Below, piece after piece: positions 1-64,000 of a stretch of 64,000 bases of DNA. Position 1 is the first letter of the stretch. Each line of letters opens with the position of its first letter. The translations under genes were made by a program, and so were the position numbers. The DNA comes from Pavona decussata (taxonomy: Eukaryota): the NCBI GenBank assembly GCA_977016875.1, contig CDRNST010000018.1, forward strand, positions 1,550,001 through 1,614,000. The letters are read 5' to 3'. The notes below the pieces were generated by a model, which searched no databases, had not been told where the DNA came from, and saw nothing but the letters and a program-made list of their open reading frames with translations.

Positions 1-751
1 CTTCAGCCATGTTTTCGTAAGGCAAATTGAATGGCCTTGTAATGTGTGACATGAATCCGTGCAACTTGCAGAAATTTTATCGGAGGCATGTGTTTTCTTC
101 AGGATCGTTCTCGAGTTTTTGAAAGGGGTAGTTTTGGAAGGTAACATAAATTTTTCTTTTCCTCTCGATGAAATTTTTCGTCCTTTCGTTAGTTATAACA
201 AAAGGGAATTAAATTTCCTTTGTCAGTTAATTATTAGTTTGAGTGATCAAATAGTGAAGAGTAAAATTAGGAAATAATTTCACGCGCGTTTTGCTGAAAT
301 TCTAAAAAATTCCCAAAGATAATTTTGACAAAACGCAAGTGGAATTATTTCCTTATTTCAAGAGTATACCATTTGATTACCTTTTAGTATTATGGGTGAA
401 AAATAACGCTCACAATCCTGAGTTTTTGAAACGTTGCCATAGCAATTTTATTTCACATGTGAAATTATTAAAGCTGAAATTTCGCGCCAAAATTAGGTTG
501 TAATTATTTTATTTTTTTTGTCAGCCACGACAATAAGTGGTAAAGTATCAAAGCAAATCACAATTTTTCTATCCTAAGCAAATGCATTTATGCCCTCCAA
601 TTGGACACTAAATGTTTTTTCCCTGAAATGAATCCCTGGATTCCTCTGATTATAATTCTTGTGACGGGGCATTTACGGACAGTGCAAAGAAAGTGTTCAA
701 TTCTTCGTGATTTACTTTTCATGGTAGAAAAAAATTCAATACACATCTTAC

Positions 752-1030
752 CTTGTGGTGACAGCTAACTTTTCTTAACGAAATGATCAAATCTTTGCAG
801 GTAAAACAGAATTTTCCAAGCTTCACGGGGTGAATAAAACTTTCCGCGAAAGGACAGAAGTTTCAGTTGTTATAGTGATGATTTCTTACGTCATAATGAG
901 GAAAACGTAATTATTCAATTTGCAGCGCGCGCGCCATTTTTCGTTCTCCCAGGTCCTCTCCGTTTCTCCTGTGAAGAACGGAGAGCACCCTGGGATCAAG
1001 TTTAGAAACAAGAAACGCTGTGATTGGTTG
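752..1030 (-). promoter_or_regulatory. Putative promoter plus non-coding first exon of the array gene (copy 1; homologous donors at 6111, 10782, 14478)
   Basis: Minus strand shows CCAAT (1023-1027), YY1-like AAAATGGCG (~932-940), CRE-like TGACGTAA (886-893) and a strong donor AAG|GTAAGA at 752/751. CCAAT, YY1-like motif and donor are present in all four units; the CRE-like site is mutated in the fourth. Confidence 0.5.
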
Positions 1031-1882
1031 AAACCTCTAGGATAAAACCAAAATTTACAGTCGTCCGATTCTTCGACGAAGGTAATGTTTTTGATTGAAT
1101 TATGAAAGCAAATGAACTAGAATGCTTTCACGGTAGAAAGCCTCAATTCGAATGGCGTGTTCATAAAACGGCGTACATACAAGAGTATAACTATTTTGCT
1201 TGGAAGAGATGAATTTCGCAGCAGCCAATCTCCGTTTAATAGGAAGGCAACGATCAAGCTTCCGACGCAAAAACCTGAAAAACTTCAAATCATGTTTCCC
1301 TCCGAATCAGCTCGGTGCTTTCCTGAAATGCTTGTCTCTAAAACTACATGTACAGCTTTGAACGCAGAGAACTTAGTGGAACAACCCCTGACATGTTACT
1401 GGTGCTGCTGCAAAAGAATTACGCACTCAAAGCAATTTCTCGTGTATTGCAGGCTACCGGGCTCCTTTTAGCCAACAGCCTAGTACTGATTGGCCCCAGC
1501 AATCAAAATGAACAGTACAATTCCAGCACCAAAAGCTATTACTTTATTGAACAAAAATAAACCGTCTCATATTTATAAATAAAATTCAGTAGAATTGATC
1601 AGGTAATTAACCTAAAATAAACATTGAATTTGAGCTCAAATACCATATATCTGTGCTTATATGAAATAAAAATCATCTACAGTGTAGACCTGATATAACG
1701 ACCTCTGCTAAAAAGAACTCTCCAACCCTCAAATAATTAAATATATTAGTGTACTTGTACGGAAACAACTGAAGTAGGAAGGTGATTTCAAACCTGCATG
1801 TATTTGATTCTCTCATTATATTACTTTAAAATGAATGCATGCACAGTTTAGGCCACAGACAATCTATTCAGCGATAGCTCAC

Positions 1883-2535
1883 TTTAGACGAGGAGGATCC
1901 GTGAAGAGTTCACTCTCCATCAGCTTTAAGCTATCTGAGAGAAGGACCTGGGGACGAATAGAACGACGAGTAAGAATAGGTACACAAGAGGTACATGTGT
2001 TCACATCTCGTCATTTTTTATTCTTTAACATATTTTTTAAAAACGTAAGTGTTGGCAAAGAAGACAGTTGCATGTTCACAACATTTATTAAGTTATATCC
2101 AATTTGGACTGAGTGGAAAGTAGTAACAATCTTATTTGGGGGAAGGCAATAAAAACTGATAATTCAGTCAATTAGTTTTCAATTATAGAAAATGCTGTAT
2201 TTATAGCACTAACGCCAACAGAGAGGATAAAAACAACAATGTGGAGCCTTGTAACCAGGAAGTCCCGAGTATAAGTCCTCTCTCTGACAATGAACTCGAT
2301 TTGTTTCATGGTACTTCCGATCCCTTGTTTCAAATCCTTAGCCACTGTTCACTCTTCGGAGATTGTGTGTAAAACTAACCTGATCCTGTTTGGATGTGAA
2401 GTAATCCTGTCTTGCTATCTTCAAATCATAGTATCCTTTCAGGGTACTTGTGGCTTGTAGCTCTCCCAGCTCCTTTTCCAGCCCAGGCAGCACCTGCTCC
2501 GTCTTTACTTGTGAAAGAGCCTTTTGAACGCAACG
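1883..2535 (-). pseudogene. HAUS3: HAUS3 (augmin subunit 3)-like exon fragments
   Basis: Exon 2535-2380 (ag..gt bounded) translates RCVQKALSQVKTEQVLPGLEKELGELQATSTLKGYYDLKIARQDYFTSKQDQ, resembling vertebrate HAUS3 KGDFDLQIAKQDYYTARQ. Exon 1947-1883 translates VLLSDSLKLMESELFTDPPRLK, resembling the HAUS3 C-terminal MEREFYVYF region with a short deletion. Intervening and flanking exons were not found. Confidence 0.7.
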
Positions 2536-3970
2536 CTATGATAATAAAATGCTAAACGAAACAAATCTAAGTAAAAAGATATTCCAATTGCACCTGTTGG
2601 ATATGGATGACCGTAGCCAACTAAAACTGTTTTGAATTTTTGAGAGCGTTGAATCTCGACAAATTGTCCGCCGTGAAAACGTGGTAAAACTTCGCTCCCT
2701 TTGAAAATATTAATGGTCACCAACATCGACGCATGTGTAGTGCGCTTCCAAATATCGCAGCCTAAGGTTATCGCGGAACACATGTCATGTGTACCTAACA
2801 GTTATTGAGGACTTCCTGTTCATATTACACGTGATATCCAATGCACACAGGTGGAATGTAAGTATAACACGAAACGTATCCGGCAATATCCCATTATTGT
2901 GAAATCCTGCACTAACCTGTTATAAGCCGATAGAACATTTTAATCCTCCAAATCCAAGAATAAAGAAATCAAAAGGCGTTGAAATTGAAAGTAAAAACAA
3001 TAGTACTTTACCTTTTAGTAAGACAGCATTCTGCAGACCATTCTGAATTTGGCCTGGTTCCAGTGGTTCATCAGCAGACCGGTTGCGATAAGAATTCTGT
3101 TTCTCCGTGCATGTAGGGTATGTTTTTTTGTTTTTACATTTTTTGTAATTTTATGGGGGTTTTTTTTATTTATTTTTTTATTTTTTTTAGGTTTGGGGGG
3201 GGGGGGGGGGGACAGCAAGGGGGTCTGTTGTCTTCATCTGCGCTGCCGTAGCAACACAGGAAACGTTTCTTCACCCATCGCTTCAATCTCTGAATACGAC
3301 CTCAGTCTTGGCAGAAAAGACAAAAAAGAGAGCTAATTGATTAAGGATCATCCTAATGATATACCACAATAACAGAGAGAGCATCATACTATTAAAGAAT
3401 CGAAGCAGAAAATTCAATCAAATCCATCATTGTGGGAGGAACAGATAGACGCCTTTGAGCTCAATTCGACGAGGCTGTGGCTCGAAGCGCGAATCAATAA
3501 ACAAAGAATTCTAACTGGAATTCACCCCCACCATCAGGTGACTATTTACTCAAAATAATTAACCTTCAAGTCGAACTGAGTTTGTCGAAAATAAGTCGCT
3601 CATCTTCAAAAAATTATTCCATTGCTGCTTCAGACTTTATTTTGTAAAAAAAAAGAAAGAGATTCATATTTAATTTGGAGGCCATAAACTGACGAGTAGC
3701 TTATCCCAAAGTTTTTGTAAAGTGGAGGCCTCGGGAACAAAGGGAAAACATTTTAACGAGATAAAAAATTAACGAGCTTCTAGCCATCCGTACCTGTTTT
3801 TCTTTAATAAAAAGGTGGGGACCGGGGTCCCCCGTATGTGGCACTAGACAACTATACATGTTAACACATGAACAAACACGGCGATAGGCGAGAAGGAATA
3901 TTATCATACTCGTATCTTTTGTTCAACTTACCTTGCTTGTTGATTTTCTGGGCAGCAATTCACTAATGGA

Positions 3971-4093
3971 CAGGGCCCGGTTGCTCGAAGCATGGTTAGC
4001 GCTAACCCGGGTTAAATGCCATGACAACCTATAGGTTTTAATACCTCTTTACCAATGGTTAGCGCTGACCATGCTTCGAGCAACTCAGCCCTG
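3971..4093. mobile_element. MITE (CAGGGCCC-type TIR) inserted in exon Z1
   Basis: cagggcccggttgctcgaagcatggttagcgctaacc ... ggttagcgctgaccatgcttcgagcaactcagccctg, ~40-bp imperfect inverted repeats. Confidence 0.8.
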
Positions 4094-4430
4094 ATAGGCA
4101 CTTCCTGCAGACTCGGTGTCAATTTTCTCCGACACGCATATAACTTGGTTATCCGGTAGGCATGGAGCTTGGGTTCCTGACTTGCATGCAGTTTTTATAT
4201 CTGACACGAATGGTGTTTGAATGTCAACCACGCATGGACTTTTATCCTTTGAAACGCTATATCTTCAATCGCTGGTATTCATGGAACCTGCTCATTGGCG
4301 TTAGCTCCAACAAACGCGTCCCAAGGGCAATGGATCCGGAGTGTTGGTACGTTGGGGGAGACGGCTAAGCAGCCTTTGGGAATGAGGGTCCCGGTGAATG
4401 GAACTGTCACCTCTGCAGGGGTGGCTGGCG

Positions 4431-4492
4431 TAGGGTTACCTTCCTCTTGACTATGACAAAATATTGTCAAGGTCAAGAGGAAGGAAACCCTA
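4431..4492. mobile_element. 62-bp hairpin mini-MITE flanked by TA (also at ~9143 and ~12792)
   Basis: tagggttaccttcctcttgactatgacaa-aata-ttgtcaaggtcaagaggaaggaaacccta is a near-perfect palindrome. Confidence 0.6.
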
Positions 4493-7400
4493 GGATTGAA
4501 ATTGCAAGTGGCTCATTCCAACCGCTCTGAATCCAGTACGCATAATTGAGAAGTAACGTGTAGTTATAGTATAAAGCAGAATATTCTTCATACATGCCTC
4601 TCCCGAGGTTGAATGCACATTCGAGAACTTCTTTCATAGTTTTGCTATCCTCCTTTAAAGAGGAATACGACTTTTCAAGATTGCTGTAGTTTTCTCTTTC
4701 CGTTTTTAATTTCTCCACTGCTTTTGTAAGTCCTTCTTTCCATTGTTCGTCTCGATTTCTTAAATGCTCCAATTCCTTTTTAAGGCGTTTACCATATTCC
4801 GCCACTCCACAACTTTATCATAACTTTCTGCTATTGGTTTCTTTGTATGTTGTTGTCTTCTTGCAGCCAACTTCTTTCATTCGCCAAGTTTTGAATTTCG
4901 GCATGCTGTTGCTCTATTACGTTGATCAGCTGTTCTTGAGTATATGAAAACAAATTACCATTGGAAGCCATGATTCTAGGAGAAAATCCACGGTTTGTAA
5001 TGTCTCTCACGCGAAAAAATTAAGGATAATTACGAACAAAATCATTTTTCCGCTGCACCCTTATGGGATAAGAAACTGCAAATAGTACGATGTTAAAGTA
5101 ATTTGATGATAGAGACTGGTAACACTAGCTCTTGACATTTGAAGAAAAAACAAAAAGGAAAATCTTTCAAGTTGCACGGAAGGTTTAAATTACGTGCACC
5201 ATTCACCGCAAGCAAATTCTTATTTGAATCAATTTTTCCGTTCTGAGACATTTTTCAAGTTGGATGAGAAAACTATTTTCTTTCAAATTTGTTAATTATT
5301 TATTTATTTTTATTTATTTATTTTGCCACACCACAAATACAATGTAAACAAAAAAATGCTTTCGTAAGGCAAATTCTGATGGCCTTGTAATGGGTGACAT
5401 GAATCCGTGCAACTTGCAGGGATTTTATCGGGGGAATGTGTTTTCTTCAGGATCGTTTTCGAGTTTTTCAAAGGGGCCGTTTTGGAAGGTAACTCACTTT
5501 TTTTCTTTTCTTCTCGATGAAATTGTTCGTCCGTTCGTTAATTATAACAAAAGGGAATTAAATTTCCTTTGTCACTTAATTATTAGTTTGGGTGATCAAA
5601 TTGTGACGAGTAAAATTAGGAAATAATTTCACGCCGGTTTTGCCGAAATTCTAAAAATTTTCCGAACCTACTTTTGACAAAACGCAAGTGAAATTATTTC
5701 TTTATTTCAAGAGTATACCAATGGATTGTCTTATAGGTGAGAAAGTACGCTCAAAATCGTGAGTTTTTGAAACGTTTTCATAGCAATTTTGTAATTTCAC
5801 ATTTGAAATTATAAATTAACGGTGAAATTTCGCGCAAAAATTAGGGAGTAATTACTTTATTTTTTGCCACCCATGATAATAAGTGGCAAAGTATCAAAGC
5901 AAATCCCAGTTTTTCTATCCTATGCAAATCGATTTCTGAGGCGATTTAAGCCCTCCGAATGGAAAGTAACTATATATTCCCCTGAAATGAATCGCTGGAT
6001 GCCACTGATTATAATTCTTGTGACGGGGCGTTTACGGACAGTGAAAAGAAAGTGTTCAATTCTTCGTCATTTACTTTTCGTGGTAGAAAAAAATTCAATA
6101 CACATCTTACCTTGTGGTGACAGCTAACTTTTCTTAACGAAACGATGAAATCTTTAATTACTGGTAAAATAGAATTTTCCAAGCTTCACAGGGAGAATAA
6201 AACTTTCCGCGAAATGACAAAAGTTTCAGTTGTTTCAGTTGTTATAGTGATGATTTCTTACGTCATAATGAGGCAAACGTAATTATTCAATTTGCAGCGC
6301 GCGCGCCATTTTTCGTTCTCCCAGATCCTCTCTGTTTCTCCCGTGAAGAACAGAGAGCACCCTGGGATCAAGTTTAGAAACAAGAAACGCTGTGATTGGT
6401 TGAAACCTCTACGGTGGAACCAAAATTTACAGTCGTCCGATTCTTTGTTTGATTGAATTATGAAAGCAAATGAACTAGAATGCTTTGTAACGGTAGAAAG
6501 CCTCAATTCGAATGGTGCGGTCATAAAACGGCCTACATACAAGCGGTATAACTGTTTTGCTTCGAAGAGATGAATTTTGCAACATCGCATATCGTGCATC
6601 GGTAGCCAATCTCCGTTTAATAGGAAAAACGTTTCCTTTGAAGGAAATAAGTATCCGCAAACGATTTTGCAAGAAGGGAAGGCAACGATCAAGCTTCTAA
6701 CGCAAAAACCTGAAAAAGTTTAATCATGTTTCTCTCCGAATCAGCTCGGTGCTTTCCTGAAATGCTTGTCTCTAAACCTACATGTACAGCTTTGAACGCA
6801 GAGAACTTAGTGGAACAACCCCTGACATGTTACTGGTGCTTTTGCAAAAGAATTACGAACCCAAAGCGATTTCTCGTGTATCCCAGGCTACCGGGCTCCT
6901 TTTAGCCAACAGCCTTGTACTGATTGACCCCAGAAATCAAAATAAACAGTGCAATTCCAGCACCAAAAGCTATTACTTTATTGAACAAAAATAAACCGTC
7001 TCATATTTATAAATAAAAATCAGTAGAACTGATCAGGTAAATAGTCTAAAACAAAATTTGAATCTGAGCTCAAGTAGCATTAATCTGTACTTATATTAAA
7101 TAAAAATCATCTACAGTGTAGCCCTGATATAACGACCTCGGCTAAAAAGAACTCTCCATCCCTGAAATTAAGCTTTCATCAGGGACCTTTAAATATATTA
7201 GTGTACTTGTACGGAATCAACTGAAGTAGGAAGGTGATTTCAAACCTGCATGTTTTTGATTCTCACATTATATTACTTTAATCTCTTTCTTACAGCTTCT
7301 TTCTATACGGAAGAGTACAGGACAGGAATGAGACCTTTGAAAAATTAATTTGAAAATCGTATCCATACTTATTTCATACTCCAAGTCCCTGCCGAAAGAA

Positions 7401-8146
7401 AACTTTCCTATCTACAACAAACACAATCGATGTCCCAACTGAAATTCTCATCAGTGAGCTAGTTCATTTATCACAGTTGCCCTCAGGGCTGTGTATGTAA
7501 ATAAATAATATTAGTGACTATATTAATAGCTTAAAACCATTTCCGTAGATTACTGTGTGTGTTTTATTAGATTTCAAAACTCAGTAACGGACAGCAATCA
7601 GGCTGTACAACTTTCATTTTAGCACTTTAGTTAGTTATAGTACTTTAAACATAAGACTTACCAATACTTTCTTTTTACACATATGAATAGAATCTAATAA
7701 TCAGGGCCCGTTTGTTCAAAAGCCGATTAATACACGATTAAAAGTTAACTGCAGTTTTCAGCTTGCTCATTAAAATTGTTTTTTTTTTTTTTTTATCTAA
7801 TGTTAAGCTAGTGGTAAAGAAAAGTCTTTTTGAAAAATCTTTATCATTGATGAGTAATTAAACTTGAGTAGCTAAATCGGGCTTTGAACAACTGGGCCCT
7901 GTAGTGTGCTTGGGTGTGTATGTTAATGTAGCACTGTAAAACTGTGTAAGGGCAAGAACAAATGAAGAAAAAGAAACACTCTCAAAAGGATGATTGACTT
8001 TAAAAAAAGGTACCTCAAAAGACGCTGAAACTGAACACTTTGAAACGGATTTTTTTATTTGGAATGTTCCTAAGTAGACACCAGGGTCTTGCCAAGATTA
8101 ATTTTTGTAAAAAGATGTTATAACTTTGCAGGTGTTTGCCATCTTC

Positions 8147-8356
8147 TTAACCCTTTAAGCCCTAACAGTGATCAGCATTAAATTTCTCCTTGTAATATCA
8201 ATGCTTATTCAACCCCTGAGGTCATGAGAATTAAGGATATGATCACCAAGGTACATTTTCTTGATATTTTAATATCTTCTCCCCCGTACTTTTATAAGAA
8301 AATTATGGGTCAAGATAGGAGAATTTGTTCTTTGATATTAAGGGTTAAAGAGTTAA
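8147..8356. mobile_element. piggyBac-like non-autonomous element (TTAA-CCC termini); further copies at 11812-12021, 16383-16586, 24633-24847
   Basis: TTAACCCTTTAAGCCCTAA...TTAAGGGTTAAAG(A/G)GTTAA termini and the same internal sequence in all four copies. Confidence 0.75.
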
Positions 8357-8869
8357 ACATGGCGGAGCTAAAAGTCAGCGTTGTTTTGACTAACAAAAAT
8401 GCTCAAACCAAGGGTGATTTCTTGACAGGTGCTGGATTTTCAATGTGATATTATCTGCTGGGTGTTGTTTATGGCAACGGAATTACCAGAAAACAAGGAG
8501 TTGTTTTTTTTCCAAAATACAATTAATTTTGAGAGCAGTTTCAATAATTTTGGAAACATTTTTTTTTCATGATAGCCAGTAACATTTCCATGAATAGACG
8601 GTAAACATAACTGGATGTACCATCTCCTAACAATATTACAGCAGAAAACTCCACTACTGTACAATGTACTACAAGCGGACCAGCACTATAAAAGGAACCT
8701 AATTTCACTGTAAACACTGAGTACGGAAGACTAGTTTCTGTTAGCTGCTGTTGAAATGCTAAACATGCTTTTTGTTTTTGAGTAAGTAGCAAACAGAGAG
8801 AATAAAAACGATGTGGAGGACTTGTAGCCAGGAAGTCCCGAGTTGAAGTTCTCTCTCTGACAATGAACT

Positions 8870-9689
8870 TGCATGCAGCTTTCATATCTGACACGAATGG
8901 TGTTTGAATGTCAACCACGCATGGAATTTTATCCTTTGAAACGCATGTATCTTCAATCGCTGACACGCATGGAGTTTGAATTGCTGGTATGCATGGAACC
9001 TGCTCATTGGCGTTAGCTCCAACGAACGCGTCCCAAGGGCAATGGATCCGGAGTGTTGGTACGTTGGGGGAGATGGCTAAGCAGCCTTTGGGAATGAGGG
9101 TCCCGGTGAATGGAACTGTCACCTCTGCAGGGGTGGCTGGCGTAGGGTTACCTTCCTCTTGACTATGACAAAATATTGTCAAGGTCAAGAGGAAGGAAAC
9201 CCTAGGATTGAAATTGCAAGTGGTTCATTCCAACCGCTCTGAATCCAGTACGAATAATTGAGAAGTAACGTGTAGTTATAGTATAAAACAGAATATTCTT
9301 CATATATGCCACTCCCGAGGTTGAATGCACACTGATTCGAGAACTTCTTTCATAGTTTTGCTATCCTCCTTTAAAGAGGAATATGACTTTTCAAGATTGC
9401 TGTAGGTTTCTCTTTCCGTTTTTAATTTCTCCACTGCTTTTGTTAGTCCCTCATTCCATTGTTCGTCTCGAGTTCCTAAATGTTCCAGTTTCTTTTTAAG
9501 GCGTTTTCCATACTCCTGACACTACACAACTTTATCATAACATTCTGCTACTTGGCTTCTGTGTATTTTGTTGTCTTCCTGCAGCCAACTTCTTTCATTC
9601 GCCAAGTTCTGAATTTATGCATGCTGTTGCTCTATTACATTGATCAGCTGTTTTTGAGTATATGAAAACAGTTTACCATTGGAAGCCAT
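8870..9689 (-). pseudogene. Decayed orphan coiled-coil gene, copy Z2
   Basis: ATG 9689; acceptor mutated (TTG instead of TAG); in-frame TAG after DKVV; 3' part fused by deletion to a SINE-like remnant, producing the 8541-9188 ORF. Confidence 0.6.
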
Positions 9690-12519
9690 GATCCAAGGAG
9701 AAAATCCACGGTTTTTTATGTCTCTCATCTACGATCAAAATCATTTTTCCGCTGCACCCTTATGGGATAAGAAACTGCAAATAGTACGTTGAAGTAATTT
9801 GATGATAGAGACTGGTAACAATAGTTCTTGACATTTGAAGAAAAAAAGAAGAAGAAAAAAATCTTTCAAGTTGCACGGACGGTTTAAATTACGTGCACCA
9901 TTCACCGCAAACAAATTCTTATTTGAATCAAGTATTCTTTTCTGAGGCATTTTTCAAGTTGAATGAGAAAACTATCTGACTTTCTAATTTGTTATTTAAA
10001 CGTTTGCAATAAGTTTATTATGTGTTTTTATGTTCCGTTATGCAACTTCAGCCATGTTTTCGTAAGGCAAATTGAATGGCCTTGTAATGTGTGACATGAA
10101 TCCGTGCAACTTGCAGGGATTTTATCGGGGGCATGTGTTCTTCAGGATCGTTTTCGAGTTTTTGAAAGGGGCAGTTTTGGAAGGTAACATAATTTTTTTT
10201 CTTTTCCTCTCGATGAAATTTTTCGTCGTTTCGTTAGTTATAACAAAAGGGAATTAAATTTCCTTTGTCACTTAATTATTAGTTTGAGTGATCAAATAGT
10301 GAAGAGTAAAATTAGGAAATAATTTCACGCGCGTTTTGCTGAAATTCTAAATAATTCCTAAAGATACTTTTGACAAAACGCAAGTGGAATTATTTCCTTA
10401 TTTCAAGAGTATACCATTTGATTACCTTTTAGTATTATGGGTGAAAAATTACGCTCACAATCCTGAGTTTTTGAAACGTTGCCATAGCAATTTTGTTATT
10501 TCACAGCTGAAATTTCGCGCCAAAATTAGGTAGTAATTATTTTATTTTTTCTGTCAGCCACGACAAGTGGTAAAGTATCAAAGCAAATCACAATTTTTCT
10601 ATCCTAAGCAAATGCATTTATGCCCTCCAATTGGAGATTAAAGGTTTTTTCCCTGAAAGAAATCCCTGGATTCCTCTAATTATAATTCTTGTGACGGGGC
10701 ATTTACGGACAGTGCAAAGAAAGTGTTCAATTCTTCGTGATTTACTTTTCGTGGTAGAAAAAAATTCAATACACATCTTACCTTATGGTGGCAGCTAACT
10801 TTTCCTAACGAAAAGATCAAATCTTTGCAAGTTAAACAGAATTTTCCAAGCTTCACCGGGTGAATAAAACTTTCCGCGAAACGACAAAAGTTTCAGTTGT
10901 TATAGTGATGATTTCTTACGTCATAATGAGGCAAAACGTAATTATTCAATTTGTAGCGCACGCCATTTTTCGTTCTCCCAGATCCTCTCTGTTTCTCCTG
11001 TGAAGAACGGAGAGCACCCTGGGATCAAGTTTAGAAACAAGAAACGCTGTGATTGGTTGAAACCTCTACGGTGGAACCAAAATTTAAAGTCGTCCGATTC
11101 TTTGTTTGATTGAATTATGGAAGCAAATGAACTAGAATGCTTTGTAACGGTAGAAAGCCTCAATTCGAATGATGTGGTCATAAAACGGCGTACATACAAG
11201 AGTATAACTGTTTTGCTTGGAAGAGATGAATTTTGCAACATCGCATATCGTGCATCGGCAGCCAATCTCCGTTTAATAGGAAAAACTTTTCTTTTGACGG
11301 AAATAAGTATCCGCAAACGATTTTTGCAAGAAGGGAAGGCAACGATCAAGCTAACGCAAAAACCTGAAAAACTTCAAATCATGTTTCCCTCCGAATCAGC
11401 TCGGTGCTTTCCTGAAATGCTTGTCTTTAAAACTTCATGTACAGCTTTGAACGCAGAGAACTTAGTGGAACAACCTGTGGCATGTTAGGCCGGTGCTGCT
11501 GCAAAAGAATTACGCTCTCAAAAGGAATTTCTCGTGTATCCCTGGCTACCGGGCTCCTTTTAACCAACAACCTTGTACTGATTGGCCCCAGAAATCAAAA
11601 TGAACAGTGCAATTCCAGCACCAAAAGCTATTACTTTATTAAACAAAAATAAACCGTCTGATTGACTTTAAAAAAAGGTACCTCAAAAGACGCTGAAAAC
11701 ACTTTGAAACGGATTTTTTTATTTGGAATGTTCCTAAGTAGACACCAGGGTTCTTGCTAAGATTAATTTTTGTAAAAAGATGTTATAACTTTGCAGGTGC
11801 TTGCCATCTTCTTAACCCTTTAAGCCCTAATAGTGATCAGCATTAAATTTCTCCTTGTAATATCAATGCTTATTCAACACCTGAGGTCATGAGAATTAAG
11901 GATATGATCACCAAGGTAAACTTTCTTGATATTTTAATATCTTCTCCCCCGTACTTTTATAAGAAAATGATGGGTCAAGATTTGAGAATTTGTTCTTTGA
12001 TATTAAGGGTTAAAGGGTTAAACATGGCGGAGCTAAAAGTCAGCGTTGTTTTGACTAACGAAAATGCTTAAACCAAGGGTGATTTCTTGACAGGTGATGG
12101 ATTTTCAATGTGATATTATCTGCTGGGTGTTGTTTATGGCAAGGAAATTACCAGAAAACAAGGAGTTGTTTTTTTTTTTTTCAAAATACAATCAATTTTG
12201 AGAGCAGTTTCAATAATTTTGGAAACATTTTTTTTTTCATGAGTAACATTTCCATGAATAGACGGTAAACATAACTGGATGTACCATCTCCTAACAATAT
12301 TAGAGCAAAAAACTCCACTCATGTACAATGCACTACAAGCGGACCAGCACTATAAAAGGAACCTAATTTCACTGTAAACACTGAGTACGGAAGACTAGTT
12401 TCTGTTAGCTGCTGTTGAAATGCTAAACGTGCTTTTTTTTTTTTTTAAGTAGCAAACAGAGAGAATAAAAACGATGTGGAGGACTTGTAGCCAGGAAGTC
12501 TCTCTCTCTGACCATGAAC

Positions 12520-13338
12520 TTGCATGCAGCTTTCATATCTGACACGAATGGTGTTTGAATGTCAACCACGCATGGAATTTTATCCTTTGAAACGCATGAA
12601 TCTTCAATCGCTGACACGCATGGAGTTTGAATTGCTGGTATGAATGGAACCTGCTCATTGGCGTTAGCTCCAACAAACGCGTCCCAAGGGCAATGGATCC
12701 GGTTGGTTGGTACGTTGGGGGAGATGGCTAAGCAGCTTGGGAATGAGGGTCCCGGTGAATGGAACTGTCACCTCTGCAGGGGTGGCTGGCGTAGGGTTTC
12801 CTTCCTCTTGACCTTGAGAAAATATTGTCAAGGTCAAGATGAGGGAAACCCTAGGATTGAAATTGCAAGTGGTTCATTCCAACCGCTCTGAATCCAGTAC
12901 GAATAATTGAGAAGTAACGTGTAGTTATAGTATAAAACAGAATATTCTTCATACATGTCTCTCTCGAGGTTGAATGCACACTGATTCGAGAACTTCTTTC
13001 ATAGTTTTGCTATCCTCCTTTTAAGAGGAATACGACTTTTCAAGATTGCTGTAGTTTTCTCTTTCCGTTTTTAATTTCTCCACTGCTTTTGTTAGTCCTT
13101 CTTTCCATTGTTCGTCTCGAGTTCCTAAATGTTCCAATTTCTTTTTAAGGCGTTTTCCATACTCCTGTCACTACACAACTTTATCATAATATTCTGCTAC
13201 TTGGCTTTTGTGTATTTTGTTGTCTTCCTGCAGCCAACTTCTTTCATTCGCCAAGTTTTGAATTTCGGCATGCTGTTGCTCTATTACGTTGATCAGCTGT
13301 TCTTGAGTATATGAAAACAAATTACCATTCGAAGCCAT
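12520..13338 (-). pseudogene. Decayed orphan coiled-coil gene, copy Z3
   Basis: Acceptor tctcctag|gatcATG (ATG 13338); MASNGNLFSY...YYDKVV, then TAG TGA and a later TAA; same 3' deletion as Z2. Confidence 0.6.
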
Positions 13339-26800: not shown

Positions 26801-29215
26801 AACTCTAGAATTATATGCACCTTCAAGATAAGATGAGATGAGATAATTCAGGATATCTCTAATTACAAAGAATCCCAAGAATATTTACAAGTGATAAAAA
26901 CATAAAAGCATTTAATTTATTAGAAAAGCTAAAACATGCCAAAAATAACAAATGCTAATATGCCAAGACAATAATACAATTTATATTACAAATAATGCAA
27001 GTTTTTCCTCTGACAGTATTGTACATGTTACCTGTAACTTGATGATTTTTGTAACACTGTTGGTTTTGAAAATAAAAAATAAATACAGTTGCAAAAAATA
27101 ATAAGAATAATATATAAAAATAAATAAATAAAAAACTTGATGATGAAATGCTATTTCGTATGTCTTTTAGTTCAACTCGGAACTTAGAAGAATTCTCATC
27201 TCATTGATTGATTCTTCTATCCTACTGCAATCTGTGAGTGAAGGCAAAGAAACGGACAGTGCAGGTAACGTTTCTTGACTTTATTGTAACTTATGGTGGC
27301 CACTTAGGACTTTCAGATACTCTTTCCAGAGCTGCAACAATAAATTATTTTATTGTCATAGCTGGTCATTAGACAATTTGCTAATGGAAATTTAAAAAAA
27401 TTAAATTAATTAAATTAAAATATTAATGTTTTCATGCAAATGACTGTTATTTTTGCAGGCCCCAATAATTTATTGTTCAAAGAGTGGATAACTTTATCCA
27501 GCGCATAAGTCACTATTTAGTGGATAAAATATATTAACTACTTGGAGTTAATTTTATCCATTGGATAAAGTTATCTACTCTTTGAACAGCTGGGGCCAGA
27601 TGAATCAATTTAAATAATTAAAAGTGTACTTTGATGTTTGTTTTGTTTGATTCATAATTTGAGCCCCCCATGAAGACACAGGGTCTAATAACTAGCAAAA
27701 AAAAAAATAAACTCACATCTTTTGTCTTTTAATAAATACAAAAAAGAAAAATCCCCAGTCAATTTTCATGCTTGCCAGAAATAGCCTTACTGGGGAGAGG
27801 AGGGGGGTATGTATTTGCAGCTGTGCATTCAGTTTCCAGTTATTTTGCTGGAAAACCAAGTATGAGTACTGAATAAATATTCCAACTGCTGATAATGTGA
27901 TGTTTTAACTCAAGGCTCTATTTAGCTTTACAATGTTACCAGTCAGTAGTTGACCTAACGGCTTGTATTTATTAAGTTTTGTGAGTTGAGTTTGATTGTT
28001 AATGTTGACTAATAAGCTAAAATTAAATTATACCATCCTACTTCCTTTTTAGGTCATGGAGAAGATTTGCAGCCAAATGTGGACCCTGTGAGTATTAAGG
28101 CTAAAGTTATATAATTTTTAAAGAAATCCATTATCCTGATAACACAGAAAGATCATGACCAAGCAAGTAACTTTATTTTTACAGCCAAGGCTAAGAGGCT
28201 TATCTGTGACCCACTAAAAGTAAGATTGTGCAGTTCCAGAAAAAAATCTTTACCCACCCCATGGAAGGTCATTGGAAATTCCTAGGGGGAGGGGGTCTTG
28301 AAACTCAAACTTTTAGAATCAAAGTATGAAGCTAAACTGGAAATCCCATGGGGGAGGGGGTGCAAAACAAAAAACCTTCCGTGGGCAGAGTATAGACATT
28401 TTCTGGAAGTGGACATTGTAATAAAGGTTAATTAATGCATACAATGTATTGTAATGTGCTCCAGCCATAGAAACAGAACTAAACAGTCATGTAACAGTAT
28501 TTTATCATTGCAGCAGACTGCAAGCAGTCATACTTTTTCCTCAGATCACACGCGCAAAGTGACGTTAAAATTTTGCAAATTAGAAACGTGAATGAGAAGG
28601 AAGAAAGGGACTACACAGTTTATTACATCAGGGGCAAAATTAATAATGTTAGGATCAATAGTGTAAATTATCTTGTAATGCTGTAATGATTGAGGCAAAG
28701 TTATTATTTCAACAGTCTAATCATTGAGGTCAACCTTTAAGACTTTTTGTGTGTCTGTGTTTTCATCTAGTGAGTAGTTTAGTTAAACAATTTTGAAACA
28801 AATGGACAAAGTTTTCAATATTATGCTTATCTAATATATTTACCTTGAATTATAATTTCTAAACCATGCTTCTTGTATTGTAAGCTAAATGTAAAGTTAT
28901 GCTGCACTGCATTATGACTTTTTTCAAGTTGAGATGAATCTTCTTTTTTTTTTCCTTCTTCTTTTCTTTTTCTGTCTCACAGTTATTTCCAATTGTCTTT
29001 CAGGCTCTTCTTAAGCAGCTGACAGACATGGGTTTCAAGGAAACAAGAGCTAAAAAGGCTTTGGTTTTAAACAGGTAATGCAACTTATTCATTCATATTA
29101 TTCTGCAGAATTCAGTTGCATATGGATTTGCAGCCAACAAGTGGCTCAGGGCTGAGTTGACTACAAATAATATTATTCATGTACATCAAGTTTATACAAA
29201 ATGACCTAGTTGTTA

Positions 29216-29249
<34 letters not shown>

Positions 29250-32200
29250 CATTATTATTATTATTATTGTTATACATCTATGGATCTTTTTACGCAAGAC
29301 TATCATAAGTGCATTTTTTGCCTTGAAATCAAAGTTGTTCCAGATAAGCTGTATTTTGTCACAGAGAGTGGTTTTCTGAGTGTATAATTTTACTTTTTGG
29401 AATAGGGCTTAAGAACAGGAAAGAACATGTACATGTAGCTTATTGCCTTTCTTTAAAATGCAAGTGGCCTTTGCAAAACAGTAACCATGCAATACTTGAC
29501 TTAGTTTGTTTACTTATTACCATGAGTTGCTTTGCTTGTGCATGTGTTGAATCAGTTTTGTATTAACTATCAGTAAACAACTAGATGTAAATACTTTATT
29601 GAACACTCCCAATGGGCTTTTCAGGTCAATTTACATGATAAAAAAATAGTTAAGCATCAGTTCCTTGGTTCCACTTGTGTTTTAAAGAAAAGTCATAAGC
29701 GTATTTCTTGTTTGTAAAATAGCATTTTGCTCAAAACCTAAATCAGCAACTAAGAGCACTCCATTTGCCAGGACTGCATGGCTGGTACATTCCATTTATA
29801 AATCAACCAGTCCGGTGGCCAATTCTGATAAATCGAAAGAACCCTTAGTTTCTCACATGATAGCCAGTTATGGTTATCTTTTGAAGCTTACTTGCAATAT
29901 CATTTAGAGGATTGTCTCCTCAGAAATGATAATTCATTGGTCATTTTTCTTTTGACGACAGGATGTCTCCAATGCTGGCTATGGAATGGCTTTTACAACA
30001 TGAGAGTGATCCTGATATTGATGAACCTCTGGTGTTTGGAGCAAGGGCTGGTAGGACTCGAAGGAAAAGGAAAGAATTTGTTCCAAATCCCAGGGTAAAT
30101 GTTCCTTAACACCTAAATGACTAACTTTTACTTGTTTACTTCATTCCAAGTTTTTTCTCCTCATGATGTCGTTCTAGTGGCACTTTTGAAACTAGTTCGT
30201 GAACATGTATACATGGAAATAATTAAACACTTCTTGAGTAAATTATACTCTTTTAATGTGGGGACCCTTTCAGTTTTAGCCCTAGCAAAGACTTGACAAG
30301 GTACTTTTATTTCAGCATTATTGTACATGATATATTAATTTTATTGATCCCAATAAAGTCTCTTATATAATAAATTTGCTACTGTTGTTGTTTACCAGGC
30401 TGTAAATAACTTAAAAGAAATGGGTTTTCAAGAGGAAGAAATCCTTATGGCACTTAAAGCAACTGGGAACAACCAAGAAGCAGCTGTAAGTGTTTAAGCT
30501 CTCCAGAAGTACATGTACAGTGGTACACGGTAATATTTTTATGTGTTGATAGTAATGCTGTGCAACTTTCCTTTTGTTAAAAAGAAGTACATCACAAGAA
30601 AGTTTAATCCATTTAAGTTCCAGTACAAGATAAATGACAAGCCACTAGAGGTCACCAATCACGAGAAAGACCTCGGAGTCTACGTTAGTTCCGACTTAAC
30701 ATGGTAAAAGCACACGCTCGAACAGTGCGCTAAGGCAAACAAGTTACTGGGGTTCATACGTAGATGTGCAATGGACGTTCTAAGCTCAAGCACCAGCAGA
30801 ACTCTCTACTTAGCCATCGTACGTCCTGCTCTTGGCTACGTCATGCAAGTGTGGTCTCCGGAAACAAAAGACCTCATAAGATGCATCGAACGTGTCCAGC
30901 GACGTGCCTCAAAGTTTATTTTAGATCTACCCCTCCTACATGTATGTGAGGAAAGCTATAGAGACAGGCTCTTGTCAATTGATATCCTACCTATCTGCTA
31001 TTGGCACGAGTTTTTGGACTTGGTCTTTTTCTTTAAGGCCACCAATGATATTGTTTGTGTATCACATGACGTGCTCCCTGAAGGCATTGTTCCCACACGG
31101 GTTACTAGAGCAAGCGCTAGCAATGCAAAATCTTTCAGACCAAAGAAATGCCGCACTTCTACTTATCAGCACTCTTTTTTTGTAAGAACTTCTAGAACCT
31201 GGAATGCTCTTCCCCTGCAGTTAAGATATGAACATGTAACTCTGAACCAATTTAAATCTCTGCTCTCCTCATACTACAAAAATGCACTTATTTCGCGCTT
31301 CGATATTGAGGAGCCTAGAACCTGGAAATCTGTCTGTTTAAAGTGTAATATGCCACGCAACCTTTTAGAGCCTATTTCGTGTTGTTATTTAAGTTTACTA
31401 TATTTTACTATCTTATTCGAGTGTTCAGAACTTTGTAAATCTTGGGCCCACAGTAACTGGCGCTAGCTGTTGTGGCCACCCTGCCTTAACCCAGTACTTG
31501 TTTATCTTCTGTTTCACGATGTAATGTTCTGATTATAGTTTTAATTTTGAAGGCGAAGTCTAATAAAATAAAATAAAAGTTAATTATAGATCAAGGCAGA
31601 TTTTGCAGTGTGGCTAGGTCGAGAGGGGAGACAGTGGTGTGGCCTCAGGGGGTGTGAACAGATCTGTGCTTCTTGTACAATTTGCATTAGATTCAGCACA
31701 CGTAAAGTTCACCGTTTGAACCAATATGCATGGTGATATGCTTCTGGCATGACTTACATGTATTGATTTTCAGTTTTATATAACAATAGTGAATTGATTA
31801 TTTTTTTTCTTCAGTGTGACTGGTTGTTGGGTGACAGGCAAGGCAGTGTAGAAGATATAAATCAGGGTCTCGATCAGTCAAGGTAAATAAACAAAAACAA
31901 TGTTTTTTTACAGTGAGATCAGATGTGTTTCTTCATTATTCCATGGTTGAATCTTATTCCTTTTGGCTTAAGAGGGGTTAGAGCTGTGTAAATACATGTA
32001 GTGTGCATGCGTCACTTCATCTCTCATGAATTGGTTATCATGCACCATGTTTTTTGTTTGTTTTTCCATTGTATTTCTGCAGTCCATTGTACCAGGCAAT
32101 TATGGAGAATCCTTTAGTTCAACTCAGCCTTAACAATGCCAGAGTATTAGGAGGTCAGTGCATATGTTGTCAAGCCTATTTCTGGGAGGGCATCAAACTG

Positions 32201-32404
32201 GAACATGATTGTACACTGTTAGAGTGGTCATTTTGAAATCAAAAGATTTTCAACAAATAATCTTTTATTTTTACAATCTTTTATTTTGTAGCATTTGAGG
32301 ACATGCTTGAAAATCCCTCCTCAAGTTCATTCTACATTAACGACCCAGAAACTGGACCAGTGTTGCTTCAAGTATCACGGATAGTGCAAGGATTTGCTAG
32401 ATGA
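23841..32404 (+). CDS. UBAC1: Ubiquitin-associated domain-containing protein 1 (KPC2): UBL-UBA-UBA-STI1, 11 exons, 366 aa
   Basis: Exons 23841-24093, 24176-24231, 25193-25312, 27171-27264, 28053-28087, 29004-29074, 29962-30094, 30399-30485, 31815-31882, 32083-32153, 32292-32404; all GT-AG, in phase, 1101 nt. Signatures: [106 protein letters not shown]. Confidence 0.95.
25560..26330. mobile_element. Kolobok-like non-autonomous DNA transposon in UBAC1 intron 3
   Basis: TTAA-GGTGGCCGAACACA ... TGTATTCGGCCACC-TTAA. Confidence 0.75.
28228..28417. mobile_element. Short MITE-like element in UBAC1 intron 5
   Basis: tgtgcagttccagaaaa ... ttttctggaagtggaca imperfect terminal inverted repeats around a G-run-rich core. 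Confidence 0.5.
29212..29272. repeat. (ATT)n microsatellite
   Basis: Direct reading; generates the poly-I ORFs. Confidence 0.95.
30586..31580 (+). mobile_element. 5'-truncated CR1/L2-group LINE in UBAC1 intron 8
   Basis: Frame reads [69 protein letters not shown] (includes ORF 30771-31466); ends in a (TAAAA)n tail. Confidence 0.88.
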
Positions 32405-32551
32405 TAATGAATCTCGTAACTGTAAACTGTAAATAGTTCATTTATAAGCAATTAGGCTTAGCCGTTTTGCACTCTTGGTAGTAGCAGATACATTTCTTGT
32501 CAAGTCAAAAGAACCACAACTGAAAGGGTTGTTTTCAAGGAATGCTGTTGG

Positions 32552-32629
32552 CAATCTTGTACCCAGGGTCCTCAGGCTCTTTTGAGTAACTGCTGGCCAA
32601 AGAGCCTGAAGACTCTGGGTACGAGATTG
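32552..32629. mobile_element. 78-bp hairpin MITE in the probable UBAC1 3' UTR
   Basis: caatcttgtacccagggtc ... gactctgggtacgagattg, flanked by a 9-bp near-duplication tgctgttgg / tgctgtggg. Confidence 0.7.
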
Positions 32630-34249
32630 TGCTGTGGGTAATACTTTAGCTGAGCCTGCTGTCGTTGACTGCTGGCCTTCAAAGTTGCTAGGCAACAGAG
32701 CTTGCCTTTAAAGTGGCATACATGATAGACTGATTTGGTTATTAGGATCTCAAATTTTTTAGGGTTTTTGTATAATAAGTATGCAAGAAGAAGAAGCATA
32801 GAGAGAAGGTGGTCCCTCTGTGATCTCTTCTTTACCCCTCTGCATTCAATTGTTTGTGCTTGATTATATCTCTGATTTTTGGAGAACGAGTGACTCAAAT
32901 ACTCTCTGTTTTCACTCCCCACTACCCCCCCCCCCCACCCCGTTTGCCGTTTTCTTAAAACACAAGACTGACGAAGTATCAAATGTGAAAGTAGCTCAGT
33001 GAATTAAGAAAACAAGGCGGGGCTTTTTAAAAAAAAATTAAAGGAGGCAGTGGAAAGGATTGTTTAAATGTCTTTTTAACGTTTTTGTATGAAAACCATT
33101 GTGAAAGTACTAAACAACATGTAGGAAGAAACAAAAGATGGATCTTGAAACTTGCAAAAATGGGAAAGTTCTCCGCACACTTGTAACATACCGCATGGTC
33201 CTTCATTTGTTTTCTTTTTTTGTTTTTGTTTTTTGTTTTTCAGTTGTGCAAAATGAGAGAAATTTATTTTTTGTATTTATAGGTAAGAATATATTTACAA
33301 TATCTAGTATATTGTTCCTAGAACTTCTTACTGCAATATTTCGGATTGCTATTGTTGTTTTGTTTACAAATGAAATGTTTGTACGTTGTTTGCTGATTTG
33401 CTCCATGATGCACAGTCAAAATGAGAGGTATAGTAAGAGACTGGACTATTAAAGCTATCATTCTACAAAAATTTTATTCAGGTTTATTTTACCAGGATTT
33501 AGTGCCGTTTAGAGCCTATCATTAACACAAGAGTCAACTCCCGCTTTGGGGATACCTGCTGTTGTTGTTGTTGTTTCCTCCTTTTACTACTGCACATACG
33601 GTCTGTGCATCTGGGGATGTCCTGTGAGATTAGCTGTCTTGTACGGCTTATTACTGTACGGGAAATGAAGATCTTTGCAAGGGTTATTGGAATCCACAGA
33701 TAATTAAGGTTCAATTTCGGGGAAAAAATTGCTTAAAAGGGAAGTGTTATGAGGATAATTTGGATTTGCTGTCATTTTAAAAACCTAAAAACCTTTCTCT
33801 ACATGTATTAGTAGAAAGCTTAAAACCACCCCGGTGTACTAAAACTGTCGACGATTGTCTCTGGCTCCGTGGCTGAGCGAGAAGTATCTTGTTATCTTCC
33901 GAGATTTTTTTTTTTTTTTTTGCATCAAGTGGACTAGGACCTATGTGATTTATTTGACGGTTACAAAGGCTGCGATATTTCCTAAGCTGAGTGAGATCCG
34001 CTTATACTGAAAAATGTCCAGTAACTTTTAAAAGTGCGCCAGACCAGATCATTAGTCAGTGTTCCTTTCAATCAGGATTCATTTGATTTCCTTCTCTCGA
34101 TTTTCTAGAATGTGCAGGTATTGTTGCTACCTTTTCACCGAAAAAGATCAAAACTCGTCACGTTTCCCCTTCAATTTGTCACGCAATCGCTTTAGAGTGA
34201 CGTGCTGGTGCGCTCAGATACCCCGTATGAAGTTTCGCGGGCTCGCGCA

Positions 34250-35980
34250 TTTTCTGAGAATTCGATAGCTCGCGGCGCGTACTCCATTCTCGGAATCACA
34301 ACACTCGTACACGCTTGGTTTTCAACGTTGGAGGCTCGTTGTCGAAACTGTCAGGTAAGTATCGGTTGTTTTGATGTTTCTTTAGGCATGGGAATGGTTA
34401 CTTTTCAGTCTAATCGATCAAACAATTGAGTAGTGCGATTGCTGTCCGCAATAAATGCACCAGTATGGCGATACATTGTATCAGAGGATTTAAAGCTCTG
34501 CCTTTCATATTCAAATCAATTTCAATGCCAACAGTTCGAAGCAGATAAGAAAACAGCGTCGCAATATTAGGGAATCTAAACCCGGCAAACTTGAAATGGC
34601 CGATGAGCACGTTGTGTAGAAGCCAGATCGGATTTCTTATCCACGTGCGAACGAAGGAACGAAGATGCGAGGAGAAGTGACTTTTCGTGGCTCGTACCAG
34701 TTTGGCTCTGGATATTGTGGAAAAGTTTCCCAGGGGAGCTACTGTCTGGCCATTCATTTTAAAGGAAACTTGATTTCCTGACAGTGTAGTTGTTGATGAT
34801 GTGTATCAACTGTAGCGCCTACCGGGGAAAAATTAATGCATGTTCATTTAAGTTCATGTTCTCACGCCCTCGTTTTGCTCATTTTGTACGCTTAGATACA
34901 ATCGTTAGCGTTAAGGATCGTTTTGTTCATGATAACGTTTATGGTAAAAAACCAAGCGAAAATTACAAGGTGCAAAGTGTTTTCTTGATACTATTTTATC
35001 TGGGTTTCATTTTGTAGCTTTTTGTGGGGTTTTTCCCTCTCACTTTCTGCAGTAGAAATATCACCCAGTGTTACCGCAAAGTTCATATTTTCCTGTTCAT
35101 ATATTCGGTCGGCTAAATGCAATTGGACTGAACTGACGAGGAACATTTTTAGCGAGTGCCGACGTGTTTGTAAGAGCTTTGGTTTAGTTTTCTACAGTAA
35201 GAAAATCCGTCGCATTACTTTGGAAGAAGAGGATTATAAACCATTTTAGCTAAGTTAGAAACCGAAGAGATGTTTTGCGGTCGAGCTAACAATTCAGAGG
35301 ATCGTTTCTTAAAGATGTTTTTTTGTATGGGAAAAAAAATGAAACGAGAATTACAAGATATGACTTGCTTCTGTTATATTGTTCTCTGTGATTTTTATTT
35401 TGTGAGATGAAATGTCGTGCAAAATTTAATTCCGCTTTCACTTTCTTTGAAACAGAAACTTCAGCAACCCGGAAGAATTCATTAATGTTGATTGATTTCT
35501 AACAATGCTCTTATTTCTCCGCCTTGGAGTAAGATACCCTCCACCGATCATGACATGAACCACCGTTGAGTTTAATATTCCCCACCGTTTTTCAAACCTA
35601 GAATCGATCAACTCGTGCAGTAATGTACGCTGTCAGTTTTGATACATTTGTTTGTAATTTTTTTCTCGGGATCTGAACGAAATTCTTTATTCCGTCCGTA
35701 GAAGGCACGTGCACAGATACCACTTGCAGCAACCTAGATATGTATATTGTCATCCAACACGGATAAGGAAACCTAGTATTGTGATTTAGCTTTTTGTTAC
35801 AGTTACTCCGATTTACAGCTGAATTAGTCCAGAAGGGAATTTGTTAGTATACAAGAAAGCCAGTGGTACCAAAAGCTGTTAAACCAGAAACGGTACGGTA
35901 ATGACTTTCAAGTTTCGATATGACGGAAGCAGACTGATCAACATGTCTGTTTTCAACTTTTTGATTTTGTCTTCAGTAAA
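34250..35980 (+). other. Putative non-coding 5' exon and intron (34355-35976) of BTB gene A; homologous intron 53465-55573 for gene C
   Basis: Donor CAG|GTAAGT at 34354/34355 (CAG|GTAAGG in the paralog) and acceptor ttttgtcttcag|taaaATG four bases before the start codon in both copies. Confidence 0.6.
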
Positions 35981-38536
35981 ATGGCTTTGCAGCACACACC
36001 ACTTGACTTATCCGTGAGTGGAAGAAAGGATCTGGGTGAAGGAAAAGTGACTTACTCATTTAACAAAGACCAGCATGCCAGATTGTTGTTGAGTAACCTT
36101 GCCAAGATGCAGGCAACCGAAGGAGGAATGCTCACTGATGTGGTTGTAAGCACCAAATCGAACGGCCAAGAACCGTTCCATTCCATACTACTCGCAGCTT
36201 GCAGCCCGGTTTTCAAACAGAGTCTTACAGGGAAGCACTTTGATTGCACCTCGGGAGTCATTTCACTGGGCGACATGACTCCAGATCAGCTTAAGGCCTT
36301 CCGCGATTTCTTCTACAAGTCTGAGATTCCTTTAGATGAAGGAATAGTACATGGCCTCCAACGGGTCGCCAGCAGGTACCGCATCGATTCCCTCGCGCAG
36401 TTGTGTGGGCAACGCAGAGATCAGCGGATGTCCGTTTTGTCGAAGCATCACGAAGATGTGTTGTCCCAACTACACGACATGTTCCAAAAATCCGAATTGG
36501 CCACTACGTTTTTGGAAGATAAGGAGTGCGGCGTTCAGTTTACAGTACACGGGCCAATAATCGCAGCAGCTTCTCCGGTGTTGAAAGACATCTTGTCCAA
36601 CGAGTTGTTCGCTCAAGCGGGGACCAAATATCGCCTGAAAGAAATCACATCCAACACGCTGGGGGATCTCATAGAGTACATATATACGGGGGAAGTCACA
36701 ATGGAAGGAGAAAACGTAGTCGATTTGCTAAATGCAGCATGCTGTTACGAAATCCCGTCGCTTGCCGAAGCCTGCTGTGATTGGCTTACGTTGGGGATGA
36801 ATTCGTATAATGCAGTCGGCATTTGGTGGGTCACGCGGGAGACGGATTGTAAATACACCAGCGATCTTCAAAAGGAAGCCAAGAACTTTATTGTGGCCAA
36901 TTTCATCAGCGTCTGCCAAGAAGACGAATTCCTTGAGCTCTTGTGTGAAGACCTGAAAGAAATCATACAGGACGACAATCTTTGCGTAGATGGTGAGGAA
37001 GATGTGTTCTCTGCCGTTGCTACTTGGGTGGAAGCGGACGAAGAAGGCCGCTCATCCTACCTTTGTGATCTCCTGAAATGCGTTCGGCTAGAGAATACAA
37101 GTCTGGAATTTTTGCGTGAAGTGGAAGAAGATCGTCTTGTGAAAAATTCCGTGGGATGCTTGCAAGCTGTTCACGATGCTCGTGCAAAGTTAGCATCTCA
37201 AGAACCCATTGAACGGAGTGCTTTTGATGGAGTTGAGGCAACCGACGTCCAACGTGACAGCATCCCAAGAGTTGAACCATGGCGAGGCGATGAAGAAGAT
37301 GTCAAGAAAATGCTCCTGCAACAGTTCTTGGATTCTCAAGCAGAAATGCCCACCCTGAGGTCAACACATGATAGCGACGATGGTTTGGAGGAATTGACCA
37401 AGCAGACTCCACCTCGGGGCATCAGGAAGAACGGAAACCCTGATATGAGGTTGAGAGACAACAGGCGATCGTCGGGCCTCAATAAGAAGGATGGTTCCCC
37501 AGATATGCGTTTTAGAGTCAACAAAGGAAACAGTCAGAAAGGAGTCGTTGCTACGCGAAAAGAAGGTCCATTGAAAAGAGACGGCACCCCAGATATGCGT
37601 TTTAGAGTCAACAAAGATGCCTTTGGACGCTCATCTCAAGAAAACTCAGCTAAAGCTAAGAGTCCGAACGGAGTCGTTGCTACGCAAGGAGAAGGTCCAT
37701 TGAAAAAAGACGGCACCCCAGATATGCGTTTTAAAGTGAATAAAGGAGCCTTTACGGGGTCATCTTCCCAGAAGAGTGCATCCCAGGTAGAAAGTGTTCC
37801 TCTCAAAAGAGATGGCACGCCAGACATGCGCTTCAGAGTCAACAAAACAGCAGTTGTGAAGTCTCCTTCTCCTGTCGGTACTTCAGGACCTGTGAAACAA
37901 GATGGTACGCCGGACATGCGTTTTGCTGTTAACAAACCATCCCGCAGATCAGCTTCTCCACAAACAAGCAGCTCAATGGCTCAGTCATCCGCTTATGCAG
38001 GCCCTCTGAAGAGGGATGGAACGCCAGACATGAGGTATGCTGCAAACAAGTCACCCCATGCCAGCCCAATGTCCTCAGGGTATTCATCTAGTGGCTCCCC
38101 ATCATCTCTTAGTGGAAGTGTTTCTCGTCCAGGTTCTTATGGCCCACTGAAGAACGATGGTACACCAGACATGAGATATTCTGCAAACAAGTCGGCCAAT
38201 GGCAGCTCTTCCTCATCTGGCAGTTCAAATTACAGCTCCGGATCGTCGTCTTCTCGAAGTAGCTACAGCACTTCAACCTACAGCTCCAGTTCGTCTTCCA
38301 GTGGAAGTAGCTATGGCGGATCAACTTCCTGTGGCCCAGTTAAGCGTGATGGCACTCCTGACATGAGGTATGCTGCAAACAAGTCGGTCTATGGTGGTCC
38401 TTCCTCGTATGGCAGTTCAAGCTACAGCGCTAGATCGTCTTCTTCTGGAAGAAGCTATGGAGGTTCGAGTTCTTGTGGTCCACTTAAGAGCAACGGCACT
38501 CCCGACATGAGATTTGCATCCAATAGACGCAAGTAA
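35981..38536 (+). CDS. BTB-BTB-BACK protein with 10 DGTPDMR motifs and Ser/Gly/Tyr-rich tail (851 aa), putative Cullin-3 adaptor
   Basis: Uninterrupted ORF. BTB1 (DVVV..FHSILLAACSPVF..FFY), BTB2 (FTVHGPIIAAASPVL..LIEYIYTGEV..NVVDLLNAA..L..AC), BACK (FIVANF..EFLEL..LKEIIQDDNL..EEDVFSAVATWV..LLKCVRL); no Kelch repeats. Confidence 0.92.
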   Translation: MALQHTPLDLSVSGRKDLGEGKVTYSFNKDQHARLLLSNLAKMQATEGGMLTDVVVSTKSNGQEPFHSILLAACSPVFKQSLTGKHFDCTSGVISLGDMTPDQLKAFRDFFYKSEIPLDEGIVHGLQRVASRYRIDSLAQLCGQRRDQRMSVLSKHHEDVLSQLHDMFQKSELATTFLEDKECGVQFTVHGPIIAAASPVLKDILSNELFAQAGTKYRLKEITSNTLGDLIEYIYTGEVTMEGENVVDLLNAACCYEIPSLAEACCDWLTLGMNSYNAVGIWWVTRETDCKYTSDLQKEAKNFIVANFISVCQEDEFLELLCEDLKEIIQDDNLCVDGEEDVFSAVATWVEADEEGRSSYLCDLLKCVRLENTSLEFLREVEEDRLVKNSVGCLQAVHDARAKLASQEPIERSAFDGVEATDVQRDSIPRVEPWRGDEEDVKKMLLQQFLDSQAEMPTLRSTHDSDDGLEELTKQTPPRGIRKNGNPDMRLRDNRRSSGLNKKDGSPDMRFRVNKGNSQKGVVATRKEGPLKRDGTPDMRFRVNKDAFGRSSQENSAKAKSPNGVVATQGEGPLKKDGTPDMRFKVNKGAFTGSSSQKSASQVESVPLKRDGTPDMRFRVNKTAVVKSPSPVGTSGPVKQDGTPDMRFAVNKPSRRSASPQTSSSMAQSSAYAGPLKRDGTPDMRYAANKSPHASPMSSGYSSSGSPSSLSGSVSRPGSYGPLKNDGTPDMRYSANKSANGSSSSSGSSNYSSGSSSSRSSYSTSTYSSSSSSSGSSYGGSTSCGPVKRDGTPDMRYAANKSVYGGPSSYGSSSYSARSSSSGRSYGGSSSCGPLKSNGTPDMRFASNRRK

Positions 38537-39431
38537 ACAAGGAATCGCCGGTGCGTTTCCTGACATGTTGGTCAAGAGAAGACAAACGGGTTTCCATTGT
38601 TCCCATTTTCTGATATACGTAATTTCATGTTTTTCATGTTTTCTTGTTGGCATTGTAACCTGAGAAACATTTGTTTCCCCAGAGGTACAATTGCGCTATT
38701 TCATAATGCACGTTAGTATTTTGTATACTGGGAACAGTAGGTACAATGAATATACTCCTATAAAGTCCAAGAACACAAGTCTTGTCATAACTGTTAGGTT
38801 TTAGTTTTTCAACTTCAACGGCCACTTGATATATGCTGTGGTCTTAAGGTTTTTGTAAGCGATGCAAATGTTGTTTTTTATACTGTATCTCAGAATAGGT
38901 ATTAATCGGTGATTTTGCGGACAACTTAAAATAGTTACAAAATTGAAAAATGTTGTTCTTCCCTAGCTACATATTGTATTACGTTATCGTTCAAGCGCAT
39001 GCTTCGGTCCACTTCGTGTTAAGTAACGACCTAGTGGCATGTGAAAAAAAAGTTAAAAAGGTTGTATAAGATTTGGTAGCAAGTAATAGAACCATCGTTG
39101 TTGTTTGAAGCTTGTCTGTTCATTGTGTAGCCGCAGTAACAAGTTGAGTCATTAACAAGGTATCCAGGTATCACACGATGCCATGGTCGGAGGCTTATCT
39201 CCTTTGCATTCTTTCTCATCCACTGTTTTTTTCAGGTCGGTTTCTGTTGTCTTTACGCAGACCACTTCAATTTTTTGCACAACTTTCCCACACGTAGACG
39301 AATACTGCAAGTTAAAAAAGAAGAAGGGAAGATTTCAGTAAAGCGTTGAGCTTTTGTAGCAGTAGTTCCCTTTCCAAGCGAGTGTCAGATGCAAACAGAA
39401 AACTTCCGGGAAGAGGGAGAAAAAAATACAT

Positions 39432-39584
39432 NNNNNNNNNNNNNNNNNNNNNNNNNNNNNNNNNNNNNNNNNNNNNNNNNNNNNNNNNNNNNNNNNNNNN
39501 NNNNNNNNNNNNNNNNNNNNNNNNNNNNNNNNNNNNNNNNNNNNNNNNNNNNNNNNNNNNNNNNNNNNNNNNNNNNNNNNNNNN
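39432..39584. other. Assembly gap (153 N); other gaps at 43423-43566 (144 N) and 60935-61105 (171 N)
   Basis: N runs. Confidence 1.
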
Positions 39585-40788
39585 TTTCGTTCGACTGCTA
39601 GGCAGACATTTTAGGGTTTGGTTAGAGCGGAATGGGTATCGGCTTACAGCGACAACCTCGAACTGGGAAAGAAACCTCATAAAAACATAGCCATCCACGA
39701 CACATACGGTTGCCGTCTGTGGTTCAAAAACGTCTGTGCTTAACTTTAGCATCCCATTTACGCGGTAGTCGCGACTATCCGCAACTCCTATCCGACTTAA
39801 TCTTCAGTATGATCTTTACTTTGAAGCGACAGGAAGTTTAAGCTGTATGTGTATTTAGCTAGTGAAACACATGCATGTCACATAAAACTTCGTTACTACT
39901 TTTAACGTTTAAACTGGTATTTATATTAAAAGACGGGTTTTCTCAAGCATATAACAGCAACAACGAACGATAACGATAGGCTCATAAAACCTGGTCTCGG
40001 CCGTTCTCATTTGAGGATTTTCGTTTCTAAATGGCAACGAAGTTAGCTGTTAAATGGTAGCGCCATTCGCCTATGCCCACTAGCATCCCACCGCTGTAGA
40101 GGCCTTAGCGAGTTCACAGGGATTTCGCTGTGAACATTGGCTTATGCAAGGCCATTCAGCCTGTAAGAGCCCATCGATGAACGGCACCAGGTCTTCAACC
40201 TGTGGAGAGCGCTTGACCTCCGCACGCACGAGCAGCTTCCTGTACTTAGTGGCGCTGCCGCCTGTCCAGTTTTTGCCTCTACAACGTCTTTCCGATCATC
40301 TCCGGTGGCTTCTTCACTGAGACCACTATCTCTACTAGATGGAATGAAAGACAAAGTTGCCTCGCTGAATACTAGTAATGCCAATACAAGGTTAAATTTT
40401 GGTTCGATTATTGAGAAGAACTAAAAGCATGTTATGAGAGCAACTACTTTATACTTTCTTTGAAAAAAGCTGTTGATAGAACGCCGCATTTTGATAGATT
40501 TTTCTAACTCAGATCAGAGAAGACAGAAGACTCGAGAAATGGCGGAAAAACACATGAAAACAAGGCAGTTTTCTTTGGAAAGCCGCTGCCTGGTTAGCAT
40601 GAATTTTTGCTTAATTTTTCTCATCTGTCATTCAGGGCACTACCTCATTCGCGTTAACATTCAACATAACATCATGTTGCGTTAACATTTCTTTTTTACT
40701 TATTTAACTGTTTGTGAATTTGTCAACAATGACTGAGGCAAGTGCCTCGGTTTGCCTCGTACTGGCTACGGCCCTGGAGTCAATAGGA

Positions 40789-40881
40789 CGTCAAATTGTG
40801 AAAAGCACAGTGAAGAAAATAACTGGTATCAGCGAGACCTAGGGACAAGTTAGGTTGAATTTTTATGCAGTCGGAAGAGTT
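40789..40881 (+). pseudogene. 3'-terminal remnant of the GPCR gene (second copy at ~62679-62771)
   Basis: cgtcaaattgtgaaaagcacagtgaagaaaataactggtatcagcgagacctag..gtcggaagagtt matches the last codons (RQIVKSTVKKI.GI.E.*) and 3' flank of the GPCR at 43328-43420. Confidence 0.8.
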
Positions 40882-40983
40882 AAAAAAGAAAGGTTAAAGA
40901 AGAGAGAGAAATTTTACAAACTACCATTTAATAAAGTGTCAGTTTGGAAAGCCAGGAAATACATTTGCTGATTAAAGGAAGCC

Positions 40984-41132
40984 GGTTGTTGGTTCTCGTC
41001 CCTGCTCCGTTCGTCTTTTTCCGGGTACTCCGGTTTTCCTCCCTCCACAAAAACCAACATTTCCAAATTCCAATTCGACCTGGAAACAGTGGACGAATAG
41101 CCACTCTGTGGATGTGCCTCTGAAATTCCCAT

Positions 41133-41163
<31 letters not shown>

Positions 41164-41166
41164 TTT
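40984..41166 (+). mobile_element. 5'-truncated SINE with (ATTT)n tail (copy at ~62874-63048)
   Basis: Conserved SINE core ccgggtactccggttttcctccc and ATTT tail; the homologous site at ~43615-43630 is empty. Confidence 0.8.
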
Positions 41167-41200
41167 GAAAACAACGAATTTATTTGCGTAATACATAGTA

Positions 41201-41298
41201 TAGTCTGAAATGTCAGCCGTCTCTTCCCCCTAACCCACAGGGGGCGCCCCCTGTGGGTTAGGGGGGGGGGGGGGGGAGACGGCTGACATTTCAGACTA
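41201..41298. mobile_element. 98-bp palindromic MITE with 9-bp TSD (copy 63083-63180)
   Basis: TAGTCTGAAATGTCAGCCGTCTC ... GAGACGGCTGACATTTCAGACTA with TACATAGTA on both sides; absent at the homologous site ~43650. Confidence 0.85.
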
Positions 41299-42451
41299 TA
41301 CATAGTACTGATACTGGAGATTCTAGTCAGTTGACTCTGGCTACAACAAGCGGAGTACTGACTGAAGGACAATCCGTTTATATAGGTGGATTACGTTACC
41401 GCCATGGTCGTGGTCAAAACAAAAGAAAATTTGCTCACATAGTTTGCATAAAAATGGCAGTGAACTCCCAGAGGAGAACATTTATTGTTCCTGTACACCA
41501 ACATTGCCGCCATGACGTTAAATGCAAACCATCGATTAAGAAAAGTGAATTTTTTTTTGCCCTTTCTTTAACCGTTGCATTTTCGTTCAGCTTGCAATTG
41601 TAAACTGACAGGTACTAAACACAATGAGCTGTAGTTTTCTTCTTCTTCGAAAAGGAAGGTGAGACCAATGCATAAATTAAAGAAATGAAATTAAAGATGG
41701 ACGTTAATTCTTGGACCGGCATCTTGCTTAATTGTGTCACCGTGAGTCATATGCAATAGTTTTTTTGCGAATTAGCATTGGCTGTATTATTTTGATCTGC
41801 AGCGGCTACGGGGCTTCAAAGTGGATGTTTTTCAAGGTATATATATTTTTTTTAGCAGGTGAACCGAACAAATTTTACTAATGTTACAAAACAGCGTCAA
41901 TTTTATACAAAGCTATAAGTGTTTGGGCTCTGCTGGAAGCTGTTGAAGATTTATTCATGAGCTGAAAGGTAATATTATCCTGGGCTGAGAAATAAACAGA
42001 CATACAACTGGCGTCAGTGATCATTTTGTCACTATTCATTAAATGCTTCATGATGGAGTGTCTGTAATATATTATTTATCACAATGCTAAATATCACGCT
42101 TTTCAGTTGTAGTCAAGCTAACTCGTTGCTAACCTGGGGCGCTTTTCATGAAGCCAAAATTTTCAGTTCGACTAGTTGAAATGCAAATAGTACGCGCGGA
42201 TATCAGACGGAAAGTTCCTGTAACAAATGGACGACCCTCTGAGGTACTTCACTTTTTCCATTCAAATCGGTCAGAAGGGAAATTTTCGTCCCATTTGCAC
42301 AAAATTTTCATCTCCACTTTCTTGTCTTCTTGTGTCATGACGTAAGTTTTTTTTTTATCTACCAATGATACTGAAAGTTGGGAAATCGCGAATGTAAAAT
42401 CGCCAAAATTGAAATCAAAGGACTGATCGTTCTGTATGATTCTAGTTCGAC

Positions 42452-43381
42452 ATGGCTAGCCAGTTTTGCGATGAAAAGTTGCAGGCACTGGTACAACTCG
42501 TTCACCAGCATTCAACATTCATGTTCACTCTTTGTGTTTTAAACTTTATCTTCTCGCTCGTGGCGACTCTTGGAAATTTTCTTGTTATTCGTGCCATTTG
42601 GAAAGCTCCATCGATGCCAGCTAATTTGAAGAAGACTCTCTTAAGCCTCGCGTTTTCAGATCTTGCTGTTGGACTGTTTTCACAGCTAATGCACGGTGTC
42701 ATAATGGCGGTGATGTGGAATATGGCGGCGAATCAAAATTATAACTTCGGCTTCCTTTGTCCAACAGTTTTAACAATTTGTTATTTACCTATGTTTTTTC
42801 TCGCTTGTGCATCGTTCCTTAATATAACCGTCATTGCTGTCGATAGACTTCTCGCCGTTTCTCTTCATCTGCGATATCATGAACTTGTCACTTCAAGACG
42901 GGTCGTTGTCGCTTTGGTGTCTTTATGGCTGACAAGTGGTATTGCTTCCTCTATAATCATTTCATTTACAAAGCACTATGGCATGGTAGCAGCGGCCGTA
43001 GGATGGATTGGATTTCTCTTGACAACTGTGGCATATATTCGTATTTTCAAAGTTGTGAGATATCACCAGAACCAAATACAAAGTCAACTTCAACAGGCGA
43101 ATCATCAAGAAATGGAACTACACCGAGAGAAGAAGTCCGCCTTTAATGCTCTGTTTATTTATGTTGTTTTTGTTCTCTGTTATCTTCCATATTTTTGCGT
43201 TTTAATGTTTCATGAAAATAACGGTCCTCGAAGTTCTCTTTTGGCACCATATGTCGCTACACATTTCTTGATTCTTCTCAATTCTTCGTTGAATCCCCTC
43301 GTGTATTGTTGGCGATATCGAGAAATTCGTCAAATTGTGAAAAGCACAGTAAAGAAAATATTGGGAATCACCGAGGCGTAG
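42452..43381 (+). CDS. Intronless class A (rhodopsin-like) GPCR, adenosine/melanocortin-receptor-like, 309 aa
   Basis: Seven hydrophobic segments with GN (TM1), SLAFSDL (TM2), IAVDRL (TM3), CYLPY (TM6), NSSLNPLVY (TM7) and a basic helix 8. Confidence 0.93.
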   Translation: MASQFCDEKLQALVQLVHQHSTFMFTLCVLNFIFSLVATLGNFLVIRAIWKAPSMPANLKKTLLSLAFSDLAVGLFSQLMHGVIMAVMWNMAANQNYNFGFLCPTVLTICYLPMFFLACASFLNITVIAVDRLLAVSLHLRYHELVTSRRVVVALVSLWLTSGIASSIIISFTKHYGMVAAAVGWIGFLLTTVAYIRIFKVVRYHQNQIQSQLQQANHQEMELHREKKSAFNALFIYVVFVLCYLPYFCVLMFHENNGPRSSLLAPYVATHFLILLNSSLNPLVYCWRYREIRQIVKSTVKKILGITEA

Positions 43382-45899
43382 GGGCAAGTAAGGTTGGATT
43401 TTTATGCGGTCGGAAGAGTTTTNNNNNNNNNNNNNNNNNNNNNNNNNNNNNNNNNNNNNNNNNNNNNNNNNNNNNNNNNNNNNNNNNNNNNNNNNNNNNN
43501 NNNNNNNNNNNNNNNNNNNNNNNNNNNNNNNNNNNNNNNNNNNNNNNNNNNNNNNNNNNNNNNNNNATAAAGTGTCAGTTTGGAAAGCCAGGAAATACAT
43601 TTGCTGATTAAAGGAAGCCGGTTAAAAACAATGAATTTATTTACGGAATACATAGTTCTGATGCAAGAGATTCTAGTCAGTTGACTCTGGCTGGACTGAA
43701 GGACAATGGGGTTAATATCTCATTAGTCCGTTCAACGGAAGTTTATATAAAGCCTACATACCAATGTGATCCTTTGTCATAGCAATTTTTTGGCTGCAGT
43801 TAGCAAAGGAAGTGATTTTGGGAGCGATTTTGTGCATAAACTGTACACTACGTTATCAAATGTTATATAAAATGTCGTCAGTTTTTATTGTGTTTGACAT
43901 GTATCCTGTACAACCTGTAAACTTAGCCATTCCTCGAGAGTGACTGCTTAATACAGGTTCGACTGTATAGTAATGTTTAGGGCGGTCACTGCAAATCCCC
44001 CAAACTGGGAATGAAGGGCTATTAGAACACAAAATTTCCGGTATTAGAAATAATTATAGGATATTAAAGATAAACCATTTCTCAAAAAGTGATATCGGAA
44101 GTGTATTCCATTTATTCATATTCAATTGAACGCACCCTTGGCGTTTGTTCAATGTTTGAATTCAAATTTCAGTGCATATAATTAGTAAGGCCAGTTATTA
44201 CTATAGAAATGGAATGAATTTTTTTTAGGACTATTGTCCTAATAGTTCCCTGGCTTGTTATCCCTGTGAAGGAAATATTGTTCAGTTTGGAGAGGTGAAA
44301 GATTTGACCTCGGGTGAATTGGAACCCACAACCTCTAGATTAGCCCTCTTGACGTGAAACGCAAATGAAGCGCAATCAAAAGCGAGCACACTTGTGAACT
44401 TCGACGTGGACAAAGGAAGTGAGGAACGACGGGAAGAGCACTTTCAACGTTGCCCGCGCTCCTCGTGATATTTCATTCTCTCCAGTTTCCGCGAAAGCGG
44501 TCTTATTTTTCGCTCTCCAGTCTCCACTCGATCGTGAAAGTGGCCTCCGTGGAGAAAAGAGATGGCAGTCGTCGAGCAAGTGAAGAATTATTGCAATCGT
44601 AAAAAGTGTTGTCTAAAGAATATTTCCTTTATTCTTATTGCAGAATACAGTCAAATAAACGCAACCCCTGCCTTTAAACTCTCCATTAAGAGAAGTGAGT
44701 TTCTATTTTTGCCCTTTCTTTTATTGTTGCATTTTCTTTCAGCTTCCAATTGTAAACTGAGAGGTAGTAAACGCATCGAGCCATAGTTTTGTTCTTCTTC
44801 GAAGCTGAAGGTGAGACCAAGGTATAAATTAAAAAGTATAATTAAAGATGGACAATCTTGCTTAATTTTGTCACCGCGAGTCAAATGGACAAATGCCATA
44901 CAATTTTTTTGCGAATTAGCATTAGCTGTATTATTAATTTCTGTAGCTGCGGGGCTTCAAAGTGGATGTTTTTCCAAGGTATAGGTTTTTTAGCAGGTGA
45001 ACCGAACAAATTTTACTAATGTCACGAAACAGCGTCAATTTTATACAAAACTATTTTCGTTTTCAAGTAAACAAAGCGTTTAGGCTCAGCTGGAAACTGT
45101 TAAAAATTTATTTATGTGAGCTGACAGGTGATTATCTTGGGCTGAGAAATGAACAGACATACAACCGGCGTCAGTGGTCAGTGATCATTTTGTCATTATT
45201 CACAAACGCTTCATGACGGAGAGTCTCTAATGTAGGCTTTAAGTTATCAGTTGGTTTTATTAGGCGGGCGCGTTACTTTCAAATTAAAGCCGCGCAATTA
45301 AAGACGCCTATAATTTTGTATGATCTTTTCAAGCGGTAAAGATAAATTAGTGAAGCTAACTTGTTGCTAACCCGGGGCGTTTGCCATTAAGCCAAAATGT
45401 TTCGGTTCAGCCGGTTGAATTGCAAATAGTACGCGCGGATATGAGAGGGAAAGTTCCTGTAACAAATGGACGACCTTCTGAGGTACTTCACTTTTTCCAT
45501 TCCAAGCGGTCAGAACTGAAATTTTCGTCCCATTTGCACAAATTTTTCAGCTCCACTTTCTCGTCTTCTTGTACCACCACGTAAGTTTTTTTTATCTACC
45601 AATGTGTTTGCAAGTTGGGAACGAATAAAAAAATGCCTTTCCAGTCACGGAAAGTTTCCGGCGGTATCTTCCAACCGAAAATTTTGGTTAAATAGAAAGC
45701 GCCCCTGTTGTTGCATAATTGTATATTAAACAATTATTATTCTACGAGTGTGCGTTGCATATGACAAGATAGATGCACAACTAGGCGCGCAGCGCCAAGT
45801 TGGCTATAATTAATTATTAAATTCTCAGCCTCGGATAATGCATTTCTAGTCATTGGTTCACTAAATCCCGGTTGTCAGCTCTAATATCATGGGTGACAA

Positions 45900-48521
45900 A
45901 TTACTCCTGGGAGAGCGGGAGGGAATAACAAACTGTCGAGGGATCACACGCGGCTGAAGCGACGAGCTAACTAAGAACGAGGTCAAAGTGTCGCGAACAT
46001 GAGACGATGGCGCAACGCGATCTCCGTCCAGTAATTCCAGGGTGATGATGTCATGGCCAAAACGGTGAAGGACTGAGCTTGGAAAAGGCTTGTGGAAATA
46101 CTGACCGTTGAAGAAGCCACCGGCTCCCGTGCTGCATGCATCGGTAGAGAGAGACAAAGGATCGTTGCACCATGGGACAGTTTTGATGATAGTTACACCG
46201 TTGTAAAATGGGAGAAAATAGCACCACCATCGCAGATCATTTTTGTTGTCAGGCGAGAGTGGACAGACAGACGATAATTTATGGACGCGTAACGTGTACA
46301 AGAGGGTAGACATGAAAACGCGGGCGGGACGAACACAAGCAGTGACGTAGGACATCACTCCAAGAAGAGACTGCAGATTGGTTCGAGAGACGTTGTCAAC
46401 GGGCAAGAGCGACGAGCAGCGATCGAAAAGCTCCTGTACACGTTCGGGAGAAACGGAGACAGTCATGTTAGCAGTGTCGACCAAGACTCCAAGGAAAACC
46501 ATAGAATTGGCTGGAGGGGACGCTTTTTCAGGCGTGGTATCCAGGTCTAACTCTTCCAGTAGGGAACCCAAAGTCTGGAGAAGCCTCCGCTGACTTATCA
46601 GGAATTTCAGCGCCACCAAAATCATCAATGTAGTTTGTGCAGTGGAAGCCTAGATCTCGGTACATGAAAGTGATGGCAGTAGTGGAGCGTTGGCGCATCA
46701 TGGCGGAGGAGCGAAGGCCAAAAGGGGGGGCGATGTCGAAGTAAAAGGCGTCGCGGCGACGGAAACCAAGGAGATGATAATAACGTGGGTCAACACGTAA
46801 TTGTCTGTAAGCTCTGCTGAGGTCCATCTTAAAGAGATGACAATGACGGCCTTTCAAACGGATTATGTCCAGAAGAGCATCTACCCCGGGTAGACGGGCG
46901 AGACCGTTCGAGAACGGATTGGACGAGAAAGGACCGCAAGTCGCACCGAGTTCGCACTCGCGGGTGAGGTAAGAGTCGATAACATCTGGTCTGGATAATG
47001 CGGACCGGTGATTTCTGGCTGAGGATATAGGAGTTTCGCCGATGGCATAGCCAGCGGGCCAGCCAAATTCGAGGAAATCGCAGAGGTGCATGTCGGGGTA
47101 GGTTGCTAAGCGACTCCGCCATGCGGGGATGTTGAGATTCGAAGGAACGGGAAGACGCAACGTAAAGGCGTTTGGACCAGAGGCGCACTGAAGCTGGGCG
47201 TGGAGAGCAATGAGATGTGGGAATAGAGAAGATTTCAATGGCAATCGCTGGACAGGAGACGAGGGGCCGACGCCAGGCGGGTTGGAAGACGGAGAGGGTT
47301 GTGGATGAAGTAAGGTCTGGCTCGAGGATTCATCGGGAGAAGAGGCTAGTCAAACTTTGGAAACTGTGTCGCTACGGCGAAGAGGAACCGGAAACTTCCG
47401 CTTTGGACAGGTGAACGCTTGATGGTCAGAGCGCTTGCACACTACACAGATGTGGGACTTAGGGCAATCTAGTTTGGCACAGTTGTCATACCAGCTCCAG
47501 GCGTCGCAGATTTGGTGGCGTGCGATGGCGGATTGAGATTCCGTAGGGGGGTTTAGTGGTTTTGAACCAGGTTTGGCAGCTTTGGGTGGAGAGTTGGCGA
47601 GAAGACAGGTGGGGAGAAAAAATGACTGCTTAAGAGGCTCGAAGCTGTCTCCCCAGTTGACTAAGCCCAACTCAATCGAGCGACTTTATAATGGTAAGAC
47701 CGTACCGCTGACCACTGGTAGGACGACGCGAGTACCATGAGCTCATGGAAATGCTCGATAATCGTTTCTCTATTTGGCTTATCTGCGCGCTGCTGAACGA
47801 TAACGGAATAACCCGCACAGAACTCGGCAAAAGAAAGGTCAACATTTAGCTTTGGCTCACCTGGTGCGTATATGTGTGGCCATTGTTGTGGGTTTGTGAT
47901 TTTCTGCGGCGCTTTCACATCACCCAGGGACTTGTTATTTGTGGCTGTTTCAGAGGTTTGAGTTGCGCCGCCAATCCTGCTTTCGAGTTGGCCAACTGGA
48001 GGCGCAATTCAAGTTTTCTTATCTCGCGATCTTGATTTTCCTTAAGGAGTTGAAGGTGAGTGATTTCATCGTCGCGGCTTGGGGGCGTTCCGGCTTTAAT
48101 GTGCTCTGGCAAACCCGGTGGAAAGTTGAAATTTGGGGTATCAGGCGTAGATCCGGAAGGACGCGTCTTAGGAATAGCCCCTTTCTTGTCCTTTTGTTCC
48201 TTCTTCTCCTGCTTGTCGTTAATTTTGTCAATTTTAGGCTCGGTGGTAAAGAGCTGTGACGTTGTTGGGTCTGCTGGGTCGAGCGATGGTAGATCCCAAG
48301 CGTAATCGGGACTCAAATGACGAAAACTGCTGCGTGTGACACGAGGGCTGTTTGGCATAATGGCTTACCGGCGAAGAGCGTCGAAACTTTGATGGGAGAA
48401 ATGGGAAACGAAGCACAATAACAAACTGTCGAGGGATCACACGCGGATGAAGCGACGAGCTAACTAAGCACGAGGTCAAAGAGACGCGAACATGAGGCGA
48501 TGGCGCAACGCGATCCCCGTC
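45900..48521 (-). mobile_element. Degenerate, internally deleted DIRS/Ngaro-type retrotransposon (gag, RT, partial RNase H; no tyrosine recombinase)
   Basis: gag-like ORFs 48358-47350 ending in CDAWSWYDNCAKLDCPKSHICVVCKRSDHQAFTCP zinc finger; RT motifs KMDLSRAYRQL, PFGLRSS, NYIDDF; RNase H LSTDAC..GAGG..ITLELL; 105-bp direct repeats at 45924-46028 and 48417-48521; several frameshifts. Confidence 0.88.
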
Positions 48522-49015
48522 AATAATTAACCTAAATTTCGGCGCGAAATTTCAGCGCTAATTTATAATTTCACATGTGAAATTACAAAATTGCTATGGC
48601 AACATCTCAGTGCCAAGATGGCGTCCAGGTTTAAAGATGTTACGGATGAAAGAAGTTACAGAAAACCTAAATACGCGAAAGATCACAATTAACTGGGTGA
48701 GAGTTTCTGAGAACAGGCCGATGAAAATGGCCTTGAGAAAAACCCTGAGACGGTTCGTCCTGAGCAGTTGGATAAAGTACTCGAGCGGTTTTTTGCCTGC
48801 GTGTGTAAACAAGACGCAACCGACCACGTAATTTGTCAAAACGCGCGCGAAATTATGTCCTAATTTCACTCGTTACCATTTGATTACTAAACACATAGAT
48901 TCCATTTTGCCGGGCGTCTGTACTCTGATAATGCACAGATGACGTCAAAACGTGGTGAGAACAAAGAAGTACGCTACGAGCCGCAGGCGAGTAGCGTGAC
49001 TGATGTTCTCACAAG

Positions 49016-49712
49016 CAACGCTGACTCTTGCTCACCCTCTGAAGAGGGATGGAACGCCAGACATGCGGTATGCTGCAAAGAAGTATTCTGCTCTCCCACT
49101 TCTCATTCTAGCAGCCCTGGAGCAGCCTCAGTGTCACAGATGTCCTCTTCTAGAACTCCAAGTGGCCCTTTAAAGAGAGATGGGACGCCAGACATGAGGT
49201 ATGCTGTAAAAAAGTCACCCCATGCCAGCCCAGTATTCTCAGGGTATTCATCTAGTGGCTCTATGTCATCTCTTAGTGGAAGTGTTTCTCGTCCAGGTTC
49301 TTATGGCCCACTATAAAGAACGACGGTACACCAGACATGAGGTATTCTGCAAACAAACCGGCCAATGGCAGTTCTTCGTCATCTAGCAGTTCACATTACA
49401 GCTCCGGATCGTCGTCTTCTCGAAGTAGCTACAGCAGTTCCACCAACAGCTCCAGTTCGTCTTCTAGTGGAAGTAGCTATGGCGGATCAACTTCCTGTGG
49501 CCCAGTTAAGCGTGATGGTACTCCTGACATGAGGTATGCTGCAAACAAGTCGGTATATGGTGGTCCTTCCTCGTATGGCAGTTCAAGCTAGACCAAGCTA
49601 CAGCGCTGGATCGTCTTCTTCTGGAAGAAGCTATGGAGGGTCGAGTTCTTGTGGTCCACTTAAGAGCGATGGCACTCCCCACATGAGATTTGCAGCCAAC
49701 AGACGCAAGTAA
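49016..49712 (+). pseudogene. 5'-truncated, frameshifted third copy of the BTB-DGTPDMR gene (tail only, 5 motifs)
   Basis: Matches the 3' end and 3' flank of genes A and C; a 1-bp insertion gives TAA at 49314-49316 and a 10-bp insertion (gaccaagcta) gives TAG at 49589-49591; ends FAANRRK*. Confidence 0.88.
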
Positions 49713-51538
49713 ATAAGGAACCGCCGGTGCGTTTCCTCACGTGTTGGTCAAGAGAAGACAAATGCGTTTTCATTGTTCCCATTTTCTGATATACTTAATG
49801 TCATTTTTTGAATGTTTTCTTGTTGGTATTGTAACCTGAGAAGCATTTGTTTTCCCAGAGGTAAAATTGCTCTATTTCACAACGCACGTTTGTATTTTGT
49901 ATACCGAGAACAGTAGGTACAATGAATATACTCCTATAAAGTCCAAGAACACGAGTCTTGTCATAACTGTTAGGTTTTAGTTTTTCAACTTCAACGGCCA
50001 CTTTATATATGCTGTGGTCTTAAGGTTTTTGTAAGCGAATCGGATGAAATGTTTTTGTATACTGTATTTCAGAATAGGTATTAATCGTTGCTTGCTTTAG
50101 CTATCAATCGGTTGCGAATTATATTTGAGTTTTATGGTAGCACTGTTTAAGATTATTCGAATGTTGTTACGTCAGGTCGACCCCCAGAATGATGTATTGT
50201 TACCATTGTAGCAATTTCATTATCCACTGACGTCTTTGTGGGCTCGGTCAGTTTTTAAAGAATATGGTTCTTGTTTCAGTGGCTGGTCGATGTTAGACTG
50301 GTCTAAGAACAAATCGCAAACTACGTATAAAAACACGTTAAGAGGCATCGCATGATCACAGTTTATTTAGTAAAGTACCTTTACTGTTATTGAACAAGGA
50401 AGCGAGATAAAAATTGCGCGCAATTGTAAATGGTAATAATTTCGCGTTAGAGTTACAGAATGTGGTATTCCTCAATGCGTGGATTTGTTTTCTTTAGTCT
50501 GATGTGGACTAATCCAGGAACAATTGTCAATTTGCGAAGTTTTATTTATTTAGCTCACACTTTTTATTTCATTCCTTTCAAGTGGTAGAAGCAGGCACTG
50601 GTAACTTTACCATCATTCTGGTGATTTTGCGGACAACTTAAAATAGTTACGAAATTGAAAAATGTTGTTCTTCCCTAGCTACAAATTGCATTACGTTATC
50701 GTTCAAGCGCATGTTGCAGTCCACTTCGGGTTAAGTAACGACCTAGTGGCATGTGAAAAAAAAGTTAAAAAGGTTGTATAAGATTTGGTAGCAAGTAATA
50801 GAACCATCGTTGTTGTTTCAAGCTTGTCTGTTCATTGTGAAGCCGCAGTAACAAGTTGAGTCATTAACAAGGTATCCAGGTATCACACGATGCCATGGTC
50901 GGAGGCTTATCTCCTTTGCATTCTTTCTCATCCACTGTTTTTTTCAGGTCGGATTCCGTTGTCTTTACACAGACCACTTCAATTTTTTGCACACCTTTCC
51001 CACACGTAGACGAACACTGCAAGTTAAAAAAGAAGAAGGGAAGATTTTAGTGTAGCGTTTGTAGCAGTAGTTCCCTTTCCAAGCGAGTGCCAGAAGCAAA
51101 CAAAAAACTTCCGGCAAGAGGGAACAAAAAATACATTTTCCCCTCCTCCATTTTTTCTTTGTCTTTCTTATTTATTATTTCTTTTCTTATTTATTTATTT
51201 TTGTTTTGGGCTCCTCCCCGTAAGCTTTCGTTCGACTGCTAGGCAGATTTTATGGGGTTTGGTGAGAGCGGAATGGGTATCGACTTTCAGCGACAACCTT
51301 GAATGGGAAAAAAAACCTCATAAAAACATGATTTTAACAAAAAGTATCGACGTCCGGGGGTGTAGCCATCCACGACACATACGGTCAAGACCTTGACTAC
51401 CCTAAGGAAGCCATCCCGCGAAAGAAAAGATGGCACATAGGTTTCAAAAAAAGGCTGTTCTTTTTTCGAACTTTATTAATGATGGTTGTTGACAGCAGGT
51501 TAACCCCGCGGGGTCTGGATTACGAGCAAAGTACTTAC

Positions 51539-52205
51539 CGGGCCAGATTTCGCTGTGACCCACTCGGCAGGGCAGGACTGTGTTGTGCATGTCTTATGTG
51601 TCGAGAGTTTAGGTCCCGTGCAGCGAGATTCCTCTACTTCAATCTCTATACCATGTGACTCATCAGTGCAAATAACCTCCCGTGTTTTCTCCCCTTGGTG
51701 GCCGTCGTTGCAAGTCTTGGAACAGTCGGTTCATTCTCCGGTTTTCCATCTAAAGATGGCCACCAAGACAAAACTGTTCTAGTATGAAGGGCTAGCTCAA
51801 GCTCAAGACAGTGCACTGTAGTGGGAGTGTGATTTTTTTAACCACCAAACAAAAGTTTGTGAAATATTCATTTCAAAGATTTGTGTTTCAAAACAAAACC
51901 TTTGCTGAGTACGGTGCGTAACACTGCAAGACGTTTTTCAGTTCTAGAGAAGGAAAGATAGCTGAACGTTGCCGTTCACAGGGAAATTAGCCTTGTTCTC
52001 TTGTATCTACACTAGTACACTGTTTGTGTTCTTACGCCTTGTTTTCCAAGGAAAGAGGAGGACTTCATATATTCTTACCTCGCTGGACACTCGTGAGTAT
52101 TACATTCAATAGTTTCATCACCAGGCCTCTTTGCCCCACAAAAGTGGTAACCGACCATAGTTTGGTCATCAGAGCGGACACAGGTCGCTTTGATCAGCAC
52201 AGTAC
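51539..52205 (-). pseudogene. Two-exon ADAMTS-type thrombospondin type-1 repeat fragment with premature stop
   Basis: Exon 52205-52079 GTVLIKATCVRSDDQTMVGYHFCGAKRPGDETIECNTHECPAR splices in phase to exon 51749-51539 WKTGE*TDCSKTCNDGHQGEKTREVICTDE..VEESRCTGPK..CTTQSCPAEW. Splice sites are canonical; the conserved second Trp is TGA (51731-51733). Confidence 0.85.
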
Positions 52206-54531
52206 CTACATAAGAAAAGCCCGTTATGTATAATATACAAGCAGCAGAAAGAGGGGTATTCCTTCATTTTAGTGGATATCCGTTCAGAAGGCCTTGGACA
52301 CCTCAGAAATTTGGATGTAGTTGCAAAGAAAATATCAAGTTTTTTCAGGAAAATGTCAGCTCAAAACTTCGTAACGCTAGAAAATTAACCAAGGGTTGTG
52401 TATGTGTTTGTGTGTGTGGGGGGGGGGGGGGGGGGGGGGAGGGAGTTCCCCTTTTTTTCTCTCACTTTTTCTCGCTCCCCCTCCAGGGAGGTTGATATTG
52501 GAGGACGCGCTACGCAGCGACTATGCCCTATTGTTTTTTACCTTTCTCTACACGTATTATTAGAAAGCTAAAAACCACCCCGGCGTACTAAGGCTGTGGA
52601 TTATTGTCTCTGGCCTTATATGGACTGGAGCTAACGTTTTTACTGGCCTGCACCGCAGACGGACTATAACCCCCGGTTTTTATTAGTTCTCGCAAGTTCT
52701 CACTTTGTTCAGCCGGTTCCGTAACAGGGGCTTTTGGGGAAGTCGGCTCCGCTGCTGAGGGAAAGGTGCCCTGTTACCTTGAACCGGGATCTTTTTTTAC
52801 ATCAAGTGGACCAGATCTTCTTCAAGGAACATAGTGTTTATTGCAGATCTTGACTCATTCTGTTACAGGCAAAACTCCAAGAGCTTTTACTGCAGAAAAT
52901 GTTTTTATATAAGGGCCGTAACCAAAGTTTTTCGACAACTCAATTTCAGTTGCGTAAGCTTAGCAAATGGAGGAAGTTCTAAAGGTATTACTTTTCGCGC
53001 CATTACAAACTGAAGCTCATTTCTTATTCGAAAGAACAGCAGGGGTTCAACACCTATGTGATTTACTTGACAGTTACAAAGGCTGCGATATTTCCTAAAC
53101 TGAGTGAGATCCGCTTTTACTGAAAAATGTCCAGTAACATTTAAACTGTGCGCCAGACCAGATCATTAGTCAGTGTTCCTTTCAATCAGAATTCATTTGA
53201 TTTCCTTCTCTCGATTTTCTAGAATGTGCAGGTATTGTTGCTACCTTTTCACCAAAAAAGATCAAAACTCGTCACGTTTCCCCTTGATTATCCCTAATAA
53301 ATACCAGGTGACCCCAATTTTGGATTTTTTTCTTTGTCTGTTTCTCGCGCACTGGCGCACTTTCCGAGAATTCGATAGCTTGGGGCGCGTACTCCATTCT
53401 CGGAATCATAACACTCGTACACGGTTGTTTTTCAACGTTGGAGGTTCGTTGTCGAAACTGTCAGGTAAGGATAGGTTGTTTTGATGTTTCTTTTAGGCAT
53501 GGGAATGGTTGCTTTTCAGTCTAATCGATCGAACAATTGAGTAGTGCGATTGCTGTCCGCAATAAATGCACCAGTTTGGCGATACAGTATATCAAAGGAT
53601 TTAAAGCTCGGCCTTTCATATTCAAATCAATTGCAATATCAACAGCTTGACGCAGATAAGAAAACAGCGTCGCAATAATAGGGAATCTAAACCCGGCAAA
53701 CTTGAAATGGCTCTGAAATGACCGATGAACACATTCTGTAAAAGCCAGATCGGATTTCATATCCACGTGCGAACGAAGGAACGTAGATGCGGGGAGAAGT
53801 GATTTTTCGTGATTTGTACCAGTTTGGCTCTAGATATTGTGGAAAAGTTTCCTAGGAGAGCGACGATGTGGCCATTTATTTTAAAGGAAACTTGATTTTC
53901 TGACAGTGTAGGTGTTGATGATATGTTCTCACGCCCGGGGTTTTTCTTCTTCCACTTTCTGCAATAGAAATATTATCCAGTGTTACCGCAAAGTTCATGT
54001 TTTCCTGCTCATTCGGTCGGCTAAATGCAGCTGGACTGAACTAACGAGGAACTTTTTTAACGATTGCCGAAATGTTTGTAAGAGCTTTGGTTTAGTTATA
54101 AATCTACAGTATAAAGAAAATCCGTCGCATTACTTTGAAAGAAGAGGATTATATTAAACGATTTTAGCTAGGTTAGGTACCGAAGAGATGTTTTAGCGGC
54201 GAGCTAACGAATAGAAGGCTCGTTTGTTTAAAATGTTTTTTTATTGGAAAAAAAACAAACGAGAATTACAAGATGTGACTTGCTTCTGTTAATATTGTTT
54301 TCTCTGATTTTTATTTTGTGAGATGAAAGGACGTGCAAAATTTAATTCCGCTTTCACTTTCTTTGAAACAGAAACTTCAGCAACCCGGAAGAATTCATTA
54401 ATATTGATTGATTTCTAACAATGGTCGTATTTCTCCGCCTTGGAATAAGATACCTTCCACCGATCATGACATGAACCACCATCGAGTTTAATATACCCCA
54501 CTGTTTTTTAAACTTAGAATCGATCAACTCG

Positions 54532-55216
54532 TACTCAAGAAAATTAAGGCATGTTACTCAAAAAATCAAGGGGGTGGTCAATCTTCTGAAGATTTAGCTG
54601 TAACGTCGTAAGACTTTGGCAGCATAATATGCTTACAAATGTCAACATATTGACATACACAACTTATGCAAATTGGGTCACTTGACCTGTTGCGGCCGAA
54701 ACATTTATGAAAACATTTGAGAAAAAATGGCACCACTTTTTATTGCCTCCTGGAGGCTGCCAGTAGTTTTAAAACTTTGCCACTGTCAGGCACTTCATTT
54801 CTGTGCTCGGGTTTTTTGAATATTCCTTTAATTTTGAAAATAAACGGCATTTTTTACTAGTACCCAGTCCCTCCAAAGTAAAATTGGCCGTTTATTTTCA
54901 AAATTGAGGGAATATTTAAAAAGGCCCGGGCACAGGAATAAAGTGACTAACAGTGGTAACGTTTTAAAACTACAGCCAACCCCTGGGAGGCATTAAAAAG
55001 TGGTGCCATTTTTGCTCAAAAGTTTTCTTCAATTTTGCATCCGCGAAAGGTCACGTGACCTAATTTGCATAAGTTCTTTATGTCAATATGTTAACATTTG
55101 TAAGCATATTATGCTGCCAAAGTCTTACGACGTTACAGCTAAATCTTCAGAAGATAGACCACCCCCTTGCTTTTTGAGTAAATAACTTAAGACCCATGCC
55201 TTAATTTTCTTGAGTA
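54532..55216. mobile_element. 685-bp foldback element with TA ends (Tc1/mariner-type MITE) in the 5' intron of BTB gene C
   Basis: TACTCAAGAAAATTAAGGCATG ... CATGCCTTAATTTTCTTGAGTA; inverted similarity extends ~300 bp; absent from the homologous site in unit A (~35615). Confidence 0.88.
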
Positions 55217-55577
55217 GGGTAATGTACGCTGTCAGTTTTGACACATTTCAGTTGTAATTTTTCTCGGGATATGAACGAAATCCTCTTTTCCGTCCGTGAA
55301 CTACCACTTGCAGCAGCCCAAATATGTATATTGTCATCCAAGACGGATATAAGAAACCTAGTATTATGATTCAGCTTTTTGTTACATTACAAAGTGGTTA
55401 CTCTGATTTAAAGCTGAATTAGTCCAGATGGGTATTTGTTAGTGAACAAGAAAGCCAGTGGCACGAAAAGCTGTTAAACCAGAAACCGGGTATGGTAATG
55501 ACTTTCAACTTTCGATATGACGGAAGCAGACTGATTAACATGTCTGTTTTCAACTTTTTGATTTTGTCTTCAGTAAA

Positions 55578-58478
55578 ATGGCTTTGCAGCACACACCAAT
55601 TGACTTACCCGTGAGTGGAAGAAAGGATCTGGGTGAAGGAAAAGTGATTTACTCATTTAACAAAGACCAGCATGCCAGATTGTTGTTGAGTAACCTTGCC
55701 AAGATGCAGGCAACCGAAGGAGGAACGCTCACTGATGTGGTTGTAAGCACCAAATCGAACGACCAAGAACCGTTCCATTCCATACTGCTCGCAGCTCGCA
55801 GCTCGGTTTTCAAGCAGAGTCTTACAGGGAAGCACTTTGATTGCACCTCGGGAGTCATTTCAGTGGGCGACATGACTCCAGATCAGCTTAAGGCCTTCCG
55901 CGATTTCTTCTACAAGTCTGAGATTCCTTTAGACGAAGGAATAGTAGATGATCATGACCTCCGACGGTTCGCCAGCAGGTACCGCATCGACTCCCTCGCA
56001 CAGCTGTGTGGGCAACGCAGAGATCAACGGATGTCCGTTTTGTCGAAGCATCACGAAGATGTGTTGTCTCAACTACACGACATGTTCCAAAAATCCGAGT
56101 TGGCCACTACATTGTTGGAAGATAAGGAGGGCGGCGCTCAGTTTACAGTACACGGGCCAATAATCGCAGCAGCTTCTCCGGTGTTGAAAGACATCTTGTC
56201 CAATGACTTGTTCGCTCAAGCGGGGACCAAATATCGCCTGAAAGAGGTCACATCCAACGCGCTGGGGGATCTCATAGAGTACATATACACAGGTGAAGTC
56301 ACACTGGAAGCAGAAAACGTGGTTGATTTGTTAAATGCAGCATGCTGTTATGAAATCCCGTCGCTTGCCGGAGCCTGCTGTGATTGGCTAACCTGGAGGA
56401 TGACTTCGTATAATGCAGTCGGCATTTGGTTGGTCACGCGTAAGACGGATAGTGAATACACCAGCGATCTTCAAAAGGAAGCCAAGAACTTTATTGTGGC
56501 CAATTTCATCAGCGTCTGCCATGAAGATGAATTCCTCGAGCTCAAGTGTGAAGACCTGAAAGAAATTATACAGGACTACAATCTTTGCGTAGACGGTGGG
56601 GAAGATGTGTTCTCTGCCGTTGCTACTTGGGTTGAAGAGGACGAAGAAGGCCGCTCATCCTACTTTTGTGATCTCCTGAAATGCGTTCGGCTAGAGAATA
56701 CAAGTCTGGAATTTTTGCGTAAAGTGGAAGGAGATCGTCTTGTGAAAAATTGCGTGGGATGCTTGCAAGCTGTTCACGATGCTCGTGCAAAGTTAGCATC
56801 TCAAGAACCCATTGAACGGAGTGCTTTTGATGGAGTTGAGGCAACCGACGTCCAACGTGACAGCATCCCAAGAGTTGAACCATGGCGAGGCGATCACAAA
56901 GAAATCGAAAGAAAGATGCTGCAAGAGTTGCTAGATTTTCAAGCAGAAATGCCCACTTTGAGGCTAACACATGACAGTGACGATGGTGTGAAGGATTTGA
57001 CCAAGCAGACCCCACCTTGGGGCATCAGTAAGAACGAAAACCCTGATTTGAGGCTGAGAGAAAACAGGCGATCGTTGGGCCTCAATAAGAAGGATGGTTC
57101 CCCAGATATGCGCTTTAGAGTCAACAAACATACCCTGCAGAAAGGAGTCGTTGCTACGCGAAAAGAAGGTCCATTGAAAAGAGACGGCACCCCAGATATG
57201 CGTTTTAGAGTCAACAGAGATACCAGTCAGAAAGGAGTCGTTGCTGCGCGAAAAGAAGGTCCATTGAAAAGAGACGGCACCCCAGATATGCGCTTTAGAG
57301 TCAACAAAGATACCAGGCAGAAAGGAGTCGTTGCTACGCGAAAAGAAGGTCCATTTAAAGCAGACGGCACCCCAGATATGCGTTTTAAAGTGAACAAAGA
57401 AGCCTTTAGGCGGTCATCTTCCCAAAAGAGTGCATCCCAGGTAGAAAGTGTTCCTCTCAAAAGAGATGGCACGCCAGACATGCGCTTCAGAGTCAACAAA
57501 ACAACAGCTGCGAAGTCTCCTTCTCCTGTCAGTGCTCCAGGGCCTGTGAAACAAGATGGTACACCGGACATGCGTTTTGCTGTTAACAAACCATCCTGCA
57601 GATCAGCTTCTCCACAAAGAAGCAGCTCAGTGGCTCAGTCATCCGCTTATGCAGGCCCTGTGAAGAGGGATGGAACGCCAGACATGAGGTATGCTGTAAA
57701 CAAGTCACCTAATGCCAGCCCAATGTCCTCAGGGTATTCATCTAGTGGCTCTCTTTTATCTCTAAGTGGAAGTGTTTCCCGTTCAGGTTCTTATGGCCCA
57801 CTGAAGAGAGACGGTACACCAGACATGAGGTATTCTGCAAACAAGTCGGCCAATGGCAGTTCTTCCTCATCTGGCAGTTCAAATTACAGCTCCGGATCGT
57901 CGTTTTCTCGAAGTAGCTACAGCAGTTCAACCTACAGCTCCAATTCGCCTTCCAGTGGAAGTAGCTATGGGGTATCAACTTTCTGTGGCCCACTTAAGCG
58001 TGATGGCACTCCTGACATGAGGTATGCTGCAAACAGGTCGGTCTATGGTGGTCCTTCCTCGTATGGCAGTTCAAGCTACAGCGCTGGATCGTCTTTTTCT
58101 GGAATTAGCTATGGAGGGGCGAGTTCTTGTGGTCCACTTAAGAGCGATGGAACTCCCGACATGAGGTATGCTGCAAACAGGTCGTTCTATGGTGGTCCTT
58201 CCTCGTATGGCGATTCAAGCTACAGCGCTGGATCGTCTTTTTCTGGAATTAGCTATGGAGGGTCGAGTTCTTGTGGTCCACTTAAGCGTGATGGTACTCC
58301 TGACATGAGGTATGCTGCAAACAGGTCGGTCTATGGTGGTCCTCCCTCGTATGGCAGTTCAAGCTACAGCGCTGGATCGTCGTTTTCTGCAAGTAGCTAT
58401 GGTGGGTCGAGTTCTTGTGGTCCACTTAAGAAGGATGGCACTCCCGACATGAGATTTGCAGCCAACAGACGCAAGTAA
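55578..58478 (+). CDS. BTB-BTB-BACK protein with 13 DGTPDMR motifs and Ser/Gly/Tyr-rich tail (966 aa), paralog of 35981-38536
   Basis: Uninterrupted ORF collinear with gene A; extra 90-nt units (57138, 57228, 57318) and 144-nt units (57984, 58128, 58272, partial 58416). Confidence 0.92.
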   Translation: MALQHTPIDLPVSGRKDLGEGKVIYSFNKDQHARLLLSNLAKMQATEGGTLTDVVVSTKSNDQEPFHSILLAARSSVFKQSLTGKHFDCTSGVISVGDMTPDQLKAFRDFFYKSEIPLDEGIVDDHDLRRFASRYRIDSLAQLCGQRRDQRMSVLSKHHEDVLSQLHDMFQKSELATTLLEDKEGGAQFTVHGPIIAAASPVLKDILSNDLFAQAGTKYRLKEVTSNALGDLIEYIYTGEVTLEAENVVDLLNAACCYEIPSLAGACCDWLTWRMTSYNAVGIWLVTRKTDSEYTSDLQKEAKNFIVANFISVCHEDEFLELKCEDLKEIIQDYNLCVDGGEDVFSAVATWVEEDEEGRSSYFCDLLKCVRLENTSLEFLRKVEGDRLVKNCVGCLQAVHDARAKLASQEPIERSAFDGVEATDVQRDSIPRVEPWRGDHKEIERKMLQELLDFQAEMPTLRLTHDSDDGVKDLTKQTPPWGISKNENPDLRLRENRRSLGLNKKDGSPDMRFRVNKHTLQKGVVATRKEGPLKRDGTPDMRFRVNRDTSQKGVVAARKEGPLKRDGTPDMRFRVNKDTRQKGVVATRKEGPFKADGTPDMRFKVNKEAFRRSSSQKSASQVESVPLKRDGTPDMRFRVNKTTAAKSPSPVSAPGPVKQDGTPDMRFAVNKPSCRSASPQRSSSVAQSSAYAGPVKRDGTPDMRYAVNKSPNASPMSSGYSSSGSLLSLSGSVSRSGSYGPLKRDGTPDMRYSANKSANGSSSSSGSSNYSSGSSFSRSSYSSSTYSSNSPSSGSSYGVSTFCGPLKRDGTPDMRYAANRSVYGGPSSYGSSSYSAGSSFSGISYGGASSCGPLKSDGTPDMRYAANRSFYGGPSSYGDSSYSAGSSFSGISYGGSSSCGPLKRDGTPDMRYAANRSVYGGPPSYGSSSYSAGSSFSASSYGGSSSCGPLKKDGTPDMRFAANRRK

Positions 58479-59762
58479 ATAAGGAACCGCTGGTGCGTTT
58501 CCTGACATGTTGGTGAAGAGAAGACAAACGCGTTTCCATTGTTCCCATTTTCTGATATACTTAATTTCATGTTTTTCATGTTTTCTGGTTGGCATTGTAA
58601 CCTGAGAAACATTTGTTTCCCCAGAGGTACAATTGCGCTATTTCATAATGCACGTTTGTATTTTGTATACTGGGAACAGTAGGTACAATGAATATACTCC
58701 TATAAATTTCAAGAACAGGAGTCTTTTCATGACTGTTAGATTTTAGTTTATCAACTTCAACGGCCACTTTATATATGCTGTGGTCTTAAGGTTGTGTAAG
58801 CGATAGAAATGTTTGCTGTATACTGTATTTCAGAATAGGTATTAATCGTTGCTTGCTTTAGCTATCAATCGGCTGCGAACTATGTTTGAGTTTTATGGTA
58901 GCACAGTTTAAGATTATTCGAATGTTGTTAAGTCAGGTCGACCCCCAGAATGATGCATTGTTACCCTTGTAGCAATTTCATTATCCACTGAAGTCTTTGT
59001 GGACTCAGTCAATTTTTAAAGAATATAGTTCTTGTTTCAGTAGCTGGTCAATGTTAGACTGGTCTAACAACAAATCGCAAACTGACATCGCATGATCACA
59101 CTTTATTTAGTAAAGTACCTTCACTGTTATTGAACAAGGAAGTGCAATAAAAAATTGCGCGCTATTGTGAGTGATAATAACCTCGCGTTAGAGTTACGGA
59201 ATGTGTTTACTGGTATTCCGCAATACGTGGATTTGTTTTCTTTAGTATGAAAAGGACTTAACCAGGAACAATTGTCCGTTTGCGAAATTTTATTAGCTGA
59301 CACCTTTTATTTCATTCCTTTCAAGTAGTAGAAGCAGGCACTGGTAACTTTACCATCATTCTGGTGATTTTGCGGGCAACTTAAAATAGTTACAAAATTG
59401 AAAAATGTTGTTTTCCCTAGCTACAAATTGCATTACGTTATCGTTCAAGCGCATGTCCCGGTCCACTTCGTGTTAAGTAATGACCTAGTGGCATGTGAAA
59501 AGAAAAGGTTAAAGGGTTGTATAAGATTTGGTAGCAAGTAATAGAACTATCGTTGTTGTTTCAAGCTTGTCTGTTCATTGTGTAGCCGCAGTAACAAGTT
59601 GAGTCATTGACAAGGTATCCCGATATCACACGATGCCATGGTCGGAGGCTTATCTCCTTTGCATTCTTTCTCATCCACTGATTTTCTTAGGTCGGATTCC
59701 ATTGTCTTTACGCAGACCACTTCAATTTTTCGCACACCTTTCCCACACGTAGACGAACACTG

Positions 59763-60774
59763 TGTCGGGAAAGAAATAGTAACTTGATTGTTCTGTGATT
59801 AAATATTAATTAGAAATTGACATTTGTAGCGCAAACAAGTTAGATTTCGTGACATAAGATTTCACAATAATGTAGGCAAAGTCCGAGTATATTTACGATA
59901 TAAAATGATGTAACTGCATGCATTTTCTTAAGGCTGGTTTCCATATGATCGCAGATCGCAATAAGGTCTGCGATCGTCTGCGATCCTGCGATCGTGATCG
60001 CAGACGATCGCAGAAGATAGAACCATGTTCTATCTAAAGGCTGGTTTCCATATGATCGCAGATCGCAATAAGGTCTGCGATCGTCTGCGATCCTGCGATC
60101 GTGATCGCAGACGATCGCAGAAGATAGAACCATGTTCTATCTAAAGGCTGGTTTCCATATGATCGCGGATCGCAGATCGCAAACAATCGCAATTGATCGC
60201 AGGAGATAGAACATGGTTCTATCTTCTGCGATCGTCTGCGATCACGATCGCAGGATCGCAGACGATCGCAGAAGTAGTTTCCATATGATCGCAGACGATC
60301 GCAGACCTTATTGCGATCTGCGATCCGCGATCATATGGAAACCAGCCTTTAGATAGAACATGGTTCTATCTTCTGCGATCGTCTGCGATCACGATCGCAG
60401 GATCGCAGGATCGCAGACGATCGCAGACCTTATTGCGATCTGCGATCATATGGAAACCAGCCTTTAGGCTAAATAAGGTGAGAGAACGTGCGATTTTGTA
60501 ATAAACACTTAATTTAGATACATTACAATGGGAACTTTTACTGTACATGTGATTAATGTAAAAATACTGCCTTGCGCAAGGATAGTAGAAGAACCACTGT
60601 ATACTTAGAATGTTTTAGTTGATCGTTGATCGTTGTGTTACGAACGTTGAATATGTGAGAATTGTACATCGCAGTAGATTGTCGGATTGGATTAAATCAT
60701 GTTGTTACATCGAAAGATACAGTCCTCTTGATTTGTTTGAACCAGCGGAGCGGGGTTAAAAGAATTCCGCAACA
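59763..60774. mobile_element. Solo LTR (BEL/Pao- or Copia-like, 5-bp TSD)
   Basis: TGTCGGGAA ... TTCCGCAACA termini with CACTG duplicated at 59758-59762 and 60775-60779; empty sites at ~39300 and ~51015. Confidence 0.75.
59931..60463. mobile_element. Composite PIF/Harbinger-like MITE made of GATCGC-rich modules, nested in the solo LTR
   Basis: AGGCTGGTTTCCATATGATCGC termini, TTA on both sides (59928-59930, 60464-60466); internal 107-bp direct repeats at 59931 and 60038, with a third terminus at 60145. Confidence 0.8.
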
Positions 60775-63700
60775 CACTGCAAGTTAAAAAAGAAGAAGGG
60801 AAGATTTCAGTATAGCGTTTAGCTTTTGCGGTAGCAGTAGTTCGCTTTGCAAGCGAGTGTCAGATGCAAACAGAAAACTTACGGGAAGAGGGAGCAAAAA
60901 ATACATTTTCCCCTCCCCCATTTGTTCTTTGTCTNNNNNNNNNNNNNNNNNNNNNNNNNNNNNNNNNNNNNNNNNNNNNNNNNNNNNNNNNNNNNNNNNN
61001 NNNNNNNNNNNNNNNNNNNNNNNNNNNNNNNNNNNNNNNNNNNNNNNNNNNNNNNNNNNNNNNNNNNNNNNNNNNNNNNNNNNNNNNNNNNNNNNNNNNN
61101 NNNNNAAGCTTTCGTTCGACTGCCAGACAGACATTTTAGGGTTTGGTTAGAGCGGAATGGGTATCGGCTTACAGCGACAACCTCGAACTGGGAAAGAAAC
61201 CTCATAAAAACATAGCCATCCACGACACATACGGTTGCCTTCTGTGGTTCAAAAACGTCTGTGCTTAACTTTAGCATCCCATTTACCCGGTAGTCGCAAC
61301 TATCCGCAACTCCTATCCGACTTAATCTTCAGTATGATCTTTAATTTGAAGCGACAGGAAGTTTAAGCTGTATGTGTATTTAGCAAGTAAAACACTTATG
61401 CATGTCACATAAAACTTCATTACTACTTTTAACGTTTAAACTGGTATTTATATTAAAAGACGGGTTTTCTCAAGCATATAACAGCAAAAACGAACGATAA
61501 AAGCCGACGTCTCGGAGTGATCATGACTCCATTGTCAAGGGAACTATGAGGAGTGACCAAGACCATAGCCAGAAAAAAATAAGGACTGAGGCAATATCCA
61601 TGGTTGAATTCCCCGCCTAGCAATTAAGGGTCTTTATGATGATTACGTTTAAACTAAACACTGGGATCAAACCTTATTTGACAAAAATTCCGCTAAAAGC
61701 CCTTAAGGCCACCTAGATCTAGAGATCGAAGTGACTTTTTTTTTGGGGGGGGGGGGGGGGAGGGGGCTATTTAAATGCTACATAGGGGCTCTGTGTGCCT
61801 GACCAGAGGTTTCGTAAAAAGAAGGGTTTATTGGGGGGGGGGGGGGGGGGAAGGTGCTCAGTCTCGCAGGCTCTTAAAACCTGGTCTCGGCCGTTCTCAT
61901 TTGAGGATTTTCGTTTCTAAATGGCAACGAAGTTAGCTGTTAAATGGTAGCGCCATTCGCCTATGCCCACTAGCATCCCACCGCTGTAGAGGCCTTAGCG
62001 AGTCCACAGGGATTTCGCTGTGGACATCGGCTTATGCAAGGCCATTCAGCCTGTAAGAGCCCATCGATGAACGGCACCAGGTCTTCAACCTGTGGAGAGT
62101 GTTTGACCTGCGCTCGCACGAACAGCTTCCTGTACTTAGTGGCGCTGCCGCCTGTCCGGTTTTTGCCTCTACAACGTCTCTCCGATCATCTCCGGTGGCT
62201 TCTTCACTGACACCACTATCTCTACTAGATGGAATGAAAGACCAGGTTGCTTCGCTGAATACTAGTAATGCCAAAACAAGGTTGAATTTTGGTCCGATTA
62301 TTGAGAAGAACTAAAAGCATGTTATGAGAGCAACTACTTTACACTTTCTTTGAAAAAAGCTGTTGATAGAACGCCGCATTTTGATAGATTTTTCTAACTC
62401 AGATCAGAGAAGACAGAAGACTCGAGAAATGGCGGAAAAACACATGAAAACAAGGCAGTTTTCTTTGGAAAGCCGCTGCCTGGTTAGCATGAATTTTTGC
62501 TTAATTTTCCTCATCTGTCATTCAGGGCACTGCCTCATTCGCGTTATCATTCAACATAATATCATGTTGCGTTAACAATTTTTTTTTACTTATTTAACTG
62601 TTTGTGAATTTGTCAACAATGACTGAGGCAAGTGCCTCGGTTTGCCTCGTACTGGCTACGGCCCTGGAGTCAATAGGACGTCAAATTGTGAAAAGCACAG
62701 TGAAGAAAATAACTGGTATCAGCGAGACCTAGGGACAAGTTAGGTTGAATTTTTATGCAGTCGGAAGAGTTAAAAAAGAAAGGTTAAAGAAGAGAGAGAA
62801 ATTTTACAAACTACCATTTAATAAAGTGTCAGTTTGGAAAGCCAGGAAATACATTTGCTGATTAAAGGAAGCCGGTTGTTGGTTCTCGTCCCTGCTCCGT
62901 TCGTCTTTTTCCGGGTACTCCGGTTTTCCTCCCTCCACAAAAACCAACATTTCCAAATTCCAATTCGACCTGGAAACAGTGGACGAATAGCCACTCTGTG
63001 GATGTGCCACTGAAATTCCCATTTATTTATTTATTTATTTATTTATTTGAAAACAACGAATTTATTTGCGTAATACATAGTATAGTCTGAAATGTCAGCC
63101 GTCTCTTCCCCCTAACCCACAGGGGCGCCCCCTGTGGGTTAGGGGGGGGGGGGGGGAGAGACGGCTGACATTTCAGACTATACATAGTACTGATACTGGA
63201 GATTCTAGTCAGTTGACTCTGGCTACAACAAGCGGAGTACTGACTGAAGGACAATCCGTTTATATAGGTGGATTACGTTACCGCCATGGTGGTGGTCAAA
63301 ACAAAAGAAAATTTGCTCACATAGTTTGCATAAAAATGGCAGTGAACTCCCAGAGGAGAAAATTTATTGTTCCTGTACACCAACATTGCCGCCATGACGT
63401 TAAATGCAAACCATCGATTAAGAAAAGTGAATTTATTTTTTGCCCTTTCTTTAACCGTTGCATTTTCGTTCAGCTTGCAATTGTAAACTGACAGGTACTA
63501 AACACAATGAGCTGTAGTTTTCTTCTTCTTCGAAAAGGAAGGTGAGACCAATGCATAAATTAAAGAAATGAAATTAAAGATGGACGTTAATTCTTGGACC
63601 GGCATCTTGCTTAATTGTGTCACCGTGAGTCATATGCAATAGTTTTTTTGCGAATTAGCATTGGCTGTATTATTTTGATCTGCAGCGGCTACGGGGCTTC

Positions 63701-64000
63701 AAAGTGGATGTTTTTCAAGGTATATATATTTTTTTTAGCAGGTGAACCGAACAAATTTTACTAATGTTACAAAACAGCGTCAATTTTATACAAAGCTATA
63801 AGTGTTTGGGCTCTGCTGGAAGCTGTTGAAGATTTATTCATGAGCTGAAAGGTAATATTATCCTGGGCTGAGAAATAAACAGACATACAACTGGCGTCAG
63901 TGATCATTTTTTCACTATTCATTAAATGCTTCATGATGGAGTGTCTGTAATATATTATTTATCACAATGCTAAATATCACGCTTTTCAGTTGTAGTCAAG

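Follow-up and report, generated by a model that had tools for sequence, protein, structure and literature searches.

BTB-BACK proteins are usually seen as dimeric CUL3 adaptors that carry a folded substrate receptor. A different arrangement is known from BTBD8/APache, in which two BTB domains and a BACK domain precede a long C-terminal region that is disordered and interacts with AP-2. Here, we analyzed a gene family of the coral Pavona decussata in a 64,000-nucleotide stretch of contig CDRNST010000018.1 (the whole of this stretch is referred to below as the window), in which BTB-BTB-BACK proteins end in an array of short motifs. Considering all of the results discussed below, we favor, with a probability of roughly 0.55, the reading that these are functional, lineage-expanded genes that encode a BTB-BTB-BACK scaffold joined to a disordered array of a portable, ancient and multivalent binding module.

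The features of the family are collected in Table 1. The initial annotation had described two intact, single-coding-exon paralogs of 851 and 966 aa and one pseudogene. Both reading frames are indeed open on the + strand, each with two BTB stretches and one BACK domain according to Pfam, and the pseudogene corresponds to a 5'-truncated remnant, the tail pieces of which are spread over three frames (tblastn) and which includes an ORF fragment at 48939-49316. This remnant shares 89-91% identity with genes 1 and 2 (blastn), with homology of the 3' flank extending to about 51100. It adjoins a retroelement. As for the exon structure, the claim of one coding exon stands, yet each gene possesses an additional non-coding exon upstream; in both genes, a polypyrimidine-AG acceptor is found 4 nt 5' of the ATG. 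Two further intact paralogs are located a short way beyond the window, bringing the contig to four intact tandem paralogs (genes 1-4) and one remnant. The two N gaps, at 39432-39584 (beginning about 900 nt past the gene 1 stop) and 43423-43566 (beginning 42 nt past the stop codon that closes an unrelated GPCR ORF), are intergenic and lie outside all three copies of the window, and the reading frames are thus unaffected. The range 35981-58478 also contains this unrelated GPCR gene and a retroelement.

Table 1 Features of the BTB-BTB-BACK family in the window, with the evidence for each
Feature	Coordinates	Strand	Evidence
Gene 1 coding exon, 851 aa: BTB-BTB-BACK and tail with 10 motif copies	35981..38536	+	ORF and translation, Pfam, AF2
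Gene 2 coding exon, 966 aa: BTB-BTB-BACK and tail with 13 motif copies	55578..58478	+	ORF and translation, Pfam
Gene 1 N-terminal beta-hairpin and first BTB, about residues 12-143	36014..36409	+	Pfam, AF2, collinear with Lingula homolog
Gene 1 second BTB, residues 166-268	36476..36784	+	Pfam best stretch; aligned to KLHL3, KEAP1, KLHL11
Gene 1 BACK, residues 293-381	36857..37123	+	Pfam PF07707, E 9.9e-23
Gene 1 array, 10 copies of GPLKxDGTPDMR[FY]xxN[KR]	37415..38533	+	Motif counts, codon and dN/dS analysis, AF2
Gene 2 second BTB (residues 168-271) and BACK (residues 295-382)	56079..56723	+	Pfam; PDB sequence matches KLHL3, KEAP1, KLHL11
Gene 2 array, 12 canonical copies and 1 degenerate copy	57018..58475	+	Motif counts, codon and dN/dS analysis
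Non-coding first exon of gene 1, 3' end	34326..34354	+	RNA-like contig match; GTAAGT donor from 34355
Non-coding first exon of gene 2, 3' end	53436..53464	+	Same block as upstream of gene 1; GTAAGG donor next
Family-member remnant, 5'-truncated, frameshifted, tail part only, 4 intact cores	49035..49706	+	tblastn, blastn, profile matches

Expression was judged from one short contig, the source run of which is only guessed to be RNA. This contig starts exactly at the coding exon with the upstream exon spliced on, and its loose end matches the first-exon block of gene 1 with one mismatch, located at the junction. As the contig is about 98% identical, it should be considered that it may derive from an allele or a close paralog.

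The arrays themselves agree with the 10 or 13 copies that had been noted from the sequence. Gene 1 has nine canonical cores and one NGNPDMR, while gene 2 has 12 canonical cores and a degenerate NENPDLR, with core-to-core distances of 20-64 residues. When the DGTPDMR core was back-translated, 22 occurrences were found on the + strand, as compared to 0.00 expected from shuffles. The module consensus is psi-K-x-D-G-T-P-D-M-R-[FY]-x-x-N-[KR], spanning 17 residues. In genes 1-4, the last copy is immediately followed by the protein end (NRRK or NKR), and a protein end within a few residues of the last copy (..N-R-R(-K) or ..N-K-K) is also seen in the bacterial proteins and in most of the other proteins that carry the motif at the C-terminus. 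It had further been proposed that selection acts on the motif itself, and the substitution rates bear this out: dN/dS is 0.19-0.31 in the motifs, as opposed to 0.93-1.28 in the spacers, with the N-terminal domains at 0.35-0.48. The invariant K, G, P, D, R and N positions are each encoded by two to five synonymous codons across 41 copies from the four paralogs, and a divergent paralog with 47% N-terminal identity retains the motif. The motif itself is under purifying selection; the spacers are not. Outside the motifs, the AF2 model of the tail mostly shows pLDDT values below 50, and no folded C-terminal receptor (Kelch, PHR or MATH) was found by Pfam past residue 382, such that the description of the tail as an array of short motifs without a propeller holds. 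Each coral motif is predicted to form a small closed loop (beta-bridge) followed by a short helical turn.

The initial annotation had not recognized this architecture from any described family, and the databases gave the same outcome, with no named family that fits the architecture and no match to the motif. Neither NCBIfam nor the motif-profile search of the PDB (0 matches at E<=10) matched it, and the motif strings were absent from the open literature searched. In Pfam, nothing significant was obtained for the tail, the sole model to come up being DUF4553 (E 0.03-0.09), which stayed below its cut-off; NCBIfam gave no match to the tail, and the ESM Atlas no usable one. The bacterial carriers described below yielded only compositional noise against NCBIfam and Pfam, and Foldseek with a 43-aa tandem model found nothing significant. 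Several known motifs were also considered by eye and rejected. A tankyrase-binding motif has the wrong order, and an APIM or PIP box does not allow for the additional residue ahead of the final basic position. The calcium loops of EF-hands, dockerins and thrombospondin type-3 repeats were rejected as all but two of the acidic ligands are missing and Pfam gives no match, a SUMO consensus as Asn can take the place of the Asp and protists lack a hydrophobic residue at the psi position, and ligase motif I (KxDGxR) as the Arg spacing is wrong and the fold is missing. A bipartite NLS is inapplicable to bacteria, and a neuropeptide precursor does not agree with the lack of a signal peptide and with an N-terminus that is a cytosolic BTB.

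To describe the spread of the motif, we used a profile of 30 positions, derived from units of corals, amphioxus, Lingula, Paulinella and protists, which detects every copy in the window at E values of 4e-13 to 3e-6. In the Pavona genome, this search located the motif only in the present gene cluster. In a protein library, it returned 1631 cluster representatives at E<=1e-3, 753 of them at E<=1e-10. The motif is thus conserved far beyond corals, and the lack of conservation in other species, which the initial annotation had named as a ground for refutation, does not apply. Eukaryotic carriers include corals, amphioxus, hemichordates, a brachiopod, rotifers, Paulinella and Tritrichomonas; no classical model organism was among the carriers found. 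In animals and protists, many unrelated enzymes carry single copies or arrays at one of their termini, N- or C-terminal. Among 84 proteins scanned for partner domains, protein kinases (16), GIY-YIG (10), IBR/RBR (9) and HMG boxes (4) were encountered, along with WWE, PBZ, PARP, Exo_endo_phos and GTPases of the AIG1, URGCP and RHD3 types. Two of the kinase domains were compared with solved structures, and both are TKL-like. A Desmophyllum carrier annotated as Rad2 nuclease/Exonuclease 1 looks like a chimeric gene model and was not counted as a partner. The bacterial carriers are small signal-peptide proteins of Bacteroidota that end in tandem motifs, while phage tape-measure-like and Neck1-like proteins have one copy each in very basic disordered stretches; the bacterial and phage carriers are all annotated as hypothetical. 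The bacterial and phage motif is the same nearly residue for residue ([HG][LPT]KKDGTPDMRYKENK), and the AF2 model of a bacterial tandem pair (43 aa, mean pLDDT 78.6) shows the beta-bridge loop of the coral motifs. Of the gene families that neighbor the motif gene in 80 bacterial loci, none recurs in more than 10. The array was not invented by the BTB family; it is made of a portable module common to many other enzymes, to bacteria and to phages.

The N-terminal half of the coral proteins had been likened to CUL3 adaptors, and this likeness is clear. Pfam PF00651 recognizes the two BTB stretches of each gene (E 1.8e-32 and 1.6e-29), and PF07707 one BACK domain directly after the second BTB (E 1e-22 and 3e-20). 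In the AF2 model of gene 1, pLDDT exceeds 90 over residues 11-410, with N-terminal secondary structure E12-27 and H29-143. The best matches of the second BTB and BACK among solved structures were KLHL3 (5e-24, in its CUL3 complex entry), KEAP1, KLHL11, KBTBD2 and gigaxonin, over a range of 5e-24 to 1e-16, and the BACK domain aligns with those of KLHL3 and KLHL11. The BTB-BTB N-terminus is collinear with that of a Lingula homolog (direct BLASTP, E 4e-22), and the same architecture is found in Porites, Oculina and Stylophora. An ESM Atlas query with the N-terminus returned only generic BTB-BACK clusters, one being a cnidarian cluster of about 855 aa. The Pavona genome contains at least about 85 further intronless KLHL-type BTB-BACK matches. 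Its cullin genes are split across many exons.

These similarities are the basis for a rival interpretation, that of a canonical CUL3 substrate adaptor as proposed in the initial annotation, in which the second BTB and BACK would bind CUL3, the protein would dimerize and the array would pick substrates or a polymer for ubiquitination. Besides the homology to solved adaptors and the presence of BACK, the RBR ubiquitin ligases among the other carriers of the motif fit a link to the ubiquitin system. However, the glutamate of the phi-x-E element (alpha3-beta4 loop), a CUL3 contact, is missing from the BACK-linked BTB across the 43 aligned family members, the column holding Ala in 22, Ser in 16, Cys in two, Leu in one and gaps in two. 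The phi position is Leu in just 23 of the 43, and genes 1-3 have L-F-A at the aligned positions, as compared to M-S-E in KLHL3, L-R-E in KEAP1 and F-S-E in KLHL11. A Glu two residues further downstream is present in 23/43 members and absent from the genes of the window, while in the first BTB the column equivalent to the phi-x-E glutamate holds Asp or Glu in 32/43. The corresponding KLHL3 substitution, E85A, is reported to weaken CUL3 binding. Judging from the sequence, an adaptor role of the family is plausible, whereas the recruitment of CUL3 itself is doubtful, and we place this interpretation as a whole somewhat short of an even chance.

The loss of the glutamate also speaks for a CUL3-independent scaffold. 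Here, the tandem BTBs would serve only for oligomerization or would pair within one chain as a pseudo-dimer, and the protein would cluster or coat the ligand of the motif without ubiquitination. The predicted disorder of the tail is in line with this, as is the abundance of Ser, Gly and Tyr in the spacers of its latter half, which may drive condensate formation; in gene 1, the spacers ahead of these are basic. Spacers of a similar kind go with the motif in RBR proteins of protists, in amphioxus and in Paulinella. Nonetheless, the spacers evolve neutrally (dN/dS of about 1) and BACK is conserved, which is otherwise characteristic of CUL3 adaptors, and we consider such a scaffold possible but distinctly on the unlikely side.

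Two further interpretations concern the motif and fared worse. The motif could be a site of modification or processing and not a binding unit (a proline-directed T-P phospho-site, a Lys/Arg modification or a protease site) and the array a multi-site switch or degron, as suggested by the invariant Lys, Thr-Pro, Arg and Asn and by the psi-K-x-D start, which by eye only resembles a weak SUMO consensus; this is improbable, however, as the Thr can be replaced by Ser or Ala, the Pro is Leu in many protists, the Asp is Asn in one paralog and the motif resides in exported bacterial and phage virion proteins, where eukaryotic kinases and SUMO enzymes are absent. Equally improbable is a cell-autonomous immune sensor, in which the motif would bind a bacterial envelope component, which would also account for its use on the envelope by bacteria and phages, and arrays fused to kinases, E3 ligases, GTPases and nucleases would detect or coat intracellular bacteria: exported bacterial carriers, phage tail proteins that cross the envelope and partners such as TKL kinases, RBR ligases, PARP and AIG1, URGCP and RHD3-type GTPases agree with it, but no Death, TIR, NACHT or CARD domain is among the 25 partner families listed, and the HMG-box and PBZ partners suggest chromatin.

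Returning to the reading of a scaffold with an array of a multivalent binding module, each copy, with its predicted closed loop and helical turn, would act as an autonomous binding unit, and the array would use avidity to engage a ligand that is repetitive or surface-like. Oligomerization and possibly CUL3 recruitment would fall to the BTB-BTB-BACK part, and the latter would lead to ubiquitination of proteins at the ligand. As an identical motif is found in bacterial exported proteins, phage virion proteins and eukaryotic cytosolic enzymes, the ligand is probably universal, a universal molecule being more likely than a lineage-specific protein. With regard to its identity, no candidate comes near an even chance: nucleic acid or chromatin is slightly ahead, an anionic membrane or envelope surface is a little less probable, as is something else such as an ion or self-association, and a conserved protein is a little less probable again. 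Exported bacterial proteins are a poor fit to a nucleic-acid ligand, and HMG, nuclease and PBZ partners a poor fit to a membrane ligand. No single candidate accounts for all of the contexts. A broader and more speculative proposal, which we would not count as likely, is that the motif is an undescribed autonomous mini-module of bacteria, phages and eukaryotes with one universal ligand (e.g. nucleic acid or an anionic membrane/envelope surface) and that it has served in evolution as an address label, placed time and again on kinases, ubiquitin ligases, nucleases, GTPases and the tail proteins of phages. The coral family would in this case be a BTB (possibly CUL3) ligase scaffold with an array of labels in place of the Kelch propeller.

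If a folded receptor has been swapped for a multivalent array of short motifs, this would be a different way of target selection. The larger point, however, is the motif itself, which barely differs between Bacteroidota and phage tail proteins on the one hand and corals, amphioxus, rotifers and protists on the other and is joined to at least a dozen distinct effector domains. That no classical model organism was among the carriers found may explain its apparent neglect. Identifying the ligand would annotate more than 1000 protein clusters together and could bring to light a principle of binding that phage infection, the bacterial envelope and eukaryotic signaling share.

When compared with known systems, the coral family is closest to the KLHL/KBTBD proteins (KLHL3, KEAP1, KLHL11, KBTBD2 and gigaxonin), to which its second BTB and BACK are clearly homologous. 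It differs from them in having an additional N-terminal BTB with a beta-hairpin, in lacking the phi-x-E glutamate and in the C-terminus, where Pfam and AF2 indicate a disordered motif array rather than a Kelch propeller. With BTBD8/APache, it has in common the order of the parts, namely two BTBs, a BACK and a long non-globular tail, the seat of partner binding in BTBD8 and presumably in the coral proteins. This should be regarded as an architectural analogy and not as membership, and we know of nothing in BTBD8 to which the coral tail motif is related. In terms of short conserved units with free spacers, a copy number that varies among paralogs and avidity as the presumed principle, the tail can be compared to AT-hooks, the GW repeats of GW182, endocytic DPF/NPF arrays and the heptads of the Pol II CTD. 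The coral unit is, however, longer (about 17 residues), has predicted local structure and is far more conserved across kingdoms, and none of the motifs compared by eye matches it. The Bacteroidota and phage carriers, for their part, are exported or virion proteins with one or two copies instead of 10-13 and without a BTB; the motif they carry is nonetheless nearly identical to that of the coral family and, as in the corals, the protein ends right after the last copy.

Both intact genes in the window are long open reading frames (see table) in which Pfam recognizes two BTB stretches and one BACK domain, and the last 450-500 residues of each match no significant Pfam family. These residues carry a 17-residue unit, GPLKxDGTPDMR[FY]xxN[KR] (the motif), whose DGTPDMR core is present 10 times in gene 1 and, in gene 2, 12 times in canonical and once in degenerate form, at core-to-core distances of 20-64 residues. 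The back-translated core occurs 22 times in the window, always on the forward strand, and 0 times in 100 shuffles. The reading frames, domains and core counts confirm what the initial annotation had observed, namely the BTB-BTB-BACK architecture with motif-bearing tails, and the pseudogene it reported is indeed a truncated remnant, sharing 89-91% identity with genes 1 and 2. As both assembly gaps lie outside every family copy, the reading frames of these copies are not in question. A retroelement, with a YIDD-like motif and a CCHC-like zinc knuckle that were both recognized by eye, adjoins the remnant directly upstream on the opposite strand and may be a trace of the truncation event. An unrelated GPCR gene is situated between the family members.

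Features of the BTB-BTB-BACK gene cluster within the window
Feature	Position	Strand	Details
Gene 1	35981-38536	+	long ORF, 851 aa
Double motif unit	37415-37510		also in P0003, P0072, P0102, P0125 (database proteins) and the L004 gene
Assembly gap (N run)	39432-39584		3' flank of gene 1
Rhodopsin-family GPCR, unrelated to the BTB family	42452-43381	+	intact single-exon ORF, 309 aa; Pfam 7tm_1, E 1.6e-22
Assembly gap (N run)	43423-43566		starts 42 nt after the stop of the GPCR ORF
Retroelement remnant	45861-48358	-	overlapping ORFs; weak RVT_1 match, E 3e-4
5'-truncated family remnant (pseudogene)	~49035-49706		tail fragments in three frames; 3'-flank homology to ~51100
Gene 2	55578-58478	+	long ORF, 966 aa
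Double motif unit	57018-57110		as for the first double unit

In the 602-Mb host genome (GC 38-40%), an intact paralogue of 1012 aa lies 17 kb downstream of the window (N-terminal identity 89%), and another of 870 aa, L004, lies 30 kb upstream on the other strand. The latter retains GPLKKNGTPDMR[YF]xxNK copies despite an N-terminal identity of only 47%. A motif-profile search of this genome found the motif only in this gene cluster, a result that should be read as a lower bound. At least ~85 further BTB-BACK matches are spread across many contigs (e.g., C214, C171, C287, C47, C126 and C103), most being open frames of 550-680 aa without stops, often in tandem clusters, and they represent a large expansion of apparently intronless KLHL-like genes. 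The closest named protein relatives come from the stony corals Porites lobata, Oculina patagonica, Stylophora pistillata and Desmophyllum pertusum, on which basis the host is taken to be a scleractinian-like cnidarian.

The description of these genes as single-exon holds for the coding sequence but not for the gene, as an intron precedes the ATG. A conserved block lies 1.6 kb 5' of gene 1 and 2.1 kb 5' of gene 2 and terminates at a GTAAG donor (34354 and 53464, respectively), and in both genes a polypyrimidine-AG acceptor is found 4 nt upstream of the ATG. In one sequencing run, guessed to be RNA, the match of one contig sets in precisely where the coding exon begins, upstream of which the contig carries the distant block, and no contigs of this run cover the 1.5 kb of intron. 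We interpret this contig as spliced RNA from this gene group, which is modest evidence of expression. Its junction (run X3, record 17) reads CTGTCAG-C-AATGG, where the genome predicts CTGTCAG-TAAA-ATGG at 55574-55577. Since the contig is ~98% identical to the genome and a few bases differ at the junction, it may stem from an allele or close paralogue with a slightly different acceptor region. In L004, the acceptor region reads ..cag followed by CATG...

Across 41 motif copies in four paralogues, the residues K, G, P, D, M, R and N are invariant, and each of these except Met, which has a single codon, is encoded by 2-5 synonymous codons (for Arg, CGT, CGC, CGA, AGG and AGA). This variation indicates that the conservation is exerted at the protein level and does not result from recent duplication of the DNA. 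Among three close paralogues, dN/dS was 0.19-0.31 in motif columns, as compared to 0.93-1.28 in spacer columns and 0.35-0.48 in the folded N-terminus, so the earlier claim of a conserved motif between freely varying spacers was correct.

A search with the tail alone returned ~240 proteins, mostly coral BTB-BTB-BACK proteins, together with amphioxus proteins lacking BTB domains, a Paulinella protein, an RBR E3 ligase bearing GPTKKDGTLDMRY copies and a Lingula protein in which BTB-BTB precedes the same tail. As the Lingula N-terminus is collinear with that of the coral over the hairpin and both BTBs (29% identity, E 4e-22), the BTB-BTB-plus-array design is not confined to cnidarians. A 30-position profile, built from 41 motif units and searched against 1.84 billion cluster representatives, matched 1631 proteins at E<=1e-3, of which 753 reached E<=1e-10, extending the conservation of the motif far beyond corals. 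Named carriers include Ptychodera flava, Saccoglossus kowalevskii, Branchiostoma species and the bdelloid rotifers Rotaria and Adineta among animals, and Tritrichomonas musculus and Paulinella micropora among protists. The arrays are either extreme N-terminal or C-terminal, with a few residues after the last copy in the latter case (typically ..NRR, ..NRRK or ..NK). Pfam scanning of 84 matched proteins revealed protein kinase (16), GIY-YIG (10), IBR/RBR (9) and HMG box (4) domains, two each of WWE, Exo_endo_phos and the MMR_HSR1 GTPase family, and one each of PARP, PBZ, GYF_2 and the AIG1, URGCP and RHD3-type GTPases. The sampled kinase carriers have an N-terminal array, and both kinase domains checked against solved structures were TKL-like, being closest to Raf, TAK1, CTR1 and IRAK4. 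In P0081, a Desmophyllum pertusum database protein recorded as 'Rad2 nuclease / Exonuclease 1', an XPG_N domain is followed by the first ~40 residues of the BTB family and then by a motif tail; rather than a genuine Exo1 fusion, this is most likely a chimeric gene model.

Signal peptides were present in two of the best profile matches, one of them on a gene-dense contig. In reference bacterial genomes, 239 stretches encode relatives, mostly in Bacteroidota (Mucilaginibacter, Hymenobacter, Elizabethkingia, Puia, Flavipsychrobacter and many Chitinophagaceae), where the spread is patchy (5/151 sampled genomes), but also in Janthinobacterium and a Bdellovibrionaceae genome. The typical carrier has 60-200 residues, a signal peptide, a Thr/Lys/Ala-rich linker and at least two C-terminal copies of the form [HG][LPT]KKDGTPDMRYKENK, usually 23-24 residues apart; loci L017-L096, from Bacteroidota and a few others, encode such small signal-peptide proteins ending in tandem HLKKDGTPDMRYKENK-type copies. 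Two carriers on record are both annotated 'hypothetical protein', nine that were scanned match no NCBIfam or Pfam model, and no neighbour gene family recurs in >10 of 80 bacterial loci. Bdellovibrionaceae-like exported proteins of 530-600 aa (L017, P0138 and P0132) carry, after canonical copies, a related unit, GRYV[DE]PxxGRPLNNDG[TS][YF]DMR, followed by a Tyr/Trp-rich C-terminal domain of unknown family, in the region of which a 2-cysteine-adaptor Pfam model matches weakly (E 0.12). In IMG/VR, 22 viral loci hold one motif copy. It is found inside giant tape-measure-like proteins, one of which matches tape-measure PHROGs, just before long hydrophobic repeats, and in another protein with a Neck1/tail-completion match; its surroundings are very basic and disordered in every case.

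In an AlphaFold2 model of the coral protein, built with a family alignment of 43 sequences, a beta-hairpin, BTB1, a helical linker, BTB2 and BACK follow one another, with pLDDT >90 for most of residues 11-410. The tail is predicted to be disordered, reaching pLDDT 55-75 only at the motifs, each of which forms the same beta-bridge from the hydrophobic residue before Lys to Pro. A bacterial tandem pair of 43 residues, modelled with its own alignment (mean pLDDT 78.6), gave the same closed loop and then a short helical turn, so that each unit may adopt a small structure of its own. PDB profile and fold searches matched no solved structure to it. Arrays often open with a double unit, ..PDMR[LF][KR]xNR..(6-8 residues)..N-x-DG[ST]PDMR.., ~20 residues apart, which is kept from corals to Lingula and makes up almost all of the 1497-aa coral protein P0003 in alternating form.

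The main new result is the conservation of the motif beyond corals, across bacteria, phages and eukaryotes. A protein partner specific to one lineage would hardly account for a unit of 14-17 residues that is nearly the same in cytosolic enzymes of eukaryotes, in virion proteins of phages and in proteins exported by bacteria. This near-identity suggests either that the ligand is universal or that the unit has some intrinsic property behind it. Nucleic acid or chromatin is a tentative candidate, favoured by the HMG, PBZ, PARP, WWE and nuclease partners and the basic phage contexts. A membrane or envelope surface, favoured by the exported bacterial proteins, a transmembrane carrier in Tritrichomonas and the location of the motif beside hydrophobic segments of tape-measure proteins, is only slightly less likely, and a ligand of some other kind equally so; a conserved protein is a little less likely still. 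Whichever the ligand, the best-supported reading of the coral protein is that of a BTB-BTB-BACK scaffold which would be brought to it with high avidity through the motif array.

The proposal that this scaffold is a CUL3 E3 adaptor, with the array replacing a Kelch propeller, is partly supported. BTB2-BACK is closest to solved CUL3 adaptors (KLHL3 5e-24, KEAP1 3e-20, KLHL11 4e-19, KBTBD2 and gigaxonin), such that CUL3 recruitment can reasonably be inferred. However, the CUL3-contacting phi-x-E triplet (M-S-E in KLHL3, L-R-E in KEAP1 and F-S-E in KLHL11) aligns opposite L-F-A in the coral BTB2, and its Glu column holds Glu in 0/43 family members (Ala in 22, Ser in 16), which weakens this case. 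CUL3 binding by the protein would stand at about even odds. The cullin genes of this genome are multi-exon.

Neither the motif nor the architecture has a name in Pfam, NCBIfam, the PDB or the literature searched, in agreement with the initial annotation, which recognized no described family. The motif at the heart of this finding appears to be both undescribed and unusually widespread. The coral N-terminus belongs with KLHL-type BTB-BACK proteins, although it lacks two features that define a classical CUL3 adaptor, namely the Glu of the phi-x-E triplet and a folded receptor domain. The tail would act in the manner of other multivalent arrays of short motifs, although its unit matches none of those compared by eye. 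In layout, the nearest analogue may be BTBD8/APache, in which BTB-BTB-BACK is likewise followed by a long disordered, partner-binding tail.

Follow-up and report, generated by a model that had tools for sequence, protein, structure and literature searches.

Two genes of the coral Pavona decussata raise the question of what a short basic motif, repeated along the disordered tail of a BTB-BACK protein, might be, where else it occurs and what it may bind. Both lie in a 64,000-nucleotide stretch of contig CDRNST010000018.1 (the window; assembly GCA_977016875.1, positions 1,550,001 to 1,614,000 of the forward strand). Gene A (35981..38536, + strand) is a single-ORF coding sequence for 851 amino acids, composed of BTB, BTB and BACK domains and a motif-bearing tail, and its paralogue gene B (55578..58478, + strand; 966 amino acids) has the same architecture, the two proteins being 85% identical in a pairwise alignment. 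In gene A, Pfam identifies BTB (PF00651, E 1.8e-32, two stretches) followed by BACK (PF07707, E 9.9e-23, residues 293-381), all within residues 1-381. The first BTB domain, at approximately residues 17-142 (36029..36406, + strand), is covered by the second Pfam BTB stretch and matches the BTB domains of BCL6 and KLHL26 in the PDB. The second BTB (residues 166-268) and the BACK domain (together 36476..37123, + strand) are of the KLHL type in both Pfam and PDB searches, and their best solved relatives are KLHL3, KEAP1 and KBTBD2 (E 3e-28 to 6e-21). This part of the protein thus resembles the KLHL/KBTBD family of BTB-BACK-Kelch CUL3 adaptors, and gene A presumably binds CUL3 as other family members do. 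In contrast to these adaptors, it has an additional N-terminal BTB domain and lacks the Kelch propeller (no Kelch family at E<=1 in Pfam), in place of which the C-terminal 440 residues form a disordered motif array with no credible Pfam match. In the AF2 model, residues 1-410 are confidently folded (pLDDT ~90), whereas residues 412-851 are modelled as disordered, with a tail pLDDT below 50 from which the motifs stand out as islands of 57-69.

The tail of gene A (37415..38536, + strand) is basic and S/G/Y-rich, and contains ten motif copies, all on the + strand. These begin with a degenerate copy, NGNPDMRL (37415..37465), and a second copy, KKDGSPDMRF (37475..37525), and continue with copies at 37565..37615, 37694..37744, 37796..37846, 37886..37936, 38000..38050, 38141..38191 and 38333..38383, up to a terminal SNGTPDMRF copy (38477..38527), which is followed only by RK and the stop. 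A regular-expression scan places the motif Gly codons at 37433, 37493, 37583, 37712, 37814, 37904, 38018, 38159, 38351 and 38495. The tail of gene B (57018..58478, + strand) has 13 copies, 12 found by the same kind of scan (Gly codons at 57096, 57186, 57276, 57366, 57468, 57558, 57672, 57813, 58005, 58149, 58293 and 58437) and one, a degenerate first copy NENPDLR near 57036, by pairwise alignment. A sequence-only reading of this locus had described every copy but the first as keeping K..DG(T/S)PDMR, an aromatic residue and N(K/R). This holds in general, but the last copy of gene A has N in place of D, and the first copy is indeed degenerate in both genes, without D, without T and with L for the aromatic residue. 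The same reading correctly noted that a basic tail (net charge +36 in gene A, +40 in gene B) is joined to an acidic BTB-BACK half (-36 and -28, respectively), and that both proteins terminate in NRRK.

The consensus of the window copies is GP[LV]K[RK]DGTPDMR[FY]xxN[KR], with K, G, P, D, M, R and N invariant across the aligned units of genes A and B. Unit alignments give a core of K-x-[DN]-G-[TS]-P-D-[MKR]-R-[FY]-x-x-N-[KR], usually preceded by G-P, and each window copy scores 33-54 bits against the motif profile described below. Across 60 coral homologues the spacers are variable and the motif columns invariant. The pattern goes far beyond chance: all 35 matches to the exact DGTPDMR[FY] codon pattern in the 602-Mb genome fall in this one gene cluster, and the reversed control pattern has none in the same genome. 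Because the invariant residues of genes A and B are spread over all synonymous codons (for example, four for Thr, four for Pro, four for Arg and three for Gly), the similarity of the copies reflects selection on the motif peptide and not recent DNA copying; the copies are held by purifying selection.

Several described domains were considered as possible identities of the motif, which is covered by no model in Pfam or NCBIfam and has no solved structure in a PDB profile search (best E 6.9). The AT-hook (PF02178), to which it had been likened, is likewise a short basic peptide, recurs along disordered regions and has been added to many chromatin proteins. The comparison fails on the sequence itself: the tails of genes A and B contain no GRP and no RGR core, gene A has no PF02178 match in Pfam, and, unlike the AT-hook, the motif has two invariant Asp residues, a Gly-Thr-Pro and an aromatic residue. 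The PBCV-specific basic adaptor domain (PF08789) is closer in its manner of use, as it is small and basic, occurs both in viruses and in Bacteroidota, and is found joined to enzymes, protein kinases among them; proteins of PBCV-1 annotated with it stand in a table of DNA-binding proteins (PMC3281028). The two even occur in the same bacterial mini-proteins, three of which exceed the PF08789 cut-off of 20.4 bits (L044, 20.7; L046, 23.7; P0285, 21.4 bits). The PF08789 signature, of the type G-x-R-G-G-x-Y-Y...K-x-Y-V, is unlike the motif, and Pfam finds no PF08789 match in gene A or its tail. The DUF5122/delta-60 beta-propeller repeat (PF17164) matches weakly over the motif in two relatives (E 0.002-0.004); we rejected this identity, as the score is 18 bits against a curated cut-off of 27, the copies have no regular 36-residue period and the AF2 model contains no propeller. 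No paper on the motif was found by its substrings in the searchable literature, where three occurrences of DGTPDRR, in the unrelated TRPV4 C-terminus, were judged to be chance. In the ESM Atlas the only matches were Bacteroidota clusters without names, together with a ‘MXKDX pentapeptide’ label that had been assigned automatically to a different, low-complexity part.

The sequence-only reading was right to suppose that strings of this kind exist in uncharacterised proteins of bacteria and microbial eukaryotes: word, profile and DNA-pattern searches all find them, outside the coral gene family and joined to many unrelated domains. A word search with residues 495-660 of the gene A tail gave 212 matches, among them an RBR ligase and proteins of Branchiostoma that lack BTB (E down to 7e-79). 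When a motif profile of 22 positions was run against 1.84 billion protein representatives, 1538 protein clusters were found at E<=1e-3 and 668 at <=1e-10, with the best E-values reaching 1e-239. The eukaryotic carriers include cnidarians, the brachiopod Lingula, amphioxus, hemichordates, rotifers, a tardigrade, Daphnia, chytrid fungi, oomycetes and unnamed protists, and in corals, amphioxus and protists the motif comes with S/Y/G-rich spacers. A Lingula protein has a collinear double BTB and the same motif tail, which speaks against the earlier proposal of a coral-specific capture onto a metazoan gene. Elsewhere the motif is fused to kinases, RBR and BTB ubiquitin ligases, nucleases of the GIY-YIG, XPG and AP types, HMG boxes, WWE, PARP and PBZ domains, and GTPases, among them the membrane GTPases RHD3 and AIG1; nucleases make up ~26 of the ~65 carriers with Pfam domains among the motif proteins listed. 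No Pfam matches were found in the ORF-dense flanks of two genes combining GIY-YIG with the motif (L182, L267). The motif stands at the N- or C-terminus of its partner enzymes, and among the best 150 of the 1538 clusters the arrays are C-terminal in 52 and N-terminal in 20. In genes A and B and nearly all of 120 homologues only 2-6 residues follow the last copy, and the distance from the last motif Gly to the protein end is 11-13 residues in nearly all coral and amphioxus proteins.

In bacteria, at least 120 genome stretches carry the DNA pattern KxDGTPDMR[FY], exceeding by at least 100-fold a chance expectation of ~1, which was estimated for uniform base composition. Among the matches listed, 116 are named Bacteroidota, three have non-Bacteroidota MAG labels and one (L113) is a chance match; a ‘Rhizobium’ MAG was discarded as a non-Bacteroidota carrier, as it groups with Chitinophaga. 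The carriers are small proteins with signal peptides, and a 97-residue Chitinophaga protein matches the coral tail in BLASTP at E=6e-15. They have no evident operon partner, since even the commonest neighbour family occurs at only 11 of 118 loci. The pattern is also found on 27 viral contigs and at least 120 metagenome contigs. The phage carriers are tape-measure-like and neck-type proteins. PHROGs put a name to just two regions in them, the tape measure in L155 and the neck (tail completion/Neck1) in L159, and a search of GenBank phages with a tape-measure-like query gave two distant records only, with no clue to the host. In the tape-measure-like proteins, hydrophobic, transmembrane-like segments follow the motif at a distance of a few tens of residues, and in L166 and L172 it closes a membrane-like protein. 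In many of the bacterial carriers and in every phage carrier the motif occurs once or twice, with no S/Y-rich spacer; one bacterial subtype has YGNSYS-type runs after the motif. As the same 17-residue unit is found in coral tails, secreted mini-proteins of Bacteroidota, phage tail proteins and eukaryotic enzymes, it looks like a previously unannotated and undescribed targeting module.

The explanation that we favour, while giving it slightly less than an even chance, is that the array is an ancient and promiscuous terminal adaptor that replaces the Kelch propeller and forms the putative multivalent, polyanion-binding end of a CUL3 adaptor. In this model, units of ~17 residues with the consensus GPxK[KR]DGTPD[MKR]R[FY]KxN[KR] are set in a disordered, S/G/Y-rich basic region, the protein stopping right after the last of them. 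Standing where a KLHL-type BTB-BACK protein would carry its Kelch propeller, the array of the coral genes would provide a CUL3 ubiquitin-ligase adaptor with its targeting end. Each copy is predicted to form a small turn, with a beta-bridge around K-x-D-G-T and one helical turn on D-M-R, which would display the Lys, the Arg and the aromatic residue, and many copies together could give a multivalent grip on a polyanionic ligand. The ligase, or elsewhere a kinase, nuclease or PARP, would thereby be brought to that ligand, most likely nucleic acid or chromatin and possibly poly(ADP-ribose). Judging from its fusion partners, binding to a polyanion such as nucleic acid is the most likely function of the motif: the GIY-YIG, XPG and AP-type nucleases, HMG box, PBZ, WWE and PARP all lean this way. 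The presence of PF08789 in several of the bacterial motif proteins is a further link, to a module associated with DNA. Against nucleic acid stand the motif's net charge of only ~+3 and its two invariant Asp residues, unlike simple basic nucleic-acid-binding patches, and the common fusions to kinases, GTPases and ligases, which do not point to DNA. The bacterial carriers, having signal peptides, would moreover act outside the cytoplasm, where DNA is not an obvious ligand. The model as a whole is weakened by the AF2 confidence at the motifs, only 57-69, and by the lack of a conserved bacterial gene neighbour hinting at function.

The export of every bacterial carrier suggests instead a membrane or envelope anchor, whose basic-aromatic face would bind acidic phospholipids or lipopolysaccharide and so tether periplasmic mini-proteins, phage tape-measure proteins and eukaryotic enzymes. 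The proximity of the phage motifs to transmembrane-like segments, their position at the end of the membrane-like proteins L166 and L172, the terminal polybasic location typical of lipid anchors and the RHD3 and AIG1 partners fit such a role. We nevertheless regard it as unlikely, as an invariant D-G-T-P-D core is not expected of non-specific lipid binding and nucleases, HMG boxes, PBZ and WWE are not membrane proteins. We consider it improbable to the same degree that the motif serves as a short linear site at which one conserved protein partner docks, or as the substrate site of a modifying enzyme, with arrays recruiting that partner. The unit is SLiM-like in its shortness, disordered context, invariant core and variable spacers, its T-P dipeptide and conserved Arg and Lys could be modified, and fusions to ubiquitin and ADP-ribose enzymes are frequent; but the partner would have to be common to the Bacteroidota periplasm, phage tails and the eukaryotic cytoplasm, the bacteria lack a conserved neighbour gene, and SLiMs are rarely near-identical across domains of life.

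Less likely still are ‘stickers’ in a FUS-like low-complexity S/G/Y region, which would drive self-association or condensates without an external ligand. The predicted disorder of the tail and the S/Y/G-rich spacers of corals, amphioxus, protists and one bacterial subtype agree with this, whereas the carriers with one or two copies and no such spacer do not, and this model would not explain why the acidic turn residues are so strictly conserved. That the animal, bacterial and phage likeness is convergence or chance, and the coral tail a lineage-specific repeat, is highly improbable. The unit has only ~17 residues, so common descent is not provable by phylogeny, but at least 10 positions are shared, including the flanking GP before and N[KR] after, and the profile E-values, the at least 100-fold excess of pattern matches over chance and the empty reversed-pattern control all argue against coincidence.

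Extending the terminal-adaptor reading, we offer more tentatively the possibility that KDGTPDMR[FY] constitutes a ligand-binding mini-domain, new and ancient, whose ligand would be nucleic acid or a related polyanion. It may have passed horizontally between Bacteroidota, the phages of these bacteria and eukaryotes, in part carried by mobile nucleases and retroelements. It would then be a universal ‘address tag’ taking ubiquitin ligases, kinases, PARPs and nucleases to one target, and in corals and other marine invertebrates perhaps part of an antiviral or genome-defence toolkit. If so, a peptide of 17 residues, near letter-identical in soil Bacteroidota, marine phage tails and the enzymes of corals, amphioxus and protists, would have been missed by annotation. 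Its ligand would annotate more than 1500 protein clusters at once, explain the Kelch-propeller substitute of a cnidarian and brachiopod CUL3 adaptor family and provide a first handle on more than 1000 ‘hypothetical’ mini-proteins of Bacteroidota, and the motif might be a new portable targeting tag of practical use.

Within the window, the copies arose by segmental duplication of ~8-11 kb including flanks, with homology that extends kilobases past the coding sequence (33.9-42.0 kb versus 53.0-63.9 kb). Retroposition, which the intronless coding sequence had been said to fit, is unsupported. Gene A is indeed one ORF from ATG to stop without introns, but no A-tract that could be a poly(A) remnant is present in the 300 nt after its stop, the homology reaches beyond the transcript and the ATG is preceded, at 4 nt, by a splice-acceptor-like sequence. 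A truncated, frameshifted and tail-only remnant of a third copy (48939..49712, + strand) matches gene A 38000-38908 at 91% in blastn and retains 5-6 motif copies over three frames, the last reading DGTPHMRF...NRRK. A run of N is located near 39.4-39.6 kb of the window.

The region 37415-38536 is the 3' portion of a single open reading frame of 851 codons (gene A, 35981-38536, + strand), which has a 966-codon paralogue (gene B) at 55578-58478 (+) whose protein is 85% identical. Both genes are islands of 0.48 G+C in a genome of about 0.37. In the gene A protein, Pfam places two BTB stretches and a BACK domain, all within residues 1-381, and finds no credible domain in the rest; among solved structures, the second BTB and BACK come closest to KLHL3, KEAP1 and KBTBD2, all of them CUL3 substrate adaptors. 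Genes A and B encode putative BTB-BACK adaptors with a novel type of tail, composed of copies of a motif that lacks annotation and is shared across kingdoms. Pattern scans count 10 motif copies in gene A and 12 in gene B, the latter with one extra, degenerate first copy visible in the pairwise alignment with A, and the same scan and alignment show that the paralogues differ by in-frame units of 30 and 48 residues. Alignment of the units yields the consensus GP[LV]K[RK]DGTPDMR[FY]xxN[KR], in which K, G, P, D, M, R and N do not vary. The motif had been described from the sequence alone, and pattern scan and unit alignment agree with that description, with two small corrections: the last copy of A has N-G instead of D-G, and the first copy is degenerate in gene B as well as in gene A. 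The contrast between an acidic BTB-BACK half (net charge -36 in A, -28 in B) and a basic tail (+36 and +40) is borne out, as is the ending NRRK in both proteins.

No Pfam-A or NCBIfam model covers the motif, no solved structure contains it and the string was not found in the literature searched. DGTPDRR in TRPV4 papers is an unrelated seven-letter coincidence, and weak matches of DUF5122 over the motif fall below threshold and do not qualify. The sequence-only reading had likened the motif to an AT-hook, an identity that is ruled out because G-R-P is absent from the tails. Selection acts on the motif as a peptide: over the 22 copies, four synonymous codons are in use at each of the invariant residues Thr, Pro and Arg and three at the invariant Gly, and among 60 coral homologues the spacers vary and the motif columns are invariant. 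A codon-pattern scan for DGTPDMR[FY] in the 602-Mb genome returned 35 exact matches, all 35 in one cluster on the contig of the window (C18), and a reversed control pattern returned 0 in the same genome; a profile search of the genome agrees with the scan. In an AlphaFold2 model of gene A built on the 60 homologues, pLDDT is near 90 over residues 1-410 and below 50 over 412-851, where it rises to 57-69 only in islands that coincide with the motifs. Each modelled island comprises a beta-bridge, from the residue at Gly-4 to the Pro at Gly+2, and after it a single helical turn on D-M-R. This hints, weakly but consistently, at each copy being a small autonomous turn within a disordered chain.

The motif extends beyond the coral family, as the sequence-only reading had suggested for bacteria and microbial eukaryotes: searched for across kingdoms, it was found in other eukaryotes, in Bacteroidota and in phages. 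A word search with tail residues 495-660 retrieved 212 proteins, mostly coral BTB-BACK (Oculina, Porites, Stylophora; Acropora and Montipora are also among the coral sources), together with Branchiostoma proteins that lack BTB, one of which has about 21 copies (E 7e-79), and with a RING-IBR ligase among others. A profile of 106 motif units (A2, 22 positions), run against 1.84 billion representative proteins, matched 1538 clusters at E<=0.001, of which 668 reach <=1e-10 and 68 reach <=1e-30. Partner domains were identified by Pfam in 141 top clusters beyond those already retrieved and in proteins from a second word search. They include protein kinases (14 clusters), IBR/RBR ligases (8 clusters; 10 proteins of the second search), GIY-YIG nucleases (8 clusters; about 21 proteins), HMG boxes (4), AP-type endonucleases of the retroelement type (4 proteins of the second search) and WWE (5 proteins, likewise), as well as PARP, PBZ, XPG_N, GYF, BTB and the GTPases AIG1, RHD3 and URGCP. 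The named animal sources are scleractinian corals, Lingula, three Branchiostoma species, Ptychodera, Saccoglossus, Daphnia, Adineta rotifers and the tardigrade Paramacrobiotus; the others are the chytrids Thoreauomyces and Geranomyces and the oomycetes Aphanomyces and Pythium. Contamination does not account for these occurrences, since several of the sequences come from contigs of chromosome scale. In Lingula, a protein whose double BTB is collinear with that of gene A (28% identity, E 1e-21) has the same motif at its end, and the BTB-tail fusion is therefore no coral invention. Terminal placement of the motif holds as a rule across lineages: the last motif Gly lies 11-13 residues from the protein end in nearly all coral and amphioxus proteins, which typically end in KANRR, and among the best 150 of the 1538 clusters there are 52 non-bacterial C-terminal arrays and 20 arrays beginning within 20 residues of the N-terminus. 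In four proteins from Daphnia and unnamed sources (P0233, P0234, P0314, P0319), an N-terminal motif array is followed by an AP-type endonuclease of the non-LTR-retrotransposon kind.

In prokaryotes, back-translated K-x-D-G-T-P-D-M-R-[FY] was scanned through 185,579 species, one genome each, and gave at least 120 stretches, with about 1 expected by chance on our own estimate for uniform base composition. Among the 120 listed, 116 bear Bacteroidota names (Chitinophaga, Pedobacter, Hymenobacter, Niastella, Elizabethkingia, Riemerella and many metagenome-assembled genomes); L113 is a chance match inside a UDP-glucose dehydrogenase. Assemblies labelled Rhizobium, Caulobacter and Janthinobacterium (L031 from genome G004, L018, L048) bear typical Bacteroidota motif genes, and the 'Rhizobium' label is probably wrong, since the genome collection groups that assembly in one family with Chitinophaga. 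The bacterial carriers are open reading frames of 70-190 codons that encode a signal peptide and a K/T/A-rich linker, with one to three motifs close to the C-terminus. A second type has the motif immediately after the signal peptide and ahead of an S/Y-rich stretch, and several such proteins (L044:6105-6635, L046:2704-3168, P0285) end with PBCV_basic_adap, a domain first described from a chlorella virus, above the Pfam cut-off. The profile is present in 41 of 101 sampled Chitinophaga-family genomes and 9 of 201 phylum-wide, usually as one gene per genome. A word search gave 1408 short relatives, of which the named ones are all 'hypothetical protein' except for one JGI 'DUF2147 family' label, and no Pfam domain was found in the 120 listed; a 97-residue Chitinophaga protein matches the coral tail at E 6e-15. 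Elsewhere in Bacteroidota, the motif lies inside the C-terminal part of an RHS-like protein (L100:712-1659, -) and precedes a small domain resembling HNH, whose score does not reach the Pfam cut-off (L110:1739-2215, -). In IMG/VR the same pattern occurs on 27 contigs, mostly as single copies within large tape-measure-like proteins; by PHROGs, L155 is a tape measure and the carrier L159 has a neck/tail-completion part. Metagenomes contain the pattern on at least 120 contigs, mostly of the Bacteroidota type; others resemble eukaryotic proteins and join the motif to kinase, WWE, GIY-YIG and HMG-box domains. Two GIY-YIG genes with the motif lie on gene-dense contigs (L182, 13.3 kb; L267, 12 kb) whose other long open reading frames, of up to 932 codons, have no Pfam match, and these contigs may belong to an unknown large DNA virus or mobile element.

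The observation of the motif is confirmed and its interpretation partly supported: the idea of a mobile, possibly non-animal module has the support of the distribution, and 17 residues are too few to read the direction of transfer. The eukaryotic spread, over animals, fungi, stramenopiles and high-G+C protists, is compatible with ancient presence and loss, and the limitation to one bacterial phylum and its phages with at least one transfer, in either direction. The presence of the motif on retroelement-type endonucleases and GIY-YIG proteins suggests these as a vehicle of its spread, the AP-type endonuclease fusions of the Daphnia type being a possible one.

The motif is a conserved, terminal, multi-copy module joined to many different enzymes, and in the coral genes it joins a KLHL-type BTB-BACK without its propeller; the coral proteins differ from KLHL-type proteins in having the motif tail in place of that domain. 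In a putative CUL3 adaptor, the tail would serve as the end that selects the target, and the module would bind a common ligand. That this ligand is a polyanion, above all nucleic acid or chromatin, is our tentative preference, held at slightly less than an even chance. It is favoured by the strongly basic array and by the partners: among carriers of 220-700 residues nucleases are the commonest of these, with HMG boxes, PBZ, WWE and PARP beside them. The phage carriers, which are tape-measure and neck proteins, point the same way, as in tailed phages such proteins are located on the route by which the DNA leaves. So does the combination, in single bacterial proteins, of the motif with the PBCV basic adaptor domain; PBCV-1 proteins annotated with this domain appear in a table of DNA-binding proteins (PMC3281028).

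Contrary facts keep the nucleic-acid reading at that grade. The bacterial motif proteins are exported, the two invariant Asp are unexpected in a protein that binds nucleic acid, and the kinase and GTPase partners are uninformative on DNA. Binding to membrane or envelope is an unlikely alternative, and a protein docking or modification site is improbable to the same degree. Less probable still is a condensate sticker without a ligand.

The coral copies arose by segmental duplication. The stretches 33939-42000 and 53052-63883 form a tandem duplication of about 8-11 kb with 88-98% identity, which reaches far past the coding sequence on both sides and includes kilobases of flank. No poly(A) remnant was seen after the gene A stop codon, and a polypyrimidine tract ending in CAG (35957-35980), 4 nt upstream of the ATG, resembles a splice acceptor. 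Retroposition, offered to account for the intronless coding sequence, is unsupported on these three grounds; the coding sequence is indeed a single frame, and given the acceptor-like sequence intronless status is known for it alone, as gene A may have a non-coding upstream exon. The cluster on C18 comprises genes A and B, one intact copy on either side of the window and one broken, tail-only remnant. Of the intact copies, that at about 1,624-1,626 kb (+, near 1,625 kb) has an open frame of 1025 codons, and that at about 1,515-1,518 kb (-, near 1,517 kb; 874 codons) matches strict DGTPDMR[FY] just once and seems to be the most diverged. The remnant of a third copy within the window (48939-49712, +; a 91% match to gene A 38000-38908) has its motif copies spread over three reading frames, the last one mutated (DGTPHMRF), and sits immediately downstream of retroelement-like open reading frames at 45861-48358, which may have caused the loss of its 5' part. 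Frames resembling retrotransposon protein fragments lie at 30771-31466 (+) and 45861-47244 (-), and the G+C of the window peaks at 0.52 in the 46-48 kb stretch. Close downstream of gene A, a run of N at about 39400-39600 marks an assembly gap or masked stretch, and an intron-less frame of 309 codons at 42452-43381 (+), with several hydrophobic segments, is a candidate rhodopsin-type receptor.
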